Sequence record: NZ_CP086424.1
Reading direction: 5' to 3' (one strand)
DNA length: 64,000 bases
From: a plasmid
Part shown: positions 1 through 64,000 of the stretch, piece after piece
Position numbering within the stretch: the stretch's first letter is position 1
Layout of the letters: each line of letters starts with the position of its first letter
Made by a program: the position numbers and the translations under genes
The notes under the pieces: generated by a model
Databases searched by the model: none
What the model was told of the DNA's origin: nothing
The model's input: only the letters and a program-made list of their open reading frames with translations

Positions 1-1101
1 ATGGACCACCAGCTAGAAAGTATCGACGGAACAATCATGAGCAAGAGAACCAAAGACAAAGACCTGGAGAAACTCGACGTAATCAAAGACTCACCGCAAA
101 TGAGCCTGTTTGAGATCATTGAATCTCCGGCCAAGAAAGACGACTACTCCAACACCATCGAGATCTACGATGCGCTGCCGAAGTACATTTGGGACCAAAA
201 GCGTGAGCATGAAGATTTATCCAACGCTGTAGTGACACGACAATGCACCATCAGAGGCCAGCATTTCACGGTGAAGGTGAAGCCAGCCATCATCGAGAAG
301 GATGACGGAAGAACCGTGCTGATCTACGCGGGACAGCGAGAGGAAATCCTTGAGGATGCTCTACGCAAGCTCGCAGTGAACGGGAAAGGCCATATCATCG
401 AGGGCAAGGCTGGAGTCATGTTCACTCTGTACGAACTCCAGAAAGAGCTCTCGAAGATGGGTCACGGGTACAACCTGAACGAAATCAAGGAAGCAATCCA
501 GGTTTGTCGTGGCGCAACACTCGAATGTATCAGTGATGACGGTGAAGCCTTCATCAGCTCCAGCTTCTTCCCGATGGTGGGACTGACCACCAGAGGTGAG
601 TTTCGCAAGAAAGGCGGGAACGCCAGGTGCTATGTGCAGTTCAACCCGCTGGTAAACGAATCGATCATGAATCTGTCGTTTCGTCAGTACAACTACAAAA
701 TCGGAATGCAAATCCGCTCCCCTCTTGCACGGTACATCTACAAGCGAATGAGCCACTACTGGACTCAAGCATCACCAGATTCGCCGTACACGCCATCGCT
801 TATCAGCTTCCTGACCCAGAGCCCTCGTGAATTGAGCCCACGGATGCCGGAGAACGTCAGAGCCATGAAGCTCGCTCTGGAGGCCCTCATCAAACAAGAG
901 GTCATAAGCGACTACGACGCGAACCAGATCAAGGATGGCCGCAGAGTCATCGACGTGCGGTACGTCATAAGGCCTCATGAGAACTTCGTGAAGCAGGTGA
1001 TGGCGTCCAACAAGCGTAAGCAGCAGACAGAGCTACGGGCCATCAAGCACGGCATGATCGACCACGACATCATTGATGAACCCCAACGTAAGGGGAGATA
1101 G
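1..1101 (+). CDS. repA: Replication initiator RepA (iteron-type plasmid Rep, IncA/C-like)
   Basis: 366-aa ORF starting at base 1, immediately followed by a terminator and a 19-bp iteron array. The protein matches my memory of the IncA/C RepA. No motif database was used. Confidence 0.75.
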   Translation: MDHQLESIDGTIMSKRTKDKDLEKLDVIKDSPQMSLFEIIESPAKKDDYSNTIEIYDALPKYIWDQKREHEDLSNAVVTRQCTIRGQHFTVKVKPAIIEKDDGRTVLIYAGQREEILEDALRKLAVNGKGHIIEGKAGVMFTLYELQKELSKMGHGYNLNEIKEAIQVCRGATLECISDDGEAFISSSFFPMVGLTTRGEFRKKGGNARCYVQFNPLVNESIMNLSFRQYNYKIGMQIRSPLARYIYKRMSHYWTQASPDSPYTPSLISFLTQSPRELSPRMPENVRAMKLALEALIKQEVISDYDANQIKDGRRVIDVRYVIRPHENFVKQVMASNKRKQQTELRAIKHGMIDHDIIDEPQRKGR

Positions 1102-1138
1102 CCACCAGAATCTCCCACCCCCCAGGGAAAAGAAAGAT

Positions 1139-1161
1139 AGGCGCGTCAGCGCCTTTTTTTA
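1139..1161 (+). terminator. Rho-independent terminator after repA
   Basis: GGCGCGTCAGCGCC hairpin followed by a run of 7 T residues. Confidence 0.6.
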
Positions 1162-1220
1162 TGCCAGAAGAAAGCGCACAAGGTACGCCCACCAGGCAGG
1201 ACCGGAAACGGAATGCCTCC

Positions 1221-1981
1221 GCATATGGGGGAGCTGCACGGATAGAGCGAACGTGACCCCAGATGCAGCGTGGGCTGGGGCTCTATATATGGGATCGCTG
1301 CACGGTAGTCGCAAGCTGAGTCTCAGTATCGTGCAAGCGTAAGCCACGACGAAGGATAAGTGCCATGCTGCTCCAGTGGTTCCCGTAGAGTGGTTCCCGT
1401 AAGGTATTGATAGTTAAAGGGTGAGGATGTGGGGGACCTGCACGTTATGAGATTTGATATGTGGGTACGTTGCACGAAAGCAGGTCCTGAACCTCTCGAT
1501 ATATGGGAACTCTGCACGATTGACGAAGCAGAACAAAGATTGACAGATCAGGACAAACCTAAAAAAGCAGTCAAAATGACTCTAATAGTCCATAAAGTGA
1601 TCACGCGCACACAAAAAGAGGCCAAAAGTTATCCACATTTCCTGTGCATAAACGGGGTTTTGGTATATGGGAACGCTGCACGATCATATGTGGGTACGCT
1701 GCACGGTGCAAAAAACGACCAAAATTGACATGTGGGTACGTTGCACGTTCAGAAAATTGTATATGGGGCGACTGCACGTATGACCTTAGACATGTGGGAA
1801 TACTGCACGAACACCAGATCTGATATGTGGGAACGCTGCACGAAAGCTCTGTTTTGTAAGGATTTTGTGGAAAAAAGAGGGGTTCCGTGTGGATAACAGT
1901 GGATAAGATCCAAGGGTATGTGGGGACGTTGCACGGCAACCTATGGGAACGCTGCACGGCAACCTATGGGTTTGTTGCACG
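1221..1981 (+). repeat. oriV: oriV iteron array: about 14 direct copies of a 19-bp iteron (ATGTGGGnACGYTGCACG) in two clusters
   Basis: Copies seen near 1223, 1276, 1425, 1457, 1501, 1665, 1687, 1727, 1760, 1788, 1822, 1915, 1939 and 1961. All are in the same orientation, and the spacing is irregular. Confidence 0.8.
1629..1637 (+). promoter_or_regulatory. Perfect DnaA box TTATCCACA between the two iteron clusters
   Basis: Exact match to the consensus DnaA box. A GATC site lies nearby at about 1599. Confidence 0.55.
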
Positions 1982-2039
1982 GAATAAATATGAAAACACC
2001 AGTAATATCAATGTGTTGAGTGGTGATTTAGAACGCCTA

Positions 2040-2100
2040 ACCTGTCTTTAACCGTTTTTAATCCTTTATACAAAGATCTAAAGATCTTTATATTTATCCT
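2040..2100. promoter_or_regulatory. AT-rich segment with AGATCTAAAGATCT palindrome and Dam GATC sites (probable DNA-unwinding part of oriV)
   Basis: AT-rich sequence containing an AAAGATCTAAAGATCTTT palindrome and a TTATCCTTT DnaA-like box. Confidence 0.4.
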
Positions 2101-2137
2101 TTTGATCACTGAACAAAAAATAATCAACACTGTTTTT

Positions 2138-2593
2138 TTAGAAAAAAGTCTCGTATGCAAGGCCGAACAGGACGAGTATCACCAACAAGATAAGCATCGA
2201 CAGCACAAAGTAACCAGACTCGTACATCACAGCTTTGATCACAGAAACGACGCTGATCGATCTTCCAGAGATCCTCCCGATGATCCACTGAAACGCAACG
2301 AACGAACCAAGCCCACAGATCAGAACCACCGCTACGGAGACAAGTGCATGTTCCCTCAGGACAGACTCACTCAGGAAACCATACTGCATCCCCATCAATA
2401 CAAGCCTGCCAATGCCAAAACCCAGGCCCAATGCAACAGCTCCACGAACCAGCACGACCTTCAACGACTGGAGCCATGTCAGCTCAAGATCCATCCCCTT
2501 ACGGGAAGACCGACGCACCAGCACCGTAGATATGCCCAACCCCAAAAACACCAAAAAAACAAAATCCAACATTGCCACCTCTGCACAAATCAA
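2138..2593 (-). CDS. Hydrophobic membrane protein, operonic with the upstream PAPS-reductase-like gene
   Basis: 151-aa strongly hydrophobic ORF. Its start overlaps the stop of the 2590..3705 gene (ATGA). The opposite-strand ORF is low-complexity. Confidence 0.4.
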   Translation of the reverse strand: MICAEVAMLDFVFLVFLGLGISTVLVRRSSRKGMDLELTWLQSLKVVLVRGAVALGLGFGIGRLVLMGMQYGFLSESVLREHALVSVAVVLICGLGSFVAFQWIIGRISGRSISVVSVIKAVMYESGYFVLSMLILLVILVLFGLAYETFF

Positions 2594-3705
2594 TCAGAAC
2601 CACAGGCCTCTCGGCCAAATGCGCCACCAGGGAGAACCCACTTCTGCCCCTCCGGCACAAAAATCGGGAGCGTGTAATCTTCTCTGGATACCTGCTCCAA
2701 TGCCTCAACATCACTAATCTGTATCGGCGCAACAGCAGAACCTAAATCTATTACGTCGATTTTTTTTCTTGATACCGTCACACCAAAGGTTTGTTCATAC
2801 TGAGCAATTTTCCCAGCTCGTTCAGGCCAGTAGTGACGGATCGTGGACCAGATACGCTGTGAGTTGTAGATGCAGGTCATACACGACGACCGGCTCCAGC
2901 CAAGGCGATAAGGGACTGGGGCCAGGATGCGGTGACGCTCGATTACTTCCCATACCTCCTCCTCAGTCCAATGAAGAACGGGCCTCCAGGCATCAACTAA
3001 CCGTGCAGTCTTCCCATATCTTCTGTCACAGGCATGAGCCTCAAGCTGGTTGTACTTGGATCTGTTTGCACTTTCCTCCCGGCGCTCACCAGTGATGAAA
3101 AGGATCTTCTTCCCCTTGAAGCGCTCCTGGTTATTAAGAGCTCTGCGGCCAACATCGATCTTCAAGGCTGATGAGCACCACCTTGTTTGGAGTGATGGCG
3201 ATTGCTGAGGGAAACGAAGGCGCGTACCAGGCTTAGAGCGCTTATGGTCTCTAGGCAGCACCAGAAGCCCCTCAGGCGTCTCTACACGATGGGGGTGGCT
3301 ATAGGCATTGTCTTTGAGCATTTCGCCCTCAAAGCCGCCCTCAAGCCACGAGAAGTACATTGGGATACCCAGTTCTTCCCCGAGCTGACGACAGTAATCA
3401 CGCATGAAGGCCCAATCCATCAACGAACTGCCTTCCTGACCATCAACATCATGGTGCCAGAACTCCACCTTTGACTTATCAACACCCATGTCCACCAGCC
3501 GCAAGTACGCAGCAATCGAGTCTTTGCCTCCAGACAGGCAAACAATGATGTGATCGTACAAACTCAGGTCCACATCCGGAGCGGAGAAGTACGTTGTTCT
3601 ATCGTCACAACGCTGACTGGAAGATATGCCGGTAAGAACCGACTCCAGTGATGGCAACACCACCTGGTCATCGAACAAATCTCCTTGGTTTTCTCGTCTC
3701 AACAT
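2590..3705 (-). CDS. Phosphoadenosine-phosphosulfate (PAPS) reductase family / PP-loop ATP pyrophosphatase-like protein
   Basis: SGGKDS PP-loop motif near the N-terminus (CLSGGKDSIAAY). 371 aa. Confidence 0.7.
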   Translation of the reverse strand: MLRRENQGDLFDDQVVLPSLESVLTGISSSQRCDDRTTYFSAPDVDLSLYDHIIVCLSGGKDSIAAYLRLVDMGVDKSKVEFWHHDVDGQEGSSLMDWAFMRDYCRQLGEELGIPMYFSWLEGGFEGEMLKDNAYSHPHRVETPEGLLVLPRDHKRSKPGTRLRFPQQSPSLQTRWCSSALKIDVGRRALNNQERFKGKKILFITGERREESANRSKYNQLEAHACDRRYGKTARLVDAWRPVLHWTEEEVWEVIERHRILAPVPYRLGWSRSSCMTCIYNSQRIWSTIRHYWPERAGKIAQYEQTFGVTVSRKKIDVIDLGSAVAPIQISDVEALEQVSREDYTLPIFVPEGQKWVLPGGAFGREACGSD

Positions 3706-3741
3706 AAGTCGCTCTTTTTTCTTTACTGGGTTGTTTTTATG

Positions 3742-3770
3742 ATTTACAGTATTATAAAATGATACTGTGA
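3742..3770. promoter_or_regulatory. Inverted-repeat operator-like motif TTTACAGTATTATAAAATGATACTGTG, family B copy 1
   Basis: Near-perfect 10-3-10 inverted repeat, 37 bp upstream of the minus-strand PAPS-reductase gene start. Confidence 0.45.
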
Positions 3771-3936
3771 AAAGTAAAGTTTTCAGAACGACTAATCACT
3801 CAGGAGAACTTGATAAGCACCAGAAAGCAATCTAAAGGTGGTTTTTCGGTGAGGTTAGTTCAGGGGCAACCTGCCGCTGCTGATTGGAAATCATCAAGAA
3901 GTGGCTTTTTGGTGGGGTTACGGTTTGAAGGGGTGA

Positions 3937-3957
3937 GTATGTGGGAACGTTGCACGG
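3937..3957 (+). promoter_or_regulatory. Solitary iteron copy (GTATGTGGGAACGTTGCACGG) upstream of the 3974 operon
   Basis: Same sequence as the oriV iterons, located 2 kb away and 17 bp upstream of the ORF start. Confidence 0.55.
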
Positions 3958-3973
3958 TTAAAGGGGGCCGCAC

Positions 3974-4582
3974 ATGAAAACGATAAAGCGGTTCATCGTA
4001 TGGGTGAATTACGGTCTTGAGGGTTGGAGCATTTTCGGATCGAGCGATGACTGGGATGAAGCGGTATCCATCCGTTCGGAAGCGATAGACGAATGCAATA
4101 TTGACGAGGAAGACATCATCTTGGCAGAAAACAAAAACGAGCTGGTGGTAAAACCTGCGGCCAAGCAAATGACGGAGTGGCACCGGGAACTGGAAGCCGT
4201 CCTTATGACCTTGGATGACTGCCAGATGGAATGTGACGGTATGACATGGGCAGTAAGCCACCTACTCAATGAAGCGGGTGTACCTCATGACTGCATGTAT
4301 GGCTTTGTGCGAAACGAACAGACCAAGGACATCGTGACACCGCATTTCTGGGTTGTCCTGGATGATGGGTGGCTGGTGGATCTGAGGCTACGCATGTGGC
4401 TGGGCGATCACGACAACATTCCTCACGGGGTATTCCATCCCGATAACGAGCCAGGACTTTTCTACAAGGGAGACCCGGTTCAAAACCATAAAGGGATGAG
4501 ACTGGGCAAAGCCGTCCTGGACATCATGACCGACGGAAAACTTTCACATGTGAAAGTTCCTGAACGACAAGACGGAGAGTAA
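3974..4582 (+). CDS. Hypothetical protein
   Basis: 202-aa ORF. The palindrome at 4539..4558 lies in its 3' end. Confidence 0.55.
   Translation: MKTIKRFIVWVNYGLEGWSIFGSSDDWDEAVSIRSEAIDECNIDEEDIILAENKNELVVKPAAKQMTEWHRELEAVLMTLDDCQMECDGMTWAVSHLLNEAGVPHDCMYGFVRNEQTKDIVTPHFWVVLDDGWLVDLRLRMWLGDHDNIPHGVFHPDNEPGLFYKGDPVQNHKGMRLGKAVLDIMTDGKLSHVKVPERQDGE
4539..4558. repeat. Family A palindrome AACTTTCACATGTGAAAGTT (copy 1)
   Basis: Perfect 20-bp palindrome. Confidence 0.8.
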
Positions 4583-4586
4583 TAGC

Positions 4587-5108
4587 GTGGAATTTGATTA
4601 CGACAAGTCAGTATCAAACGCACATCTTGAGGCCGCAGGCTGGGGTATGGATGCCTTTAACCACTCCAACCCATTTGAGAGTCATGTCATCTATGTGCGT
4701 GACTACCGCAACGATCACATCCGCCTGTTCACCATCAAGCAGGCTGACTTCGACACGATAAAGCTGCCGCTTCACCTTACCTCCGACATGCTGGCTTCGG
4801 TGATCGCTGAGTTCGTATCGAAGGCAGCAAAAGGGAAGTTGAATACGAAGGAGTCCGACACGCTGGCTCCTGCCTTGGTTGGCTATGCCAAATCAACAGA
4901 AACCTACCGGAGCTGGCGGAGAGTTTCTGGAGCAACAGAGCGATTGCATATGGTCATCAATATCTATGCGGGTTCTGAATTGCTGAGACCTTTCATCGCT
5001 CGGGCTCCTGAGACCGTCCTGACGACCCAAGAGCTACTGGTCTTCTCATCACAGGTTAAGAGCATGGATGTATCCAATCATCCAGAGTGGTTTAGGGGCC
5101 GGAGGTAG
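4587..5108 (+). CDS. Hypothetical protein
   Basis: 173-aa ORF tightly packed with its neighbours. A GTG start is possible. Confidence 0.5.
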   Translation: MEFDYDKSVSNAHLEAAGWGMDAFNHSNPFESHVIYVRDYRNDHIRLFTIKQADFDTIKLPLHLTSDMLASVIAEFVSKAAKGKLNTKESDTLAPALVGYAKSTETYRSWRRVSGATERLHMVINIYAGSELLRPFIARAPETVLTTQELLVFSSQVKSMDVSNHPEWFRGRR

Positions 5109-5110
5109 TC

Positions 5111-5632
5111 ATGAAGCCAGTTCTCTGGATATTCGTCCTGATCATCGCCCCTTTCGTCATTGCGAAAGTGGACCAATGGCGCAAACGCGGCATTGGAGAC
5201 ACCTGGGCGTGGTGGAAATCAGAGAACATGCCTTATGAGCTGCGCTCGGCCACTCTGTTTTTGTCCGAACAGGACATATCAACCACACAGCCGGTGCCCA
5301 TGCACGGCAGGGTTGATCAGGTGTACCAAACCAAGAATGGGGTTCTCATTCCCTTGGACACCAAGCTGCGCCAGGTAAACCACATCTATGAGTCGGACAT
5401 TATCCAGCTCTCGGTTTACCGGGTAATTCTGTCACACAAGTACAAGGCACCCGTTGCCAAGTACGGCTATGTCCGAACCGTTGTTGAGACAGCGGACGGG
5501 GATAGAGTCCGTTACATCAAGACAAACCTTCTCAGCGAAAAAGAAGTGGTCAAGCTGTGGCACCGCTATCAATCCATCCGTTCTGGTCAGGTAAAAACCT
5601 CCTGTTCCTGTGGCGGAAAGTTTCACATGTGA
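5111..5632 (+). CDS. PD-(D/E)xK nuclease-fold protein (RecB/Cas4-like motifs) with N-terminal TM segment
   Basis: Motifs HGRVD, LDTK and QLSVY, in the order D...(D/E)xK...QxxxY. C-terminal CSCGG. Confidence 0.45.
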   Translation: MKPVLWIFVLIIAPFVIAKVDQWRKRGIGDTWAWWKSENMPYELRSATLFLSEQDISTTQPVPMHGRVDQVYQTKNGVLIPLDTKLRQVNHIYESDIIQLSVYRVILSHKYKAPVAKYGYVRTVVETADGDRVRYIKTNLLSEKEVVKLWHRYQSIRSGQVKTSCSCGGKFHM

Positions 5633-5638
5633 AAGTTC
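5621..5638. repeat. Family A palindrome (copy 2, one mismatch)
   Basis: GTTTCACATGTGAAAGTT overlapping the stop codon of the 5111..5632 gene. Confidence 0.7.
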
Positions 5639-5728
5639 TGGATTGAATCAGGGTTGCCCGAATTGGGCAGCTAGGCGGGGTTGCATTTTTGAAAAGTCCT
5701 GTACGCTGGTTGGTATAGGAGGTGAATA

Positions 5729-6202
5729 GTGGCCCAGCTTAAACATAACCGCTTCGTCATGTTGGGGTCCTTGGTAGCGACGGTCGTAGCTGCCGCCAAT
5801 GGCTTGAGTTTTCTCACCCTTATGGCTGGTGGAATGACCCTTCTCCAGTTCATGGCTTGGAAGCAACAAGATGCTGTCCGGAGCCGGTTTAAAGCTGCGA
5901 AGGATGCGTTTGAAGCGTTGAACGTCATTGCGTTCGACAAGCACTGGGTAGGTTCAACCGCGACGGTCGCCAAAGTGTCGAACATGATCACTCCGCCCGA
6001 ACGACTGGATAAGCCCTGGGCGGTGCAAGTTCTGGCCGTGACCAAAGGTGGGACGTGGTTCGCGGTGGATCTGCAAGTGACCGGCACTGACAAGGTTCAG
6101 ATGCTTAGCCTCCACCAGCTTAGTGAAAAGGCGGCAAAGACCATGCTGGCCTTCGACCTCGAAGTGTATGAGAAATTTTTCGGAAAACCTGATGTTGCAT
6201 GA
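5729..6202 (+). CDS. Hypothetical membrane protein
   Basis: 157-aa ORF with hydrophobic N-terminal segments. Confidence 0.5.
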   Translation: MAQLKHNRFVMLGSLVATVVAAANGLSFLTLMAGGMTLLQFMAWKQQDAVRSRFKAAKDAFEALNVIAFDKHWVGSTATVAKVSNMITPPERLDKPWAVQVLAVTKGGTWFAVDLQVTGTDKVQMLSLHQLSEKAAKTMLAFDLEVYEKFFGKPDVA

Positions 6203-6212
6203 GGACAATGTG

Positions 6213-6506
6213 ATGGAAAAAGTCAAAAGCGTAGATGCCGTGGAGTTCACGGCAGCAGATAAGAAGGCGATGACCCATGCGGCATACGCCCAGTGTTTCT
6301 TCATTCTGGCCCAAGTGATGGCATTCCCTTCCCTGGGGGTGGCTGGCGCTATGGTTGCTGCTCTGTGCGGCATGATGCCGTGGTTGACCAAGTTCGCCAA
6401 AGAGGCTCCATCGAAAGCCTTTGGCATGGTGATGGCTTCACTCTGCCTTGCTCCTGTGTACGGGAAACTCTGTGAGCTGGTGGTCCACGCGATTCAGGGA
6501 GCTTGA
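6213..6506 (+). CDS. Small hydrophobic protein
   Basis: In-frame ATG at 6213, after a GAGGA-like ribosome-binding site. 97 aa, two TM segments. Confidence 0.4.
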   Translation: MEKVKSVDAVEFTAADKKAMTHAAYAQCFFILAQVMAFPSLGVAGAMVAALCGMMPWLTKFAKEAPSKAFGMVMASLCLAPVYGKLCELVVHAIQGA

Positions 6507-6510
6507 GCTT

Positions 6511-7365
6511 ATGGGGGTAGTACGAGTTCCCTACCTCTTGGCTGAGCTGAAAGAACGCGGATGTGCTGATGAATCTGCTCTGGCGCAGGTTATGCAGCCT
6601 GGATGCCGAATTGGAGAGGAAGACCTGCGGAAGTTGGCCGCAAATTTAGGGCTTGAAGTGTCCGAGCTGGCACCAGCGCCAGAGAACGCGGCCAACACCC
6701 GGTTCAAAGCAAAGCTGAGAGGAGGTTTGGCCTCCTTTCTTTTTGAGTACGACGGCTGTTTCCGACATGCAGAAGGCTCCAGCCATGCAGAAATGTTGGG
6801 TATCGAGCAAGAAGACGACATAGGTCTTCCGAGTCGAGCTGCTGACGCCATGCTCCTGGAGAAGACGCTTTACCAGGTAATCGCTCGGGCTAAGTACATG
6901 CTCGGCAAAATCGACAGCAAGTTTGTCAGGTCAGAACAAGCAATCGAGTTCCGTGAGCAACTTGCTCCTGGGATCTTCAAACCAGGTTACAGAGGTTTCC
7001 GATTCAAGGAGGCTGCCGCTGGTGATTTGCCTACTGTCATGATTGACGGTCGGAAGTTCAACTGCGTTGCCAGCATAGCCAGAGCACATGGACTTGATCC
7101 GGTAACGGTGCGTAGGCGCATTGCGGACACCGGGAAGGCCGCAGACAAACTCTCCAATGATGAGTGGAAGCTCATCCTCGCCAAGAAAAAAGGTAAAGGG
7201 AAACCCTTCACCTATCTGGACAGGACCTACAGCAACATTGCTCAGTTCTGTCGTGAGCATCAGCTCAACACCAACCTTGTTTACCAGAAAGTCAAAGACC
7301 GGGCTGATAGCGCTGATGAAGAGTTCTGGGGACTGATAATCGAAACATGCAAAAGGAAAAACTAA
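6511..7365 (+). CDS. Hypothetical protein
   Basis: 284 aa, counting from the internal ATG that is preceded by GGAG. Confidence 0.5.
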   Translation: MGVVRVPYLLAELKERGCADESALAQVMQPGCRIGEEDLRKLAANLGLEVSELAPAPENAANTRFKAKLRGGLASFLFEYDGCFRHAEGSSHAEMLGIEQEDDIGLPSRAADAMLLEKTLYQVIARAKYMLGKIDSKFVRSEQAIEFREQLAPGIFKPGYRGFRFKEAAAGDLPTVMIDGRKFNCVASIARAHGLDPVTVRRRIADTGKAADKLSNDEWKLILAKKKGKGKPFTYLDRTYSNIAQFCREHQLNTNLVYQKVKDRADSADEEFWGLIIETCKRKN

Positions 7366-8324
7366 TGGCAGAAAACAAAGAGATCCCCTGGGAGAAAGAA
7401 CTCATTGAGAAGTACATGTTCACCCTGCATAAAGAGCAGGTGAAAGACCGGCGCTGGCGGACCATGTTGCGTGTGCTTCGCGCATCTGGTTTCGTGCTTC
7501 TCATGATCGGCTTCATCATTTTGGCATCTAATCCGGGTGGGATGCCGTGGCAAAGCGCCAAGGCAGGAGCCCCTCACACCGCGTATATCAACATCCGTGG
7601 TGAAATTGCTGCTGGCACTCTGGCCGATGCTGATCACCTTATCCCGTCCATCCAAGCTGCATTCGACAACCCGAACTCACAAGCTATCGTGCTTCGCATA
7701 AACAGCCCTGGCGGTAGCCCGGTTCAAGCAGGACGGATTTATGACGAAGTGAAGGCGCAGCGAGCCCTTCATCCGGAGAAAAAGGTCTACGCCATCATTG
7801 ATGACATCGGTGCCTCTGGCGGTTACTACATCGCCTCTGCTGCGGATGAAATCTATGCTGACCGCGCCAGCCTTGTCGGTTCTATCGGCGTCATCAGCTC
7901 GGGGTTTGGATTCACCGGCTTGATGGACAAGCTCGGCATCGAGCGCCGGGCTATCACTTCCGGAGAGCACAAAGCGCTTCTCGACCCATTCTCCCCTCTT
8001 ACCTCTGACATGAAGAAATTCTGGGAGGGCGTTCTATCGAAAACCCACCAGCAGTTCATCGAACGAGTGAAGGCTGGGCGGGGTGATCGACTGAAAGACG
8101 ACCCAGAGGTGTTTTCTGGATTGCTCTGGAACGGGGAGCAGGCCAAAGACATTGGGCTGATTGATGGCCTGGGTAGTTTGAACTCCGTGGCGCGAGACGT
8201 CATCCACCAGAGCAACTTGGTGGACTACACACCAACCGAAGACATCATCCGGCGACTGACCCAACGAGCGAAGCTCGAAGCCAGTTCCTTCGTGCAAGAA
8301 CTCAGCGCTGTGAAAGTTTACTGA
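7365..8324 (+). CDS. sppA: S49-family signal peptide peptidase (SppA/SohB-like)
   Basis: Serine-protease core motifs SPGGS and GASGGYY, plus an N-terminal TM segment. TAATG overlap with the upstream gene. Confidence 0.7.
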   Translation: MAENKEIPWEKELIEKYMFTLHKEQVKDRRWRTMLRVLRASGFVLLMIGFIILASNPGGMPWQSAKAGAPHTAYINIRGEIAAGTLADADHLIPSIQAAFDNPNSQAIVLRINSPGGSPVQAGRIYDEVKAQRALHPEKKVYAIIDDIGASGGYYIASAADEIYADRASLVGSIGVISSGFGFTGLMDKLGIERRAITSGEHKALLDPFSPLTSDMKKFWEGVLSKTHQQFIERVKAGRGDRLKDDPEVFSGLLWNGEQAKDIGLIDGLGSLNSVARDVIHQSNLVDYTPTEDIIRRLTQRAKLEASSFVQELSAVKVY

Positions 8325-8339
8325 TAGGAGCAGTTTGAT

Positions 8340-9200
8340 ATGACAGAACAAAGTACCAAATCACTACGTCTCGGGGTTGTTGCCGCCATTCTTTTGGGGC
8401 TCGTAGGAACCGGGTTCGGGATCTACCAGTTCGTGAAAGAGAAGGATCTGGCGCAAGAGATCGCCAACGTGAAGTCTACGGTCAACCAGGTGAAGGATGC
8501 CGAAGGCGTCACCTTCAAAAGCAAGGCAGAGTTTGAAGCTGCTGTGGCCGAAAGCATCAACAAGTTTGTCGCGCAGAAACAACAAGCCGACATCGATCAG
8601 AAGTATGCCCAGTTCGAGGCAGCACCTGAGAAGGTCGAAGAAGGCAAACACATCTACGGGGACCTTGGTGCTCGGTTCACGCTGGTGGAGTTCTCCGATA
8701 TGGAGTGCCCATTCTGCAAGCGATTCCACGACACACCCAAACAAATTGTGGATGCCAGCAAAGGCAATGTGAATTGGCAGTGGAAGCACATGCCTCTCGA
8801 TTTCCATAACCCGGCAGCTCACAAGGAAGCTCTGGCCGCTGAATGTATTGCTGAGCAGAAGGGCAACCGTGGCTTCTGGGTCTTCGTTAACGACATTTTC
8901 CACCATACCCAGGGGAATGGTGGCGGTGTTGCTGACCTGGCCTCTGTTGTCACTGGTGTTGGTGCTGATCTGGATGCGTTCCGGGAGTGCCTCGGCTCAG
9001 GAAAGTACGAAGACAAGGTTGAAGCTGACATCCAGAAAGCCAAGAGCTATGGCGTCAACGGGACACCAGCCACTTTTGTAGTGGACAACCATACCGGCAA
9101 GAGCCAGCTTCTCGGCGGCGCTCAACCGGCGCAAGCCATCATGGCCGTGATGCGAAAAATGATGATTGAGTCGCAACAAGACGACTCCGCGAACCAATAA
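8340..9200 (+). CDS. dsbA: DsbA-like thiol:disulfide oxidoreductase (thioredoxin fold, CPFC active site)
   Basis: CPFC motif, N-terminal TM anchor, 286 aa. Confidence 0.7.
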   Translation: MTEQSTKSLRLGVVAAILLGLVGTGFGIYQFVKEKDLAQEIANVKSTVNQVKDAEGVTFKSKAEFEAAVAESINKFVAQKQQADIDQKYAQFEAAPEKVEEGKHIYGDLGARFTLVEFSDMECPFCKRFHDTPKQIVDASKGNVNWQWKHMPLDFHNPAAHKEALAAECIAEQKGNRGFWVFVNDIFHHTQGNGGGVADLASVVTGVGADLDAFRECLGSGKYEDKVEADIQKAKSYGVNGTPATFVVDNHTGKSQLLGGAQPAQAIMAVMRKMMIESQQDDSANQ

Positions 9201-9202
9201 AA

Positions 9203-9220
9203 ACTTTCACATGTGAAAGT
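9203..9220. repeat. Family A palindrome ACTTTCACATGTGAAAGT (copy 3)
   Basis: Perfect 18-bp palindrome immediately after the dsbA stop codon. Confidence 0.8.
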
Positions 9221-9233
9221 GGAGTGAGAACTG

Positions 9234-9662
9234 ATGATCAAGATTACAACTAAATTGGGATGCCTTCTGGCGGGGCTGCTTGTCCTGTCGGCTTGCTCAA
9301 GCGTCCCTCAGCCAAACAACGAATACGCGAAGGCCTTGGATGATACCAAACAGGTATGCGCTGCCTGTGCCCTGGTTGGTAATGACCTGCTGGTTGCCCT
9401 CAACAAGTCATGCGACACCCCAATGACCCCCGAGACTCTTACAAGCGTCATGAACAGTAACCCGATGTTTGCCGCCATGATGGCAATTAACTCCATAGGT
9501 GGAACCGACTTCTATCAGGTTTACCGTGATGCGGCCATAGACACCCTGCGGTGCAATGAAATGGACAGTTGGCCTGATCGGACCAAGGTGCGTTTCCAGC
9601 AGCCCGACATGCAAAAGGCGCTGGCCTTGAGGGTTTCTGCCAGACAGCAGAAGGCAAATTAA
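9234..9662 (+). CDS. Lipoprotein, hypothetical
   Basis: Signal peptide with an LSAC lipobox. 142 aa. Confidence 0.5.
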   Translation: MIKITTKLGCLLAGLLVLSACSSVPQPNNEYAKALDDTKQVCAACALVGNDLLVALNKSCDTPMTPETLTSVMNSNPMFAAMMAINSIGGTDFYQVYRDAAIDTLRCNEMDSWPDRTKVRFQQPDMQKALALRVSARQQKAN

Positions 9663-9679
9663 CTTTCACATGTGAAAGT
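9662..9679. repeat. Family A palindrome (copy 4)
   Basis: Perfect 18-bp palindrome overlapping the stop codon of the 9234..9662 gene. Confidence 0.8.
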
Positions 9680-9718
9680 CAGGCTCTCCGGGGCCTGATT
9701 TCACTATGAGGTGAATCT

Positions 9719-10078
9719 ATGGAGTTACAAGAAGCAAAAGAGGCTCTCGATAGCCTTCATCCACACAAGGCCTCAGCGCCTTTGAGGCTTGTCATCCACC
9801 AGCCAGGTGGGATTGGTGGAACCCCTACAGTGGGGGTGAAAGCTATTCACGCAGGCTTTGACTGGGACAGCAACACCATCCTGATCTATCCGGAAGAGCA
9901 GCTCACCCGGTTGACGCCGGATGAGGTCGCCGCCATCACGAAGTCAGTATCGAAAGGACAGTCCTGGCATTCATATCAGCAGTTCAAGAAGTATCGGGAG
10001 CAGTTGGCCGAAGCCACGGAAGAAATTAATAGGCTCAGGGCTGAGCTGGGCAGGTATCAGAATAACGGGAGGGGGTAA
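9719..10078 (+). CDS. Hypothetical protein
   Basis: 119-aa ORF ending in a coiled-coil-like segment. Confidence 0.45.
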
Positions 10079-10524
10079 TGCTAAAACGCGGAATTATCAA
10101 TCTCGCTGCTAGTTACATCATTGTTGATGCCCTACTCCGGAATGCAGCAATTTGGATCTTTGGCTTGTCCTTCTCCGTTGGTGGCACTTACGTCACTGGC
10201 GAGGCCAGTACATGGGTCGTTTACCTAGCCACTTCTGGTGCCATGACACTCTGTTCTGTCGTAACAGCCTACCTGCTCGTGACCTATCACCGCTGGGGGC
10301 TGATGACGGCCAGGGTCTGGTTGCTATTGAGTGCCTGCCTAAACGGCTATGCCGTCTATTTGAGTAGCCACAACATCCAGTTGGTGGTGGCACTGCTTTC
10401 CAGCCTGTTTATTGCTTTGTGGATGCTCAAGACCCTTGAGCAACCAGCAGTGAAGGGGACGTACAAGGTAATCGCTGATCTTCACCGTCAGCTATGGGGA
10501 ATGTTGAAGGGGCAAACACAATGA
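10078..10524 (+). CDS. Integral membrane protein
   Basis: 148 aa with about 4 TM segments. Its start overlaps the preceding stop. Confidence 0.5.
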
Positions 10525-11039
10525 CGACGAATACTCAAAACGCGAACGCCAACCAGGTTCGGTCTTTACGCGACATGCTTGTCCCCGCCCTGTTGTTCTA
10601 TGTGGTGATGACGGCCATGTTTGTGGGTCTTGACGCATTCATGGATAAACCCACCAGCATGAACCTGCCATTTATGCCGTTCCTTGTCTCGATGGTGAGT
10701 TTTACCAGTGACGCACGTCGAGCGTGGGACTGGCGAAACGGGACCAAGGTTGTAGCTGTATTGACTGCGGTAGCCATGCTGTTGGCATTCATCTATCAGC
10801 TCGCGGTCGGAGAGATGAATCTCTTAGGGGTTGGTATATACCCGGCCACAGCCATCCTTCTGTTGGCAATCTCCTGGGTGATTCGCGCTATCGGAAAGAC
10901 AGCACCTTTCCAGTTCCTGGGGAGACACCTGGCGCGGTTTGGTGCATCGAAGTGGGTCCAGCGTACCGCCGCAGTCATTGTGCTCGCGGGAGGCCTTGCC
11001 ATCACTATCTATGCCTACTGGCTTAACCACGGGAGCTGA
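10521..11039 (+). CDS. Integral membrane protein
   Basis: ATGA overlap with the upstream gene. Multiple TM segments. Confidence 0.5.
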
Positions 11040-11269
11040 TGATGATCATTGCAACGAAGAACGGCTTTCTGGTGGCCGCAGAACTAATCAGGGAAGAGGC
11101 CGGGTACTGGCTACTACAGCCTCGTGACCAAAAGACGCCGGTCAGGGTGAATAAGCAGGATAACAATAAACGCGCTTTCACGCATATGGGAGACGCCCTT
11201 CGCTGGGCCGGTGATCCTGAGCTTGCAAAGCAATTCGATGCCGAGGGGGAAGAACATGCAAATTCGTGA
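11039..11269 (+). CDS. Small hypothetical protein
   Basis: 76-aa ORF whose start overlaps the upstream stop. Confidence 0.35.
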   Translation: MMIIATKNGFLVAAELIREEAGYWLLQPRDQKTPVRVNKQDNNKRAFTHMGDALRWAGDPELAKQFDAEGEEHANS

Positions 11270-12113
11270 CTACATGACAAAGTTGTTTGACGCATTTGGT
11301 GATGTGGAGGAAGTCACCCGAGAAATGCTTCTGGAGCAGGCGGAGCTCATTCATACGATCAGCGATAAGTGTCAGAGCACAGGCCTGTTTCTGGATAGTC
11401 AGGTTCGTTTCAACCAGTTCGTTCAAGAGATTGAGGCTGACGACAAGGTAGAGGATCGGTTGCTTCATGCTTGGTGCTGGGTAATGGACCGAATAGTGAA
11501 GGCTCCAACATCCTTTCACATGGATGGGGCTGTGATTTTGACAATGCCTCTGGTCGCCAGATACCTGCCACCGGTTGAACAGGAGCCGGAAACCATCGTG
11601 GTGAATCTCGATGAGGACTACAAGGCTCCTGTAGGCAACCAAACGCTCTGCGAGCTCGTTATGGAACGGAGGCATTGGCCGCAAGGTGCAACCTGTGCGA
11701 CCCAAGAAGCGGACGGGGGAGTCCTCTACTGGGACGCCCCGGTTGATGTGGTAGAGGAAGGCAGAAAGGTCGCCGGTAAGCACGGCATGATGGCCGAGAT
11801 CGGATTGAAACATCAGGTTGATGCCTGGTATGCAGATATGGACGAAACACGGCTCGCAACCGATTGGAACACCGCCGTCATTACGCCTCACTGCTTGCTG
11901 CTTTCCTATCTGGATGTGCTTCAAAAGAACAAAGTTCCCTTTGATGAAGGTGTGCAGCTCGCTGCCGAATGGGTGAAGCAACTTGGCGGGGAATTTCGTG
12001 AAGACACTGAGGAAGCGCCGGAAGCTGAGGCTTCAGTGCTTTCCCTGGGGAGAGCCACGGCTCATTGCTTTAAACCCTATCCGGACACAAAAAATTTCTA
12101 TTACGAGGCCTAA
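11256..12113 (+). CDS. Hypothetical protein
   Basis: 285 aa from the ATG preceded by GGGGGAAG. Confidence 0.5.
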   Translation: MQIRDYMTKLFDAFGDVEEVTREMLLEQAELIHTISDKCQSTGLFLDSQVRFNQFVQEIEADDKVEDRLLHAWCWVMDRIVKAPTSFHMDGAVILTMPLVARYLPPVEQEPETIVVNLDEDYKAPVGNQTLCELVMERRHWPQGATCATQEADGGVLYWDAPVDVVEEGRKVAGKHGMMAEIGLKHQVDAWYADMDETRLATDWNTAVITPHCLLLSYLDVLQKNKVPFDEGVQLAAEWVKQLGGEFREDTEEAPEAEASVLSLGRATAHCFKPYPDTKNFYYEA

Positions 12114-12138
12114 GCCTCACCCAAACAGGAGGATCAAC

Positions 12139-12327
12139 ATGCGATACCAGGTATTTAAAACGAAGGAAGGGGGCCAGCCGGTGTTTACGGCACCGTGGTA
12201 CTGGTTGGCCTCTGCCATTGCTCACTGGTCATCTCTTAACTGGGATGCCTGTCGAATCGTAGACAGCAAGGTGGATGAAACAAGGCTCTGTTGGGCCAAG
12301 GCTCTACCGGCTGGGAAAAAAAAGTAA
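12139..12327 (+). CDS. Small hypothetical protein
   Basis: 62 aa. The ATG is preceded by CAGGAGG. Confidence 0.35.
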   Translation: MRYQVFKTKEGGQPVFTAPWYWLASAIAHWSSLNWDACRIVDSKVDETRLCWAKALPAGKKK

Positions 12328-12343
12328 TTTGGATGGAGTGATT

Positions 12344-12871
12344 ATGAGGTTAGGTTTTGTGAAAAATACGGGGGTTTCAGCGTTCCTGGTAGCCATGCTG
12401 GTGGTGGCCCCTCAGGTATGGGCAGAAACCTTTACTGCGAAGGTTGTGGGGGTGTCTGACGGTGATACGGTCAAGGTCCTGACTGAACAAAGCTGTGACT
12501 CCGGGAAAGATTGCCGGAGCGGCAAAATCCAGTACCGGGTAAGGCTGGCGGAAATCGACACCCCAGAGAAGAAACAACCCTACGGCTCAAAGGCGAAACA
12601 GGCGTTGTCCGATCTGGTGTTTGGTCGAATGATTAAAGTCGAGCAAATCGACAAAGACCGTTATGGCCGTCTGGTCGCCAACCTTTATGTCGATGGCAAA
12701 TGGGTCAATGCCGAAATGGTCCGTTCTGGGAGTGCGTGGGTGTACCGGCAGTACGCCAAAACACCGGAGCTGTTCAAGCTGGAGGCCGAAGCCAAAGCCG
12801 ATAAGCGAGGTCTCTGGGCATTACCGGAATCGGAGAGAACTCCCCCTTGGGAGTGGCGAAGAAAGCACTAA
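12344..12871 (+). CDS. nuc: Secreted thermonuclease (staphylococcal nuclease / SNase-like)
   Basis: Signal peptide. GDTVKV...RVRLAEIDTPE...YGR motifs typical of SNase-like nucleases. Confidence 0.7.
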   Translation: MRLGFVKNTGVSAFLVAMLVVAPQVWAETFTAKVVGVSDGDTVKVLTEQSCDSGKDCRSGKIQYRVRLAEIDTPEKKQPYGSKAKQALSDLVFGRMIKVEQIDKDRYGRLVANLYVDGKWVNAEMVRSGSAWVYRQYAKTPELFKLEAEAKADKRGLWALPESERTPPWEWRRKH

Positions 12872-12928
12872 CCACACCCCAGAGTATGCAGGTGTAAACA
12901 GTAACCAAGAAAACAAACAGGAATAACG

Positions 12929-13201
12929 ATGAACAAAAGTGAACTGATTATGAAAGTGGCCGAAGACGCTGACATTAGCAAAGCAAAGGCCGAAGCTGCG
13001 GTAAATGCGCTGATCAACTCAGTGACAGAGGAGCTTAAAGCGGGTGGGACAGTAGCGCTCACTGGGTTTGGTACTTTCCACGTTAAGGAACGCGCAGCGC
13101 GAACCGGGCGGAATCCCCAGACTGGAGAGAACATCCAGATCGCGGCGGCCAACATTCCTGGGTTCAAAGCTGGTAAGGGGTTGAAAGACTCCGTGAACTA
13201 G
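12929..13201 (+). CDS. hup: HU/IHF-family DNA-binding protein
   Basis: 90 aa. MNKSELI...GFGTF...R.GRNP.TGE is a canonical HU signature. Confidence 0.8.
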
Positions 13202-13212
13202 ATCTTAATCAT

Positions 13213-13285
13213 GTGACACATGAATAAGGTTTACATAAGGCTCCTTCGTGGGAGCCTTATTCATATCAGACATGAATAAGGGGAA
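13213..13285. terminator. Nested inverted repeats / strong hairpin downstream of hup
   Basis: GAATAAGGCTCC-TTCGTG-GGAGCCTTATTC 12-bp stem, flanked by direct ACATGAATAAGG repeats. Confidence 0.4.
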
Positions 13286-13288
13286 GGG

Positions 13289-13582
13289 ATGAGATTGTCG
13301 TCAACTCAAAAAGACGTTTTGTTCATTCTATACGCAATTGAGGCCGGTGGAAAAGCCGAGCCTGTACCAGGTGTAAAAATACTGGAGATGATCAATTCAG
13401 CTCGCCAGAGCGGTATTCATGGAACGAACTTCCGAACGTCATGCCACACGCTGGTGGAGAACGGCCTGTTGAACAAGTACCGGAATGCTTCTCTAAAGCT
13501 GGCCTTTAGGCTGACCGACGATGGCAGGGAACGTGCAGGAGAGATATACCGAAAACGGCTGGAAGAAGAGCAAGAGAAGTAA
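13289..13582 (+). CDS. Small winged-helix-like putative transcriptional regulator
   Basis: 97-aa basic protein. The composition is weak evidence. Confidence 0.35.
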   Translation: MRLSSTQKDVLFILYAIEAGGKAEPVPGVKILEMINSARQSGIHGTNFRTSCHTLVENGLLNKYRNASLKLAFRLTDDGRERAGEIYRKRLEEEQEK

Positions 13583-13608
13583 TACGCCCCATAACGGGGC
13601 GTATCGAG

Positions 13609-13911
13609 TTAAACGGCAAAGCCGTAGTGGGTGCCGTCCGGAAGTTCAACATCGAGGCGTAGCTTGCCACCGGAGGCCTCAACGTACCGCTTAATGGACG
13701 ACAGCTTGAGATCTCGTCCAGGTTTTTCCATCTCGGAGACTGTCGGCTGTCTCACACCCAGAGATGCAGCAATTTCCCCCTGGGTAAGGTTCATGCGATC
13801 ACGAAGCTCTGCCAAGTGGATGTTCAGTAACATCTCAGTGGCCGCTTTCTGTGCTTTGGCAACAACCTCAGGCTTTTCTGTTGCCAGCATTTGGTCAAGA
13901 GTTCTTGCCAT
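13609..13911 (-). CDS. ata: XRE-family HTH antitoxin (HigA/Ata-like)
   Basis: HTH motif LTQGEIAASLGVRQPTVSEME. Located immediately downstream of the RelE/ParE-like toxin gene. Confidence 0.65.
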   Translation of the reverse strand: MARTLDQMLATEKPEVVAKAQKAATEMLLNIHLAELRDRMNLTQGEIAASLGVRQPTVSEMEKPGRDLKLSSIKRYVEASGGKLRLDVELPDGTHYGFAV

Positions 13912-13915
13912 AACG

Positions 13916-14266
13916 TCACTCCTTCTTCAATTTATCCAAGTGCGCCGCAAACTCACGGTCTGCAATTGGGATCATTACTTCATAAAACCTTTTCTCGTCC
14001 CCGGTCTTGTTACCGGCGCAGAGAAGAATCCCCTTACGCTTTGGATCGAACGCAAAGAACGCTCTGATAGGATCTCCTTTGCTTTGGACCCGAAGCTCTT
14101 TCATGTTGCTGTAGGATGAACCGTTAACAGTATCCGCGTATGGCCTCGACAGCATGGGGCCTCTATCTCGCAGCACCATCATCGAAGCCAGCACGTTTGC
14201 TCTATCGGTATCATCCAGAGCATCGAACCACTCATCAAAGGTGTCGGTTGTCTCGATGACCCACAT
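13916..14266 (-). CDS. tad: RelE/ParE (HigB)-type toxin
   Basis: 116 aa. Toxin-then-antitoxin gene order. Confidence 0.6.
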   Translation of the reverse strand: MWVIETTDTFDEWFDALDDTDRANVLASMMVLRDRGPMLSRPYADTVNGSSYSNMKELRVQSKGDPIRAFFAFDPKRKGILLCAGNKTGDEKRFYEVMIPIADREFAAHLDKLKKE

Positions 14267-14360
14267 GATTTCTCCTTACTTAATATAGGTGCAATCCTAT
14301 ATAGATTCAAACCTATAATCAAGAAAAATCGGCGGCGATGGGGGCCGAAATGTCAGTAAG

Positions 14361-14417
14361 TAGTCATGTGACTAAAATAGGGGGTAGAATAAGCCTCGAT
14401 ATAGTCATGTGACTAAA
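14361..14417. promoter_or_regulatory. Two copies of the TAGTCATGTGACTAAAA palindrome in the toxin-antitoxin promoter region
   Basis: AGTCATGTGACT occurs twice, 40 bp apart. It lies between the divergent toxin-antitoxin operon and the 14429 gene. Confidence 0.45.
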
Positions 14418-14428
14418 AGGTGTCCTGA

Positions 14429-14977
14429 ATGAACAACCTACCCCTACTGCTCGATGCAAGAGAAGCCATTGACTACTACCACCAGCATCCAGGCATGACT
14501 GATGCAGAAAAGGCCTATGTGGTCGCGTTCCTAAGCGGAGAGGGGCGTTCAAACAGTCAGATCAGAGAGGATCTGGGTATTGAGAAGGTCTATACGGTTA
14601 CACACCTGAAACGCGCCGGTACGCTATCGGAGGAAGAGCTAACACTCTGGCTCAGAAATCCACGCAAGATCACCCTGGGGCATGTGAGGGCCGTGGCTAA
14701 GTTACCTTTCAGCAAGAGAGAAAAGCTCCTGAGGGATCTCCTGCATACCAGGACACCGGTTCATAAATTTGAGGCGATAGCGAAGGGCAAAGAAGTGGAC
14801 AGGGATGCAGACATTAAGCGCCTGGAGACCCTGATGAGCGATGCTACGGGTAGGCCTATCAAAGTTCGCTATAACCCCGCGAAGCGCTCCGGGGAACTGA
14901 CGCTGGGATTCTTCACGCTCGATGACCTGGATGACGTGTGCAAGGCTTTGGGGTTTGATCCAAGCGAGCAGATGTAA
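14429..14977 (+). CDS. ParB/Srx-like N-terminal domain protein
   Basis: 182 aa. TLGHVRAVAKL resembles the ParB-like nuclease / sulfiredoxin GxxRxxA motif. Confidence 0.4.
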   Translation: MNNLPLLLDAREAIDYYHQHPGMTDAEKAYVVAFLSGEGRSNSQIREDLGIEKVYTVTHLKRAGTLSEEELTLWLRNPRKITLGHVRAVAKLPFSKREKLLRDLLHTRTPVHKFEAIAKGKEVDRDADIKRLETLMSDATGRPIKVRYNPAKRSGELTLGFFTLDDLDDVCKALGFDPSEQM

Positions 14978-14985
14978 ACCAGAAA

Positions 14986-15003
14986 ACTTTCACATGTGAA
15001 AGT
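14986..15003. repeat. Family A palindrome (copy 5)
   Basis: Perfect ACTTTCACATGTGAAAGT, 9 bp after the stop of the 14429..14977 gene. Confidence 0.8.
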
Positions 15004-15025
15004 CTTGCAAGGTGTCTTTTTATTG

Positions 15026-15054
15026 TTTACAGTATCATAAAATGAATCTGTAAA
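15026..15054. promoter_or_regulatory. Family B inverted-repeat motif TTTACAGTATCATAAAATGAATCTGTAAA (copy 2)
   Basis: 13 bp upstream of the 15067 ORF. Confidence 0.45.
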
Positions 15055-15066
15055 GGTGCGCGATGA

Positions 15067-15318
15067 ATGTGCTTCCAACGAAAAGCTGGCCTTGGGCGTT
15101 ATAACTCAACCAGACCTGAGTGGCTGGCGGCGTACCGAAACGCAAGATGTATGAGAAGCTCAGGTAAAGAACCTGATGCTTCTCTTTCCGGGATAGCTTG
15201 GAAGGCGCAACTCATTGTTGCCCATGAAAGAGGCAGAATTGACAGCCTGGCTGTCCCTTTGGATGCCAGATTGATAGCAAAGAACCTCATCGACGAGATC
15301 CTTGCTGAGGAGAACTGA
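15067..15318 (+). CDS. Hypothetical protein
   Basis: 83-aa ORF. Confidence 0.35.
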   Translation: MCFQRKAGLGRYNSTRPEWLAAYRNARCMRSSGKEPDASLSGIAWKAQLIVAHERGRIDSLAVPLDARLIAKNLIDEILAEEN

Positions 15319-15512
15319 TGGACGAAAAAATTACCTACGAAGAAATGCTTGAACAACTCGACCAGAAAGGCATCCGCGTCACCAACGGGGCGAGACGGCT
15401 TTATGTCGCGTTGAACAACGGAGTCAAAGCTGAGGTGCTGGGTAACTGCGGTCCCGCCACAATCAGCTTGGTTGACGGGATGATTGTTGTGGAAGAGCAG
15501 ACTCTCCACTAA
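15318..15512 (+). CDS. Hypothetical protein
   Basis: 64 aa, start overlapping the upstream stop. Confidence 0.35.
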   Translation: MDEKITYEEMLEQLDQKGIRVTNGARRLYVALNNGVKAEVLGNCGPATISLVDGMIVVEEQTLH

Positions 15513-15522
15513 GGGCAGCAGC

Positions 15523-15894
15523 ATGGGCAAAAAAGTACACATCATTTGTGGAAAGTGCGGCAGTGACGAGATGAACTTTGTCATCAATGAACACTGTCCA
15601 GACGATCCCCAGAATGTTGCCAGTATGTCCTGCTCAAATTGTTGCGAACTGACAGGCATAGCCGAGTGGTCGGAATTTAATGGACGTGAGCTGAAAGGTG
15701 AAGCCGTCGCCCTATCAACACCGGCAAACGTGAATGCTCTTCTAGGATTGCTTCGCCAGGCGATGGACAGCGTTGAGTATCGCCTCTATGGCGGGGACAT
15801 GTCATTGAGCGGTAATGATGCTGCCGAACTCATAGACCTCCAGGAGCGAGCTGAGAAGGTCTTGTCTGTTCTTCGGAGTGATCAGCATGAGTGA
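15523..15894 (+). CDS. Zinc-ribbon protein (CGKCG...CSNCC)
   Basis: Cys clusters. ATG preceded by a GGCAGCAG ribosome-binding site. Confidence 0.4.
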   Translation: MGKKVHIICGKCGSDEMNFVINEHCPDDPQNVASMSCSNCCELTGIAEWSEFNGRELKGEAVALSTPANVNALLGLLRQAMDSVEYRLYGGDMSLSGNDAAELIDLQERAEKVLSVLRSDQHE

Positions 15895-16357
15895 TTTATA
15901 CGAACCGCTTGAGTTTGTGTTCTGCGGCTTTAGGAAAGGGGACGCTGGGCTATTTATCTCGGTAGCCACTTTGCGCGATGGTGTTTTAGGCCGTGAGATG
16001 TATTTCTCAAAGGGAAAAAGCAAAAGGCGCTGGGTTGTCGGTGGCATTTACTCAGGGGCCTCGTTTTCGGACAACGGAGCAAAAGGTCTGGATGATGCTC
16101 ATTACGTTAAAGCATGGGAAGTGCAAGGCGACAAGATAGAGTGGCAAGCAAAAAGCGAGCAAGCCGAAGCCTTGGCGCGAAGCGAGAAACTTGAAGCCGA
16201 CGATAGGAAGCGCAATGAACTCGAAGAGCTGATGCTACCCATCAGGAAGCAATATGGGGCATTAACAAAGCGACGTGATAGGGCAGGGGCCGCAGCTCTT
16301 GAAGAAGCTGTCCTGAGAGCGCTGAGAGCGCCCATCAGGAAGGCTGAGGAGAAATAA
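15887..16357 (+). CDS. Hypothetical protein
   Basis: ATGAGTGA overlap with the upstream gene. 156 aa. Confidence 0.4.
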   Translation: MSDLYEPLEFVFCGFRKGDAGLFISVATLRDGVLGREMYFSKGKSKRRWVVGGIYSGASFSDNGAKGLDDAHYVKAWEVQGDKIEWQAKSEQAEALARSEKLEADDRKRNELEELMLPIRKQYGALTKRRDRAGAAALEEAVLRALRAPIRKAEEK

Positions 16358-16371
16358 CCGTGGAGCCAGTC

Positions 16372-16713
16372 TTAGCTAAAGCATTCGCCGGTTTTAAAGT
16401 CGTAGCTGTAAGTGCCCATCAGATTGGCTTTTCGGCTTTTCTTGCCATTGGTGTTTGCTGGCGCTTTAGGGGTCGCAAGTACGCCATAGAACAGGATACC
16501 AACAAGTGCCGCTTGCCACGCGAAAACAGCAACCAGAATCCAAAAAGCAGCAGCCAGAACCGGCAGTTTGTGCAGAAGGTTGAGCACCGACTTGGCCCAA
16601 ATCACTGCCGGGATAGCCAGCACTGCGTAACCCCAGTTGGTGGCCTCAAGCATAGCCAGGCCAAGAATAACAACAGCCATCAGCGCGATATTCAGTACAT
16701 GTTTCATGGTCAT
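16372..16713 (-). CDS. Small integral membrane protein
   Basis: 113 aa, 3 to 4 TM segments. Confidence 0.45.
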   Translation of the reverse strand: MTMKHVLNIALMAVVILGLAMLEATNWGYAVLAIPAVIWAKSVLNLLHKLPVLAAAFWILVAVFAWQAALVGILFYGVLATPKAPANTNGKKSRKANLMGTYSYDFKTGECFS

Positions 16714-16803
16714 CTCTCCTTTTCAACTTACACTTTTATCCTATCACAGCATTAAAAAATGCAACTGTGAAAGGGCATTTTTCATTCAAAAAGAGGTGAC
16801 ACT

Positions 16804-17292
16804 TTGAGTGCAATTATCAGCAAGTGCGGCATGTACAGATACCGTCTGGAAAGGGATGTGCAACCCGAAGGCCTTGTGTTCGGTTATTTTGGTGTAAACG
16901 GCTCTACGGCCACGGCCACCGAGGACGATCACACGGTCAGAAAGTGGATAGGGTTTACCAAGGTCAACGGAGGGAGGCGATTCATAGTCGGTAATGCTTT
17001 TGCTTTTCGGGCGACCGACGTTCGAGAGCTGGCTACGGCGGTTGATCCTGTCGGGCCTGAAAATGAAATCCACTTGGAAAGGATTATTCGGGATGCTGAT
17101 GTCTTGGTGCCCTGCTGGGGGAGCCGAACTAAGCTGCCTAAGTCTTTGCATGTTCATTTGGACAGGCTTTTAGAGCAGCTCGTTGCATCTGGGAAGCCGG
17201 TATTGGCATTTGGCGTGACTGGTTCGGGGGACCCGAAGCACCCACTAATGCTTGGATATTCGACAAAACTTGTGCCCTGGGGAGGAAAATAA
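16804..17292 (+). CDS. Hypothetical protein
   Basis: 162-aa ORF. Confidence 0.45.
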   Translation: MSAIISKCGMYRYRLERDVQPEGLVFGYFGVNGSTATATEDDHTVRKWIGFTKVNGGRRFIVGNAFAFRATDVRELATAVDPVGPENEIHLERIIRDADVLVPCWGSRTKLPKSLHVHLDRLLEQLVASGKPVLAFGVTGSGDPKHPLMLGYSTKLVPWGGK

Positions 17293-17294
17293 TT

Positions 17295-17792
17295 ATGTCG
17301 ATGCTTGAAGCACGTTACTTCGTGGCAAAGATAAGCGATGCACAGGCCGTGCTCTGCGATGAGGAGCTGGCGACACTGGAAAGGCTGATCCGGAAGGTTG
17401 ATGATGGCCGCAGAGCAAATGGCAAGAGCTCGCTTACTTGCGTTGTTGTCGAAGAAGATTGGCCGAACTGGCAGCAAACGGTTGACTCTGTACTTTCACT
17501 TGCTGACGGGAAAGACAACGATTGGACCAATGCCACACCAGAACAAATCAAGGCCTTTTGGGTCGATGACTCAGTTTGGAAAACTCTGGATGGCCGGGAT
17601 AAATGGATTGAAGATCTCGACCTGCTGGTGGACGGTTCCCCGGTGGCTTCTGAGTGGGAACCTTTTGGCTTGGAATCAGGGCAGTCTGTCGTCATACGAG
17701 GCGGATGGATAGAAGGGAATGCCTTGAGTGATGATGGCGTACCGCTAGTGCAGGCATTCGTCGCTTGGAAACAGGGCCAAGACAACCACTAA
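17295..17792 (+). CDS. Hypothetical acidic protein
   Basis: 165-aa ORF. Confidence 0.45.
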   Translation: MSMLEARYFVAKISDAQAVLCDEELATLERLIRKVDDGRRANGKSSLTCVVVEEDWPNWQQTVDSVLSLADGKDNDWTNATPEQIKAFWVDDSVWKTLDGRDKWIEDLDLLVDGSPVASEWEPFGLESGQSVVIRGGWIEGNALSDDGVPLVQAFVAWKQGQDNH

Positions 17793-17837
17793 AGGAAAAT
17801 TACTTCGGAAGGGCGGCTATGGCCGCTTTCTTTTTAA

Positions 17838-17865
17838 TATTTACAGCATCACATAATGATACTAT
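17838..17865. promoter_or_regulatory. Family B motif TTTACAGCATCACATAATGATACTATGA (copy 3, degenerate)
   Basis: About 90 bp before the IS26 boundary. No downstream gene remains. Confidence 0.35.
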
Positions 17866-17954
17866 GATGTTGTTAATTTACTTGGGGAGGCGCTTATGCT
17901 CACTGCTAAATGTATAGGGTGCGGATGCACCGATGATCACGCTTGTGTTGAAAA

Positions 17955-18774
17955 GGCACTGTTGCAAAGTTAGCGATGAGGCAGCCTTTTGTCTTATTCA
18001 AAGGCCTTACATTTCAAAAACTCTGCTTACCAGGCGCATTTCGCCCAGGGGATCACCATAATAAAATGCTGAGGCCTGGCCTTTGCGTAGTGCACGCATC
18101 ACCTCAATACCTTTGATGGTGGCGTAAGCCGTCTTCATGGATTTAAATCCCAGCGTGGCGCCGATTATCCGTTTCAGTTTGCCATGATCGCATTCAATCA
18201 CGTTGTTCCGGTACTTAATCTGTCGGTGTTCAACGTCAGACGGGCACCGGCCTTCGCGTTTGAGCAGAGCAAGCGCGCGACCATAGGCGGGCGCTTTATC
18301 CGTGTTGATGAATCGCGGGATCTGCCACTTCTTCACGTTGTTGAGGATTTTACCCAGAAACCGGTATGCAGCTTTGCTGTTACGACGGGAGGAGAGATAA
18401 AAATCGACAGTGCGGCCCCGGCTGTCGACGGCCCGGTACAGATACGCCCAGCGGCCATTGACCTTCACGTAGGTTTCATCCATGTGCCACGGGCAAAGAT
18501 CGGAAGGGTTACGCCAGTACCAGCGCAGCCGTTTTTCCATTTCAGGCGCATAACGCTGAACCCAGCGGTAAATCGTGGAGTGATCGACATTCACTCCGCG
18601 TTCAGCCAGCATCTCCTGCAGCTCACGGTAACTGATGCCGTATTTGCAGTACCAGCGTACGGCCCACAGAATGATGTCACGCTGAAAATGCCGGCCTTTG
18701 AATGGGTTCATGTGCAGCTCCATCAGCAAAAGGGGATGATAAGTTTATCACCACCGACTATTTGCAACAGTGCC
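17955..18774 (-). mobile_element. IS26: IS26 (820 bp, 14-bp terminal inverted repeats GGCACTGTTGCAAA)
   Basis: Both terminal repeats read directly. The transposase (Tnp26) sequence MNPFKGRHFQRDIILWAVRWYCKYGISYREL is recognisable. Confidence 0.9.
18007..18711 (-). CDS. tnp26: IS26 transposase Tnp26 (234 aa)
   Basis: Exact recognisable Tnp26 sequence. Start at the MNPF ATG, 64 bp from the IS end. Confidence 0.9.
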   Translation of the reverse strand: MNPFKGRHFQRDIILWAVRWYCKYGISYRELQEMLAERGVNVDHSTIYRWVQRYAPEMEKRLRWYWRNPSDLCPWHMDETYVKVNGRWAYLYRAVDSRGRTVDFYLSSRRNSKAAYRFLGKILNNVKKWQIPRFINTDKAPAYGRALALLKREGRCPSDVEHRQIKYRNNVIECDHGKLKRIIGATLGFKSMKTAYATIKGIEVMRALRKGQASAFYYGDPLGEMRLVSRVFEM

Positions 18775-19017
18775 CGAAAAACCACGTTAAGAAAGCAACC
18801 TTCTGAAAAGGCGACGTTTATCAGTTTTTTTTCCGGCCATAAAGGGGGCGGAAATTATTCCCTGCACGGGTATTCGCAAGGATTTCGGTAGTGCTCTGGC
18901 TCTGCCCCCCATAACCTGGCGGACAGAGCATGATTGGGAAAGCGGTACCCTCACGGCAGAAACGATTGACGCAGGCTATATTTCTATTATTCTGGAAATA
19001 TAGATAAAGGAGGTATT

Positions 19018-19198
19018 ATGGATTTAAACACTGCTGCAAACGCACTTCGAGAACTGGGCCACCCGACACGTCTCAGCATATACCGGGAGCTGGTCAGGGC
19101 GGGTCATGAAGGCCTGCCGGTTGGCGAACTGCAGAAGCACCTTGAGATTCCTGCCTCCACGCTCAGCCATCATCTTTCAGCGCTGATATCCGCTGGAC
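19018..19198 (+). pseudogene. ArsR/SmtB-like regulator N-terminal fragment, truncated by IS26
   Basis: HTH region LRELGHPTRLSIYREL. The reading frame runs into the IS26 terminal repeat. Confidence 0.4.
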
Positions 19199-20018
19199 GG
19201 CACTGTTGCAAATAGTCGGTGGTGATAAACTTATCATCCCCTTTTGCTGATGGAGCTGCACATGAACCCATTCAAAGGCCGGCATTTTCAGCGTGACATC
19301 ATTCTGTGGGCCGTACGCTGGTACTGCAAATACGGCATCAGTTACCGTGAGCTGCAGGAGATGCTGGCTGAACGCGGAGTGAATGTCGATCACTCCACGA
19401 TTTACCGCTGGGTTCAGCGTTATGCGCCTGAAATGGAAAAACGGCTGCGCTGGTACTGGCGTAACCCTTCCGATCTTTGCCCGTGGCACATGGATGAAAC
19501 CTACGTGAAGGTCAATGGCCGCTGGGCGTATCTGTACCGGGCCGTCGACAGCCGGGGCCGCACTGTCGATTTTTATCTCTCCTCCCGTCGTAACAGCAAA
19601 GCTGCATACCGGTTTCTGGGTAAAATCCTCAACAACGTGAAGAAGTGGCAGATCCCGCGATTCATCAACACGGATAAAGCGCCCGCCTATGGTCGCGCGC
19701 TTGCTCTGCTCAAACGCGAAGGCCGGTGCCCGTCTGACGTTGAACACCGACAGATTAAGTACCGGAACAACGTGATTGAATGCGATCATGGCAAACTGAA
19801 ACGGATAATCGGCGCCACGCTGGGATTTAAATCCATGAAGACGGCTTACGCCACCATCAAAGGTATTGAGGTGATGCGTGCACTACGCAAAGGCCAGGCC
19901 TCAGCATTTTATTATGGTGATCCCCTGGGCGAAATGCGCCTGGTAAGCAGAGTTTTTGAAATGTAAGGCCTTTGAATAAGACAAAAGGCTGCCTCATCGC
20001 TAACTTTGCAACAGTGCC
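19199..20018 (+). mobile_element. IS26: IS26 second copy, inverted relative to the first
   Basis: Identical 820-bp element. Only 424 bp separate the two copies. Confidence 0.9.
19262..19966 (+). CDS. tnp26: IS26 transposase Tnp26
   Basis: Protein identical to the first copy. Confidence 0.9.
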   Translation: MNPFKGRHFQRDIILWAVRWYCKYGISYRELQEMLAERGVNVDHSTIYRWVQRYAPEMEKRLRWYWRNPSDLCPWHMDETYVKVNGRWAYLYRAVDSRGRTVDFYLSSRRNSKAAYRFLGKILNNVKKWQIPRFINTDKAPAYGRALALLKREGRCPSDVEHRQIKYRNNVIECDHGKLKRIIGATLGFKSMKTAYATIKGIEVMRALRKGQASAFYYGDPLGEMRLVSRVFEM

Positions 20019-20259
20019 GCGCGACGAGCAGCAGCACCAGGAGCAGAAGCACGTCGAGAAAAAGCAACAGCAGATCGAGCAGCGCCCACGGCGGGCCGCT
20101 CGCATCGGATAAGTCGAAAAATCCGGCTAAAGTGGCCGAGCTGCACATCAGGCCGCGCGGTTTTCCTCCCTGATCGCCGGCGCGGTTTCTTCCTCCCTGA
20201 ACCGCATGCAGACTTGCCGCCTCGGACACCCCGAGGCGGTTTTTTTTCGCCTCGCTCGA

Positions 20260-20480
20260 GCATCGCCGCATCCGACGATGCCGAGACGACCAGGCCGCGC
20301 ACGTCGAGCTGCAGCATCGCCATTGCCGACGATGGCACCAGGTCGCCGGCGGTGGCCACCGACCTCGAGCTCGCATCGCCACATCCGACGATGCGCGCCG
20401 GCGTCGACCATCGCCAGGTCTGACGATGGCGGCCGCCCTGCCCTGGATCTCGCATCGCCATTTCTGGCGATGAGATCCAC
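20260..20480. repeat. Five copies of an imperfect 20-bp inverted repeat CATCGCCrcATCCGACGATG (res-like recombinase binding sites)
   Basis: Copies seen at about 20261, 20318, 20371, 20407 and 20451. They lie upstream of the serine recombinase gene in GC-rich DNA. Confidence 0.4.
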
Positions 20481-20597
20481 GGAGCGGCCATTTAGACCCG
20501 CCAATAACGACCCGGCCAAGATAAATCGCATGACGGCCTTTTTGGCCGGGGGTAGCATGACCGGACACTTTGCGTATGCCCAAAGGAGCCCGCAAGT

Positions 20598-21335
20598 ATG
20601 CGCAGGACGAAGCCAGTAGCCGCGCCGATGGTGGCGCGGGTCTATCTGCGCGTCAGCACCGACGCGCAGGACTTGGAACGCCAAGAGGCGATCACTACGG
20701 CCGCGAAGGCCGCCGGCTACTACGTCGCCGGCATCTACCGTGAGAAGGCATCCGGCGCACGCGCCGACCGGCCTGAGCTGCTGCGCATGATCGGCGACCT
20801 ACAGCCCGGCGAGGTGGTCATTGCCGAGAAGATCGACCGCATCAGCCGCCTACCTTTGCCCGAGGCCGAGCGCCTGGTGGCCTCGATACAGGCCAAAGGC
20901 GCACGCCTGGCCGTCCCTGGCGTGGTCGATCTATCCGACCTGGCGGCCGAGGCCCAGGGCGTCGCCAAGATCGTGCTGGAAGCCGTGCAGATCATGCTTT
21001 TTCGCCTGGCCTTGCAGATGGCCCGCGACGACTACGAGGACAGGCGCGAACGCCAGCGCCAAGGCATTGAGTTGGCCCGCCAGGCCGGGCGGTACAAGGG
21101 CCGCCGTGCTGATCCGAAGCGCCGCGCCCAAGTTGTCGCGCTGCGCAAGTCCGGCTACAGCATCAACAAGACCGCCGAGCTGGCCGGGTACAGTGCGGCC
21201 CAGGTGAAACGGATATGGGCCGAGGTCAGCCAGGCCGAAGCGAAGCAGCACGGCGCGTTCGTGGAGGACGCATTGACGGAAGCCGATGCCCTGGCCGCTG
21301 TCGGCCAGGATGAGCGCCAGGAGGAAAGGGCATGA
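20598..21335 (+). CDS. Serine recombinase / resolvase family protein
   Basis: N-terminal YLRVSTDAQDLERQ catalytic-serine motif. C-terminal HTH. Confidence 0.7.
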   Translation: MRRTKPVAAPMVARVYLRVSTDAQDLERQEAITTAAKAAGYYVAGIYREKASGARADRPELLRMIGDLQPGEVVIAEKIDRISRLPLPEAERLVASIQAKGARLAVPGVVDLSDLAAEAQGVAKIVLEAVQIMLFRLALQMARDDYEDRRERQRQGIELARQAGRYKGRRADPKRRAQVVALRKSGYSINKTAELAGYSAAQVKRIWAEVSQAEAKQHGAFVEDALTEADALAAVGQDERQEERA

Positions 21336-21556
21336 AGAAGCCGAACCAAGACGACGAGCCGTTTTTCATCACCGAGGAGATTGCGGCCGAAATGATCGCC
21401 GGCGGCTATGAGTTCGAGCTGCCGCCCATTCCTTGCACCATCCGCCTACGCGACGTGCTGGAGCGCATGACCGATGCTGAGCTAGCATTGCAGCCGGGCG
21501 AGATCGCCGACCAGGAGCGTGAACGCTGCCGGCGCAAGCCGTGTTCAACCTCATGA
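21332..21556 (+). CDS. Small hypothetical protein
   Basis: 74 aa. ATGA overlap with the recombinase gene. Confidence 0.3.
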   Translation: MKKPNQDDEPFFITEEIAAEMIAGGYEFELPPIPCTIRLRDVLERMTDAELALQPGEIADQERERCRRKPCSTS

Positions 21557-23290
21557 TCTGGTCATGGTATTTTTCATGGCACTGAGCCTGATAGTTCTTG
21601 CAAATTGTTGTCACTAAAGGGTTTTGTGTGCTTGTTTACAATCGAGTGGGAGTGACGGGCACTGGCTGGCAATGTCTAGCAACGGCAGGCATTTCGGCTG
21701 AGGGTAAAAGAACTTTCCGCTAAGCGATAGACTGTATGTAAACACAGTATTGCAAGGACGCGGAACATGCCTCATGTGGCGGCCAGGACGGCCAGCCGGG
21801 ATCGGGATACTGGTCGTTACCAGAGCCACCGACCCGAGCAAACCCTTCTCTATCAGATCGTTGACGAGTATTACCCGGCATTCGCTGCGCTTATGGCAGA
21901 GCAGGGAAAGGAATTGCCGGGCTATGTGCAACGGGAATTTGAAGAATTTCTCCAATGCGGGCGGCTGGAGCATGGCTTTCTACGGGTTCGCTGCGAGTCT
22001 TGCCACGCCGAGCACCTGGTCGCTTTCAGCTGTAAGCGTCGCGGTTTCTGCCCGAGCTGTGGGGCGCGGCGGATGGCCGAAAGTGCCGCCTTGCTGGTTG
22101 ATGAAGTACTGCCTGAACAACCCATGCGTCAGTGGGTGTTGAGCTTCCCGTTTCAGCTGCGTTTCCTGTTTGCCAGCCGGCCCGAGATCATGGGGTGGGT
22201 GCTGGGCATCGTTTACCGCGTCATTGCCACGCACCTGGTCAAGAAAGCGGGCCATACCCACCAAGTGGCCAAGACGGGCGCGGTCACCCTGATCCAGCGT
22301 TTTGGATCGGCGCTCAATCTGAATGTTCACTTCCACATGCTGTTTCTCGACGGTGTGTATGTCGAGCAATCCCACGGCTCAGCGCGTTTCCGCTGGGTCA
22401 AGGCGCCGACCAGCCCAGAGCTCACCCAGCTGACGCACACCATCGCCCACCGGGTGGGTCGCTATCTGGAACGGCAAGGCCTGCTGGAACGGGATGTCGA
22501 AAACAGCTATCTGGCCTCGGATGCGGTGGATGACGACCCGATGACACCCCTGCTGGGGCACTCGATCACTTACCGTATCGCTGTCGGTTCACAGGCGGGG
22601 CGAAAGGTGTTCACTTTGCAAACTCTGCCGACCAGTGGTGATCCGTTCGGTGACGGGATTGGCAAGGTAGCCGGGTCCAGCCTGCACGCCGGCGTGGCGG
22701 CCAGGGCCGATGAACGCAAGAAGCTCGAACGGCTGTGCCGGTACATCAGCCGCCCGGCGGTATCCGAGAAGCGGCTGTCGTTAACACGAGGCGGCAACGT
22801 GCGCTACCAGCTCAAGACGCCGTACCGGGACGGCACCACGCACGTCATTTTCGAACCATTGGATTTCATTGCAAGGCTGGCCGCCCTGGTACCGAAGCCC
22901 AGAGTCAACCTAACCCGCTTCCACGGGGTGTTCGCACCCAACAGTCGGCACCGGGCGTTGGTCACGCCGGCAAAACGGGGCAGGGGCAACAAGGTCAGGG
23001 TGGCTGATGAACCGGCAACACCAGCACAACGGCGAGCGTCGATGACATGGGCGCAACGGCTCAAGCGTGTTTTCAATATCGACATCGAGACCTGCAGCGG
23101 CTGCGGCGGCGCCATGAAAGTCATCGCCTGCATTGAAGACCCTATAGTGATCAAGCAGATCCTTGATCACCTGAAGCACAAAGCCGAAACCAGCGGGACC
23201 AGGGCGTTACCCGAAAGCCGGGCGCCACCGGCTGAGCTGCTCCTGGGTCTGTTTGACTGACGAGCCTGAAGGCCAACGATACCAATCAAA
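21553..23290 (+). mobile_element. ISCR2: ISCR2 (IS91-like rolling-circle element). Boundaries approximate.
   Basis: The upstream end region is repeated at 25938..26243 and partially at 31466..31560. The 497-aa transposase is of the IS91/ISCR family. Confidence 0.65.
21767..23260 (+). CDS. rcr2: ISCR2 rolling-circle transposase (IS91 family, 497 aa)
   Basis: HxH and Cys-rich zinc motifs (CESCHAEHLVAFSCKRRGFCPSCGARRM). Sits in the typical floR context. Confidence 0.8.
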   Translation: MPHVAARTASRDRDTGRYQSHRPEQTLLYQIVDEYYPAFAALMAEQGKELPGYVQREFEEFLQCGRLEHGFLRVRCESCHAEHLVAFSCKRRGFCPSCGARRMAESAALLVDEVLPEQPMRQWVLSFPFQLRFLFASRPEIMGWVLGIVYRVIATHLVKKAGHTHQVAKTGAVTLIQRFGSALNLNVHFHMLFLDGVYVEQSHGSARFRWVKAPTSPELTQLTHTIAHRVGRYLERQGLLERDVENSYLASDAVDDDPMTPLLGHSITYRIAVGSQAGRKVFTLQTLPTSGDPFGDGIGKVAGSSLHAGVAARADERKKLERLCRYISRPAVSEKRLSLTRGGNVRYQLKTPYRDGTTHVIFEPLDFIARLAALVPKPRVNLTRFHGVFAPNSRHRALVTPAKRGRGNKVRVADEPATPAQRRASMTWAQRLKRVFNIDIETCSGCGGAMKVIACIEDPIVIKQILDHLKHKAETSGTRALPESRAPPAELLLGLFD

Positions 23291-24175
23291 ATGCTGCGTT
23301 CACAGCGCCGCGGCAGGGATCCGCCGTGCTGGTTGTCGGAAAAGGAGCCGCTAGTGGGAAAGAGGAGGGTAAATTTTCAGCGTTGCTGGCTCCCCGTCAG
23401 CCGGATTGGGTTGCATCGCAGGGGTGTCGAAAGAGTCAACTGCGGTCCAAAGCTGTTGGACTTGGGTGAAAAGGGCGTTTATTCTTCCTATACGTGCCGC
23501 GTTCCAGGCGGCGACTATGAGGGCTATGTCGATGCCCATGTGCGCCGGCTGGAGGCGCTACGCCGGGCCGGTATCGTCGAGCGGATCGACGCCGACCAAT
23601 GGCGCATCCCCGATGATCTGGTCAGCCGTGCCGCCGCCCATGACGCCGGCCGAGACAGTCAGGCCAGCGTTCGCGTCCTTTCCCCGGTCGATCTGAACAA
23701 ACAGATCGGATCGGACGGCGCGACCTGGCTGGACCGGCGGCTGATCCACGGCGAGACGGCCGACCTTGCGCCAACCGGCTTCGGGCAACAAGTCCGCGAA
23801 GCCATGGACCAGCGCCGCGAGCACCATATCGAACAGGGCGACGCCACCCGCAGCCGGGACAGCCGCGTCTTCTACCGGCGCAACCTTCTCGCCATCCTGC
23901 GGGAGCGCGAGGTAGCCGGCGTCGGATCGGATATGGCTTTGAGTAAGGGCCTGCCGTTCCGCGCCGCCACGGACGGCGAGAGCGTCAGCGGCAAGTTTAC
24001 CGGAACCGTGCATCTATCGAGCGGCAAGTTCGCCGTGGTCGAGAAATCCCATGAGTTCACCCTTGTCCCGTGGCGGCCGATCATCGACCGCCAACTCGGC
24101 CGCGAGGTTATGGGCATCGTGCAGGGCGGGTCGGTGTCGTGGCAGTTAGGGCGGCAGAGGGGGCTGGAACGCTGA
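23291..24175 (+). pseudogene. Relaxase-like (virD2-like) gene remnant between ISCR2 and floR
   Basis: Long GC-rich ORF with no convincing start. In known floR islands this position holds a truncated relaxase. Confidence 0.4.
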
Positions 24176-24391
24176 GTGCGCCCATGCCGCATTGCGAAGC
24201 AAAAGATAATCGGATAAAATGTAGCAATTCATATTCGTAAGCGTGGAGTAATCAGATGGGAAATTCCAAGTCAGCAGACAAGTAAGCCGCAACAACCAGT
24301 ATTGTTGTTGCGGCGCTCTGTAAGGCTAGTCTCATCTGATTGCTGACGAGCAGACGTCGCCCGGTATTCCTTAATCGAGGGTTGATTCGTC

Positions 24392-25606
24392 ATGACCACC
24401 ACACGCCCCGCGTGGGCCTATACGCTGCCGGCAGCACTGCTGCTGATGGCTCCTTTCGACATCCTCGCTTCACTGGCGATGGATATTTATCTCCCTGTCG
24501 TTCCAGCGATGCCCGGCATCCTGAACACGACGCCCGCTATGATCCAACTCACGTTGAGCCTCTATATGGTGATGCTCGGCGTGGGCCAGGTGATTTTTGG
24601 TCCGCTCTCAGACAGAATCGGGCGACGGCCAATTCTACTTGCGGGCGCAACGGCTTTCGTCATTGCGTCTCTGGGAGCAGCTTGGTCTTCAACTGCACCG
24701 GCCTTTGTCGCTTTCCGTCTACTTCAAGCAGTGGGCGCGTCGGCCATGCTGGTGGCGACGTTCGCGACGGTTCGCGACGTTTATGCCAACCGTCCTGAGG
24801 GTGTCGTCATCTACGGCCTTTTCAGTTCGATGCTGGCGTTCGTGCCTGCGCTCGGCCCTATCGCCGGAGCATTGATCGGCGAGTTCTTGGGATGGCAGGC
24901 GATATTCATTACTTTGGCTATACTGGCGATGCTCGCACTCCTAAATGCGGGTTTCAGGTGGCACGAAACCCGCCCTCTGGATCAAGTCAAGACGCGCCGA
25001 TCTGTCTTGCCGATCTTCGCGAGTCCGGCTTTTTGGGTTTACACTGTCGGCTTTAGCGCCGGTATGGGCACCTTCTTCGTCTTCTTCTCGACGGCTCCCC
25101 GTGTGCTCATAGGCCAAGCGGAATATTCCGAGATCGGATTCAGCTTTGCCTTCGCCACTGTCGCGCTTGTAATGATCGTGACAACCCGTTTCGCGAAGTC
25201 CTTTGTCGCCAGATGGGGCATCGCAGGATGCGTGGCGCGTGGGATGGCGTTGCTTGTTTGCGGAGCGGTCCTGTTGGGGATCGGCGAACTTTACGGCTCG
25301 CCGTCATTCCTCACCTTCATCCTACCGATGTGGGTTGTCGCGGTCGGTATTGTCTTCACGGTGTCCGTTACCGCGAACGGCGCTTTGGCAGAGTTCGACG
25401 ACATCGCGGGATCAGCGGTCGCGTTCTACTTCTGCGTTCAAAGCCTGATAGTCAGCATTGTCGGGACATTGGCGGTGGCACTTTTAAACGGTGACACAGC
25501 GTGGCCCGTGATCTGTTACGCCACGGCGATGGCGGTACTGGTTTCGTTGGGGCTGGTGCTCCTTCGGCTCCGTGGGGCTGCCACCGAGAAGTCGCCAGTC
25601 GTCTAA
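24392..25606 (+). CDS. floR: Florfenicol/chloramphenicol efflux MFS transporter FloR (404 aa)
   Basis: Recognised protein sequence MTTTRPAWAYTLPAALLLMAPFDILASLAMDIY. 12 TM segments. Confidence 0.9.
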   Translation: MTTTRPAWAYTLPAALLLMAPFDILASLAMDIYLPVVPAMPGILNTTPAMIQLTLSLYMVMLGVGQVIFGPLSDRIGRRPILLAGATAFVIASLGAAWSSTAPAFVAFRLLQAVGASAMLVATFATVRDVYANRPEGVVIYGLFSSMLAFVPALGPIAGALIGEFLGWQAIFITLAILAMLALLNAGFRWHETRPLDQVKTRRSVLPIFASPAFWVYTVGFSAGMGTFFVFFSTAPRVLIGQAEYSEIGFSFAFATVALVMIVTTRFAKSFVARWGIAGCVARGMALLVCGAVLLGIGELYGSPSFLTFILPMWVVAVGIVFTVSVTANGALAEFDDIAGSAVAFYFCVQSLIVSIVGTLAVALLNGDTAWPVICYATAMAVLVSLGLVLLRLRGAATEKSPVV

Positions 25607-25633
25607 CCGACGACTGGTAGCAGGCCCGCTCCG

Positions 25634-25939
25634 ATGCGGCGCACTAACCATCGAAACCTCGTGAATGTCGGTATCCTGTCTGGCAGGATACCGCTCATTT
25701 CCCTTGTTCAGTTCATCGCCGTCGCCGAGCATCTGAATTTTCGGCATGCGGCCAAGGCACTTGGTATCAGCCAGTCGAGCGTCAGCGCGCGTGTGAAAGC
25801 GCTGGAGGATAACCTTGGTGTCCTGCTATTTGAGCGCCATGCGCGGGGCGTTCGGCTAACAGACGCAGGCAGGCACTTCATGGAGCGTGTCACGGCGGGT
25901 GTCGATCAACTCGATCACGCAGTGAAGACCGCGGAGTGA
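25634..25939 (+). pseudogene. LysR-family regulator N-terminal fragment (truncated lysR)
   Basis: HTH motif LNFRHAAKALGISQSSVS. Truncated at the ISCR2 repeat junction. Confidence 0.6.
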
Positions 25940-26243
25940 CGGGCACTGGCTGGCAATGTCTAGCAACGGCAGGCATTTCGGCTGAGGGTAAAAGAACTTT
26001 CCGCTAAGCGATAGACTGTATGTAAACACAGTATTGCAAGGACGCGGAACATGCCTCATGTGGCGGCCAGGACGGCCAGCCGGGATCGGGATACTGGTCG
26101 TTACCAGAGCCACCGACCCGAGCAAACCCTTCTCTATCAGATCGTTGACGAGTATTACCCGGCATTCGCTGCGCTTATGGCAGAGCAGGGAAAGGAATTG
26201 CCGGGCTATGTGCAACGGGAATTTGAAGAATTTCTCCAAAGCC
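25938..26243 (+). mobile_element. ISCR2: Truncated ISCR2 copy (5' end plus first 64 codons of the transposase)
   Basis: About 305-bp direct repeat of 21650..21953. It overlaps the 3' end of tetA(A). Confidence 0.75.
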
Positions 26244-27405
26244 CGCGACGCAGCGCCGGCAGGCAGAGCAAGTAGAGGGCAGCGCCTGCAATCCATGCCC
26301 ACCCGTTCCACGTTGTTATAGAAGCCGCATAGATCGCCGTGAAGAGGAGGGGTCCGACGATCGAGGTCAGGCTGGTGAGCGCCGCCAGTGAGCCTTGCAG
26401 CTGCCCCTGACGTTCCTCATCCACCTGCCTGGACAACATTGCTTGCAGCGCCGGCATTCCGATGCCACCCGAAGCAAGCAGGACCATGATCGGGAACGCC
26501 ATCCATCCCCGTGTCGCGAAGGCAAGCAGGATGTAGCCTGTGCCGTCGGCAATCATTCCGAGCATGAGTGCCCGCCTTTCGCCGAGCCGGGCGGCTACAG
26601 GGCCGGTGATCATTGCCTGGGCGAGTGAATGCAGAATGCCAAATGCGGCAAGCGAAATGCCGATCGTGGTCGCGTCCCAGTGAAAGCGATCCTCGCCGAA
26701 AATGACCCAAAGCGCGGCCGGCACCTGTCCGACAAGTTGCATGATGAAGAAGACCGCCATCAGGGCGGCGACGACGGTCATGCCCCGGGCCCACCGGAAC
26801 GAAGCGAGCGGGTTGAGAGCCTCCCGGCGTAACGGCCGGCGTTCGCCTTTGTGCGACTCCGGCAAAAGGAAACAGCCCGTCAGGAAATTGAGGCCGTTCA
26901 AGGCTGCCGCGGCGAAGAACGGAGCGTGGGGGGAGAAACCGCCCATCAGCCCACCGAGCACAGGTCCCGCGACCATCCCGAACCCGAAACAGGCGCTCAT
27001 GAAGCCGAAGTGCCGCGCGCGCTCATCGCCATCAGTGATATCGGCAATATAAGCGCCGGCTACCGCCCCAGTCGCCCCGGTGATGCCGGCCACGATCCGC
27101 CCGATATAGAGAACCCAAAGGAAAGGCGCCGTCGCCATGATGGCGTAGTCGACAGCAGCGCCGGCCAGCGAGACGAGCAAGACCGGCCGCCGCCCGAAAC
27201 GATCCGACAGCGCGCCCAGCACAGGTGCGCAGGCAAATTGCATCAACGCATACAGCGCCAGCAGAATGCCATAGTGGGCGGTGACGTCGTTCGAGTGAAC
27301 CAGATCGCGCAGGAGGCCCGGCAGCACCGGCATAATCAGGCCGATGCCGACAGCGTCGAGCGCGACAGTGCTCAGAATTACGATCAGGGGTCTGTTGGGT
27401 TTCAC
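26206..27405 (-). CDS. tetA(A): Tetracycline efflux MFS transporter TetA(A), GTG start, last ~13 codons replaced by ISCR2-derived sequence
   Basis: Recognised TetA(A) sequence VKPNRPLIVILSTVALDAVGIG. The C-terminal tail diverges from the reference. Confidence 0.85.
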   Translation of the reverse strand: MKPNRPLIVILSTVALDAVGIGLIMPVLPGLLRDLVHSNDVTAHYGILLALYALMQFACAPVLGALSDRFGRRPVLLVSLAGAAVDYAIMATAPFLWVLYIGRIVAGITGATGAVAGAYIADITDGDERARHFGFMSACFGFGMVAGPVLGGLMGGFSPHAPFFAAAALNGLNFLTGCFLLPESHKGERRPLRREALNPLASFRWARGMTVVAALMAVFFIMQLVGQVPAALWVIFGEDRFHWDATTIGISLAAFGILHSLAQAMITGPVAARLGERRALMLGMIADGTGYILLAFATRGWMAFPIMVLLASGGIGMPALQAMLSRQVDEERQGQLQGSLAALTSLTSIVGPLLFTAIYAASITTWNGWAWIAGAALYLLCLPALRRGLWRNSSNSRCT

Positions 27406-27510
27406 GTCTGGCCTCCGGACCAGCCTCCGCTGGTCCGATTGAACGCGCGGATTCTTTATCACTGATAAGTTGGTGGACATATTATGTTTATCAGTGATAA
27501 AGTGTCAAGC

Positions 27511-28161
27511 ATGACAAAGTTGCAGCCGAATACAGTGATCCGTGCCGCCCTGGACCTGTTGAACGAGGTCGGCGTAGACGGTCTGACGACACGCAAACTG
27601 GCGGAACGGTTGGGGGTTCAGCAGCCGGCGCTTTACTGGCACTTCAGGAACAAGCGGGCGCTGCTCGACGCACTGGCCGAAGCCATGCTGGCGGAGAATC
27701 ATACGCATTCGGTGCCGAGAGCCGACGACGACTGGCGCTCATTTCTGATCGGGAATGCCCGCAGCTTCAGGCAGGCGCTGCTCGCCTACCGCGATGGCGC
27801 GCGCATCCATGCCGGCACGCGACCGGGCGCACCGCAGATGGAAACGGCCGACGCGCAGCTTCGCTTCCTCTGCGAGGCGGGTTTTTCGGCCGGGGACGCC
27901 GTCAATGCGCTGATGACAATCAGCTACTTCACTGTTGGGGCCGTGCTTGAGGAGCAGGCCGGCGACAGCGATGCCGGCGAGCGCGGCGGCACCGTTGAAC
28001 AGGCTCCGCTCTCGCCGCTGTTGCGGGCCGCGATAGACGCCTTCGACGAAGCCGGTCCGGACGCAGCGTTCGAGCAGGGACTCGCGGTGATTGTCGATGG
28101 ATTGGCGAAAAGGAGGCTCGTTGTCAGGAACGTTGAAGGACCGAGAAAGGGTGACGATTGA
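27511..28161 (+). CDS. tetR(A): Tetracycline repressor TetR(A) (216 aa)
   Basis: Recognised sequence MTKLQPNTVIRAALDLLNEVG. Divergent from tetA. Confidence 0.85.
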   Translation: MTKLQPNTVIRAALDLLNEVGVDGLTTRKLAERLGVQQPALYWHFRNKRALLDALAEAMLAENHTHSVPRADDDWRSFLIGNARSFRQALLAYRDGARIHAGTRPGAPQMETADAQLRFLCEAGFSAGDAVNALMTISYFTVGAVLEEQAGDSDAGERGGTVEQAPLSPLLRAAIDAFDEAGPDAAFEQGLAVIVDGLAKRRLVVRNVEGPRKGDD

Positions 28162-28740
28162 TCAGGACCGCTGCCGGAGCGCAACCCACTCACTACAGCA
28201 GAGCCATGTAGACAACATCCCCTCCCCCTTTCCACCGCGTCAGACGCCCGTAGCAGCCCGCTACGGGCTTTTTCATGCCCTGCCCTAGCGTCCAAGCCTC
28301 ACGGCCGCGCTCGGCCTCTCTGGCGGCCTTCTGGCGCTCCTGCTGCGGCGTCCGCTCGTGGGCCGTGGCGCGGGTCCGCGCGCCGGCCTCGTGCGCCTGG
28401 CGCTCGCGGGCGAGGTCCAGGGCGGCCGTCTTCACGTTCTGCCTTGCGCAGATGAGATAGATCTAGCGTGGACTCAAGGCTCTCGCGAATGGCTCGCGTT
28501 GGAAACTTTCATTGACACTTGAGGGGCACCGCAGGGAAATTCTCGTCCTTGCGAGAACCGGCTATGTCGTGCTGCGCATCGAGCCTGCGCCCTTGGCTTG
28601 TCTCGCCCCTCTCCGCGTCGCTACGGGGCTTCCAGGGGTCGTTTGCGGGAAGGGGCGGAATCCTACGCTAAGGCTTTGGCCAGCGATATTCTCCGGTGAG
28701 ATTGATGTGTTCCCAGGGGATAGGAGAAGTCGCTTGATAT

Positions 28741-29577
28741 CTAGTATGACGTCTGTCGCACCTGCTTGATCGCGGCCGCGATAGCTAGATCGCGTTGCTC
28801 CTCTTCTCCATCCGCGTTCCAAGCTGCGGAAAGGCACCCATAAGCGTACGCCTGGTCGAGCAGGCGACGCGGATCGACGTCCAGCGCACGAGAGAATGCG
28901 TCCGCCATCTGTGCAATGCGTCTAGGATCGAGACAAAGGTCGTCTCTGTCAGCCGGATCGTAGAACATATTGGCGGCGCCAAAGCCCACTTCACCGACCA
29001 GACCGACGGGATCTATCACCAGCCAGCCGCGACTGGAGAACATGATGTTTTCATGATGCAGATCGCCATGTAGCCCACGCAGTTCCGAGGCATTGCTCAT
29101 CATTTGATCGGCTATAATCGCCGCGTGGACGTAGTCAGTTTGACAACCTGCGTTTTGATCATCGCGCGCCCGCTGAAACAAAGCTGCAAAGCGATCCCGG
29201 ATCGGGAGAAGGGCAGAAGGCAGGGGTTCCTCAGATGCGGCATACAGCTTCGCCATTAGTTCCGCTGCAATTTCGGTCGCCTGGTAGTCGCCGTGCTCGG
29301 CAACGATGTGAGAGAGCATTCGCTCCCCGGCATATTCGAGCAACATCAGATTGTTCTCACGACCGAGCAACCGGACTGCTCCCCTCCCATTGCGCCATAC
29401 CAGATAGTCGGCCCCGCGCAGTTCATCAGCAATGTCTTCTATAGGTTTCAATCCCTTGACGATTGCAGGAGTCCCGTCTGGCAATGAAACTTTCCAAACG
29501 AGGCTGGAAAAGGTGTCCGCAATGAGAACAGGTTGCGAAACGTGCCAATGAGCAGGAAAAACAGGCGGCATGAACAT
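28741..29577 (-). CDS. strB: Streptomycin phosphotransferase APH(6)-Id (StrB, 278 aa)
   Basis: Recognised sequence MFMPPVFPAHWHVSQPVLIADTF. Confidence 0.9.
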   Translation of the reverse strand: MFMPPVFPAHWHVSQPVLIADTFSSLVWKVSLPDGTPAIVKGLKPIEDIADELRGADYLVWRNGRGAVRLLGRENNLMLLEYAGERMLSHIVAEHGDYQATEIAAELMAKLYAASEEPLPSALLPIRDRFAALFQRARDDQNAGCQTDYVHAAIIADQMMSNASELRGLHGDLHHENIMFSSRGWLVIDPVGLVGEVGFGAANMFYDPADRDDLCLDPRRIAQMADAFSRALDVDPRRLLDQAYAYGCLSAAWNADGEEEQRDLAIAAAIKQVRQTSY

Positions 29578-30380
29578 CAACCCCAAGTCAGAGGGTCCAA
29601 TCGCAGATAGAAGGCAAGGCGTTCGCGGTCGGGGGCTTCGATCCCCAATACATTGAATAGGACAGCGAAGGCGCGCTCTGCTTCATCTGGCGCTGCCCAG
29701 TTCTCTTCGGCGTTAGCAATCATGAGTGCCAAATCGGCATAGCGATCTGCTGTTCCGAGCCGCCCAAGGTCGATCAGACCCGTGCATTGAAGAGTTTTAG
29801 GGTCCACCATGAAGTTCGGCATGCAGGGATCACCATGGCAAACAACCATATCGGTGCGCTCTTGGTCGAGCCGCACCGGTAGCTCTCGTTCGACACGAGC
29901 CAAAAGATCGAGCTGCGGCGTACTCTTGTCCTCGTCCGGTAAGAAGTCGGGATTGACGGCATTGCGGGACACCACATCAACGGCGCGTCCGAACATTCGC
30001 GACAGCCTGCGCTCAAACGGACATTGATCAACCGATAGGCTGTGAACAGCGCCAAGTTGCTGCCCCATTGACGGCCACGCTTTGAGCAAATCCGCTCCAG
30101 ACAGATCAGCCGCCGGTACTCCCGGAATTGCCGTTATCACCAAGCATGCACCCTCCTGTTCCTCCTGCCAGTTGATGACCTCGGGGCAAGCCACACCTCG
30201 ACCTTTGAGCCAAATGAGGCGGTCACGCTCTCCAGCGAGCTCACCGCGGCGGGAAGCAGGTGCGATTTTCGCGAAGGCATGCCCGTCACCACGTCGAAAA
30301 ACAAAATCACCAGATTCTCCGCCTCTGACAGGCAACCAGTCAGAATGCGATTCACCAAAAAAAATATTAGTTCGATTCAA
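29577..30380 (-). CDS. strA: Streptomycin phosphotransferase APH(3'')-Ib (StrA, 267 aa)
   Basis: Recognised sequence MNRTNIFFGESHSDWLPVRGGESGDFVF. 1-nt overlap with strB. Confidence 0.9.
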   Translation of the reverse strand: MNRTNIFFGESHSDWLPVRGGESGDFVFRRGDGHAFAKIAPASRRGELAGERDRLIWLKGRGVACPEVINWQEEQEGACLVITAIPGVPAADLSGADLLKAWPSMGQQLGAVHSLSVDQCPFERRLSRMFGRAVDVVSRNAVNPDFLPDEDKSTPQLDLLARVERELPVRLDQERTDMVVCHGDPCMPNFMVDPKTLQCTGLIDLGRLGTADRYADLALMIANAEENWAAPDEAERAFAVLFNVLGIEAPDRERLAFYLRLDPLTWG

Positions 30381-30440
30381 TGGAGGTTCCTTCAGTTTTC
30401 TGATGAAGCGCGAATATAGAGAAATATCCCGAATGTGCAG

Positions 30441-31256
30441 TTAACGAATTCTTGCGGTTTCTTTCAGCGCCGCCAATACCGCCAGCCCGTCGCGCAAGGG
30501 GCGCGGCTCGTGTGTGCGGATGAAGTCAGCTCCACCTGCGGCGGCGGCAAGCTCTGCAGCGAGTGTCGCGGCCCCGACATCCCCCGGACCACGGCCTGTG
30601 AGCGCGCGCAGAAAGGATTTGCGCGAAACAGACAGAAGCACCGGCAAATCGAAGCGCAGCCGCAATTCATCGAACCGCGCCAGCACCGAGAGCGAGGTTT
30701 CGGGAGCAGCCCCCAGAAAAAACCCCATGCCGGGATCAAGGACAAGGCGGTTGCGTTTGATACCGGCACCCGTCAGCGCCGCGATGCGCGCGTCAAAGAA
30801 CGCCGCAATGTGATCCATGATGTCGCCAGCGGGTGCCTCGCGCCGATCTGCCTGCCCGTCTTGCACCGAATGCATAACGACGAGTTTGGCAGATGATTTC
30901 GCCAATTGCGGATAGAACGCAGCGTCTGGAAAACCGCGAATATCATTGAGATAGGCCACACCACGCGACAAGGCATAGGCTTGCGTCGCGGGTTGATAAC
31001 TGTCGAGCGAGACGGGAATGCCATCTGCCTTGAGCGCGTCCAGCACCGGCGCGATACGCGCGATTTCTGTGTCGGACGAAACAGGCGCGGCGTCGGGATT
31101 GCTGGATGCCGGACCGAGGTCGATCACATCTGCCCCCTCGGCCATCAGCTTACGCGCCTGCGCAATGGCTGCGTCTGGCGCCAGATACCGGCCTCCATCG
31201 GAGAAACTGTCCGAGGTTATGTTGACGATGCCGAAAATGATGAGCGATTTATTCAT
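30441..31256 (-). CDS. sul2: Sulfonamide-resistant dihydropteroate synthase Sul2 (271 aa)
   Basis: Recognised sequence MNKSLIIFGIVNITSDSFSDGGRY. Confidence 0.9.
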   Translation of the reverse strand: MNKSLIIFGIVNITSDSFSDGGRYLAPDAAIAQARKLMAEGADVIDLGPASSNPDAAPVSSDTEIARIAPVLDALKADGIPVSLDSYQPATQAYALSRGVAYLNDIRGFPDAAFYPQLAKSSAKLVVMHSVQDGQADRREAPAGDIMDHIAAFFDARIAALTGAGIKRNRLVLDPGMGFFLGAAPETSLSVLARFDELRLRFDLPVLLSVSRKSFLRALTGRGPGDVGAATLAAELAAAAGGADFIRTHEPRPLRDGLAVLAALKETARIR

Positions 31257-31465
31257 GGGGGCTTCTATAATAATAATAATCGAGCATGAGTCTCATACGG
31301 ATGCTCGGGTCGAAAGGGAATCCCCAGGCGAGTAACCTGTTTGCGGTGATCCATTAGCTGCAGGAGCAGAATAGCATACATCTGGAAGCAAAGCCAGGAA
31401 AGCGGCCTATGGAGCTGTGCGGCAGCGCTCAGTAGGCAATTTTTCAAAATATTGTTAAGCCTTTT

Positions 31466-31560
31466 CTGAGCATGGTATTTTTCATGGTATTACCAATTAG
31501 CAGGAAAATAAGCCATTGAATATAAAAGATAAAAATGTCTTGTTTACAATAGAGTGGGAT
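31466..31560. mobile_element. ISCR2 terminal-region remnant (two blocks matching 21553..21660) adjacent to sul2
   Basis: CATGGTATTTTTCATGG and CTTGTTTACAATnGAGTGGGA are shared with the end of the intact ISCR2. Confidence 0.55.
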
Positions 31561-31562
31561 AA

Positions 31563-31874
31563 ATGGACGCTAAAGAACTGAACCACATGATAGCTGAGGC
31601 CTACAGCCGGGATTTGCAAAAGCCTGAGCTGGTATCGTTCAAAGAGGTGAGTCGCTGGGGGCGTAAGTACGGTTTCCCCGTCGTATGCACTCTGGCCGAT
31701 GAAAGTGAAGAAAAGCAGATCCACTGGGCTGCCAGTTTGCTCATTCAAGTAGCCGGTACTTGGCCGCGAGAAGATATGCCGGAATTGCTCACACCGGAAC
31801 GGGGCTCCGCGCTGTTCAACGATGCGATGCAGTTATTGGCGAATGGGCTTGGAGCAGCAAATCAATTGCGCTGA
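31563..31874 (+). CDS. Hypothetical protein (backbone gene upstream of parA)
   Basis: 103-aa ORF that starts immediately at the island boundary. A terminator follows it. Confidence 0.45.
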   Translation: MDAKELNHMIAEAYSRDLQKPELVSFKEVSRWGRKYGFPVVCTLADESEEKQIHWAASLLIQVAGTWPREDMPELLTPERGSALFNDAMQLLANGLGAANQLR

Positions 31875-31895
31875 CAGCACAAACCTTGTCAATAA

Positions 31896-31925
31896 GCGGC
31901 CTTCATGGCCGTTTTTTTGTTTAAA
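31896..31925 (+). terminator. Rho-independent terminator
   Basis: AGCGGCCTTCATGGCCG hairpin followed by TTTTTTTG. Confidence 0.6.
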
Positions 31926-31943
31926 GTTTGTTTTAACAGAACC

Positions 31944-31971
31944 ATAATTAGATATTGCAGTATCATTTTAT
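31944..31971. promoter_or_regulatory. Family B motif TTGCAGTATCATTTTATGATCGCTACAA (copy 4) in the parA promoter region
   Basis: Degenerate version of the 10-3-10 inverted repeat. It directly abuts the family A palindrome. Confidence 0.4.
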
Positions 31972-31983
31972 GATCGCTACAAT

Positions 31984-31999
31984 CTTTCACATGTGAAAG
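31984..31999. promoter_or_regulatory. Family A palindrome CTTTCACATGTGAAAG (copy 6), 42 bp upstream of parA. Candidate parS/operator.
   Basis: 16-bp perfect core. Position is typical for ParB autoregulation. Confidence 0.6.
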
Positions 32000-32041
32000 T
32001 TTGGGGGTGGTCTTGATCACCTGCGAGAAACCAAAATAGAG

Positions 32042-32833
32042 GTGGGTATGGCAAAAGTAATCAGCTTCGCCAACCAGAAAGGCGGAGTGGGTAAGAGTAC
32101 CCTCTGTATCCAGCAGGCCTTTTATCTGGCGTTACAGAAGAAAAAGAAAGTGCTGGTCTTGGATATGGATGGTCAGGGGAACACGTCCTCTCGACTGGCC
32201 CCCAGACGAGAGCTTGAGGATGGTGACTACGAGCCCATCCTCACAGGAACCAAAACCGCAGAGCTGTTCGCTTACGAGCTGGACGGCATTGAGGTCATGC
32301 ACTGCCCTTGCGGTGCAGACCTCATTCATACGCCGAAAAACGACCCGGATCTGTTTGAGATGGAGGCTGTGCCTCTTGACCAGGCCATGAATCCGGCTCG
32401 CCATTTGGCTGAGCTGTTTGAGAACTACGACTACGTGCTGATTGATTGTCCGCCTAGCCTCGGCAGAAAGCTGGTGGCAGCGTTGGTGATGTCTACCCAT
32501 GTGGCATGTCCAGTAAAGCTCTCTGGCTTCGCTGTGGACGGCGTAGAAGGTCTCCTGAACACGATTATTGGTGTGCGCGAGGCGTACAACCAAGATTTGG
32601 AGATCCTGGGCATCGTGATCAACGACATGGACCGCTCTGTCAATCACGACAAAGCCCTCAAGTCGCTGGAGAACACAGTTCCGGATCTGTTGTTTGAGAA
32701 CAAAATTATGCACCGGCCTCCGCTCGATACGGCGACGACTGATGGCATCCCTGTCTGGGAGCTTCGCTATGGACATGTCGCGGCCAAAGAAGTTGAGGCG
32801 GTGTTGGAAGAACTATTAGAGAAGGTGGGCTAA
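32042..32833 (+). CDS. parA: ParA partition ATPase (Walker-type, MinD/ParA family)
   Basis: KGGVGKST deviant Walker A. 263 aa. Confidence 0.85.
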   Translation: MGMAKVISFANQKGGVGKSTLCIQQAFYLALQKKKKVLVLDMDGQGNTSSRLAPRRELEDGDYEPILTGTKTAELFAYELDGIEVMHCPCGADLIHTPKNDPDLFEMEAVPLDQAMNPARHLAELFENYDYVLIDCPPSLGRKLVAALVMSTHVACPVKLSGFAVDGVEGLLNTIIGVREAYNQDLEILGIVINDMDRSVNHDKALKSLENTVPDLLFENKIMHRPPLDTATTDGIPVWELRYGHVAAKEVEAVLEELLEKVG

Positions 32834-32836
32834 GCG

Positions 32837-34018
32837 ATGGCATTGAACAATTTAAAAGGCCTGTCCGAACTTGCTAAAGCCGCCAAAGGCAAGAAAGGCA
32901 AAGAGGTTCTTACCGTACCTGTTGACGACGTTGTATCCAAGGTCCAGGTTCGTAAGCGCTTCCGTAACATTGAAGAGCTGGCGGCAACCTTGCTGACCGA
33001 AGGGCAGCAGTCTCCGATCATCGTGTTCCCGAAGAACGAAGAAGGCAAGTTCGTCATCCAAAAAGGGGAGCGGCGTTGGAGAGCGTGTAAACACGCTGGT
33101 ATCGAGACCATTGACTTGGTGGTGAATGATAAGGTCCAGAACAACTTGGACGAGACTGCTGGTGAGCTGATCGAAAACATCCAGCGGGATGACTTGACTC
33201 CGGTAGAGATTGCCGAGGCGTTAAACCTGTTTATTGAAGAAGGTTGGAAGCAAAAGGATATTGCTGATCGGCTCGGTAAGAATATCACTTTCGTATCTAC
33301 GCATCTGTCGTTGCTCAAGCTACCTGACTGTGTGCGTGAGTTATACGATAATGAAGTATGTTCTGATACAGAGACCTTGAATAACCTTCGTCTCTTGTTC
33401 GATCTGAATGAAGAAAGATGTCGCGCCGTCTGCGCGGTGGCTATGTCTGACGGGATTACTCGTAAACAAAGCCGTGAGCTGCTGAATGATGCCAAACGTA
33501 TCAAAGACGAAATGGAAAAAGGCCCACTGACTGGCTCCCACCAGAATGATGAGCTTGGCGCTGGCAACACCGACGAGCAATCCCTCAACTCGGGTGGGGA
33601 TGGTACGTCGGAACAAACCGGGAATGACGACCTGAACCTTGCCCAGGAGGAACTGGAAGGGGGTAAAAATTCCAATGGTCAGGACGATGATGACGAAGAC
33701 CCTTTGCGTGATGAAGAGGGTGAGCACAAAGATCCTGTCAAGCAGCCAGATAACAGCGGCAAGGACAAAGATGAAGAAGGCGGTGATGCTCTTCCTCCTC
33801 TGCCGAAGGACAAGGAATGGAAGAACGTCCGGGCTGACAGTTTGATTTTTGCTGTCAACGTTAACCTGGATGGCGAGACCAAACGTGGAGTCATCATGAC
33901 CGACCGTGTTGCTCTGGTTCCGTCTACTGTCTGGGTTAAAACGCTCGATGGCGAAGGCAAGGAAAAGCATGTTCATGTGCCTGTGTCAGACATTGAACTC
34001 CTGAGTGTCGAAGGCTAA
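32837..34018 (+). CDS. parB: ParB partition protein (ParB/Spo0J family) with acidic low-complexity C-terminal extension
   Basis: GERRWRA box II motif, HTH region. 393 aa. Confidence 0.8.
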   Translation: MALNNLKGLSELAKAAKGKKGKEVLTVPVDDVVSKVQVRKRFRNIEELAATLLTEGQQSPIIVFPKNEEGKFVIQKGERRWRACKHAGIETIDLVVNDKVQNNLDETAGELIENIQRDDLTPVEIAEALNLFIEEGWKQKDIADRLGKNITFVSTHLSLLKLPDCVRELYDNEVCSDTETLNNLRLLFDLNEERCRAVCAVAMSDGITRKQSRELLNDAKRIKDEMEKGPLTGSHQNDELGAGNTDEQSLNSGGDGTSEQTGNDDLNLAQEELEGGKNSNGQDDDDEDPLRDEEGEHKDPVKQPDNSGKDKDEEGGDALPPLPKDKEWKNVRADSLIFAVNVNLDGETKRGVIMTDRVALVPSTVWVKTLDGEGKEKHVHVPVSDIELLSVEG

Positions 34019-34060
34019 TAAAGGAGGCCCAGCCAGAGAGGTTGGGCCTGTCAAGAACAG

Positions 34061-34339
34061 GTGAATATGAAGATCTCACAGGACATGAAAAGAAAATTTG
34101 CTTTGGTGAATGCCCTGTCTAAAACGGAGAAGCCAAGTCTCCAAGACCTTCACAAGGCAACAAATATTCCTGAATCAACGATCAAGAGACAGTTGTCTGC
34201 CCTGCGTGATGAGTTCGGAATGAATATCTTGTTCGTCAGGGAGTCTACCGGCGAACGAGGTGCCACCGGCTACTACATGCTGACAGACTGGGGGATCTTA
34301 GACAGGTCTTCGTTCTTGAACCGGTACGGAAAACTGTAA
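34061..34339 (+). CDS. 053: Small HTH protein downstream of parAB (053-like stability gene)
   Basis: 92 aa with an HTH motif (NIPESTIKRQLSALRDEFG). Follows parB directly. Confidence 0.5.
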   Translation: MNMKISQDMKRKFALVNALSKTEKPSLQDLHKATNIPESTIKRQLSALRDEFGMNILFVRESTGERGATGYYMLTDWGILDRSSFLNRYGKL

Positions 34340-34391
34340 GGTGCCATAGAGCAGCGCATTGAATGCAAAACCCGCCAATCGGCGGGTTTTT

Positions 34392-35060
34392 TTATGCTGC
34401 CACGGTAGCGGCGGTTGCTGGAGGTTTTTCGGCGTAGTAGGCGATGTTCTTGGTTCGTCTGCTAAGGGTGTCTATGCCGACGATACTCAGCGTTTTGGGA
34501 GTGGTATTGCGGGACTCGAAATAATGGAATAGCTGGATCATGCAGCACTTCACCATCAACGGATCGATGTCTTCCAGGTAGATTGAGGCTTCTCTCAATG
34601 CTTCGGGACCGTGGTTCTCGATCAGGTTTTCCATCCAGTGAATGGCGTTGATGCCAGAACCACAGCAGGGCTCATAAAAGTCTGCCGAAGACTGTGAGCC
34701 AACAATGAGTGACATCAAGCGGCCAATCTCTGGAGGAGTGGGGAAGTAATTGGTGCCCTTCTTGTGGAAGCCAGACATGCTTAGGACGTAACCCAAAACA
34801 TCGCTGGTGGGGTCGCGCTTAATGGCGGCAGACAGGACGTGAGAGAGCTCGAAGGCGACCGGCTGAAGTTCTTCCGGGATCTCCTCCTTGGCTGGGTATA
34901 GGCCAGTCTGCAAGTATGCCCACTGGTCAATAAAGGCCTCAACAAACCGAGATGTGCCCATTCTGTATCGGGACTGCTCGATGAGAGATAAAGCCTTGGA
35001 TGTAAGTTGCTGTGTTTCTGGTGACATAAGCGCTCCAGTTTGTTCTGACGAAACATTCAA
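34392..35060 (-). CDS. HsdM-like N6-adenine DNA methyltransferase fragment-like protein (motifs X and I only)
   Basis: NYFPTPPEI (motif X, YFTP-like) followed by DFYEPCCGSG (motif I). No NPPY/F motif IV is seen. 222 aa. Confidence 0.45.
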   Translation of the reverse strand: MNVSSEQTGALMSPETQQLTSKALSLIEQSRYRMGTSRFVEAFIDQWAYLQTGLYPAKEEIPEELQPVAFELSHVLSAAIKRDPTSDVLGYVLSMSGFHKKGTNYFPTPPEIGRLMSLIVGSQSSADFYEPCCGSGINAIHWMENLIENHGPEALREASIYLEDIDPLMVKCCMIQLFHYFESRNTTPKTLSIVGIDTLSRRTKNIAYYAEKPPATAATVAA

Positions 35061-35342
35061 GAGGTAGAAACGAAGAACCCCGCCGAAGCGAGGTTCTTTG
35101 CTTTCCTGCCTGATCGCCTTAATGCCGAAGCAAAGACGTCTTGATAAAGTCGGGGCAACCGGACATTTCCCGGTCGATGAAGTCCTGACGTTTCGCCAGC
35201 GGCCATTTCATGAACGCCGCGAGCGGGATGCGCTTATTCGTGTTAGTATTGCCTTGCAGCATAACAAAGCTCCTTAATTGCTTGATTGTGTTGTAAGGGC
35301 TGCAACGAAGGTCGAAGAGCGATGCGGCCCTTATTTATGATT

Positions 35343-35365
35343 ATTACAGCATCATAAAATAATAT
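35343..35365. promoter_or_regulatory. Family B half-motif TTACAGCATCATAAAATAATATC (copy 5a)
   Basis: Left arm; the matching right arm is at 35551..35580. Confidence 0.35.
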
Positions 35366-35397
35366 CAAGAGACAATAAAACGATACCAAGAAACAAA

Positions 35398-35415
35398 ACT
35401 TTCACATGTGAAAGT
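35398..35415. repeat. Family A palindrome (copy 7) in the divergent intergenic region
   Basis: Perfect ACTTTCACATGTGAAAGT. Confidence 0.8.
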
Positions 35416-35550
35416 CTCCCCGCTGTCCACCTCGCACACTCCAAACGCCCAAACGCCCAAATAACTTGTCTATCTGCCCAAAATGGGCGCGTAAGCGTCC
35501 GATAGAAAGTAATTGTTAGTGAGATATTGACTACACGGAATATGGCTATA

Positions 35551-35580
35551 TCATAGAATCATAAAATGATGCTGTAAAAG
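35551..35580. promoter_or_regulatory. Family B motif ATCATAGAATCATAAAATGATGCTGTAAAA (copy 5b) abutting the start of the 35580 gene
   Basis: The right arm ATGATGCTGTA is the reverse complement of TACAGCATCAT at 35345. Confidence 0.4.
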
Positions 35581-35966
35581 TGATATGTATGCCAAAGCAA
35601 GCAAATCATCTCCGTTTGAAGAAACCTTGCGCCAACTGTCCATTCCGGAAGGAGGGCGCTATCGAGCTGGCCCCTGGGCGATTAGAAGGCATCATCAACG
35701 ACATCGTTGAAAACGACATGACGACGTTTCATTGCCACAAGACCGTGCACTCAAAGTCAGGTGGTGAATGGGATGAAGAGGGTAACTATGCACCTTCGGG
35801 ACAAGAGTCGATGTGTGCCGGTGCTGCGGCTTACTTGATGAAAATAGGCAGGCCGACAGTGGCTATGCGAATTGCCTTTGCGTTTGGTGATGCAAAGGTG
35901 TCCGACTGGGACGAAGCTCAAGAGCTGGTTGTCGAGCCTTTGGTACAAGGGGACCGAAATGAGTAA
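35580..35966 (+). CDS. Cys/His-rich hypothetical protein (CANCPF...HCHKTVH)
   Basis: 128-aa ORF, first gene of a run of overlapping genes. Confidence 0.45.
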   Translation: MICMPKQANHLRLKKPCANCPFRKEGAIELAPGRLEGIINDIVENDMTTFHCHKTVHSKSGGEWDEEGNYAPSGQESMCAGAAAYLMKIGRPTVAMRIAFAFGDAKVSDWDEAQELVVEPLVQGDRNE

Positions 35967-36240
35967 GCGATATGCGGTAGTGCCGCATCCGAAACTGAAA
36001 CGAGAGTACAAAGGTCGGCTGGTCAGAACTACTCGGGTACTAAAAAACGGCTGGGGGTTGATCCCTCTAGGGGCTGTGGCAACGGTCACGCATCAGTCTC
36101 CCAAGGGATCAGAACTGACCTTTGAACCATGCGACTGCTGCGGCCTGAAAGCCATTATCAGTCATGTAAGCATGGACTCCATTGAATTTATCGAACCGAT
36201 TACTGAGGAAGAAGATGGACGAGAACAAGCTCAACATTGA
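35956..36240 (+). CDS. Hypothetical protein
   Basis: ATGAGTAA overlap with the upstream gene. 94 aa. Confidence 0.4.
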   Translation, partial: EMSKRYAVVPHPKLKREYKGRLVRTTRVLKNGWGLIPLGAVATVTHQSPKGSELTFEPCDCCGLKAIISHVSMDSIEFIEPITEEEDGREQAQH

Positions 36241-36889
36241 AACGGTCGATGGGCACAACGAGCTGGTAGTCAGCTTTTTGTCCAGAATGGTAAGCCTGAG
36301 TGACGAGGAAAAGCAGACAGTATTGTCCTGCCTTCCGGACACCGGCAAACAAACAATCACCCAGCTCTATGAGGCGCTGCGTTCTCAAGGGCACCAGGAT
36401 CTTGCAGAGAAAGTCGAACCATACCTCCAGCAGGGGGTGTTTGGGCCGATCTTCGATAACGCCAAGTCCAAGGTGTTCGTTCGGGACGAAGCGCCTTTTT
36501 TCCTCATGGATGAAAATCCTTTGAACTGGGATGACGCTAAAGCATTCAATCGCCTACGTATGAGTACGACCTGTGTTCTTGGCCGTGGCGGCTGGACTAT
36601 CGGTGAGCGCTTTGATGACCGCTTTGATACCGAGGTGGGCGGAACACAGCTTATCGTCACTCAGTCACTCAACGAAAAAGGTGAGATTGAAGGAGGACTT
36701 CCTACCTCGATGTCGCTGAATGACTTTGCTGAGTTCCCTAAACAGCCAAGGCCTCCTCAAATAGTCGATTACCAGGAAGACAAGCGATACACGCTTGAGG
36801 AAGCGGAAGCTATCCCTGAGCTCGCACCAGTGGTTCAGCGTCTGAAAGAGCGCATCGAAGAGTATGAGGAGAGAAGAGCCCATGATTGA
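36215..36889 (+). CDS. Hypothetical acidic protein
   Basis: 224 aa. GAGGAAGAAG ribosome-binding site. Confidence 0.45.
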   Translation: MDENKLNIETVDGHNELVVSFLSRMVSLSDEEKQTVLSCLPDTGKQTITQLYEALRSQGHQDLAEKVEPYLQQGVFGPIFDNAKSKVFVRDEAPFFLMDENPLNWDDAKAFNRLRMSTTCVLGRGGWTIGERFDDRFDTEVGGTQLIVTQSLNEKGEIEGGLPTSMSLNDFAEFPKQPRPPQIVDYQEDKRYTLEEAEAIPELAPVVQRLKERIEEYEERRAHD

Positions 36890-37388
36890 CCTGACATGCC
36901 GCCTTTGTGCTGGTTCCGGTGTTTATGACTTTTCCCCTTCCAAAGAAACCTGCGGTATGTGCCAAGGGCATGGGAAATTTGTTGACGCCAAAGCAATGCT
37001 GGTGGCTGCCATCGAGCTGGCAAAGAAGCAACGCGAGCCTGTCATTGAAGTGGTAATGGGGTTGGTGCTCCAGGGTGTGGATGTTAGAGGGAAGGAGCCT
37101 GGAGAGCGGTTCAAGGCTGCTCAGGCCTTTAACGCCCCAGGGCACAACCTATTACGATACGGGTGGGATGCTTGGGAGCTCTATGCCCTCCATGAGGGTG
37201 TAAGTCCAGAACTTGCATCGCTTGGCCGAAGTGTGATGCGCGAGTGGCATAGCCATTCATGGGGCCGGTTCAGTGGAGAGGTAGGCTTTAACGCCGCCGA
37301 GATCATGATCAAACAGGCCAAAGACAACCCAGAAAAAGCAGAAGAGCGCTGGGCGTTCCTGCTTAGTGAAGAATGGATGGTGGAGTAA
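36882..37388 (+). CDS. DnaJ-type zinc-finger (CxxCxGxG x2) protein
   Basis: CRLCAGSG and CGMCQGHG repeats. Start overlaps the upstream stop. Confidence 0.45.
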   Translation: MIDLTCRLCAGSGVYDFSPSKETCGMCQGHGKFVDAKAMLVAAIELAKKQREPVIEVVMGLVLQGVDVRGKEPGERFKAAQAFNAPGHNLLRYGWDAWELYALHEGVSPELASLGRSVMREWHSHSWGRFSGEVGFNAAEIMIKQAKDNPEKAEERWAFLLSEEWMVE

Positions 37389-37705
37389 TTGTCGTGACAG
37401 AACAAACCAATAAGAAATTGATGCTGGATGAGTCTCCAGATATGCCCCTGCAATTCAAGTGGAGAAAGTTTGGTGGTGCGATTTTTACTGCCACGCAAAC
37501 AATGGAGCACGTCAAGGAAGGACGTAAGCTCGGGCCGACTCCAGCAGGGATGCTACCTCAAGAAGTGTGGCTGAACCGCCTGATCGCTATGGAAGAAACC
37601 CTGCCACGAGGGAAGTTTTTTGACAGATTCCGCCGCCGCGACAAAAACGAGCAGTATGACTTGGCCGCCGATCATCTCCGTCTTGTCGGAAAGAAAAAGC
37701 GATAG
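37373..37705 (+). CDS. Hypothetical basic protein
   Basis: 110 aa, start overlapping the upstream gene. Confidence 0.4.
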   Translation: MDGGVIVVTEQTNKKLMLDESPDMPLQFKWRKFGGAIFTATQTMEHVKEGRKLGPTPAGMLPQEVWLNRLIAMEETLPRGKFFDRFRRRDKNEQYDLAADHLRLVGKKKR

Positions 37706-37713
37706 GGGGATAG

Positions 37714-38214
37714 ATGAAAGCCCAGGCATACCCACCATCAGTCATTCGTAAAGGCGCTGTGTTGTACGCAGCCCTTTATTACATCTCTGATGATGATAAA
37801 GCAAAGGTCGAGGTTACAGAGTGGATAGTTCGCTCTATTCAGAAACGACGCAACTCAACCAGCGATCAACGCTATGTCAATCTTGCCCAAAAGTTAGATG
37901 GGATTACGTGGGGGAAAAGGTCACGGAAGAATGGGGACTTTGGTTGGTTGCCATCTATACCGAGCTGGTGCTTGAAGCAGTTCCGGGAAGGTGGCGAATT
38001 GCCTTTTGGCGTTTATACGACGCGACTGGCCGCTCTCAAGTTTGCGAAAGTCAGCTTGCAGGAAGAGGTCCAATATTGCGAGGCCGAGCTGAAAAAGGCT
38101 CAGACAGAAGAGGATACTCAGGAACTCCAAGAGGAGCTGGCGGAGAACCAGAGACTTCTGAAAGCTGCTGGAGCAATGGTGAAGCGCGAGCAAAACAAGA
38201 AGAAAAGAGGTTGA
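37714..38214 (+). CDS. Hypothetical protein with C-terminal coiled coil
   Basis: 166-aa ORF. Confidence 0.45.
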   Translation: MKAQAYPPSVIRKGAVLYAALYYISDDDKAKVEVTEWIVRSIQKRRNSTSDQRYVNLAQKLDGITWGKRSRKNGDFGWLPSIPSWCLKQFREGGELPFGVYTTRLAALKFAKVSLQEEVQYCEAELKKAQTEEDTQELQEELAENQRLLKAAGAMVKREQNKKKRG

Positions 38215-38217
38215 CCA

Positions 38218-39645
38218 ATGTTACCGATCGTCTCCCCCTCCGTAGTAACCAAACAACTTGCGTTCAATCGAGTAGGCGATAAACGCAAGGTTAGGGTTTC
38301 GTCCAACTTTTTGGATGTTATGGGGTTCAAGCCAGGTATGGGCATCGCCGTTGAGCCAGGGGAGGGGATGGGCGGTTTTTCGGTGATCCCAGCGACCGAT
38401 GAACTACAGACACACCAGGTTTATCAGCGCCGGTATCAACCAAAGAGTCGCTCCAACAACCCGCTGGAAACCGTTATTGAGTTTTCTGGACAAGGGCTCA
38501 TAGATAAGTGCTTCCCTCGCTATACAGAGCGTTTCCACGTCGAAATGCGAAAAGGTCGAGTAGTCTTCACTCCCGTCGCAAACAGAGCCTTTGCCATTGC
38601 TGATCGGTTCAGAAAAACCAGCCCTTTCCGTGCCTTTGTGGCATTGACTGGCGGGGTAGACATTCATGTTATGGAATCGCTTGGCTGGAAGGCTGAGATT
38701 GTTTTGGAACATCGTCCAGTTGAAGCCAGAGACAGAGCATCCGGGCGGAACCTGAGTGAAGTACATGCGCTCAATACGCTGGTGAACAGCTCCCCGCGTA
38801 TCCTGCTGAATGAAGACATTCATCACCTGGAGCTGGATCGCCTTGGAGCCTTGCTGGCGGAGTGCCCACCAATTGGTTTGGCCCATTACTCGTTGGGGTG
38901 TGATGACCACTCAAACGCCAAAAGTCCAAGGGACAAAGAGCGTTCTCTTGAAGATCTCTCCACCATGCTCGACATGGTTTACCCGGCACTAAAACAGATC
39001 GAGGTCGTGAACCCTGCCGTCGTGCTGGTGGAAAACGTCCCGAACTTCAAAGCATCCGGAGCCGGGGCGATGATGGGAACGACACTGCGGCGGATGGGGT
39101 ACTTCCTCACTGAGATGGTCTTGAACGGTCTGGATTTCGGCGCGTACCAGGGGCGAGAACGCTATTACATGGTGGCGTCGGTCTTCCCTGGGTTCGTTCC
39201 ACCGAAACCTGAGCAGAGAGCTGGTGGACGATTGTGGCCGGTGATCGAGAAGCACCTCGGGGATTGTGCAGACGTCACAGCGTTGAAGTCAATTCAGGCC
39301 AGAGAGTCAACTTCTCGCAGGATGCCTGCGTTCTTGACGAGAGAAAGCACCAGTTGCCCGACCATCCTCAAGTCTCAGGATCGTGGGGTAAAGGATGCAG
39401 TGTACATCCAAGACGGTGGCCGCATTTACAAGCCATCGGTCGATCTGGTTCAGGAGTTGATGTCGATACCTGATAGCTTTGATATTTCGTGGATGGCAAA
39501 AGAACAAGCGACAGAAACACTTGGGCAGAGTGTGGATTACAGATTGCATTCAGCGGTCATGGCCGCAGTTCGGGATCACCTGAATGTGAATTGCGGTCGC
39601 CATACCGTGGTGCAGCACGGTATCAGAAGTAAGGAAGGTAAATAA
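38218..39645 (+). CDS. dcm: DNA methyltransferase-like protein (C5-cytosine MTase-like ENV and QxRxR motifs; canonical PCQ not evident)
   Basis: LVENVPNF (motif VI-like) and AYQGRERYYM (motif VIII-like). No Pro-Cys dipeptide is present. 475 aa. IncC backbones are annotated as carrying dcm genes. Confidence 0.5.
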   Translation: MLPIVSPSVVTKQLAFNRVGDKRKVRVSSNFLDVMGFKPGMGIAVEPGEGMGGFSVIPATDELQTHQVYQRRYQPKSRSNNPLETVIEFSGQGLIDKCFPRYTERFHVEMRKGRVVFTPVANRAFAIADRFRKTSPFRAFVALTGGVDIHVMESLGWKAEIVLEHRPVEARDRASGRNLSEVHALNTLVNSSPRILLNEDIHHLELDRLGALLAECPPIGLAHYSLGCDDHSNAKSPRDKERSLEDLSTMLDMVYPALKQIEVVNPAVVLVENVPNFKASGAGAMMGTTLRRMGYFLTEMVLNGLDFGAYQGRERYYMVASVFPGFVPPKPEQRAGGRLWPVIEKHLGDCADVTALKSIQARESTSRRMPAFLTRESTSCPTILKSQDRGVKDAVYIQDGGRIYKPSVDLVQELMSIPDSFDISWMAKEQATETLGQSVDYRLHSAVMAAVRDHLNVNCGRHTVVQHGIRSKEGK

Positions 39646-40301
39646 TGGCAGTCATTTACTACGGCGAGGGAACCCATGACGCCGGTTTCGTCGGGTTCCG
39701 TGTCGCACGAACAGTTGGGGTGGCGGATGATTACCGGCAGGAATACTTCTCCTTGAGAGAGTATTCCTACGCAACAGCTCACCGGCTGGCCTACAGCTTG
39801 GACCGAAAGTGGGAAGCTGAGGCAGAAGAGGTGAAGCGTCAGAATAAGACTTGTAAGCGGCGACGCAACTCCGGGCCAAATATCATTGCTGAGGGGCTGA
39901 GGGCTTATATCAGTATCGAGAACCGGAGCCGGATGGGGGTGAAGAGAACCTACTTCGCACCTTGTTTTCTCGTCACAAAGCCAGGCTACGGCAATGGGGA
40001 TATTGTTTTCAGGATTTCCACTCATGGCTACGCAGAAGCCTACGAAAAGGCGGTGGAAAAATATTGTGAGATCCATGATTTGACGGATGAGCAGTATGTT
40101 GAGTTGCTTGACCGTATGCCGAGTACAGAGGTGTTCACTGGATACCTGCTGAATGCTCTTTTAATACGCGGTCATCGCGCCACAAAAGCTGAAATACTGA
40201 GTAAGCTGGGGGCTGCGAAGAATGAAGATGACATCACCAATAGCAAAGGGAAAAGCGGCCACAACAGAGTGCGTTGCCCAGAGTATCGGTGGGCGCAATA
40301 A
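39645..40301 (+). CDS. Hypothetical protein
   Basis: 218 aa. ATG overlaps the dcm stop. Confidence 0.45.
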   Translation: MAVIYYGEGTHDAGFVGFRVARTVGVADDYRQEYFSLREYSYATAHRLAYSLDRKWEAEAEEVKRQNKTCKRRRNSGPNIIAEGLRAYISIENRSRMGVKRTYFAPCFLVTKPGYGNGDIVFRISTHGYAEAYEKAVEKYCEIHDLTDEQYVELLDRMPSTEVFTGYLLNALLIRGHRATKAEILSKLGAAKNEDDITNSKGKSGHNRVRCPEYRWAQ

Positions 40302-40356
40302 CAGCGCCAGATGTTCAAACCATGTTTTATAGCAACACCTCTTTGGGGGCGGAATT

Positions 40357-40974
40357 ATGTTTTTTGATAACAAAGTAGAATCTCACTCGCTCGTAATGGG
40401 AGCCAGCGGGAAGGGCAAATCGGTCTTGTCCGAACAAGTGCGGAAAAACGCGAGGCTGCGCGGTGATCTGCTGGTGGATACTGAGATGTACCGTGAAGGT
40501 CGAGGGTTGAAACCATACGAGCATGAGTACGCTCGTCGCTTAGTTCTGGGGCTAAGTGGACCGTTGCCGCGTGAACTGCGTGGGAAGCCGGTGACGGTTA
40601 TCTCTGATGTGTCCAGACCAAAAAAGGTAAAGCGTCAGCCAAAGCAATTTGTTAAGACCGTAAATGGCGTCACCCTTGAACGCCAATTGGTGGCAGATGC
40701 AAGAGACCAGTTGGAAATGCAAACAGGCGTCTGGCTCAAACAACCTCAGCTCATCGAGCTGATGGAAGAGTCGGGCATAGACGAAACTCTAGCCGATTTT
40801 GGTGAGGCTGAAACACAGATCCGAGAAATGCTGGCGGATGCGTTGGCGATGAAACTGGTAGGGCGCTCATGGCCCAAGTGTGGAGCCCTCTATAACGCGG
40901 CAGAAAAGTCCGACGTTAACTTTTCCTCCGAGCTTGATGCTGCGGCAAAAGAAGCTGGATACATGGTTCGCTGA
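40357..40974 (+). CDS. P-loop NTPase-like hypothetical protein
   Basis: GASGKGKS Walker A-like motif. Confidence 0.4.
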   Translation: MFFDNKVESHSLVMGASGKGKSVLSEQVRKNARLRGDLLVDTEMYREGRGLKPYEHEYARRLVLGLSGPLPRELRGKPVTVISDVSRPKKVKRQPKQFVKTVNGVTLERQLVADARDQLEMQTGVWLKQPQLIELMEESGIDETLADFGEAETQIREMLADALAMKLVGRSWPKCGALYNAAEKSDVNFSSELDAAAKEAGYMVR

Positions 40975-41181
40975 ATGGGATTTGGTGTGGACAAGATAGA
41001 TCGGCAAAGTTGGCTCGTTAAATTCAGGCGAGCGAAGTGTCAGGACACTTTAGACACGATGCGGGATGCGGCCATTCGCAACTATGAAGGGAATATTCGT
41101 GTTATCGCGGATATTGTATTGGCCCATGAGGCGAGAGAGACAGAAATTGAAAAAGGGATGTTTTGTCTAATAGTTAGATAG
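40975..41181 (+). CDS. Small hypothetical protein
   Basis: 68 aa, starts directly after the upstream stop. Confidence 0.3.
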   Translation: MGFGVDKIDRQSWLVKFRRAKCQDTLDTMRDAAIRNYEGNIRVIADIVLAHEARETEIEKGMFCLIVR

Positions 41182-41185
41182 TCTG

Positions 41186-41485
41186 ATGAGCTATCAGGTG
41201 GTGATTATGAAAAAGAGAATACTTCATCTGCCCGTAAAAAAGATTTACTTCGATCAGATCAAATCTGGAGAAAAACCAGATGAATATCGCCTCGTCACAG
41301 ACTACTGGATAAAAAGACTAGAGGGGCGCGAGTATGATGAAGTCCATGTTAAGTGTGGCTACCCAAAGGCTGGAGATATGTCCAGGATAGAGATTCGTCC
41401 TTGGCGTGGCTTCTCAAGGAACGTCATAACGCACCCGCACTTTGGAGATTATCCGGTTGAAGTATTCGCCATCCATGTGAATTGA
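41186..41485 (+). CDS. ASCH-domain-like protein
   Basis: 99 aa. IKSGEKPDEYRL fits the ASCH GxKxxExR motif. Confidence 0.4.
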   Translation: MSYQVVIMKKRILHLPVKKIYFDQIKSGEKPDEYRLVTDYWIKRLEGREYDEVHVKCGYPKAGDMSRIEIRPWRGFSRNVITHPHFGDYPVEVFAIHVN

Positions 41486-41575
41486 TTTTGGTATTCTGAT
41501 TTAAAACTATTGTAGCTCAGGTATCAAAAGAACTTGGGTAATTAAAGATAAGGGGCCGACGGCCCCTTAATTGTT

Positions 41576-42064
41576 TTAGTTTGTGAATATTGAACAATCG
41601 AGGTGGGATAGCGCTTGTTCGTAGCTACCTTTGTTGTTCGTCTTACGCAGTGCCACCAGCTCAACAATCAATTGGCTTAAAGCCAGTGATTGAGGCTCCC
41701 AGACGCGCTTGCATTTGTCAGCCATGTTGGCATTTACGTCTGTAATGACGTAGAGGAAATCAGGGACGTCTTTCAAGGTCCCCAGGCCTTTTGCCATATC
41801 AACAGCCTCAGGGTTTTGATAGCTTCGAGTGGCGCTCAGGTCATCGTGGGAAATATAGCTGGCAGATGTCTCAGCGAAACCTAACACCATGCCTTTTCCT
41901 GCGCTTTTTGCAATGGCCGAGCCGATAGCTAGAGTTGGCATGATGGCCTGACCTATTTGGCGGGTAGATGCAGTTGCCAAGCCTGAGGCGATGTTCTTCC
42001 CGGCATCTTCGGCAGTGGCAGAGCTGGTTGTGAGCATCGCAGTTAAAATGATTTTTCCAAACAT
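41576..42064 (-). CDS. Secreted hypothetical protein
   Basis: Signal peptide MFGKIILTAMLTTSSATA. GAGGA ribosome-binding site before the internal ATG. Confidence 0.45.
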   Translation of the reverse strand: MFGKIILTAMLTTSSATAEDAGKNIASGLATASTRQIGQAIMPTLAIGSAIAKSAGKGMVLGFAETSASYISHDDLSATRSYQNPEAVDMAKGLGTLKDVPDFLYVITDVNANMADKCKRVWEPQSLALSQLIVELVALRKTNNKGSYEQALSHLDCSIFTN

Positions 42065-42078
42065 ACTTAATTCCTCTA

Positions 42079-44271
42079 TCAATCCATAAAGTCCGACTTT
42101 TTGAAGGGCATAGTGCCTTTGCAATCGGGATACGCTGTGCAGCCCCAGAACTTAGAGGCTCGTTTCTTGCCAGGGGCTTTTCCTTTCCTGAGACGCATCG
42201 GGCTACCGCAATCTGGGCAGTCTGGACAATCCTCCGCCGCGATACGTTTCTCGGGTTTCCCTCGGTTGTCTGGGAACGTCTTCTTGCAAGCCTCGTTCTG
42301 GCAGCCCCAGAAAAAACCGTTCTTCCCTTTGATCCGGTGCATCTCTCCACCGCAGTTGAAGCATTCGTGTGAAGGAGGCTTCGCGCCCTCGAAGGCTTTA
42401 GCCATCGCGCCACCTTCTTTGGTCAGAACCGGTGCGGCCACTTTGAGCTGCTCAACCATTTGGCAGATCCAGGTGGAAATCTGCTTCATGAAGACAGACA
42501 TGTTCCCGGAGCCGGAGGCAACTTTCTCAAGCTCCTGCTCCCAAGCCGCAGTCATGCCGGGTGATTTGATGGCTGGTGGAAGCACTGCTATAAGCGCATG
42601 AGCCTTATCAGTTGCAAGCAGTACCTTTTTCTGACGCTTGAAGTAGCCTTTATCAACAGCGCCCTGGATGATGCTTGCGCGTGTTGCTGGAGTGCCTAAA
42701 CCGGCTGTGTCTTTGAGGATTTGTTTGAACTTCTCCTCAGTCACGAACCGGGCAATGTTCTCCATCGCGGCAAGCAATGTGGCTTCGGTGAAGTGCGGTG
42801 CTGGCCGCGTCATTTTGTTTGCCAGCTCGGCCCCATTCAGCAAGGCAGGTTCGCCCTGGCTAACCCTGGGGAGCTTCTCTTGTTCAACCGGCGCGTCGGT
42901 GTCTTCCCCCTCGTCCTTGGGACTGCTTTCACTATCAGAAGCAAACAAAACCTTCCAGCCTTGTTTGGTAGGTGTCTTACCAGCGGACGCAAAGAGGTGA
43001 CGCCCACACTGCACCTCGATGGAGGTTTTGGTGAACTCGAACTCGCTGTAGAACTGCGCGATGTAGAAACGACGGATGGCGTCGTAAAGATTGAACTCGA
43101 TCTCAGACATGGCACTGATGTCTGTTCTGGCCGGTGTTGGAATGATCGCGTGGTGCGCGGTCACTTTGGCGTCATTGAATACCCTGGCCTTGCGATGAGG
43201 ATCTGCGCCAGCCACCAGCCCAGAGACGTTCTGATCGGACAAAATGAGCGCCTGGAGAATGTCCGGAATGTCTTCCTTTTGGCTCTCGGGTAGATAACGA
43301 CTGTCAGTACGAGGGTAGGTGGTCGCTTTGTGCGTCTCGTACAGAGCTTGAGCTGCATCCAGTACCTGCTGAGCTGTGTATCCCCATCGTTTGCTCGCGT
43401 ATTGTTGCAGCGACGTTAGATCGAAGGGGAGGGGGGCTGACTCTTTACCTGGTTTGGTTTCTGCTTTGCTGATAACAGCATTGGCACCATTGACCTGGGA
43501 GGCTACCTGCTCGGCATAGGCCTTATTGACGCACCGGCCTTGCTCGTCACTGCACTCTTCTGGTGGTATCCATTGGGCGGCAAACTGTCCATTCTGTACG
43601 GACACGTTCACACCCAGAGTCCAGTATGGTGAGGGGGTGAAACCGACGATCTCTCGGTCCCGTTGACAAACAAGAGCGACGGTTGGGGTGATAACCCTGC
43701 CAACGTGAAGAGTGTGGTTGAAGCCGACATCTCGGGCCAGCACTGTGTAGAGGCGGCTCACGTTCATGCCTACCAACCAGTCAGCGCGTTGCCGTGCCAA
43801 TGCGGCGTAGTAGAGTGAGACCGTATCCTTGCCATCCTTTACGTTGTTCAGCGCTTTCTTGATGCTTGACTCATCGAGAGCCGTCAAACAAACTCGGCGA
43901 ATAGGGCCAGAGTAGCGGAATCGATCCAGAAGCGAACGGGCGATAGCCTCACCTTCTCGGTCGTAGTCCGTTGAGATGTAGATGGTGCTCGCCTTTTTGA
44001 CCAGTCCCTCAACAATTTTGTACTGTTTGAACGCACTCTTGCGAACGTTGTACCGCCATGACTCTGGTGCAATAGGGAGGGTCTCCAGTGACCATGACTT
44101 GTAGCGTTCGTCATAATCGTCTGGCATATACAATTCCAGCAGGTGGCCGAACGCCCACGTAATAACGCGGTTTCCTCCATCATGGAGAAATCCATCACCT
44201 CGTTGGGAGGCCTTCATTACGCCAGCCAAATCTTTTGCCTGAGAAGGCTTCTCGCAGATATAAAGGTCCAT
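42079..44271 (-). CDS. topB: DNA topoisomerase III (type IA) with C-terminal zinc ribbons
   Basis: Toprim N-terminus (MDLYICEKPSQAKDLA), TopoIA core, and 3 to 4 CxxC...CxxC C-terminal zinc fingers. 730 aa. Confidence 0.85.
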   Translation of the reverse strand: MDLYICEKPSQAKDLAGVMKASQRGDGFLHDGGNRVITWAFGHLLELYMPDDYDERYKSWSLETLPIAPESWRYNVRKSAFKQYKIVEGLVKKASTIYISTDYDREGEAIARSLLDRFRYSGPIRRVCLTALDESSIKKALNNVKDGKDTVSLYYAALARQRADWLVGMNVSRLYTVLARDVGFNHTLHVGRVITPTVALVCQRDREIVGFTPSPYWTLGVNVSVQNGQFAAQWIPPEECSDEQGRCVNKAYAEQVASQVNGANAVISKAETKPGKESAPLPFDLTSLQQYASKRWGYTAQQVLDAAQALYETHKATTYPRTDSRYLPESQKEDIPDILQALILSDQNVSGLVAGADPHRKARVFNDAKVTAHHAIIPTPARTDISAMSEIEFNLYDAIRRFYIAQFYSEFEFTKTSIEVQCGRHLFASAGKTPTKQGWKVLFASDSESSPKDEGEDTDAPVEQEKLPRVSQGEPALLNGAELANKMTRPAPHFTEATLLAAMENIARFVTEEKFKQILKDTAGLGTPATRASIIQGAVDKGYFKRQKKVLLATDKAHALIAVLPPAIKSPGMTAAWEQELEKVASGSGNMSVFMKQISTWICQMVEQLKVAAPVLTKEGGAMAKAFEGAKPPSHECFNCGGEMHRIKGKNGFFWGCQNEACKKTFPDNRGKPEKRIAAEDCPDCPDCGSPMRLRKGKAPGKKRASKFWGCTAYPDCKGTMPFKKSDFMD

Positions 44272-44504
44272 TAAGCAGCTCCTCTCATCTTTGATTCCAG
44301 ATTCGCCAGCTCAGTCCAGCTTTGAGCCAGACCTTTGACTTCGGGGTAGTCTCTGGAGAGGTTTTCGAGGACTCCAGAAATGACATAGGCCGCTTCGCTG
44401 GAATTACCCCTCGAACCGGCCTCCTGGAGCATGATTAATAAAGCGTCGAAGAGCTCAGCCTTACGGCCTAGCTCTGTCTGGTTTCTTATTTCAGAGCTTT
44501 GCAT
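44271..44504 (-). CDS. Small hypothetical protein
   Basis: 77 aa. Overlaps the ends of both neighbours. Confidence 0.3.
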   Translation of the reverse strand: MQSSEIRNQTELGRKAELFDALLIMLQEAGSRGNSSEAAYVISGVLENLSRDYPEVKGLAQSWTELANLESKMRGAA

Positions 44505-45103
44505 GGGTTCACCACTGAATAGGGACGCACGGACTCGCGCACAATGCGGCGATCTGCGTCAGTTACAGCCTGACTGGTGCAAAAGTGCGTCCAGGCATTC
44601 AGATAATCTTTATAGGTGTGGGTAGGTGGTATGCAGCCGGTTACAACGTCCTTGGGGATGTTTGTGGTTCCCTCGGCTTCCACAAAGCGCCAATCGTGCT
44701 CGTCCATACCTTTGCCACCATCGCAATAGCGTTCCCAGCGTGACAACTCGTACAGCGAGTAGCCTTTGCCTTTATTCATGGACTTGAAGGTATTGATGGC
44801 TTCGTTGACATCCCCGTGCTGTTTGATCCCTGCTGGAGTTTTATCTGAACCAGCGGAGTCATCTTTGACCTTGTTCATCGTTGCGCTGACATTACCGTCG
44901 CCCAGCACATGGATATAACCAGGTTGACGTAATGCAGCACCACCGCGCCCCATGTTGTCCCATGCCATCGACAGTTCCCGGCTAACTCGGGCAGGTTTGT
45001 CATTTTCGGCAGGGGCAGTCTGGGGCTGAGGCTTTTGCTCGGGGGCGTTAGAGGCACACCCGGCCAGAATTGCCACTCCCAGAATTGCTATCAGTTGTCT
45101 CAT
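44486..45103 (-). CDS. Lipoprotein, hypothetical
   Basis: Internal start MRQLIAILGVAILAGC (lipobox), GAGGA ribosome-binding site. 205 aa. Confidence 0.5.
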   Translation of the reverse strand: MRQLIAILGVAILAGCASNAPEQKPQPQTAPAENDKPARVSRELSMAWDNMGRGGAALRQPGYIHVLGDGNVSATMNKVKDDSAGSDKTPAGIKQHGDVNEAINTFKSMNKGKGYSLYELSRWERYCDGGKGMDEHDWRFVEAEGTTNIPKDVVTGCIPPTHTYKDYLNAWTHFCTSQAVTDADRRIVRESVRPYSVVNPCKALK

Positions 45104-45270
45104 CGTGTCGTTCCTCATAAAAAATTGTCGATGAGCCCATTCTAAAAGGGGGGGGATGGAAAGCTGGTTTCTCAAACTGCCCAAATTGGACAGATAGGCG
45201 TGTGTGCGATCTAAAGGTGTTTTGAGAGCATGTAGCGACGAGAAATACGATAGGAATATGGTCAACCTAC

Positions 45271-48243
45271 ATGCTGAAAGCCCTTAACAAGTTATTTGGT
45301 GGGCGAAGTGGAGTGATCGAGACCGCGCCGAGCGTCAGAGTGTTGCCGCTTAAAGACGTGGAAGATGAAGAAATCCCTCGATACCCACCTTTTGCCAAGG
45401 GCCTGCCAGTGGCCCCACTAGACAAGATACTGGCAACCCAAGCTGAACTGATTGAGAAAGTGCGGAACTCTCTCGGTTTCACTGTGGACGACTTCAACCG
45501 GCTTGTTTTGCCGGTGATCCAGCGGTATGCCGCGTTTGTTCACCTGTTGCCAGCTTCCGAATCACACCACCACCGTGGCGCTGGTGGTCTGTTCCGACAT
45601 GGGCTTGAAGTGGCCTTCTGGGCAGCTCAGGCATCTGAGTCAGTTATCTTTTCCATCGAGGGGACGCCTCGTGAACGCCGTGACAATGAGCCGCGTTGGA
45701 GACTGGCGAGCTGTTTCTCCGGGCTGCTGCATGATGTGGGTAAACCGCTCTCGGATGTGTCCATTACGGACAAAGACGGGTCAATCACATGGAACCCGTA
45801 TTCGGAGTCACTTCATGACTGGGCACACCGTCACGAAATCGACCGTTACTTTATCCGGTGGCGCGACAAGCGACACAAAAGACATGAGCAATTCTCGCTG
45901 CTGGCGGTGGATCGAATTATTCCGGCTGAGACTCGGGAGTTTCTGTCCAAGTCTGGCCCGTCCATCATGGAAGCGATGCTGGAAGCTATCTCAGGAACCA
46001 GCGTCAATCAGCCTGTGACCAAGCTGATGCTTCGCGCTGACCAAGAGAGCGTCTCACGGGACCTTCGCCAGAGTCGTCTCGATGTGGACGAGTTCTCCTA
46101 TGGTGTGCCTGTCGAGCGGTACGTGTTCGATGCCATCCGCCGCCTGGTTAAAACCGGAAAATGGAAGGTCAATGAGCCAGGCGCGAAAGTCTGGCACCTC
46201 AACCAAGGTGTATTCATTGCCTGGAAACAGCTTGGGGACCTTTATGACTTGATCAGCCACGACAAGATCCCCGGTATTCCACGAGACCCTGACACACTGG
46301 CCGACATTCTCATCGAACGTGGTTTTGCTGTACCAAACACGGTGCAGGAGAAGGGTGAACGTGCGTACTACCGCTACTGGGAAGTTTTGCCTGAGATGCT
46401 CCAGGAGGCGGCGGGATCGGTGAAGATCTTGATGCTCCGACTCGAATCAAACGACCTGGTGTTTACGACTGAGCCTCCTGCGGCTGTTGCTGCGGAAGTT
46501 GTTGGTGATGTTGAGGACGCTGAGATTGAGTTCGTTGATCCTGAGGAAGTCGATGACGACCAAGAGGAAGATGTGTCAGCTCTGAACGATGACATGTTGG
46601 CCGCAGAGCAGGAAGCAGAGAAAGCTCTAGCTGGTCTTGGCTTTGGTGATGCGATGGAGATGCTGAAAAGCACCTCAGATGCTGTCGAGGAGAAACCAGA
46701 GCAAAAAGATGCTGGATCAACGGAATCATCTAAGCCTGACGCTGGCAAGAAGGGTAAGCCGCAGAGCAAACCGGGCAAAGCAAAACCGAAGAGTGATACA
46801 GAGAAACAACCCCACAAACCAGAGGCAAAAGAGGATTTGTCCCCTCAGGACATTGCCAAAAACGCACCACCTTTGGCAAACGACAATCCGTTACAAGCAC
46901 TCAAGGATGTTGGGGGTGGACTGGGGGACATCGACTTTCCGTTTGACGCATTCAGCGCATCGGCAGAGACAGCCAGCACTGACGCAACAAACTCAGAAAT
47001 CCCAGATGTGGCAATGCCCGGAAAGCAAGAGAAGCAGCCAAAACAGGACTTCGTTCCACAAGAACAAAACTCCCTGCAGGGCGATGACTTTCCAATGTTC
47101 GGTAGTTCTGATGAACCGCCATCATGGGCGATTGAGCCGCTCCCTATGCTGACTGACGCACCAGAACAAACAACACCAGCGCCAGCAATGCCACCTACGG
47201 ACAAACCTAATCTGCATGAGAAAGACGCAAAGACCTTACTCGTTGAGATGTTAGCCGGGTACGGAGAAGCATCGGCGTTGCTTGAACAAGCGATCATGCC
47301 TGTTTTGGAAGGTAAAACGACGCTGGGCGAAGTCCTATGCCTGATGAAGGGTCAAGCCGTCATTTTGTACCCGGATGGCGCTCGGTCGCTGGGTGCGCCG
47401 TCAGAGGTTCTCTCGAAGCTGTCCCACGCCAACGCGATTGTTCCAGACCCGATTATGCCAGGTCGCAAAGTTCGTGATTTCAGCGGAGTGAAGGCAATTG
47501 TACTGGCGGAGCAGCTTTCAGATGCAGTCGTAGCGGCCATTAAGGATGCCGAGGCGTCAATGGGGGGATACCAGGATGCCTTTGAGCTCGTCTCTCCCCC
47601 TGGCTTGGATGCAAGCAAGAATAAGTCTGCACCGAAACAACAAAGCCGAAAAAAGGCGCAGCAGCAGAAGCCTGAGGTTAACGCCGGTAAACCCTCGCCT
47701 GAACAAAAGGCGAAAGGTAAGGACTCCCAGCCACAGCAGAAGGAGAAGAAGGTCGATGTTACTTCTCCGGTTGAAGAGCCGCAGCGCCAGCCGGTCCAAG
47801 AAAAACAGAACGTGGCTCGCCTTCCTAAGCGGGAGGTTCAACCAGTGGCTCCTGAGCCCAAAGTTGAGCGTGAGAAGGAATTGGGACACGTCGAGGTGCG
47901 AGAAAGGGAAGAGCCAGAGGTTAGGGAGTTTGAGCCGCCTAAGGCGAAAACAAACCCGAAAGACATCAACGCGGAAGATTTCTTGCCGTCTGGTGTTACG
48001 CCTCAGAAAGCACTCCAGATGCTCAAGGACATGATCCAAAAACGCTCGGGCAGATGGCTCGTGACACCTGTCCTGGAAGAGGATGGCTGCTTAGTAACCA
48101 GTGACAAAGCCTTCGACATGATTGCCGGTGAAAACATCGGCATCAGCAAACACATCCTCTGCGGGATGCTGAGCCGGGCACAGAGACGGCCTTTGCTCAA
48201 GAAACGTCAGGGAAAACTGTATTTAGAGGTAAATGAAACATGA
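45271..48243 (+). CDS. traI: Conjugative relaxase TraI (MobH family, HD-hydrolase motif) with long acidic/proline-rich C-terminal region
   Basis: HHHRGAGGLFRHGLE and HDVGK metal-binding HD motifs characteristic of MobH relaxases. 990 aa. Directly followed by traD. Confidence 0.8.
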   Translation: MLKALNKLFGGRSGVIETAPSVRVLPLKDVEDEEIPRYPPFAKGLPVAPLDKILATQAELIEKVRNSLGFTVDDFNRLVLPVIQRYAAFVHLLPASESHHHRGAGGLFRHGLEVAFWAAQASESVIFSIEGTPRERRDNEPRWRLASCFSGLLHDVGKPLSDVSITDKDGSITWNPYSESLHDWAHRHEIDRYFIRWRDKRHKRHEQFSLLAVDRIIPAETREFLSKSGPSIMEAMLEAISGTSVNQPVTKLMLRADQESVSRDLRQSRLDVDEFSYGVPVERYVFDAIRRLVKTGKWKVNEPGAKVWHLNQGVFIAWKQLGDLYDLISHDKIPGIPRDPDTLADILIERGFAVPNTVQEKGERAYYRYWEVLPEMLQEAAGSVKILMLRLESNDLVFTTEPPAAVAAEVVGDVEDAEIEFVDPEEVDDDQEEDVSALNDDMLAAEQEAEKALAGLGFGDAMEMLKSTSDAVEEKPEQKDAGSTESSKPDAGKKGKPQSKPGKAKPKSDTEKQPHKPEAKEDLSPQDIAKNAPPLANDNPLQALKDVGGGLGDIDFPFDAFSASAETASTDATNSEIPDVAMPGKQEKQPKQDFVPQEQNSLQGDDFPMFGSSDEPPSWAIEPLPMLTDAPEQTTPAPAMPPTDKPNLHEKDAKTLLVEMLAGYGEASALLEQAIMPVLEGKTTLGEVLCLMKGQAVILYPDGARSLGAPSEVLSKLSHANAIVPDPIMPGRKVRDFSGVKAIVLAEQLSDAVVAAIKDAEASMGGYQDAFELVSPPGLDASKNKSAPKQQSRKKAQQQKPEVNAGKPSPEQKAKGKDSQPQQKEKKVDVTSPVEEPQRQPVQEKQNVARLPKREVQPVAPEPKVEREKELGHVEVREREEPEVREFEPPKAKTNPKDINAEDFLPSGVTPQKALQMLKDMIQKRSGRWLVTPVLEEDGCLVTSDKAFDMIAGENIGISKHILCGMLSRAQRRPLLKKRQGKLYLEVNET

Positions 48244-50105
48244 CAATGAGTTATGACCCGCTCGCCTACGAGATGCCGTGGCGGCCCAACTATGAAAAAA
48301 ATGCTGTAGCAGGCTGGCTTGCCGCCTCCGGCGCGGCTTTGGCCGTAGAGCAAGTCAGCACGATGCCTCCGGAGCCCTTCTATTGGATGACGGGGATCTG
48401 TGGCGTGATGGCGATGGCTCGTTTGCCAAAGGCTATCAAACTTCACCTGCTCCAAAAGCATTTGAAGGGGCGTGATCTGGAGTTTATTTCTATTGCGGAG
48501 CTCCAAAAGTACATCAAGGACACGCCGGACGATATGTGGCTTGGTAGTGGGTTCCTGTGGGAAAACCGCCATGCCCAGCGCGTGTTTGAGATCCTGAAAC
48601 GCGACTGGACTTCCATCGTAGGGAGAGAGTCCACGGTCAAAAAGGTTGTCCGGAAGATACAGGGTAAGAAAAAGGAGCTGCCAATCGGCCAGCCCTGGAT
48701 TCACGGGGTAGAACCCAAAGAAGAGAAGCTGATGCAGCCACTCAAGCACACTGAGGGGCATTCGCTGATCGTTGGGACCACCGGCTCGGGCAAGACCCGT
48801 ATGTTCGACATCCTGATTTCACAGGCCATTCTGCGTGGGGAAGCCGTGATCATCATAGACCCGAAAGGGGATAAGGAGATGCGGGACAATGCACGACGTG
48901 CCTGTGAAGCTATGGGGCAGCCGGAAAGATTCGTCTCATTTCATCCAGCATTCCCGGAAGAGTCGGTGCGTATCGACCCTCTGCGTAACTTCACCCGCGT
49001 GACTGAAATTGCAAGTCGTTTGGCAGCGTTGATCCCGTCCGAAGCAGGGGCCGACCCGTTCAAATCATTTGGATGGCAGGCACTGAACAACATCGCTCAG
49101 GGCTTGGTCATCACTCATGATCGTCCCAACCTGACAAAGCTCCGCCGATTCCTTGAAGGTGGCGCTGCTGGCTTGGTCATCAAGGCCGTTCAGGCTTACT
49201 CAGAGCGAGTTATGCCCGACTGGGAGGCAGAAGCAGCGGCTTATTTGGAGAAAGTCAAAAACGGTTCGCGTGAGAAGATCGCTTTCGCGTTGATGAAGTT
49301 CTACTACGACATCATCCAACCTGAGCACCCAAACTCTGATCTGGAAGGCTTGCTGTCGATGTTCCAGCACGACCAAACCCACTTCTCCAAGATGGTGGCG
49401 AACCTCCTGCCGATCATGAATATGCTGACGTCCGGGGAGCTAGGCCCTCTGCTGTCTCCAGACTCATCTGATCTGAGCGACGAACGCCAGATCACTGATT
49501 CCGCAAAAATCATCAACAACGCTCAAGTTGCTTATCTGGGGCTCGACTCCCTGACCGACAACATGGTTGGTAGTGCTATGGGGTCCATCTTCCTGTCAGA
49601 CCTGACAGCGGTTGCCGGTGACAGATACAACTACGGCGTCAACAACAGACCCGTAAATATCTTTGTTGATGAGGCTGCTGAGGTGATCAACGACCCGTTC
49701 ATCCAGCTCCTGAACAAAGGTCGCGGTGCGAAACTTCGTCTTTTCGTTGCAACTCAGACTTTTGCTGACTTCGCAGCTCGACTGGGTAGCAAAGACAAAG
49801 CGCTCCAAGTGTTGGGGAACATCAACAACACGTTTGCTCTGCGTATCGTCGATGGTGAAACACAGGAGTATATCGCAGATAACTTGCCGAAGACCCGGCT
49901 CAAGTACGTCATGCGGACTCAAGGCCAGAACTCGGATGGCAAGGAGCCCATTATGCACGGAGGCAACCAAGGCGAGCGTTTGATGGAGGAGGAAGCTGAT
50001 CTGTTCCCAGCCCAGTTATTGGGAATGCTTCCGAACCTGGAATACATAGCCAAAATTTCAGGCGGAACAATCGTAAAAGGCCGTCTGCCCATATTGACCC
50101 AGTAA
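48240..50105 (+). CDS. traD: Type IV coupling protein TraD (VirD4/TraD family ATPase)
   Basis: Two N-terminal TM segments, Walker A VGTTGSGKT, Walker B IFVDEA. 621 aa. Confidence 0.85.
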   Translation: MTMSYDPLAYEMPWRPNYEKNAVAGWLAASGAALAVEQVSTMPPEPFYWMTGICGVMAMARLPKAIKLHLLQKHLKGRDLEFISIAELQKYIKDTPDDMWLGSGFLWENRHAQRVFEILKRDWTSIVGRESTVKKVVRKIQGKKKELPIGQPWIHGVEPKEEKLMQPLKHTEGHSLIVGTTGSGKTRMFDILISQAILRGEAVIIIDPKGDKEMRDNARRACEAMGQPERFVSFHPAFPEESVRIDPLRNFTRVTEIASRLAALIPSEAGADPFKSFGWQALNNIAQGLVITHDRPNLTKLRRFLEGGAAGLVIKAVQAYSERVMPDWEAEAAAYLEKVKNGSREKIAFALMKFYYDIIQPEHPNSDLEGLLSMFQHDQTHFSKMVANLLPIMNMLTSGELGPLLSPDSSDLSDERQITDSAKIINNAQVAYLGLDSLTDNMVGSAMGSIFLSDLTAVAGDRYNYGVNNRPVNIFVDEAAEVINDPFIQLLNKGRGAKLRLFVATQTFADFAARLGSKDKALQVLGNINNTFALRIVDGETQEYIADNLPKTRLKYVMRTQGQNSDGKEPIMHGGNQGERLMEEEADLFPAQLLGMLPNLEYIAKISGGTIVKGRLPILTQ

Positions 50106-50115
50106 GAGCAGAGCT

Positions 50116-50700
50116 ATGTGTGACAAGAAGTATAGAAATTACGAGGTAGCCATCATGGTCGATGTGAACCCTTTCGACAGGGTTATGAATGAATTGAAAA
50201 GTCGTGGCCGCAAGAACGCTCACATCCTGAGCATCCTCCAATTCGACTGGCCTGCATCGGAGGCCATCATCGAGAAGCTGAGCTGCTACATCACAGACGG
50301 GATTAAGGCTAATCAGGAGCCTGTGATTTACCCGATCATTGAAGAAGCTCTGCATCGCTACAGCCAGCTCGTGTTTCATGAGCAGAGAGAGAAATATGAA
50401 GACCCGGCCAGAATTGGGGCATTTCTGGAAACCCTGATCACCGAAACCTGCCGGGCGTTGGAAGTGCAAATTGTCGATAGTGGCGGTGATTCATGGTCTG
50501 TCGATTCAGGAGAGTCGTTCTCACTGTGGCTTTCTTCCCATCCAGGAGAACTATCCATTAACCCGCAGCCCCATGAGGATGAGACCTCTTTGCGTGGCTT
50601 GCTGTATGAGCTCATCACCTGTGAGAGCGTGAAAACTGTTTTAAGGAGAACCGACTATGAAGAAGCCGTGGTTGCTGGTCGCATGGCTGCTGGTTATTGA
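50116..50700 (+). CDS. Hypothetical protein
   Basis: 194-aa ORF. Confidence 0.4.
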   Translation: MCDKKYRNYEVAIMVDVNPFDRVMNELKSRGRKNAHILSILQFDWPASEAIIEKLSCYITDGIKANQEPVIYPIIEEALHRYSQLVFHEQREKYEDPARIGAFLETLITETCRALEVQIVDSGGDSWSVDSGESFSLWLSSHPGELSINPQPHEDETSLRGLLYELITCESVKTVLRRTDYEEAVVAGRMAAGY

Positions 50701-51286
50701 GTTGCTGGCAATATTGCTGCTGATCCCTGGCGACTGGACAGACAGAGCCATCAAAAGGGAATCCGAGCTGGTGGAACAGAGTCTTGGTGTCGAAGCAAGA
50801 GACTGGATACAGAACAAAGCATCTACCTGGTTCAGGTCGAGCGTTATTGATTCAGGATTCTATGAGGGGATGTACCAAACGCTGATCCCATCAGAAGAGG
50901 AGCGCCAGAAGTCCAAGGGGATGCAGGACATGGGCAAGGGCTGGTTTGTGTGGGTCAAAGGCCGCATGGAAGCCTTTGTCAACGTCATTTACCAGTTCTA
51001 CACAAGGTTGGCACTGTTAGCCGCGTGGGCTCCCTATATGCTGATCCTGTTCGTACCTGCGGTATATGACGGGATGATGACATGGCGAATTAAGCGGACC
51101 AACTTCGATTATGCGAGTCCGGTTCTCCATCGTTACAGCGTTCGCGGAACGATGTACCTGATGGCCGGATTGTTCATCGCGTTCTTCATCCCCATAGCGC
51201 TCGATCCGGTTGTCATCCCGATGACAATGATGACGTGCTGTGTCCTGGTTGGCCTGACGTTCGGCAACCTCCAGAAACGGGTATAG
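50657..51286 (+). CDS. Integral membrane protein (possible TraJ-like transfer protein)
   Basis: 209 aa with multiple TM segments. Sits at the traD-traL position, as in SXT/IncC gene order. Confidence 0.35.
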   Translation: MKKPWLLVAWLLVIELLAILLLIPGDWTDRAIKRESELVEQSLGVEARDWIQNKASTWFRSSVIDSGFYEGMYQTLIPSEEERQKSKGMQDMGKGWFVWVKGRMEAFVNVIYQFYTRLALLAAWAPYMLILFVPAVYDGMMTWRIKRTNFDYASPVLHRYSVRGTMYLMAGLFIAFFIPIALDPVVIPMTMMTCCVLVGLTFGNLQKRV

Positions 51287-51295
51287 GGAGGGAGG

Positions 51296-51742
51296 ATGAG
51301 CTACTCCGTTATAAATCAAGATGGGGTGCATCTGTGCGACATCCCATTGAACGTCTACCAGGTGATACGTCGCCAATCCTTGTCTGCGTTGTGGCTTTAC
51401 TGGGCGCAGAGCTTGAATTTGGTGAAGGTGCTCATTGCTTGCGTCGGAAAGATGATCTTTGTGATGCCGGTAATGTGGTTCTGGGTGCTGGTGGTGTGCC
51501 GCTTGGTTGAACCAGAACGTATCTCAGACGTGTCAGGACTTATCTCTCCGGACGTGATCGGGTGGGCCGCTGGTGCGGCCATCACCCTCATTATCTTTTC
51601 CGTATTTACACGCCCAGCGTTGTACGGATACCACAACTTTTTCAAGCAGCATATTTGCTCAAGAGTAAAGCAAGTAACGCCGGAACTCAGAACAGTCACT
51701 GGGCCACTGTTCTTTTACCGAAACGAAATTGGAACGATATAG
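51296..51742 (+). CDS. Integral membrane protein
   Basis: 148 aa with several TM segments. Confidence 0.4.
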   Translation: MSYSVINQDGVHLCDIPLNVYQVIRRQSLSALWLYWAQSLNLVKVLIACVGKMIFVMPVMWFWVLVVCRLVEPERISDVSGLISPDVIGWAAGAAITLIIFSVFTRPALYGYHNFFKQHICSRVKQVTPELRTVTGPLFFYRNEIGTI

Positions 51743-51751
51743 AGAGGAACC

Positions 51752-52129
51752 ATGAAAGTAACTAATAGACTCCAACTGCTGGCACTGGGGCTGTGTATAG
51801 CCGGTACTGCCATCGCGGCTCCTGATGTGCTCAATGACGACGCAAAGCTCAAGAACCTTGAGAAGGTGTGTCCCGACTGTCAGATGGTGGCAAAAGATGT
51901 ACTCAATCTGCGGGTTGAAAACTGCCAGCTCAAAGACACTTCCAGTGCAATGATGATTGGCACCATGCAAAATGACCCTATGTTTTCGTTTATGCTGGCT
52001 GTACACACAGCGGCAGGCTCGGAGGCATACAAAACGGTAGTTGGTGCCGCTGGCAACCATGTTGACTGTGAAAACCCGTTGAACTGGATCAAGCTGACCC
52101 AGCAAGCGATTAAAGGTGGCAAAGTCTAA
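51752..52129 (+). CDS. Periplasmic Cys-containing small protein
   Basis: Signal peptide MKVTNRLQLLALGLCIAGTAIA. 4 Cys residues. Confidence 0.45.
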   Translation: MKVTNRLQLLALGLCIAGTAIAAPDVLNDDAKLKNLEKVCPDCQMVAKDVLNLRVENCQLKDTSSAMMIGTMQNDPMFSFMLAVHTAAGSEAYKTVVGAAGNHVDCENPLNWIKLTQQAIKGGKV

Positions 52130-52791
52130 TGCGTAAGAGAGATTTCTTTTTTGGAGAGGTGTATGAGGGGAGTGGAGGAGCCACTCTACGACTGAGTGAT
52201 ATGGAACCATTGGCAAGAAAAGTGTCGGCAGAGTTCTTCACTGCACAACTGAACCGTATACTGAAAGAGCATGACGGTCAGTTGACGCTCAGCGATGGAA
52301 CGTCGTACCCCAGCTTTTGGAGCTTCATCGACAAGGTTGATCCAGAGCAGGTTGGTTTCGTGGAGATCTACGCTCGGCAGGATGTTAACGATAATGTTGA
52401 AGCGACACTGGCGTGTGACATCGTTTTGGTAAATGGTGTGATCACCGTTAAACCTCACTGGTGTGCTTACAAAGACATCAGGGCTGACGAAGTGATTTCC
52501 ACCTTACTGGTGCCTTTGCATTTGAAGGCTCTCCAGGGTAAGGCTTACATTCGCTGGGATGATGGTGAAACCGAACCTCTGTTACAAAACGACGACTATC
52601 AGGCTGAACTTGAAAATGTGTTTAGTGTTTCCAAGTACCCATCAGCCATGAGCTGGGGCGATACAGCAGACCAGAAGGTTAAGCAGTACAAGATGGACCT
52701 TGAGTGCGCCACAGATGTTGGTCGTCGAGGTGTCTCATCAGAGCAAGCATGGGATGCTTATCGAGAACTCCGTTACAATAGAACAGTGTGA
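52129..52791 (+). CDS. Hypothetical protein
   Basis: 220 aa. ATG overlaps the upstream stop. Confidence 0.45.
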   Translation: MRKRDFFFGEVYEGSGGATLRLSDMEPLARKVSAEFFTAQLNRILKEHDGQLTLSDGTSYPSFWSFIDKVDPEQVGFVEIYARQDVNDNVEATLACDIVLVNGVITVKPHWCAYKDIRADEVISTLLVPLHLKALQGKAYIRWDDGETEPLLQNDDYQAELENVFSVSKYPSAMSWGDTADQKVKQYKMDLECATDVGRRGVSSEQAWDAYRELRYNRTV

Positions 52792-52815
52792 AACAAGCGG
52801 CCATCGGCCGCTTTG

Positions 52816-52835
52816 AACTTTCACATGTGAAAGTT
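52816..52835. repeat. Family A palindrome AACTTTCACATGTGAAAGTT (copy 8) followed by a T-run
   Basis: Perfect 20-bp palindrome, 25 bp after the stop of the 52129..52791 gene. Confidence 0.8.
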
Positions 52836-53114
52836 TTTCGCCTCCCGCTCTTATCATCTCCTCGAATAAACCTCCATAAAGTGCCCAAAATGGGCCGTAA
52901 CAGCACTGTTCCTAGATTGATCAATTAAGAGACGATTACTCCGTGATGACGACAAGTTATTTGGAGGGTCTATGTCCGCACAAGCTCACGTCAGAGAAAG
53001 CGAAAGCTCATCTGGTTCATTCATCTCCTGGCAGTTCCTTGTCTGGCAGGTGATGTTCGTTATAGGTGTTGTTGCAGGGATGAACCTGGAACACGCATTC
53101 AATTTTCTAGGTTA

Positions 53115-53492
53115 ATGGGAGGAAGTGTGAACCTTAATAAACAATTTTTCTGGTTTTTGATGAACGCGGTGCTGATGTGCATCTTCATCGTTCCAGTGGC
53201 CGTCGCGTTTTGGCTGTCTGCTTTTGCGGCAGGTTTTGACTGGAGTCAGTGGGTTAAGTTGGCTGCTGATACGGCCAACAGAGCTGCAAGTGACCCGGCC
53301 AAGGCTCTGGGCACGGTTCAGACCTACTGGGGCATTCTCAGCTTCTTCCTGCTGGCGGCGTACAGTCTGATGTTCAAGTTTAAAGCCAATGCTAACAAGG
53401 AAGTGAAAACTCTGGAGGTGGCCCGACCAGCCAATGAAGTTAGCGTTGCGGCTTCGGAAAAACATTCGGAAGCGGTTCCTCAAAATCAATAA
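53115..53492 (+). CDS. Membrane protein
   Basis: 125 aa, 2 to 3 TM segments. Confidence 0.4.
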   Translation: MGGSVNLNKQFFWFLMNAVLMCIFIVPVAVAFWLSAFAAGFDWSQWVKLAADTANRAASDPAKALGTVQTYWGILSFFLLAAYSLMFKFKANANKEVKTLEVARPANEVSVAASEKHSEAVPQNQ

Positions 53493-53507
53493 CCGATCCA
53501 GTAAACG

Positions 53508-53540
53508 CAAAAAAGGCGGCTTAGGCCGCCTTTTTTTATT
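53508..53540 (+). terminator. Rho-independent terminator
   Basis: AAAAAAGGCGGCTTAGGCCGCC hairpin followed by TTTTTTTATTT. Confidence 0.65.
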
Positions 53541-53636
53541 TGTCGCTGGAAGTGCCCGAAAAGGGCGCGAAGCCGTGGCAGAAAATCAGTGACCCTGAAT
53601 GAGAATACAGGCCACTAGGAAAAGAAGAGGGTTGCT

Positions 53637-53918
53637 ATGAAGCCTGTAAAGATACCGCGCCGGGTCGATGAGCCCCCGCATCTGCTGTTGTGGAGCGCAG
53701 ATGAGTTGGCCCCGATGCTTTTGGGGCTAACGATAGGGGTCATCATCGGTAAGGCTCTGATCTGCTTTCTGGGGGGGTTACTTGTAACCAACCTTTATCG
53801 CCGATTCAGGGATAACCATCCGGATGGATACCTGCTCCACATGATCTACTGGGCCGGGTTCATCATGACCAAGGCCAAATCTCTCAAGAACCCGTTTGTC
53901 CGGAGGTATTTGCCTTGA
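53637..53918 (+). CDS. traL: F-type T4SS protein TraL
   Basis: 93-aa small membrane protein leading the traL-E-K-B-V-A block. Confidence 0.7.
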   Translation: MKPVKIPRRVDEPPHLLLWSADELAPMLLGLTIGVIIGKALICFLGGLLVTNLYRRFRDNHPDGYLLHMIYWAGFIMTKAKSLKNPFVRRYLP

Positions 53919-54541
53919 ACCTGAAAAAGTATCTCAAGACCTGGGAAGGGACCCAAACAGAAAATAAGTGGGGGCGAATCTTCCAGGGTGGTCTTATTGC
54001 TATCGTTTTCCTGCTGGTGGTCCAAGTATTCAGCAAGGAAACCATCGTCACTATCCAGCCTTTCACGCTCACGGAAGAAGCCTGGGTGACGAAAAGTAAC
54101 GCCTCTCAGTCCTATAAAGAGGCTTGGGGTTTCGCTTTTGCTCAGCTCCTTGGCAATGTGACGCCAGGAACCGTTGACTTTGTGAAAGAACGGATCACCC
54201 CGCTTCTCTCCCCGAGCATCTATCAGGACGTGATTGATGCCATCGAAATTCAAGCTCAACAGATCAAGAACGACCGCGTAACCATGCGGTTTGAGCCGCG
54301 TTTTGTTGAGTACGAGCCCAAGAGCGACAAGGTGTTTGTCTACGGATATTCCTACGTCAAAGGGGCTTCTTCTAACGAAGAGCGTAGCGAACGCTCCTAC
54401 GAGTTCGCCATCAAGATTTCAAACTACGCGCCCGTGCTGGACTACATCGACACCTATGTAGGAAAGCCACGCACCAAAACTGTTTTGGAGCAACTCCAGC
54501 GCAAAGAAGAAAACCGGAGAAAGCATGAAGAACAACGCTAA
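53915..54541 (+). CDS. traE: F-type T4SS protein TraE
   Basis: 208 aa, N-terminal TM segment. Position and size match TraE. Confidence 0.7.
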   Translation: MNLKKYLKTWEGTQTENKWGRIFQGGLIAIVFLLVVQVFSKETIVTIQPFTLTEEAWVTKSNASQSYKEAWGFAFAQLLGNVTPGTVDFVKERITPLLSPSIYQDVIDAIEIQAQQIKNDRVTMRFEPRFVEYEPKSDKVFVYGYSYVKGASSNEERSERSYEFAIKISNYAPVLDYIDTYVGKPRTKTVLEQLQRKEENRRKHEEQR

Positions 54542-55442
54542 ACTTTCGCTCCTGGCGCTGTCCTTGGCGCTTGGAACTTCAATGGCCTATGCCTCGGATG
54601 ACATTCCTGTTGTCCCGGCCAGTGTTATGAAAAAGGATGTTCCTGCCCCTGTGACGTCAGGACAAAGCTCCCATGAGGTTGTGGGCAGCATGAATGAAAA
54701 CCCCTTACTGACGATGAAGCCGGGGGTTAACCAGATCATCCCGATAGCCGTTGGTCATCCGAACCGAATCGTCACGCCTTTCAGCAATCCTGAGATCGTT
54801 TCAACATCTCTGACCGGGGCGACGGATAACGGCCAGTGTGGTGAGGTCTGCATCAAAGAGAATGTGGTCTATGTCGCCACGGATAAGCAGTATCCGGTGA
54901 CTATGTTCATTACTGAAAAAGGCTCGGAAGCCCAAGCTCTCAGCCTGACGATGGTTCCCCGTCGTATTCCGCCCAGAGAAGTCTTTCTCAAGCTCGATGG
55001 TGGTGTAGGTATCACTGGTGCTTTTGCCAATACCAAGGCTGAGACCTGGGAACAGAGCCAGCCTTATGTCGAAACCATCCGGTCGGTATTCCGCAAGATT
55101 GCTCTTGGTGAAGTCCCTCAAGGTTACACGTTGAACCGCATCCCTGCTGGTGCTGCGGTGCCGAGCTGCGCTCATCCTGGGGTAAAGGTGGATTTCAGCA
55201 AGGGGCAATACATGATGGGCCACCACCTTAACGTGTTCATCGGTGTCGCCCTGAACGTCTCTGATCAGCCTATTGAGTTCAAAGAGGCGTTGTGTGGGAG
55301 CTGGGATGTGGCTGCGGTGACTACGTGGCCGCTTAACGTGCTTGAGCCCGGCCAGAAGACGGAGATCTATGTGGCGAAGAAGCAGAAGCGTGGTCTCGCA
55401 CCAACGTCTAAGCGTCCATCGCTGCTGGGAGGTGCCCAATGA
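54525..55442 (+). CDS. traK: F-type T4SS protein TraK (secretin-like/VirB9-like)
   Basis: Signal peptide. 305 aa. Conserved operon order. Confidence 0.7.
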   Translation: MKNNAKLSLLALSLALGTSMAYASDDIPVVPASVMKKDVPAPVTSGQSSHEVVGSMNENPLLTMKPGVNQIIPIAVGHPNRIVTPFSNPEIVSTSLTGATDNGQCGEVCIKENVVYVATDKQYPVTMFITEKGSEAQALSLTMVPRRIPPREVFLKLDGGVGITGAFANTKAETWEQSQPYVETIRSVFRKIALGEVPQGYTLNRIPAGAAVPSCAHPGVKVDFSKGQYMMGHHLNVFIGVALNVSDQPIEFKEALCGSWDVAAVTTWPLNVLEPGQKTEIYVAKKQKRGLAPTSKRPSLLGGAQ

Positions 55443-56755
55443 TTAAGCGATTTTGGACACAGTTAGACCCCAACAAGAAGCGTTGGGTGTCTATCGCTGG
55501 CGGCGTCTTCGTTCTTTTTGCGGTCGTGACAATGTTCTCTGGTGAACCCAAGAAAGAAGAGAAGCGCGGTCGCCAAGAAACCATCAAGCACGTTCTCACA
55601 GACAAAAACACCCGTGAGATCGGGATAGATTCGTTGTCTGCCGATGTGAAGATGGTGTCTCGTGAAAACTCCGACCTGAAAAAGGAGCTGGAACGAGTCA
55701 AGAAAGAGCTGGAGGAAACCAAAACCACTGCCGGGAAATCCAGTGATGTTGGCCGTGAGATGACCCGCCTTCGTCAAGATTTGGACCGCCTGACCCAGAA
55801 GAACATGGAATTGGCTAAGAAAGTCGAAACCGGCGCTGCTGGTGGAAAAACATCCTCTTCATCAGAGGATGCCAGAGCCGATGTTAATGGTGCATCTGGT
55901 GGTGATGGTCAGTTCATGGAGAAAAAGCTCGACTACAAAGATCCTGCATCCTTTTTTCGGGACGCACCGCTTCCTGACTCGAAGGGTGGGGCTCCTGCAA
56001 CTGGCAAGGGAGACGGTCGTGATGCAACTAAACCAGGCATCCAAATAGTGAGCTACTCGCAGAAAGCGCCAGAAGTTGAAGAGAAGGACAACAAGGATGA
56101 TGAGTCTATCTACCTACCTTCTGGCTCCATCCTGACAGGGGTGCTCATCAACGGTATGGACGCACCAACATCTCAAGGTGCTCGTCGAGATCCGTTCCCT
56201 TCGACCCTCAGGATTCAGAAAGAGGCTATTTTGCCTAACCGCTTCCGTGCGGATGTTCGTGAGTGCTTCCTGATTGTTTCAGGCTATGGAGATCTCAGTT
56301 CAGAGCGAGCGTACCTGCGTGGCGAGACCTTCTCGTGCGTTCGGGATGATGGGGGTGTCATAGAAGCGAAGCTGGATTCCTATGCAGTGGGTGAAGACGG
56401 TAAGGCCGGTGTCCGTGGTCGCGTCGTATCGAAGCAGGGGCAAATCATCGCCAAGAGCTTGATGGCAGGCTTCCTTGGTGGCGTTTCCGAAGCCTTTGAC
56501 GTCAATCCTGTGCCGGTCGTTAGCACTAACCCTGGCTCAAATACCCAGTACCAGTCTGTGTTCTCCGACCAGATGTTGCAGGGAGCAGCAGTGAAGGGGG
56601 CCAGTAAGGCGCTAGATCGCATCGCTCAGTTCTATATCGACATGGCCGAAGGCATCTTCCCTGTTATCGAGGTCGATGCTGGCCGTCAGGTAGACATCAT
56701 CGTGACCAAAGGAACCAAGCTACAAATTCGTTCCACCGGGGGAACCAAGAAATGA
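55439..56755 (+). CDS. traB: F-type T4SS protein TraB (VirB10-like)
   Basis: N-terminal TM segment, coiled coil, Gly/Lys-rich linker, C-terminal VirB10-like domain. 438 aa. Confidence 0.75.
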   Translation: MIKRFWTQLDPNKKRWVSIAGGVFVLFAVVTMFSGEPKKEEKRGRQETIKHVLTDKNTREIGIDSLSADVKMVSRENSDLKKELERVKKELEETKTTAGKSSDVGREMTRLRQDLDRLTQKNMELAKKVETGAAGGKTSSSSEDARADVNGASGGDGQFMEKKLDYKDPASFFRDAPLPDSKGGAPATGKGDGRDATKPGIQIVSYSQKAPEVEEKDNKDDESIYLPSGSILTGVLINGMDAPTSQGARRDPFPSTLRIQKEAILPNRFRADVRECFLIVSGYGDLSSERAYLRGETFSCVRDDGGVIEAKLDSYAVGEDGKAGVRGRVVSKQGQIIAKSLMAGFLGGVSEAFDVNPVPVVSTNPGSNTQYQSVFSDQMLQGAAVKGASKALDRIAQFYIDMAEGIFPVIEVDAGRQVDIIVTKGTKLQIRSTGGTKK

Positions 56756-57330
56756 AAAATTTGAACATTTTGACCAGAAAGGGCAGTTCCAGAGGCGAGG
56801 CTCAAAAGGAACAGGCAGTAAGATCCGCAAAGATGTTGGGGGTGGGTGCAGCGCTACTTATTTTGTCGGGCTGTTCGACGTTCAACATCGGCAAGGATGA
56901 GTATAGCTGTCCGGGAATGCCGAATGGTGTTCAGTGTATGTCAGCGCGAGACGTTTACGCCGCAACCAATGACGGAAATGTCCCGCGTCCAATGAAACCA
57001 GAGGAAGTCGAGGCCAAAGCGGAAGCGGATGGCGAAGGTTCCTCAAACGTTTCAGCGAACTCATCTAGCTCCGGAGACCCGGTGATTGACAACTATGTCG
57101 CACCGCGTCTTCCGGATCGCCCGATTCCAATTCGTACACCAGCACAGGTTATGCGGATTTGGGTAGCTCCCTGGGAGGACACCAATGGTGATCTCATCGT
57201 GACAGGGTATGTCTATACCGAAATCGAACCGCGCAGGTGGGTGATTGGGGATGGCACACCGCAAAGTGAGCCAGTTTTGAGACCGCTGCAAACGGTACAA
57301 CACGAACCGAAGTCTGAAACAACCAAATAG
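56752..57330 (+). CDS. traV: F-type T4SS lipoprotein TraV
   Basis: Lipobox LILSGCS. 192 aa. Confidence 0.7.
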   Translation: MKNLNILTRKGSSRGEAQKEQAVRSAKMLGVGAALLILSGCSTFNIGKDEYSCPGMPNGVQCMSARDVYAATNDGNVPRPMKPEEVEAKAEADGEGSSNVSANSSSSGDPVIDNYVAPRLPDRPIPIRTPAQVMRIWVAPWEDTNGDLIVTGYVYTEIEPRRWVIGDGTPQSEPVLRPLQTVQHEPKSETTK

Positions 57331-57333
57331 GAG

Positions 57334-57726
57334 ATGTTCTTGATGAACGCAAATCAGTTGGCGAATGCCTCAAGTAAAAACAACGCACTCTTCCTCTTCC
57401 TGGGGTTGATGGTGGTAGCCTTCCTGCTCGTGCCGGATCAGGCCCACGCTGGTACTGGTGGTACAGCGTTTGACGACGTATGGGTAACTCTCAAGGATTG
57501 GACCCAAGGTACTTTGGGTCGAATCGTTGCGGGTGCGATGATCCTGGTCGGTGTTGTTGGTGGTATCGCTCGCCAGAGCCTCATGGCTTTCGCTATGGGT
57601 ATCGGTGGCGGTATGGGCCTGTACAACTCCCCGACCGTAGTGGAATCCATCATGTCTGCTACTCTGGAACATGCAGAGAAGGTCATCCCGGCTGTTGTGC
57701 AACTCAGCAATGGCCTGGGGGTGTAA
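57334..57726 (+). CDS. traA: Conjugative pilin precursor TraA
   Basis: Long leader followed by hydrophobic mature pilin segments. 130 aa. Confidence 0.7.
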   Translation: MFLMNANQLANASSKNNALFLFLGLMVVAFLLVPDQAHAGTGGTAFDDVWVTLKDWTQGTLGRIVAGAMILVGVVGGIARQSLMAFAMGIGGGMGLYNSPTVVESIMSATLEHAEKVIPAVVQLSNGLGV

Positions 57727-57824
57727 AAGACACCTTGCCGTTAATCAACGGGTGATAGGGGCAGCCTAAAAGCTGCCCTTATTTTTTGGCAAAAAGTCCA
57801 GTCATAACAAATTCCAACTATTTC

Positions 57825-59479
57825 CCTAGATTCTACGTCAGTACTTCAAAAAGCATAATCAAAGCCTTGATAAATATGCATTCCTTCGAAATTCAGCTTT
57901 CACCCATTGGGTGAAAGAAAAGTGCTCAAAAATATGTTAAATTATCAGCTTTTATGACTCGATATATGGTAAAATAATAGTAAGAAAAGTAGTAAAAAGG
58001 GGTTCTAATTATGATTAATAAAATTGATTTCAAAGCTAAGAATCTAACATCAAATGCAGGTCTTTTTCTGCTCCTTGAGAATGCAAAAAGCAATGGGATT
58101 TTTGATTTTATTGAAAATGACCTCGTATTTGATAATGACTCAACAAATAAAATCAAGATGAATCATATAAAGACCATGCTCTGCGGTCACTTCATTGGCA
58201 TTGATAAGTTAGAACGTCTAAAGCTACTTCAAAATGATCCCCTCGTCAACGAGTTTGATATTTCCGTAAAAGAACCTGAAACAGTGTCACGGTTTCTAGG
58301 AAACTTCAACTTCAAGACAACCCAAATGTTTAGAGACATTAATTTTAAAGTCTTTAAAAAACTGCTCACTAAAAGTAAATTGACATCCATTACGATTGAT
58401 ATTGATAGTAGTGTAATTAACGTAGAAGGTCATCAAGAAGGTGCGTCAAAAGGATATAATCCTAAGAAACTGGGAAACCGATGCTACAATATCCAATTTG
58501 CATTTTGCGACGAATTAAAAGCATATGTTACCGGATTTGTAAGAAGTGGCAATACTTACACTGCAAACGGTGCTGCGGAAATGATCAAAGAAATTGTTGC
58601 TAACATCAAATCAGACGATTTAGAAATTTTATTTCGAATGGATAGTGGCTACTTTGATGAAAAAATTATCGAAACGATAGAATCTCTTGGATGCAAATAT
58701 TTAATTAAAGCCAAAAGTTATTCTACACTCACCTCACAAGCAACGAATTCATCAATTGTATTCGTTAAAGGAGAAGAAGGTAGAGAAACTACAGAACTGT
58801 ATACAAAATTAGTTAAATGGGAAAAAGACAGAAGATTTGTCGTATCTCGCGTACTGAAACCAGAAAAAGAAAGAGCACAATTATCACTTTTAGAAGGTTC
58901 CGAATACGACTACTTTTTCTTTGTAACAAATACTACCTTGCTTTCTGAAAAAGTAGTTATATACTATGAAAAGCGTGGTAATGCTGAAAACTATATCAAA
59001 GAAGCCAAATACGACATGGCGGTGGGTCATCTCTTGCTAAAGTCATTTTGGGCGAATGAAGCCGTGTTTCAAATGATGATGCTTTCATATAACCTATTTT
59101 TGTTGTTCAAGTTTGATTCCTTGGACTCTTCAGAATACAGACAGCAAATAAAGACCTTTCGTTTGAAGTATGTATTTCTTGCAGCAAAAATAATCAAAAC
59201 CGCAAGATATGTAATCATGAAGTTGTCGGAAAACTATCCGTACAAGGGAGTGTATGAAAAATGTCTGGTATAATAAGAATATCATCAATAAAATTGAGTG
59301 TTGCTCTGTGGATAACTTGCAGAGTTTATTAAGTATCATTGCAGCAAAGATGAAATCAATGATTTATCAAAAATGATTGAAAGGTGGTTGTAAATAATGT
59401 TACAATGTGTGAGAAGCAGTCTAAATTCTTCGTGAAATAGTGATTTTTGAAGCTAATAAAAAACACACGTGGAATTTAG
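57825..59479 (+). mobile_element. ISEcp1: ISEcp1 (IS1380 family) with terminal repeats CCTAGATTCTACGT ... ACGTGGAATTTAGG
   Basis: Both terminal repeats read directly. The 420-aa transposase is recognisable. Low GC. Confidence 0.85.
58011..59273 (+). CDS. tnpA: ISEcp1 transposase (420 aa)
   Basis: N-terminus MINKIDFKAKNLTSNAGLFLLLE recognised. Confidence 0.85.
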   Translation: MINKIDFKAKNLTSNAGLFLLLENAKSNGIFDFIENDLVFDNDSTNKIKMNHIKTMLCGHFIGIDKLERLKLLQNDPLVNEFDISVKEPETVSRFLGNFNFKTTQMFRDINFKVFKKLLTKSKLTSITIDIDSSVINVEGHQEGASKGYNPKKLGNRCYNIQFAFCDELKAYVTGFVRSGNTYTANGAAEMIKEIVANIKSDDLEILFRMDSGYFDEKIIETIESLGCKYLIKAKSYSTLTSQATNSSIVFVKGEEGRETTELYTKLVKWEKDRRFVVSRVLKPEKERAQLSLLEGSEYDYFFFVTNTTLLSEKVVIYYEKRGNAENYIKEAKYDMAVGHLLLKSFWANEAVFQMMMLSYNLFLLFKFDSLDSSEYRQQIKTFRLKYVFLAAKIIKTARYVIMKLSENYPYKGVYEKCLV

Positions 59480-60742
<1,263 letters not shown>

Positions 60743-60835
60743 CTGACGATGAGGCCCAGGATATTGGGCCTCCTTTCTTTCTCTTTTTTTCCTGTTGTCA
60801 TCTACACTTAACAAAAATACAGCAAGGAAAATCCC

Positions 60836-61369
60836 ATGCGCATTTTGCCCGTCGTTGCTGCAGTTACGGCTGCATTCCTGGTTGTCGCGTGTAGCTCCCC
60901 GACACCGCCGAAAGGCGTTACCGTGGTAAATAACTTTGATGCCAAACGCTATCTGGGAACCTGGTATGAAATTGCGCGCTTCGACCATCGTTTCGAGCGC
61001 GGATTGGATAAAGTGACCGCAACATACAGCTTGCGCGACGACGGCGGCATCAACGTTATTAACAAGGGCTATAACCCTGACAGGGAGATGTGGCAGAAAA
61101 CGGAAGGGAAAGCCTATTTCACCGGCGACCCAAGCAGAGCCGCGCTTAAGGTTTCTTTTTTCGGCCCCTTCTATGGCGGGTATAACGTAATTGCACTCGA
61201 CCGGGAATATCGTCACGCGCTGGTTTGTGGTCCGGATCGCGACTACCTGTGGATCCTTTCACGGACCCCTACTATTTCAGATGAAATGAAACAGCAAATG
61301 TTAGCCATCGCGACCCGGGAAGGGTTTGAAGTGAATAAACTGATTTGGGTGAAACAGCCTGGCGCTTAG
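60836..61369 (+). CDS. blc: Outer-membrane lipocalin Blc
   Basis: Lipobox VVACSS and lipocalin motif [16 protein letters not shown]. 177 aa. Confidence 0.85.
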
Positions 61370-61683
61370 TGAGTGCTCAGCTTCAGACCAATAATGCCAG
61401 CAACGATCAGCCCAAGGCTCAGCAAACGTGCCGGGCTGGCAGACTCACCCAGCAGCAAAATCCCTGTAATGGCCGCCCCAACAGCGCCAATACCGGTCCA
61501 GACCGCATAAGCGGTTCCTACAGGCAACGTGCGCATTGCCCAAGAGAGCATGGCGATACTGACGATCATCGCCGCAATAGTGATAATGCTTGGCGTAAGA
61601 CGCGTAAAACCGTGGGTGTATTTCAGGCCAATCGCCCAGACAACTTCGAGCAAACCTGCAATTAATAAAACGATCCAGGACAT
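61366..61683 (-). CDS. sugE: SMR-family quaternary ammonium compound efflux protein SugE (105 aa)
   Basis: Sequence [26 protein letters not shown]. True start is internal to the 146-aa track ORF. Confidence 0.85.
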
Positions 61684-61939
61684 ATCAGGCTCCAGAACAA
61701 TGGGGCCGTCCCCGGTGAAAGAAGCGTTTGCAGGTCGTCCTGCAAAGCTAATGTGTGAAATGGCATTTTTGCCCGGAAGAAAATGAATTTCAACCTTTTT
61801 ATTCACCGCCTGCTAAAAGCAAGAATTAAGCATAATTAGCGGCGTAGTTCCCGCATTTGGCACTCATCGGAGTTCTCTATGATGAAGGGCTTTCTGAAAC
61901 CAGAAAGTCGATTGCCCCTCTTCTGAATGCGAAACGTTT

Positions 61940-62303
61940 ATGCTTAAAATTTTAGTGATTGACCGGTGCCACTTTACCCGCACAGGGATAGAGGCCTTGC
62001 TTAATCATTCTGGCAGGTTCAGCTCCTCATTTCTGGTATCAGGAATCAATAATCTCCTGTTAGCAAAAGAGCATATTTTGCAATGGAAACCGCATCTGGT
62101 GATCGCGGATTTATACAGTTTTATTAGCGAGACGCACTCCAGTCCGCCAATTAAACCTTTTTTTATGAGTTGTGGCGTCATCCCACTAATTTTACTGCAA
62201 TCAGCAGACAGACAGCATGCACCCATCGTGCCCTCTCAATCCGTAGCCCATTCGGTCTTGACCAAGCACACCACGCTGAACACACTCTCCCACACAATTC
62301 AGG
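61940..62303 (+). pseudogene. ecnR: Truncated ecnR (LuxR/response-regulator-like), cut at the transposition-unit boundary
   Basis: N-terminal receiver-like domain (MLKILVIDRCHFTRTGIEALL). The ORF continues into backbone sequence past the unit end. Confidence 0.55.
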
Positions 62304-62410
62304 ATTTCCTTATTTGCTCAAAAAGGGCACTTCCACAGCCCATGTTTATGCACTCCCTCCCGTAACCTCCAGCATTGGGTTCTTGTAACTCAAAACGAAT
62401 GGAGAATGCG

Positions 62411-64000
62411 ATGATCAATTTCAAGCCTAAAATTCCGGCGATGCTTGGGGCTCTGGCGGTTCTTACCGCTGGTGCTGCTCATGCAGAGCTGCTGGAATAC
62501 ACCTTTAAGGCTCCAGATGGTACGCAACGGTCTCTGACTCCGAATGCCAACTATGCCAACCCAACGGGCAATATCTCGTTTGCCTTGAGTGCCGGTATCG
62601 ACCGAAAGGTAAAGATTTCGGTGCTTCGGTCGGATGGAACAGTGGTTTCGACAGCGACCAGCCACCTTCTTGGGGCTACTGATCGCATCACAGTGGGTGG
62701 AAAATCCTACTATGGTGCGGAACTTCAACTACCAGCTCCAGTTGGTGGGGCATACACTATCAGGGCGGAAATTCTTGCCTCTGATGGTTCTACAGTACAG
62801 ACGGATGAATACCCTCTTACTGTCGATGTGACGCCGCCAACCTACTCTTCGCTTGCCCCGGTTTATAGTAACTATGGGCAGGTTACTAGCGGTGATGTTT
62901 GGAAACTGGGTCTAGGTGGCTCTGAGGATAATGCCTTTTTGCTGTCAGGAATCTCTGATGAGTCACCCATCAAAGGCGTCAAAGCAAAGCTGTATCGTCA
63001 AGACGGTTCACTCTACAAAGATGTATCCGTGAACTACGATGACGCTAACGGACAAGCTAGACAGTCTTTCCAATCTGGCTTTTTCCCAGCCTCTGACTTG
63101 GATGAAGTGTTTACACTTCAGTTTGAGATAAGCGATAGCGCTGGAAATAGCTATCTTTCACCTCGTCAAAAAGTGATGTTTGATAGCATAACCAATGCTC
63201 CGTCTGCACCTTTTGGTGTTTATGACCCTTCAAGTACAAACAACTTAGGCCCTGGATTAACCGGATTTGTTGCTTACACTGAGGGCATGACAGTTAAAAC
63301 TAACCCAATCAAGTTAGCTTGGCGTGTTCCGCGTGATAACTGGCATGAGTATAGAGAAGGTGGGATAAATATGACCAATGCCTTGGGAGAGATGTCCAAG
63401 GTAGGAGAAGATGCCAGCTATGTTTATCTCGTCACAACCGCACCTTATGGCAATACCGACGGCAATTATTGGCGTTGGGTGAACTTCGGCCAGTGGGGGG
63501 GAGGCGGTATTGCTTATAACCTCACACTCTCTCCATCAGCGCCTAAAAGTCCCAGACTTTTGGGTGTGGACTACAATTACAGTGATATAGGATGGTCTAG
63601 TTTTTACCGCTACTGGGTGAACAATTCTGTTCTTCCTGTCACTGTTAGTAGTATCCGTGTCAAAGTTGAACCAAGGCCTTACGTTCAAACTGCCGTTCAC
63701 AGGGGAAGCTGTGAAATTCCTGTTGGTCAAGATAGCTGCGTGATTGCAAATAGCTTCACAATGGCTAAAGGCACAACAGGGTACGTCCACGATAATGCGA
63801 CAGTTTTCAATCCGGATAAATCTCTTCGCTCGAATCCTCTTTGGGCAGAGGTTAACTGGAACGATCAGCACTACCCTCAGCTAAGTCAGCAGTTCGATCA
63901 AAATAGCAAGGTATTTACCTTATTCGTTAACCAGCCAGGACGAGGCGCTTACTTTGATAGGCTGCGTCTGCGAAGTGCATGGATTGAAGATAGCAAAGGC
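62411..64000 (+). CDS. Large secreted surface protein, 5' partial (orf1832/orf1847-like)
   Basis: ATG at 62411 with a signal peptide (MINFKPKIPAMLGALAVLTAGAAHA). The open frame runs to the window end. It is not in the ORF track because no stop is reached. Confidence 0.6.
   Translation, partial: MINFKPKIPAMLGALAVLTAGAAHAELLEYTFKAPDGTQRSLTPNANYANPTGNISFALSAGIDRKVKISVLRSDGTVVSTATSHLLGATDRITVGGKSYYGAELQLPAPVGGAYTIRAEILASDGSTVQTDEYPLTVDVTPPTYSSLAPVYSNYGQVTSGDVWKLGLGGSEDNAFLLSGISDESPIKGVKAKLYRQDGSLYKDVSVNYDDANGQARQSFQSGFFPASDLDEVFTLQFEISDSAGNSYLSPRQKVMFDSITNAPSAPFGVYDPSSTNNLGPGLTGFVAYTEGMTVKTNPIKLAWRVPRDNWHEYREGGINMTNALGEMSKVGEDASYVYLVTTAPYGNTDGNYWRWVNFGQWGGGGIAYNLTLSPSAPKSPRLLGVDYNYSDIGWSSFYRYWVNNSVLPVTVSSIRVKVEPRPYVQTAVHRGSCEIPVGQDSCVIANSFTMAKGTTGYVHDNATVFNPDKSLRSNPLWAEVNWNDQHYPQLSQQFDQNSKVFTLFVNQPGRGAYFDRLRLRSAWIEDSKG

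What the first reader, a model, noticed from the sequence alone, without database searches (positions are those of the whole stretch)
3742..35580. Second operator-like family: 10-3-10 inverted repeat TACAGTATCAT-AAA-ATGATACTGTA just upstream of several operon starts
Copies are at 3742-3770, 15026-15054, 17838-17865, 31944-31971, and a split pair at 35343-35365 and 35551-35580. Four of them lie directly upstream of likely operon starts:
- 3742-3770 sits 37 bp upstream of the PAPS-reductase operon.
- 15026-15054 sits 13 bp upstream of the 15067 cluster.
- 31944-31971 sits upstream of parA.
- The split pair lies upstream of the 35580 overlapping-gene operon (the right arm 35551-35580 abuts its start).

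The arms are mutually reverse-complementary even when the individual copies are degenerate. This looks like the operator set of a KorA/KorC-like global repressor that controls early or leading-region backbone operons. In the parA promoter the motif is adjacent to the family A palindrome, which suggests dual control.
Basis: seen in the sequence. Interest (0 to 1): 0.6.

Follow-up and report, generated by a model that had tools for sequence, protein, structure and literature searches.

The report
Promoter-embedded repressor operators on IncC plasmid
A 23-29 bp palindrome sits inside the core promoters of at least ten backbone operons of IncC multidrug-resistance plasmids (seven in this window) and is conserved in distant relatives, so it is very probably the operator set of an undescribed plasmid-wide repressor circuit that links plasmid partition, establishment genes and the master switch for conjugation.

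Summary
The window is the repA-proximal 64 kb of an IncC (IncA/C2) plasmid. All are intergenic and overlap sigma70-like -35/-10 hexamers. The same motif occupies orthologous promoters in IncA, Photorhabdus, Aeromonas pAhD4-1, Vibrio pMT14, a Marinobacterium element and, as half-sites, Comamonas plasmids (ParB only 36% identical there). These promoters include parA-parB-053, the acr1-acaDC master-activator operon, methylase genes and small membrane-protein genes. 'Family A' is the published IncC parS, the site bound by the KorB-domain ParB. It lies 23-50 bp from three motif copies, a KorA/KorB-like layout. No IncC paper I could search describes this motif. The binder is unresolved. I favour 053 (about 0.4): it is the only recognisable DNA-binding protein besides ParB found in every motif-bearing lineage. 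However, published data show that ParAB053 alone represses PparA only weakly. Acr1 (about 0.2) represses its own motif-bearing promoter but is absent from Comamonas plasmids that keep the motif. Neither protein is homologous to KorA or KorC. The 97-aa protein (13289..13582), the 182-aa ParB_C protein and HigA are excluded. This is a new member of a known kind, of moderate to high interest.

The parts
3743..3771 (.). Site s1, TTTACAGTATTATAAAATGATACTGTGAA. It lies in the divergent region between the PAPS-reductase-like gene (2590..3705, minus) and the 3974.. operon.
   Evidence: PWM score 38.9, with 11/14 arm pairs. It overlaps the minus-strand promoter-like site TTTACT-N16-TATAAT (3778->3751), which points at the PAPS-reductase gene. 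It is conserved in IncA at L010:3738.
15026..15054 (.). Site s2, TTTACAGTATCATAAAATGAATCTGTAAA. It is 12 nt upstream of ATG 15067 (RefSeq instead annotates a start at 15151). The parS core at 14988-15001 lies 46 bp away, centre to centre.
   Evidence: PWM score 37.4; parS position. The segment 13.6-17.8 kb is absent from IncA.
16743..16771 (.). Site s7 (new), ATCACAGCATTAAAAAATGCAACTGTGAA. It lies between the small membrane-protein gene 16372..16707 (minus) and 16804..17292 (plus).
   Evidence: Score 24.4 without being in the training set. Near-identical promoters stand upstream of the paralogous gene next to acr1 and upstream of a gene near traN. The orthologous target in pAhD4-1 also carries sites.
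17840..17868 (+). Site s3, TTTACAGCATCACATAATGATACTATGAT. The whole site is a promoter-like TTTACA-N17-TATGAT, and it follows a terminator hairpin at 17810-17829.
   Evidence: The downstream ORF (ATG 17897) is truncated by the IS26 end at 17955.
31954..31982 (+). Site s4 in PparA, ATTGCAGTATCATTTTATGATCGCTACAA. The left arm plus the inner palindrome fill the spacer of TTGCAG-N17-TACAAT. A weaker upstream neighbour is centred at 31947.
   Evidence: score 24.6; inner-palindrome score 19.3. The left half-site is conserved in 8 of 9 lineages in alignment A2. The -10 assignment agrees with the description in PMC10954446.
   Evidence: Exact-match scan. ParB binding and the 14 copies in R55 are reported in PMC10954446.
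32049..34339 (+). The parA (32049..32833), parB with a KorB domain (32837..34018) and 053 (34067..34339) operon. It is the one motif-B target found in every lineage, and it encodes the favoured candidate binder, 053.
   Evidence: Annotation. 053 is PF09904 HTH_43, a winged HTH. 053 is 98/69/76/54% identical in IncA/pAhD4-1/pMT14/Comamonas, against 91/64/57/36% for ParB.
35343..35371 (-). Site s5, ATTACAGCATCATAAAATAATATCAAGAG. It overlaps the minus-strand promoter-like TTGATA-N17-AATAAT, which points at the small ORF and the N6-methylase gene.
   Evidence: Conserved in IncA, Photorhabdus and pKAZ3.
35400..35413 (.). parS core between s5 and s6, 49.5 bp from the centre of s5.
35550..35578 (.). 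Site s6, ATCATAGAATCATAAAATGATGCTGTAAA, 10 nt upstream of ATG 35589, the first gene of the 35589.. operon. It overlaps the -10 of the plus-strand TTGACT-N16-TATCAT. On the minus strand the site itself reads TTTACA-N17-TATGAT.
   Evidence: Conserved in IncA, Photorhabdus and pKAZ3.

Best explanation
The copies are operators of a plasmid-encoded, sequence-specific repressor that acts across the IncA/C-type backbone. A dimer would bind the inner palindrome (T)ATCAT-N3-ATGAT(A) and the outer ACAG/CTGT. Because each site lies on or between the -35 and -10 hexamers, a bound repressor would keep RNA polymerase off.

Targets in IncC:
- the PAPS-reductase-like gene;
- the 15067 cluster;
- two small membrane-protein genes;
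- the gene downstream of 17868;
- parA-parB-053;
- an N6-methylase gene;
- the long 35589.. operon, which includes a cytosine methyltransferase;
- the acr1-acaDC master-activator operon and a gene near traN, both outside the window.

At several of these promoters a parS site for the KorB-domain ParB lies 23-90 bp away, so the two proteins probably repress together, as KorA and KorB do on RK2.

Shown: the sites, their statistics, their promoter overlap and their conservation. Inferred: repression itself, and the identity of the binder. I favour 053, the winged-HTH protein encoded last in parA-parB-053, at about 0.4. That would make the circuit autoregulated and would explain why 053 is essential although partition does not need it. 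The confidence below is for the operator/repressor reading as a whole, not for 053.
For: - Enrichment: 8 PWM hits >=16.5 in the window, 8 in a whole IncC plasmid, 9 in pMT14 and 4 in a Comamonas plasmid. The expected numbers are 0.0, 0.03, 0.5 and 0.0.
- All window sites lie between annotated genes.
- Promoter-like hexamers coincide with s1, s3, s5 and s6. For s4 the -10 matches the promoter described in PMC10954446.
- A perfect consensus promoter with an AT-rich spacer reaches the threshold in under 2% of trials, and the inner palindrome alone scores 19-23 at the best sites, where P is below 1e-5. The signal is therefore not just promoter hexamers.
- Orthologous conservation: in PparA the left half-site is kept in 8 of 9 lineages (A2). 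In Pacr1 the only invariant block across 8 lineages is TTGAC.G..TCA...T.T...C.T.TAAA (A1).
- The motif occupies equivalent promoters in pAhD4-1, pMT14, L018 and L023.
- parS adjacency.
- For 053: it has a wHTH domain. Its recognition-helix stretch IPESTIKRQL is invariant wherever the motif is canonical and is altered (IPLQTIKRQI) in Comamonas, where the inner palindrome is degraded. Apart from ParB it is the only recognisable DNA-binding protein conserved in IncC, IncA, pAhD4-1, pMT14 and Comamonas. It is essential but not needed for ParAB-mediated stabilisation (PMC10954446).
Against: - No binding or expression experiment exists for this motif.
- ParA+ParB+053, supplied from a mini-IncC replicon or from ParaBAD at 1% arabinose, repress a 173-bp PparA-lacZ fusion only weakly. 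That fusion contains motif B. Whole plasmids give 8-11-fold repression (PMC10954446). This is hard to reconcile with 053 being a sufficient strong repressor at that site.
- The HTH_43 family has no characterised DNA target.
- One relative, L020, has 053 as a stand-alone gene and shows no detectable motif in 20 kb.
- Several sites are half-sites only, which is unusual for a simple dimeric repressor.
- For s2 and s7 the proposed -10 hexamers (TGTAAA, TGTGAT) are non-canonical, and the promoter scan did not call them.
Confidence: 0.7

Rival explanations
1. The binder is Acr1, the Ner-like repressor encoded first in the acr1-acaDC operon. Motif B would then be the Acr1 operator, and Acr1 would be a global regulator rather than a local one. 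It would also be the unidentified Sci-sensitive co-repressor of PparA.
For: - Acr1 alone represses a single-copy Pacr1-lacZ fusion in a plasmid-free host (PMC4207636).
- The only block of Pacr1 conserved in 8 lineages is the core promoter with the motif-B left half-site. pMT14 has the full palindrome there, reading TTGACA-N17-TATAAA on the acr1 strand.
- A factor encoded outside parAB053 is needed for full PparA repression.
- SGI1 raises acaDC expression about 8-fold (PMC8373056).
- Acr1's nearest solved relative, EnrR, binds a 15-bp AT-rich palindrome as two closely packed monomers and acts globally, with its top ChIP peak at its own gene.
Against: - Four Comamonas-lineage plasmids have no Acr1 (tblastn E>0.8). 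Their operon is promoter-SLT-acaD-acaC, yet they keep significant motif-B sites at four promoters. One of these, TTTACAGTATCGGAAAATGAACTTCTAAA, stands in front of SLT-acaDC and is identical in plasmids that are 94-96% alike.
- In IncC, Pacr1 is only a half-site (inner score 6.1).
- A second palindrome, TGTCA-N5-TGACA, is unique to Pacr1 and lies just downstream. It could be the true Acr1 site.
- acr1 can be deleted.
Confidence: 0.2
2. The binder is another backbone protein that is not recognisable as DNA-binding. It could be one of the small proteins of unknown function conserved in all lineages, possibly the same as the Sci-sensitive co-repressor of PparA.
For: - This reconciles the two conflicting facts: the motif persists without Acr1, and ParAB053 is not sufficient at PparA.
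- Several proteins conserved in IncC, pMT14 and Comamonas have no Pfam domain: those of 117, 173, 181, 202, 205 and 241 aa, plus the 92-aa protein (pVIC11-A 23350..23628) whose pMT14/Comamonas counterpart is annotated as an ASCH-domain protein.
Against: - None of these proteins looks like a transcription factor by sequence.
- The extra factor in PMC10954446 could act through parS or be the H-NS-like Acr2, with no connection to motif B.
Confidence: 0.2
3. No dedicated regulator exists. The copies would be a family of related strong promoters, partly bidirectional, in which TTTACA-N17-TGTAAA reads the same on both strands, spread by duplication of a promoter cassette.
For: - The outer arms are -35-like hexamers.
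- Many copies coincide with predicted promoters and lie in divergent regions.
- Three copies (16757, 78992, 129811) are near-identical beyond the motif.
Against: - Sigma70 does not read spacer sequence, yet the inner ATCAT-N3-ATGAT is the best-conserved part, with inner scores of 19-23 and P below 1e-5.
- It stays conserved at orthologous promoters while the flanks are unalignable.
- The resistance-island and tra promoters in the same window score below 12.
Confidence: 0.08
4. The motif is the site of a host global regulator (LexA-, Fur- or TyrR-like).
For: The arms contain TACAGTA/TACTGTA (LexA half-site letters), ATCAT/ATGAT (Fur-like) and TTTACA/TGTAAA (TyrR-like). This comparison rests on my own knowledge of those consensus sequences.
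Against: - In every case the half-sites are everted relative to the known box, for example ACAG-N15-CTGT against LexA's CTGT-N8-ACAG.
- The full palindrome is found in only 143 of 5426 complete E. coli genomes, and 429 of the 440 places are on plasmids.
- The motif travels with the plasmid family through Enterobacterales, Vibrio, Aeromonas, Marinobacterium and Comamonas.
Confidence: 0.03

Closest known systems
KorA/KorB (with KorC and TrbA) global repression network of IncP-1 plasmids RK2/RP4
   Same: - Short palindromic operators sit on core promoter elements of many backbone operons.
- One set of operators is paired, at tens of bp, with the sites of a ParB/KorB-family protein that is both the partition protein and a regulator.
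- The candidate small repressor is encoded in the same operon as the ParA and ParB/KorB homologues (korA-incC-korB compared with parA-parB-053).
- The regulon covers partition, establishment genes and transfer control.
   Different: - There is no sequence relationship. 053 is HTH_43 and Acr1 is HTH_35, and neither hits a KorA/TrfB or KorC model.
- The operator is 10-3-10 (ACAGyATCAT-N3-ATGATrCTGT), not the 12-bp OA or the 17-bp OC (those two from my own knowledge).
- Many copies span the whole -35 to -10 interval.
- Repression has not been demonstrated.
IncC parS / ParB (KorB-domain) system described by Kiss and co-workers (PMC10954446)
   Same: Both are dispersed palindromes on the same backbone. 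Both are present in PparA, and they occur together at three window promoters and at the acr1 region.
   Different: - The sequence is distinct (TTTCACATGTGAAA for parS).
- parS has 8 copies in the window, some inside genes, whereas all motif-B copies are in promoters.
- In Comamonas plasmids parS changes to TTTTTCGCATGCGAAAAA, while the motif-B half-sites keep ACAGTAyCAT.
Ner-family repressors (Mu Ner, EnrR, Acr1)
   Same: - They are small HTH proteins of mobile elements.
- They bind AT-rich palindromes of about 15 bp with very short spacers.
- They autoregulate and can act globally (PMC9023278).
- The inner part of motif B, TATCAT-N3-ATGATA, has that format.
   Different: The motif persists in plasmids that lack any Ner-like gene. 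The sequence is unrelated to the EnrR consensus AATAAATNATTTATT.
ArdK/StbA/KorA-type regulatory networks of IncW (R388) and IncN plasmids
   Same: Repeated operators upstream of establishment and maintenance operons give negative feedback and, presumably, a burst of expression on entry into a new host. This comparison rests on my own knowledge.
   Different: The proteins and operator sequences are different. No comparison was run here.

Membership tests
KorA (IncP-1) operator/regulator system | The regulator is homologous to KorA/TrfB. | tested here: not met
   Pfam gives 053 = PF09904 HTH_43 (plus weak ArsR/IclR-type HTH hits) and Acr1 = PF13693 HTH_35. No KorA-family hit appeared at E<=0.01 for 053 or E<=1 for Acr1.
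KorA (IncP-1) operator/regulator system | Palindromic operators overlap the core promoter elements of several backbone operons. | tested here: met
   Seven window sites overlap -35/-10-like hexamers. At least ten sites occur on a whole IncC plasmid.
KorA (IncP-1) operator/regulator system | Operators are paired with KorB/ParB sites at a short distance. | tested here: met
   parS centres lie 45.5, 23.5 and 49.5 bp from s2, s4 and s5, and about 90 bp from the 78992 site next to acr1.
KorA (IncP-1) operator/regulator system | Repression in trans by the regulator. | not testable with these tools
   Only indirect evidence exists. Whole IncC plasmids repress PparA 8-11-fold, whereas ParAB053 alone does so weakly (PMC10954446).
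KorC operators | A KorC homologue and its 17-bp palindrome. | tested here: not met
   No KorC-like domain was found in any candidate scanned. The motif sequence differs from the KorC operator (operator sequence from my own knowledge).
IncC parS (ParB site) | A 14-bp core TTTCACATGTGAAA flanked by AAAC/GTTT. | tested here: not met
   Motif B shares no core with parS, and the two are separate elements in PparA.
Ner-like (Acr1) operator | The regulator is present wherever the operator is maintained. | tested here: not met
   Acr1 is absent from 4 Comamonas-lineage plasmids that keep significant sites.
Ner-like (Acr1) operator | The operator lies in the regulator's own promoter, a promoter shown to be Acr1-repressible. 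| tested here: inconclusive
   A half-site is invariant in Pacr1 across 8 lineages, and pMT14 has the full palindrome. However, a second palindrome unique to Pacr1 could equally be the Acr1 site.
LexA box | CTGT-N8-ACAG. | tested here: not met
   The arms read ACAG-N15-CTGT, i.e. everted and too far apart.
053 (HTH_43) as cognate binder | The protein co-occurs with the motif in every lineage, and the motif is present at the promoter of its own operon. | tested here: met
   053 is present in IncC, IncA, pAhD4-1, pMT14, L018, L021, L023 and Comamonas. Its operon promoter carries the motif or the half-site in 8 of 9 lineages and at the operon start in Comamonas. The exception is L020.
053 (HTH_43) as cognate binder | The protein is sufficient for repression. 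| not testable with these tools
   Published indirect data argue against sufficiency at PparA.

The most novel reading that the evidence does not exclude
053 is the functional analogue of KorA for the A/C-type plasmid superfamily. Bound at motif B, it would capture the KorB-domain ParB that loads at the neighbouring parS. The pair would form a second, AcaCD-independent global circuit that couples partition, methylase and other establishment genes and the acr1-acaDC conjugation switch. This circuit, or an accessory factor of it, would be what the SGI1 protein Sci disables to destabilise its helper plasmid.
Probability: 0.25. Interest if true: 0.75.

Novelty: new member of a known kind. Interest (0 to 1): 0.55.

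Why it matters
IncC plasmids are major carriers of carbapenemase and other resistance genes. Their known regulation consists of AcaCD, AcaB, Acr1/Acr2 and, since 2024, ParB/parS.

- A second dispersed operator family would define the missing negative circuit for the AcaCD-independent half of the backbone.
- It gives a concrete DNA target for the 'unknown co-repressor' of PparA that SGI1 is proposed to attack.
- It offers a testable function for the essential orphan gene 053.
- It places the promoter of the conjugation master switch in the same regulon as partition.
- The motif is conserved from Enterobacterales to Vibrio, Aeromonas and Comamonas plasmids, so the circuit would be ancestral to this plasmid superfamily (typed MOBH by MOB-suite).

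Tried and rejected
- **97-aa winged-helix-like protein (13289..13582):** present only in IncC, IncA and pAhD4-1, and absent from pMT14 and Comamonas.
- **182-aa ParB_C 'transcriptional regulator' (14429..14977), HigA and the 15067 cluster:** the whole 13.6-17.8 kb segment is missing from IncA, which keeps the motif.
- **HU-like protein:** absent from pMT14 and Comamonas.
- **Acr2 (H-NS-like):** absent from pMT14, and not expected to be sequence-specific.
- **'L020/L021 have 053 but no motif':** I first took this as evidence against 053. Alignment A2 then showed that L021's PparA has the half-site, so only L020 remains an exception.
- **XCN1_p, the acr1-less Xenorhabdus plasmid named in PMC4207636:** it is not in the collections.
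- **Hancock 2017 and 2020 papers:** not held.
- **Half-site-only PWM:** too little information to use. The TTGACAGCATCAC in Yersinia pVM82 is not significant on its own.
- **Transfer direction:** unknown, so 'leading region' could not be evaluated.
- **Genome-contig scan with ParB:** it returned only 5 loci.

Full report
**What the window is.** The window is the repA-proximal 64 kb of an IncC (IncA/C2) conjugative multidrug-resistance plasmid. It is collinear with over a thousand PLSDB records. An IS26-bounded resistance island occupies about 17.96-31.5 kb. The parA-parB-053 operon lies at 32.0-34.3 kb, and the tra genes lie beyond about 42 kb.

**The observation.**
- Aligned on the middle base of the 3-bp spacer, the consensus is TTTACAG-y-ATCAT-N3-ATGAT-r-CTGTAAA.
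- A symmetric 29-bp PWM built from the six listed copies recovered a seventh at 16743-16771. It scored 24.4, against a maximum of 17.5 in 30 first-order Markov simulations.
- With all seven in the model, the window has 8 positions scoring >=16.5 against 0.0 expected. One of them is a shifted shadow of the 17854 site.
- The IUPAC pattern gives 10 strand-hits against 0.02 expected.
- Nothing scores >=12 in the resistance island or in the 36-64 kb tra region.
- All seven sites lie between annotated genes. By my count from the table, only about 13% of the first 17.9 kb is intergenic.

- The parA copy spans 31954-31982.
- The 'split pair' is two independent sites.
- The parA and 35357 copies keep only the left arm and the inner palindrome.
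- The PAPS-reductase gene is on the minus strand, so site 1 lies in a divergent region.

**Relation to promoters.**
- The consensus scan places promoter-like hexamers on s1 (minus strand, TTTACT-N16-TATAAT, towards the PAPS-reductase gene), s3 (TTTACA-N17-TATGAT), s5 (minus strand, TTGATA-N17-AATAAT, towards the methylase gene) and s6 (plus strand, TTGACT-N16-TATCAT, whose -10 lies in the left arm; the minus strand reads TTTACA-N17-TATGAT).
- At parA the palindrome fills the spacer of TTGCAG-N17-TACAAT. That -10 is the one the authors of PMC10954446 describe as partly overlapped by parS.
- The outer arms therefore double as -35-like or -10-like hexamers.
- This is not the whole signal. A perfect TTGACA-N17-TATAAT with a 60-80% AT spacer reaches score 16.5 in only 0.3-1.6% of trials. 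The inner 17 bp alone score 19-23 at the best sites, where P is below 1e-5 for random AT-rich sequence.

**Family A.** PMC10954446 shows that the 14-bp core TTTCACATGTGAAA is the parS site bound by the IncC ParB, which carries a KorB domain. R55 has 14 copies, and the copy in PparA overlaps the -10. The window has 8 exact cores. Three of them lie 23.5-49.5 bp, centre to centre, from motif-B sites s2, s4 and s5.

The same paper reports three further results:
- Whole IncC plasmids repress a 173-bp PparA-lacZ fusion 8-11-fold.
- A mini-replicon carrying parAB053, or ParaBAD-driven parAB053, represses it only weakly.
- The SGI1 protein Sci abolishes the extra repression.

The authors infer an unidentified co-repressor encoded on the backbone. 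By coordinates, the 173-bp fragment contains motif B. None of the IncC papers I could search mentions this palindrome.

**Beyond the window.** A complete IncC plasmid (pVIC11-A, L013-L015 concatenated) has three further sites:
- 78440 lies about 105-135 bp upstream of acr1. On the acr1 strand it reads TTGACA-N17-TGTAAA.
- 78992 lies upstream of a small membrane-protein gene, next to a parS.
- 129811 lies upstream of a gene near traN.

The regulon therefore includes the promoter of the acr1-acaDC operon, the master switch of conjugation.

**Conservation.** The motif occupies orthologous promoter-proximal positions in:
- IncA pEco15-1;
- a Photorhabdus contig;
- Aeromonas pAhD4-1 (ParB 64% identical);
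- Vibrio pMT14 (57%);
- a Logan metagenome contig (L018);
- a Marinobacterium element (L023).

Whole pMT14 has 9 hits >=16.5 against 0.5 expected. Its targets are parA, acr1 (a full palindrome inside TTGACA-N17-TATAAA), the small membrane-protein gene, methylase genes and an ASCH-domain gene.

- In PparA aligned across 9 lineages, the left half-site, the -10 and parS form the conserved block, and 8 of the 9 keep the half-site (A2).
- In Pacr1 aligned across 8 lineages, the only invariant block is TTGAC.G..TCA...T.T...C.T.TAAA (A1).
- The full palindrome is essentially absent from E. coli chromosomes. It matches in 143 of 5426 genomes, and 429 of 440 places are on plasmids. That argues against a host regulon.

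**Who binds?**

*Excluded by distribution:*
- The 97-aa winged-helix-like protein and the HU-like protein are absent from pMT14 and Comamonas.
- The 182-aa ParB_C protein, HigA and the 15067 cluster are absent from IncA.
- Acr2 is absent from pMT14.

These exclusions rest.

*Acr1.* It is Ner-like (HTH_35), and expressed alone it represses Pacr1 in a plasmid-free host (PMC4207636). Its nearest solved relative, EnrR, binds a 15-bp AT-rich palindrome and acts globally. Three points count against it:
- Four Comamonas-lineage plasmids have no Acr1, and their operon is promoter-SLT-acaD-acaC. They still carry four significant sites (0 expected, simulated maximum 15.3).
- Those sites stand in front of the ParB-like-parA-parB-053 operon, parM, SLT-acaDC and an hns gene. 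The acaDC site is identical in plasmids that are 94-96% alike.
- Pacr1 also contains a second palindrome, TGTCA-N5-TGACA, found nowhere else on the plasmid. It could be the true Acr1 site.

*053.* It has a winged HTH (HTH_43). Among recognisable DNA-binding proteins, only 053 and ParB are conserved in all five complete or well-sampled motif-bearing lineages.
- It evolves much more slowly than ParB.
- Its putative recognition helix, IPESTIKRQL, is invariant wherever the motif is canonical. It is altered in Comamonas, where only half-sites remain.
- Its own operon is the one target found in every lineage.
- It is essential, yet ParAB-mediated stabilisation does not need it.
- Against it: ParAB053 represses PparA only weakly, and L020 has 053 but no detectable motif.

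*A third protein.* A still unrecognised universal protein would reconcile both objections.

My estimates are 053 about 0.4, Acr1 about 0.2, another backbone factor about 0.2-0.25, and no dedicated repressor about 0.1.

**Comparison with known systems.** Functionally this is a KorA/KorB-type arrangement. Small palindromic operators sit on core promoters of many backbone operons, and some are paired with the sites of a KorB-domain ParB. The candidate regulator is encoded in the par operon. It is not a member of the KorA or KorC families, because neither the proteins nor the operator sequences are related.

**Verdict.** The feature is real, statistically solid and evolutionarily conserved, and to my searches it has not been described. 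It is most probably the operator set of a global repressor circuit of A/C-type plasmids. It is a new member of a known kind, and the identity of the repressor is the open, directly testable question.

Noticed in passing
window 13289..13582: A 97-aa protein annotated as 'chromosome segregation protein ParM' reads like a winged-helix DNA-binding protein (weak PaaX/EarA hits). It is the last gene of the long 3974.. operon and occurs only in IncC, IncA and pAhD4-1.
   Followed up: partly
window 17897..17955: The gene driven by the s3 promoter is cut after 19 codons by the terminal inverted repeat of IS26 (GGCACTGTTGCAAA at 17955). A strong, presumably regulated promoter now reads into the resistance island.
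   Followed up: partly
L011 12967-13926; L023 11764-12672; L016 16880-17905; L017 10780-11937: Relatives carry a second ParB-like (HTH_ParB) gene that IncC lacks. In pAhD4-1, the Marinobacterium element and Comamonas a motif-B site directly precedes it. In Yersinia pVM82 a 053-like gene follows it without any parA.
   Followed up: partly
L016 and the whole Comamonas plasmid NZ_CP083939.1: The parS-like palindrome has changed to TTTTTCGCATGCGAAAAA (7 copies), which fits with the ParB there being only 36% identical. The motif-B half-sites, by contrast, stay ACAGTAyCAT.
   Followed up: partly
window 16743-16771; pVIC11-A (L013-L015 concatenated) 78992 and 129811: Three near-identical promoters read TTCACAGTTGCATTTTTTrATGCyGTG. 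The first two precede paralogous small membrane proteins (111 and 120 aa), and that gene-promoter pair is kept in pAhD4-1, pMT14 and Comamonas.
   Followed up: partly
pVIC11-A (concatenated coordinates) 78400-78414, just downstream of the Pacr1 -10: A palindrome TGTCA-N5-TGACA is unique on the plasmid. It is conserved in IncC, a divergent Citrobacter plasmid and Photorhabdus, and only partly elsewhere. It is a candidate Acr1- or AcaB-specific site.
   Followed up: partly
window 35430-35460: Short direct repeats CCAAACGCCCAAACGCCCAAA lie between the two motif-B sites and the parS of the 35.3-35.6 kb divergent region.
   Followed up: no
L017 10353-10365 and 10569-10598: Yersinia pVM82 has TTGACAGCATCAC, identical to a motif-B half-site, about 420 bp upstream of its ParB-like/053-like pair. 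It also has a perfect 30-bp palindrome, CCTGTTTTCAATTTA/TAAATTGAAAACAGG, among many TTTTCAA repeats. The half-site match is not significant on its own.
   Followed up: partly
window 14429..14977: The 182-aa 'transcriptional regulator' has only a ParB C-terminal dimerisation domain (PF23552). A homologue sits next to parAB in the high-GC relative L020. It might modulate ParB rather than bind motif B, and it could be the Sci-sensitive extra factor at PparA.
   Followed up: no

Follow-up and report, generated by a model that had tools for sequence, protein, structure and literature searches.

The window analysed here, a 64,000-nt stretch of an IncC plasmid whose backbone begins at repA, contains a short palindrome at scattered positions. 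The question raised by this repeat is whether its copies are binding sites of the plasmid ParB and whether such sites would act as a centromere, as a regulatory network, or as both.

Copies of the palindrome and their gene context

The 14-bp core TTTCACATGTGAAA was found as eight exact matches (starts at 4542, 5621, 9205, 9664, 14988, 31985, 35400, and 52819), whereas shuffled sequence gave 0.28 on average and never more than 3; the eightfold recurrence described in the original prediction was therefore far above the approximately 0.3 copies expected by chance. A search with the 18-mer ACTTTCACATGTGAAAGT allowing up to two mismatches also returned eight matches against 0.00 expected. Six of these were exact (starts at 4540, 9203, 9662, 14986, 35398, and 52817), while a single outer mismatch was present at 5619 (AG..) and at 31983 (TC..). 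The 22-bp consensus, in which the core is flanked by AAAC and GTTT, was fully matched by none of the eight, and comparison of the window copies revealed no common sequence beyond approximately 22 bp. The count of eight refers to the window and not to the whole plasmid; the complete, near-identical plasmid pSNE1-1924 carries 13 copies. The copies and their surroundings were as follows, with no strand assigned to the palindrome.

4540..4557, parS copy 1, exact 18-mer; inside CDS 3974-4582 at its 3' end, 25 nt short of the CDS end; equals the R55_6 site of PMC10954446
5619..5636, parS copy 2, AGTTTCACATGTGAAAGT; overlaps the stop codon of CDS 5111-5632; AcaCD-like box 18 nt downstream
9203..9220, parS copy 3, exact; 2 nt past the stop of a dsbA-like gene (8340-9200) and before CDS 9234-9662
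9662..9679, parS copy 4, exact; overlaps the last stop-codon base of CDS 9234-9662; followed by a separate GC-rich hairpin
14986..15003, parS copy 5, exact; 8 nt past the gene of a ParB_C-domain protein (14429-14977); promoter-like element just downstream
31983..32000, parS copy 6, TCTTTCACATGTGAAAGT; operator of PparA; 22-bp inverted repeat (31981-32002) extends into the -10 box
35398..35415, parS copy 7, exact; between divergent genes (intergenic region 35263-35588); AcaCD-like box 59 nt downstream
52817..52834, parS copy 8, exact; 25 nt past CDS 52129-52791, after a GC-rich hairpin; AcaCD-like box 47 nt downstream

The gene context agreed with the earlier description of six copies at 0-25 bp from stop codons and one in a divergent intergenic region. 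The placement of all copies in the backbone was likewise confirmed, as none of the eight lies within the IS26/ISVsa3 floR-tetA-strAB-sul2 island (approximately 17.9-31.3 kb) or the ISEcp1-blaCMY-2 island (58970-64000). Two positions had to be corrected: copy 2, previously given as 5621-5638, spans 5619-5636, and the copy upstream of parA lies 47 nt, not 42 bp, from the gene (18-mer end to the parA ATG at 32048).

The partition operon and ParB binding

The parA-proximal copy precedes an operon with the following features.

31956..31983, + strand, PparA, putative promoter; -35 TTGCAG at 31956-31961, 16-nt spacer, -10 TACAAT at 31978-31983; read by eye
32048..32833, + strand, parA; 261-aa Walker/ParA-type ATPase with AAA_31, CbiA, ParA, and MipZ domain matches
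32837..34018, + strand, parB; 393 aa; ParB_N, HTH_ParB, and KorB domains; GERRWRA motif
34067..34339, + strand, orf053; 90-aa winged-helix protein, third gene of the par operon

The two proteins of a ParABS system, a ParA ATPase of the Walker type and a ParB that has ParB_N and HTH domains, are thus encoded in one cognate operon. The KorB domain of ParB (PF08535) was matched at E 1.7e-38 over residues 134-222; the best PDB match was KorB 8qa8 (E 9e-21, residues 44-199), and the PDB relatives comprised KorB, Noc, and Spo0J. The 22-bp inverted repeat at 31981-32002 overlaps the -10 TACAAT and lies 45-47 nt 5' of parA, a position of the autoregulation type. The putative PparA was not flagged by a promoter-consensus scan; it fits the published parA promoter, which was placed 64 bp before the ATG, with the inverted repeat extending into its -10 box (PMC10954446).

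Almost certainly, the eight palindromes are parS sites of the IncC partition system parAB-053. This identity is already known and hence not new, since the same motif was named IncC parS by Murányi, Szabó, Acsai and Kiss (2024, Nucleic Acids Res 52:2498; PMC10954446). According to that study, parS numbers 12-14 copies per plasmid, and plasmid R55 carries 14, each consisting of the 14-bp core with AAAC/GTTT flanks (PMC10954446). The 13 copies in the complete relative agree with this range. The likeness extends to an identical core, flanks of the AAAC/GTTT type, and a parA-proximal copy over the -10 box, so that no essential difference from the IncC/IncA parS could be found and the window simply holds eight of the plasmid's copies. 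Their neighbourhoods match those of R55_6, R55_08, R55_13, R55_14, R55_24, parA, R55_55, and R55_74; for the site equivalent to copy 2, R55_08 and the R55_9/vcrx012 promoter are listed (PMC10954446). A copy of the R55_29 type, seen in IncA-type relatives (L126 22171, L125 8214), is missing from the window together with its homologous backbone segment, which would have lain where the sul2-floR-tet island is found.

The original prediction had tentatively assigned the palindromes to the ParB encoded at 32837-34018 as a centromere and had proposed ParB EMSA, stabilisation in trans by parAB, and incompatibility as experiments; published results for exactly this motif were positive in all three (PMC10954446). 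Purified IncC ParB shifted three sites specifically in vitro, with competition, including the 22-bp consensus and the parA-proximal site (copy 6 here), which was also studied by reporter assay (PMC10954446). Insertion of 4 bp at the centre of the site abolished both ParB binding and incompatibility, the latter being dose-dependent and of the centromere type, and a DR2-parS mini-replicon was stabilised in trans only when ParA and ParB were both supplied, 053 being dispensable (PMC10954446). The 14-bp core by itself was not bound by ParB (PMC10954446), and the copies with weaker flanks (5619 and 9203) could for this reason be weaker sites. In reporter assays PparA was repressed 8-11-fold by IncC plasmids; the repression is ascribed to par proteins, and the authors infer that ParB is responsible (PMC10954446).

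The centromere assignment also agrees with the domains of ParB, with the failure to find a parS of another type or an OB operator in the window, and with conservation in relatives; nothing contradictory was met. A dimeric KorB-type ParB with its CTP-binding-type GERRWRA motif would recognise the inverted repeat of approximately 22 bp, AAAC-TTTCACATGTGAAA-GTTT. As the ParB family and the large EMSA shifts suggest, it would load at each parS and then spread or slide to form partition complexes, which the ParA ATPase, by analogy with the same family, would position on the nucleoid. At 31983-32000 the palindrome covers part of the -10 box of PparA together with its start region; this promoter was repressed when par proteins were supplied, an effect that the authors attribute to ParB (PMC10954446). 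Copies just upstream of AcaCD-activated and other promoters may allow KorB-like modulation of transcription.

Conservation in relatives and other explanations

The motif search proposed for the full plasmid and its relatives gave, besides the 13 copies of pSNE1-1924, conserved positions in IncA-type plasmids. Among three of these (L125, L126, and L127; approximately 86-88% nucleotide identity of the backbone), all syntenic cores were intact at 14/14 positions, while the flanks of the cores carried substitutions and indels. By our own arithmetic, 98 unchanged core positions at 86.6% identity would have a probability of approximately 1e-6 if the sites were neutral. Copy 1 lies within an ORF, where it is read as the codons K-L-S-H-V-K-V, and every synonymous position was kept in five diverged lineages whose homologs share 45-54% amino acid identity. 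A cluster of seven sites of the same half-site class was found in front of a betaproteobacterial parA-parB pair. The F plasmid sopC is a tandem centromere array of 12 x 43 bp. A similar arrangement could be observed in an IncA/C-like plasmid of Edwardsiella anguillarum (RepA 92% identical), where the same core forms a tandem array of 48 bp x 8.6 (L110 5064-5478), whereas the copies of the window and of IncC and IncA plasmids generally are single and dispersed.

The palindrome could instead be the operator of a dimeric protein other than ParB, such as 053, the ParB_C-domain protein encoded at 14429-14977, or a host factor, which we consider very improbable. Copy 5 lies only 8 nt past the gene at 14429-14977, an Alcanivorax element shows the same succession of gene, parS, and promoter (36% amino acid identity), and 053 has a winged-helix fold. 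However, IncA-type relatives without a gene of the 14429 type retain the site, no DNA-binding domain beyond ParB_C was detected in the protein 14429-14977, and 053 is not needed for stabilisation; because purified ParB shifts the sites specifically (PMC10954446), this explanation is largely refuted. A role at gene ends, as intrinsic terminators or as RNA hairpins, would suit the six of eight copies located within 25 nt of the stop codon of a + strand gene and the short T run after two copies, 31983 (GTTTGGGG) and 52817 (GTTTTTCG), but has an even smaller, almost negligible probability. The 18-mer folds into a weak hairpin of 7 bp, only two of them G-C (-4.6 kcal/mol), and the U tract is absent at most copies, so that a G+C-rich stem with a U tract was not found; the earlier remark that the AT-rich stem argues against an ordinary terminator was well founded. 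Moreover, at 9662 and 52817 termination is more likely to occur at a separate GC-rich hairpin, one copy lies within an ORF and another within a promoter, and a terminator scan of 31500-36000 did not flag either palindrome copy inside that region. It is the exact sequence and not just the pairing that is conserved in relatives, in which compensatory changes were not seen.

It is equally hard to believe that mobility or recombination accounts for the repeat (as REP-like or MITE-like elements or as plasmid recombinase sites), with no role in partition. The segment of orf9234 between copies 3 and 4 is absent from an IncA-type plasmid of Shewanella baltica, where one hybrid site is left, flanked as copy 3 on its left side and as copy 4 on its right; this suggests that copies can recombine. 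Nevertheless, the copies share nothing past approximately 22 bp, their positions, when checked, were syntenic and not varying in diverged IncA/IncC relatives, and the sites are explained by the ParB binding and the partition phenotypes already published (PMC10954446).

Resemblance to KorB and a possible regulatory role

The parS sites identified here can be compared with two known ParB-family systems. The chromosomal parS consensus, bound by Spo0J/ParB, is the 16-bp TGTTNCACGTGAAACA. It gave no match in the window at up to three mismatches; the IncC site has the same half-site, TTTCAC/GTGAAA, and its binder is likewise a ParB-family protein with a CTP-binding-type motif. The IncC half-sites lie 2 bp further apart (TTTCAC-AT-GTGAAA), and the sites are dispersed around the plasmid, whereas chromosomal parS is clustered near the origin. 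KorB of the IncP-1 plasmid RK2/RP4 binds 12 OB operators of the sequence TTTAGCSGCTAAA. IncC ParB resembles it in its KorB DNA-binding domain and its ParB_N with a GERRxRA-type motif, and the sites resemble OB as short TTT...AAA palindromes in about a dozen dispersed backbone copies, one of which autoregulates the par operon and some of which adjoin promoters. However, RK2 KorB is only a distant relative of IncC ParB (E 9e-21, residues 44-199), the OB sequence had no match in the window at up to two mismatches, the IncC site being TTTCACATGTGAAA, and no homolog of KorA, TrbA, or IncC as in RK2 was identified. A counterpart in IncC ParB of the global repression and long-range silencing by RK2 KorB is a proposal.

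AcaCD-like boxes were located by a pattern derived from three promoters named in PMC10954446, and the following pattern matches lie near parS copies.

5655..5668, + strand, AcaCD-like box, TGCCCGAATTGGGC; downstream of parS copy 2
35475..35488, + strand, AcaCD-like box; downstream of parS copy 7
52882..52895, + strand, AcaCD-like box; downstream of parS copy 8

The parS copies may primarily be operators of a KorB-like global network in which ParB, possibly with a partner repressor, silences backbone and transfer promoters, partition being one function among several. This reading, which extends the parS reading and does not exclude it, is possible but was judged to have somewhat less than an even chance. 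It is favoured by the KorB domain of ParB and its nearest PDB structure, by the overlap of copy 6 with PparA, and by the promoter-like -35 element abutting copy 5. Of the five AcaCD-like boxes of the window, three are preceded by a parS at a distance of 18-59 nt, and across the fetched loci, which are related, 27 parS/AcaCD-like box pairs within 200 bp, deduplicated by intervening sequence, were counted against approximately four expected by chance on our own estimate. In addition, parS occurs upstream of eexC-like genes in nine diverged loci. The same idea was proposed by the authors of PMC10954446, who observed a lower SGI1 copy number upon parS knockout in DR1 of SGI1. The parS mimics in DR1 and DR2 of SGI1 have the same motif as the window and lie 10-25 bp upstream of AcaCD boxes; they are copies of a parasitic island that exploit IncC ParAB to stabilise the island and displace the plasmid, whereas the window copies are the plasmid's own. 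On the other hand, expression data cover PparA alone among plasmid promoters, three window copies (4540, 9203, and 9662) have no recognisable promoter nearby, the RK2 operator sequence was not found, and dispersed parS is also compatible with pure partition or condensation roles. The dual function originally predicted stands for the centromere, while silencing or global regulation is still a proposal, experimental support being confined to PparA autoregulation and an effect on the SGI1 S004-repA operon.

A more speculative and rather doubtful extension is that ParB/parS forms one half of a KorB/KorA-like two-repressor network, in which ParB would additionally adjust eexC and the transfer promoters activated by AcaCD. 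A backbone-encoded protein that binds a second palindrome would make up the other half; it would correspond to an additional regulator encoded outside the par operon, which Murányi et al. inferred to be required for complete PparA repression and to be what the SGI1 anti-plasmid protein Sci targets (PMC10954446). This second palindrome, a candidate operator of a co-repressor, has the form ATCAT-N3-ATGAT (ATCAT-WWW-ATGAT) and was found six times in the window against 0.26 expected. A fuller version, (CAGT)ATCAT-WWW-ATGAT(ACTG), occupies the -35/-10 spacer of PparA at 31958-31974. Elsewhere in the backbone it occurs in look-alike promoters at 3747, 15030, 17844, 35347, and 35554, and most of the promoters with this palindrome lie within 60-160 bp of a parS.

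Copies of the palindrome and the published parS of IncC plasmids

The 14-bp core of the palindrome, TTTCACATGTGAAA, was matched exactly at eight positions in the window (4542, 5621, 9205, 9664, 14988, 31985, 35400, and 52819) against a mean of 0.28 in dinucleotide-preserving shuffles of the window, which bears out the original prediction of an eight-copy palindrome. The perfect 18-mer ACTTTCACATGTGAAAGT was present in six of the eight copies, and those at 5619 and 31983 were each one outer base off. The predicted coordinates were correct to 1–2 nt, with the second copy actually occupying 5619–5636, and the gap between the parA-proximal copy and parA, predicted as 42 nt, was measured as 47 nt to the ATG at 32048. 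The predicted placement at gene ends and in intergenic DNA held: five copies were fully intergenic, two overlapped a stop codon, and one was inside a coding sequence, within the last 45 nt of CDS 3974–4582, in a backbone of which only 11% is non-coding. The resistance islands were free of copies, as predicted, both in the IS26/ISVsa3 sul2-floR-tet island (about 17.9–31.3 kb) and in the blaCMY-2 island. A 21-bp direct repeat, ATAAAACAATACCAAGAAACA (two copies, 81% match), was located at 35354–35396 and ends one base before the copy at 35398.

IncC plasmids are among the main vehicles of multidrug resistance, and the resistance genes on this plasmid were blaCMY-2, floR, tet(A), strAB, and sul2. 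The window backbone showed 100% identity to many IncC plasmids and was collinear from repA on with pSNE1-1924 (NZ_CP025231.1), a complete relative carrying 13 copies of the palindrome, five of them outside the window. The only differences between the two were a stretch of 424 bp flanked by two IS26 copies (18775–19198), inverted relative to pSNE1-1924, and the arrangement from 58970 onward, where traA is directly followed in the window by one ISEcp1-blaCMY-2-blc-sugE unit (58970–64000) and pSNE1-1924 has this unit duplicated in inverted orientation. Short direct repeats downstream of repA (1375–1982) are presumably the oriV iterons; they include a 23-bp unit, TGGGAACGTTGCACGGCAACCTA, repeated 2.7 times at 1921–1982, and the same unit family was seen at 1485–2093 of an Edwardsiella anguillarum locus (L110; NZ_VZOX01000017.1).

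A full-text search with the core sequence returned one paper (Murányi, Szabó, Acsai, Kiss, Nucleic Acids Research 2024; PMC10954446), in which exactly this motif is described as parS of IncC plasmids. The copies reported there for plasmid R55 lie near or in R55_6, R55_08, R55_13, R55_14, R55_24, R55_29, parA, R55_55, R55_74, and five further loci; all eight window copies could be matched to this list one-to-one, the R55_29 copy being the missing one. All three sites tested in that study were shifted specifically by purified ParB, which did not bind the bare 14-bp core. Extra parS copies destabilised the plasmid in a dose-dependent manner, and a parS-bearing mini-replicon was stabilised in trans only by ParA and ParB together, the 053 protein being dispensable. 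Copy numbers were 12–14 in most IncC and 10–14 in IncA plasmids, and SXT/R391 ICEs use the unrelated srpMRC system (PMC10954446). The proposal that the palindrome is bound by ParB and serves as a centromere is supported by published ParB shifts, incompatibility, and trans-stabilisation, and the three checks suggested with it correspond to what that paper reports on binding, stabilisation or incompatibility, and copy numbers in plasmids. The reading of the palindrome as parS of IncC plasmids is therefore supported, already known, and experimentally characterised. The biology of the parS finding adds nothing beyond the 2024 paper, where its significance was already realised; novelty is left only in a regulatory role of ParB, which is unproven, and in a second palindrome. 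Literature searches for later work on IncC ParB (ChIP-seq, CTPase) returned none beyond that paper. SGI1-type islands evict IncC plasmids by exploiting an incompatibility that is based on partition and defined by the parS sites, which makes these sites a practical target in plasmid curing.

Conservation, rival readings, and distribution

Comparison with three IncA-type plasmids (Salmonella pYULZMPS10, Shewanella baltica SF1039_p1, and Xenorhabdus nematophila plasmid II), whose backbones were 86–88% identical to the window, revealed that the 14-bp core was intact in every syntenic copy, with substitutions and indels falling in the flanks. By our own arithmetic, were the sites neutral, 98 core positions would all stay unchanged at 86.6% identity with a probability of about 1e-6. 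The copy inside CDS 3974–4582 encodes KLSHVKV, and every synonymous position of it was unchanged in homologs of only 45–54% protein identity from Vibrio, Marinobacterium, Rheinheimera, and Paraglaciecola elements, which shows selection on the DNA itself.

The reading of the palindrome as a terminator was rejected: the hairpin is weak and AT-rich (-4.6 kcal/mol, two G-C pairs), a T run is missing from most copies, separate GC-rich hairpins lie beside the fourth and eighth copies, and relatives keep the sequence itself and not merely its pairing potential. A REP-like element or recombination site was a misfit with the syntenic conservation of the copies. Binding of the palindrome by a DNA-binding protein other than ParB is unlikely in view of the published EMSA (PMC10954446) and of the site's retention in IncA relatives without a gene of the type at 14429–14977. 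The product of that gene was itself considered as the binder and not supported; Pfam, NCBIfam, and PDB searches revealed only a ParB_C dimerisation domain with no HTH, and the gene is absent from the IncA-type relatives, which keep the adjacent site.

The Shewanella baltica IncA-type plasmid (L126) is without the 459-bp segment between the third and fourth parS copies (orf9234; window 9203–9679) and has instead a single hybrid parS at 9127–9146, whose left flank is that of copy 3 and whose right flank is that of copy 4, suggesting deletion or insertion via recombination between parS copies. An extra parS equivalent to the R55_29 site was located 5' of a 310-aa ORF in L126 (22171) and in a second IncA-type plasmid, L125 (8214). 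The backbone segment that holds this parS has no homologous counterpart in the window, where its position is that of the sul2-floR-tet(A)-strAB island (~17.8–31.5 kb).

Exact matches to the 18-mer were sought in one genome per species; this sampled the distribution and is no census, and it gave at least 120 stretches against roughly nine expected by chance (our rough estimate). Among the matches listed, most were in marine Gammaproteobacteria, and many contigs were multi-copy and many encoded diverged IncA/C-like backbone genes. In L110, an IncA/C-like plasmid whose RepA was 92% identical, the parS core forms a tandem array (48 bp × 8.6; 5064–5478) resembling the sopC-type centromere array of F; the array lies where the window has copy 2, just 5' of an AcaCD-like box, and its flanks read ..AAAC, not ..AAGT. 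In Cupriavidus pampae (NZ_CAJZAG010000021.1, 4890–5690), an 800-bp region directly 5' of parA-parB contained a cluster of seven ACTTTCAC-NN-GTGAAAGT sites. As the ParB of this locus was only distantly related to the IncC ParB (33% identity, no KorB-domain match), the class of half-site plus 2-bp spacer extends beyond IncA/C; the central dinucleotides were AT, GT, AC, or GC, and this position seems free to vary.

Chromosomal islands that have genes for MobI and DUF927 proteins, with BREX or GmrSD as cargo, also contained single parS copies. These copies were exact and at conserved intergenic positions in Oceanobacter (L028), Marinobacter (L011 and L118), Idiomarina (L027 and L033), and Alcanivorax (L063 and L115); in L028 the order was mobI(-)/parS/DUF927(+), accompanied by BREX genes, and in L027 it was GmrSD ... 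parS ... IS ... DUF927. Such islands have the look of genomic islands distinct from SGI1 that are IncC/SXT-mobilisable and, like SGI1, have a parS mimic.

The par operon and a proposed regulatory role of ParB

Domain analysis of ParB (32837–34018) revealed ParB_N, HTH_ParB, and KorB domains together with the arginine-patch motif GERRWRA, and the nearest solved structure was RK2 KorB (8qa8, E 9e-21), with Noc and Spo0J next. The parA product is a small ATPase of the Walker type. Since neither a canonical chromosomal parS (≤3 mismatches) nor an RK2 OB operator (≤2 mismatches) could be found in the window, the palindrome is the only candidate centromere there. By analogy with its protein family, ParB would load at every parS, close as a CTP-dependent clamp, and spread to form partition complexes, which ParA would position. 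A locus in Photorhabdus caribbeanensis (NZ_RCWB01000013.1, 4962–7585) contained, in this order, a dsbA-like gene, parS, a KorB-domain ParB (65% identical), and a homolog (88%) of 053, the third par operon gene; it is without parA, adjoins an Hcp (T6SS) gene, and may be an orphan ParB-parS remnant or an integrated fragment.

The par operon promoter, PparA, could be read from the sequence as a -35 box TTGCAG (31956–31961), a 16-nt spacer, and a -10 box TACAAT (31978–31983). A 22-bp inverted repeat begins at 31981, on the -10 box, so a bound ParB dimer would occlude that box and the start site. The overlap of the site with the -10 box is also described in PMC10954446, where IncC plasmids repress PparA 8–11-fold; repression by the par proteins is shown there too, and the authors attribute it to ParB.

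The further claim that ParB is a global regulator is a proposal, voiced by the authors of PMC10954446 as well, for which the positional evidence is suggestive; ParB may act in the manner of KorB on transfer and exclusion genes. The window has five AcaCD-like boxes (TGCCCRAAWTGGGC), and parS was located 18–59 nt upstream of three. Deduplicated by intervening sequence, 27 pairs of parS and AcaCD-like box ≤200 bp apart were counted across the wider set of loci against roughly four expected by our estimate; the loci are related, and this is not a clean statistic. In nine of nine diverged loci of eexC-like exclusion genes, parS lay upstream of a conserved promoter.

Genes of this kind with parS upstream (35–99% aa identity) were eexC of pSNE1-1924 (L004 41076–41580) and those in L114, L099, L085, L073, L020, L022, L060, L029, and L101. 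The distance from parS to the predicted start codon was 127–133 nt in seven loci and shorter in three, where the start assignment is uncertain, and the promoter after parS read GTTGCAT-N17-GTAAAC/TATTAT. The eexC paralog in the window (16372–16707, - strand) is without parS.

A second palindrome at PparA

With ≤1 mismatch allowed, a second palindrome, (CAGT)ATCAT-WWW-ATGAT(ACTG), with the 21-bp form CAGTATCATAAAATGATACTG, had six matches in the window, where 0.26 were expected, and was absent from the remaining 92 kb of the plasmid.

Motif matches to the second palindrome in the window
3747–3767, second palindrome
15030–15050, second palindrome
17844–17864, second palindrome
31958–31974, second palindrome, in the PparA spacer
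35347–35363, second palindrome
35554–35574, second palindrome

A full-text motif search for this sequence gave only an unrelated paper, and ten small ORFs close to the sites, scanned against Pfam, gave nothing useful on a binder. It is shown in PMC10954446 that PparA is fully repressed only with a factor whose gene is not part of the par operon; this factor may be the target of the SGI1 protein Sci. Judged from sequence, the second palindrome is a candidate operator for this co-repressor of PparA inferred by Murányi et al. 2024, and it gives a concrete handle on the missing factor. In all six cases it fills the spacer of a promoter-like TTTACA/TTGCAG-N16-17-TAnnAT, most sites lie 60–160 bp from a parS, and most positions are retained in the IncA-type relatives.
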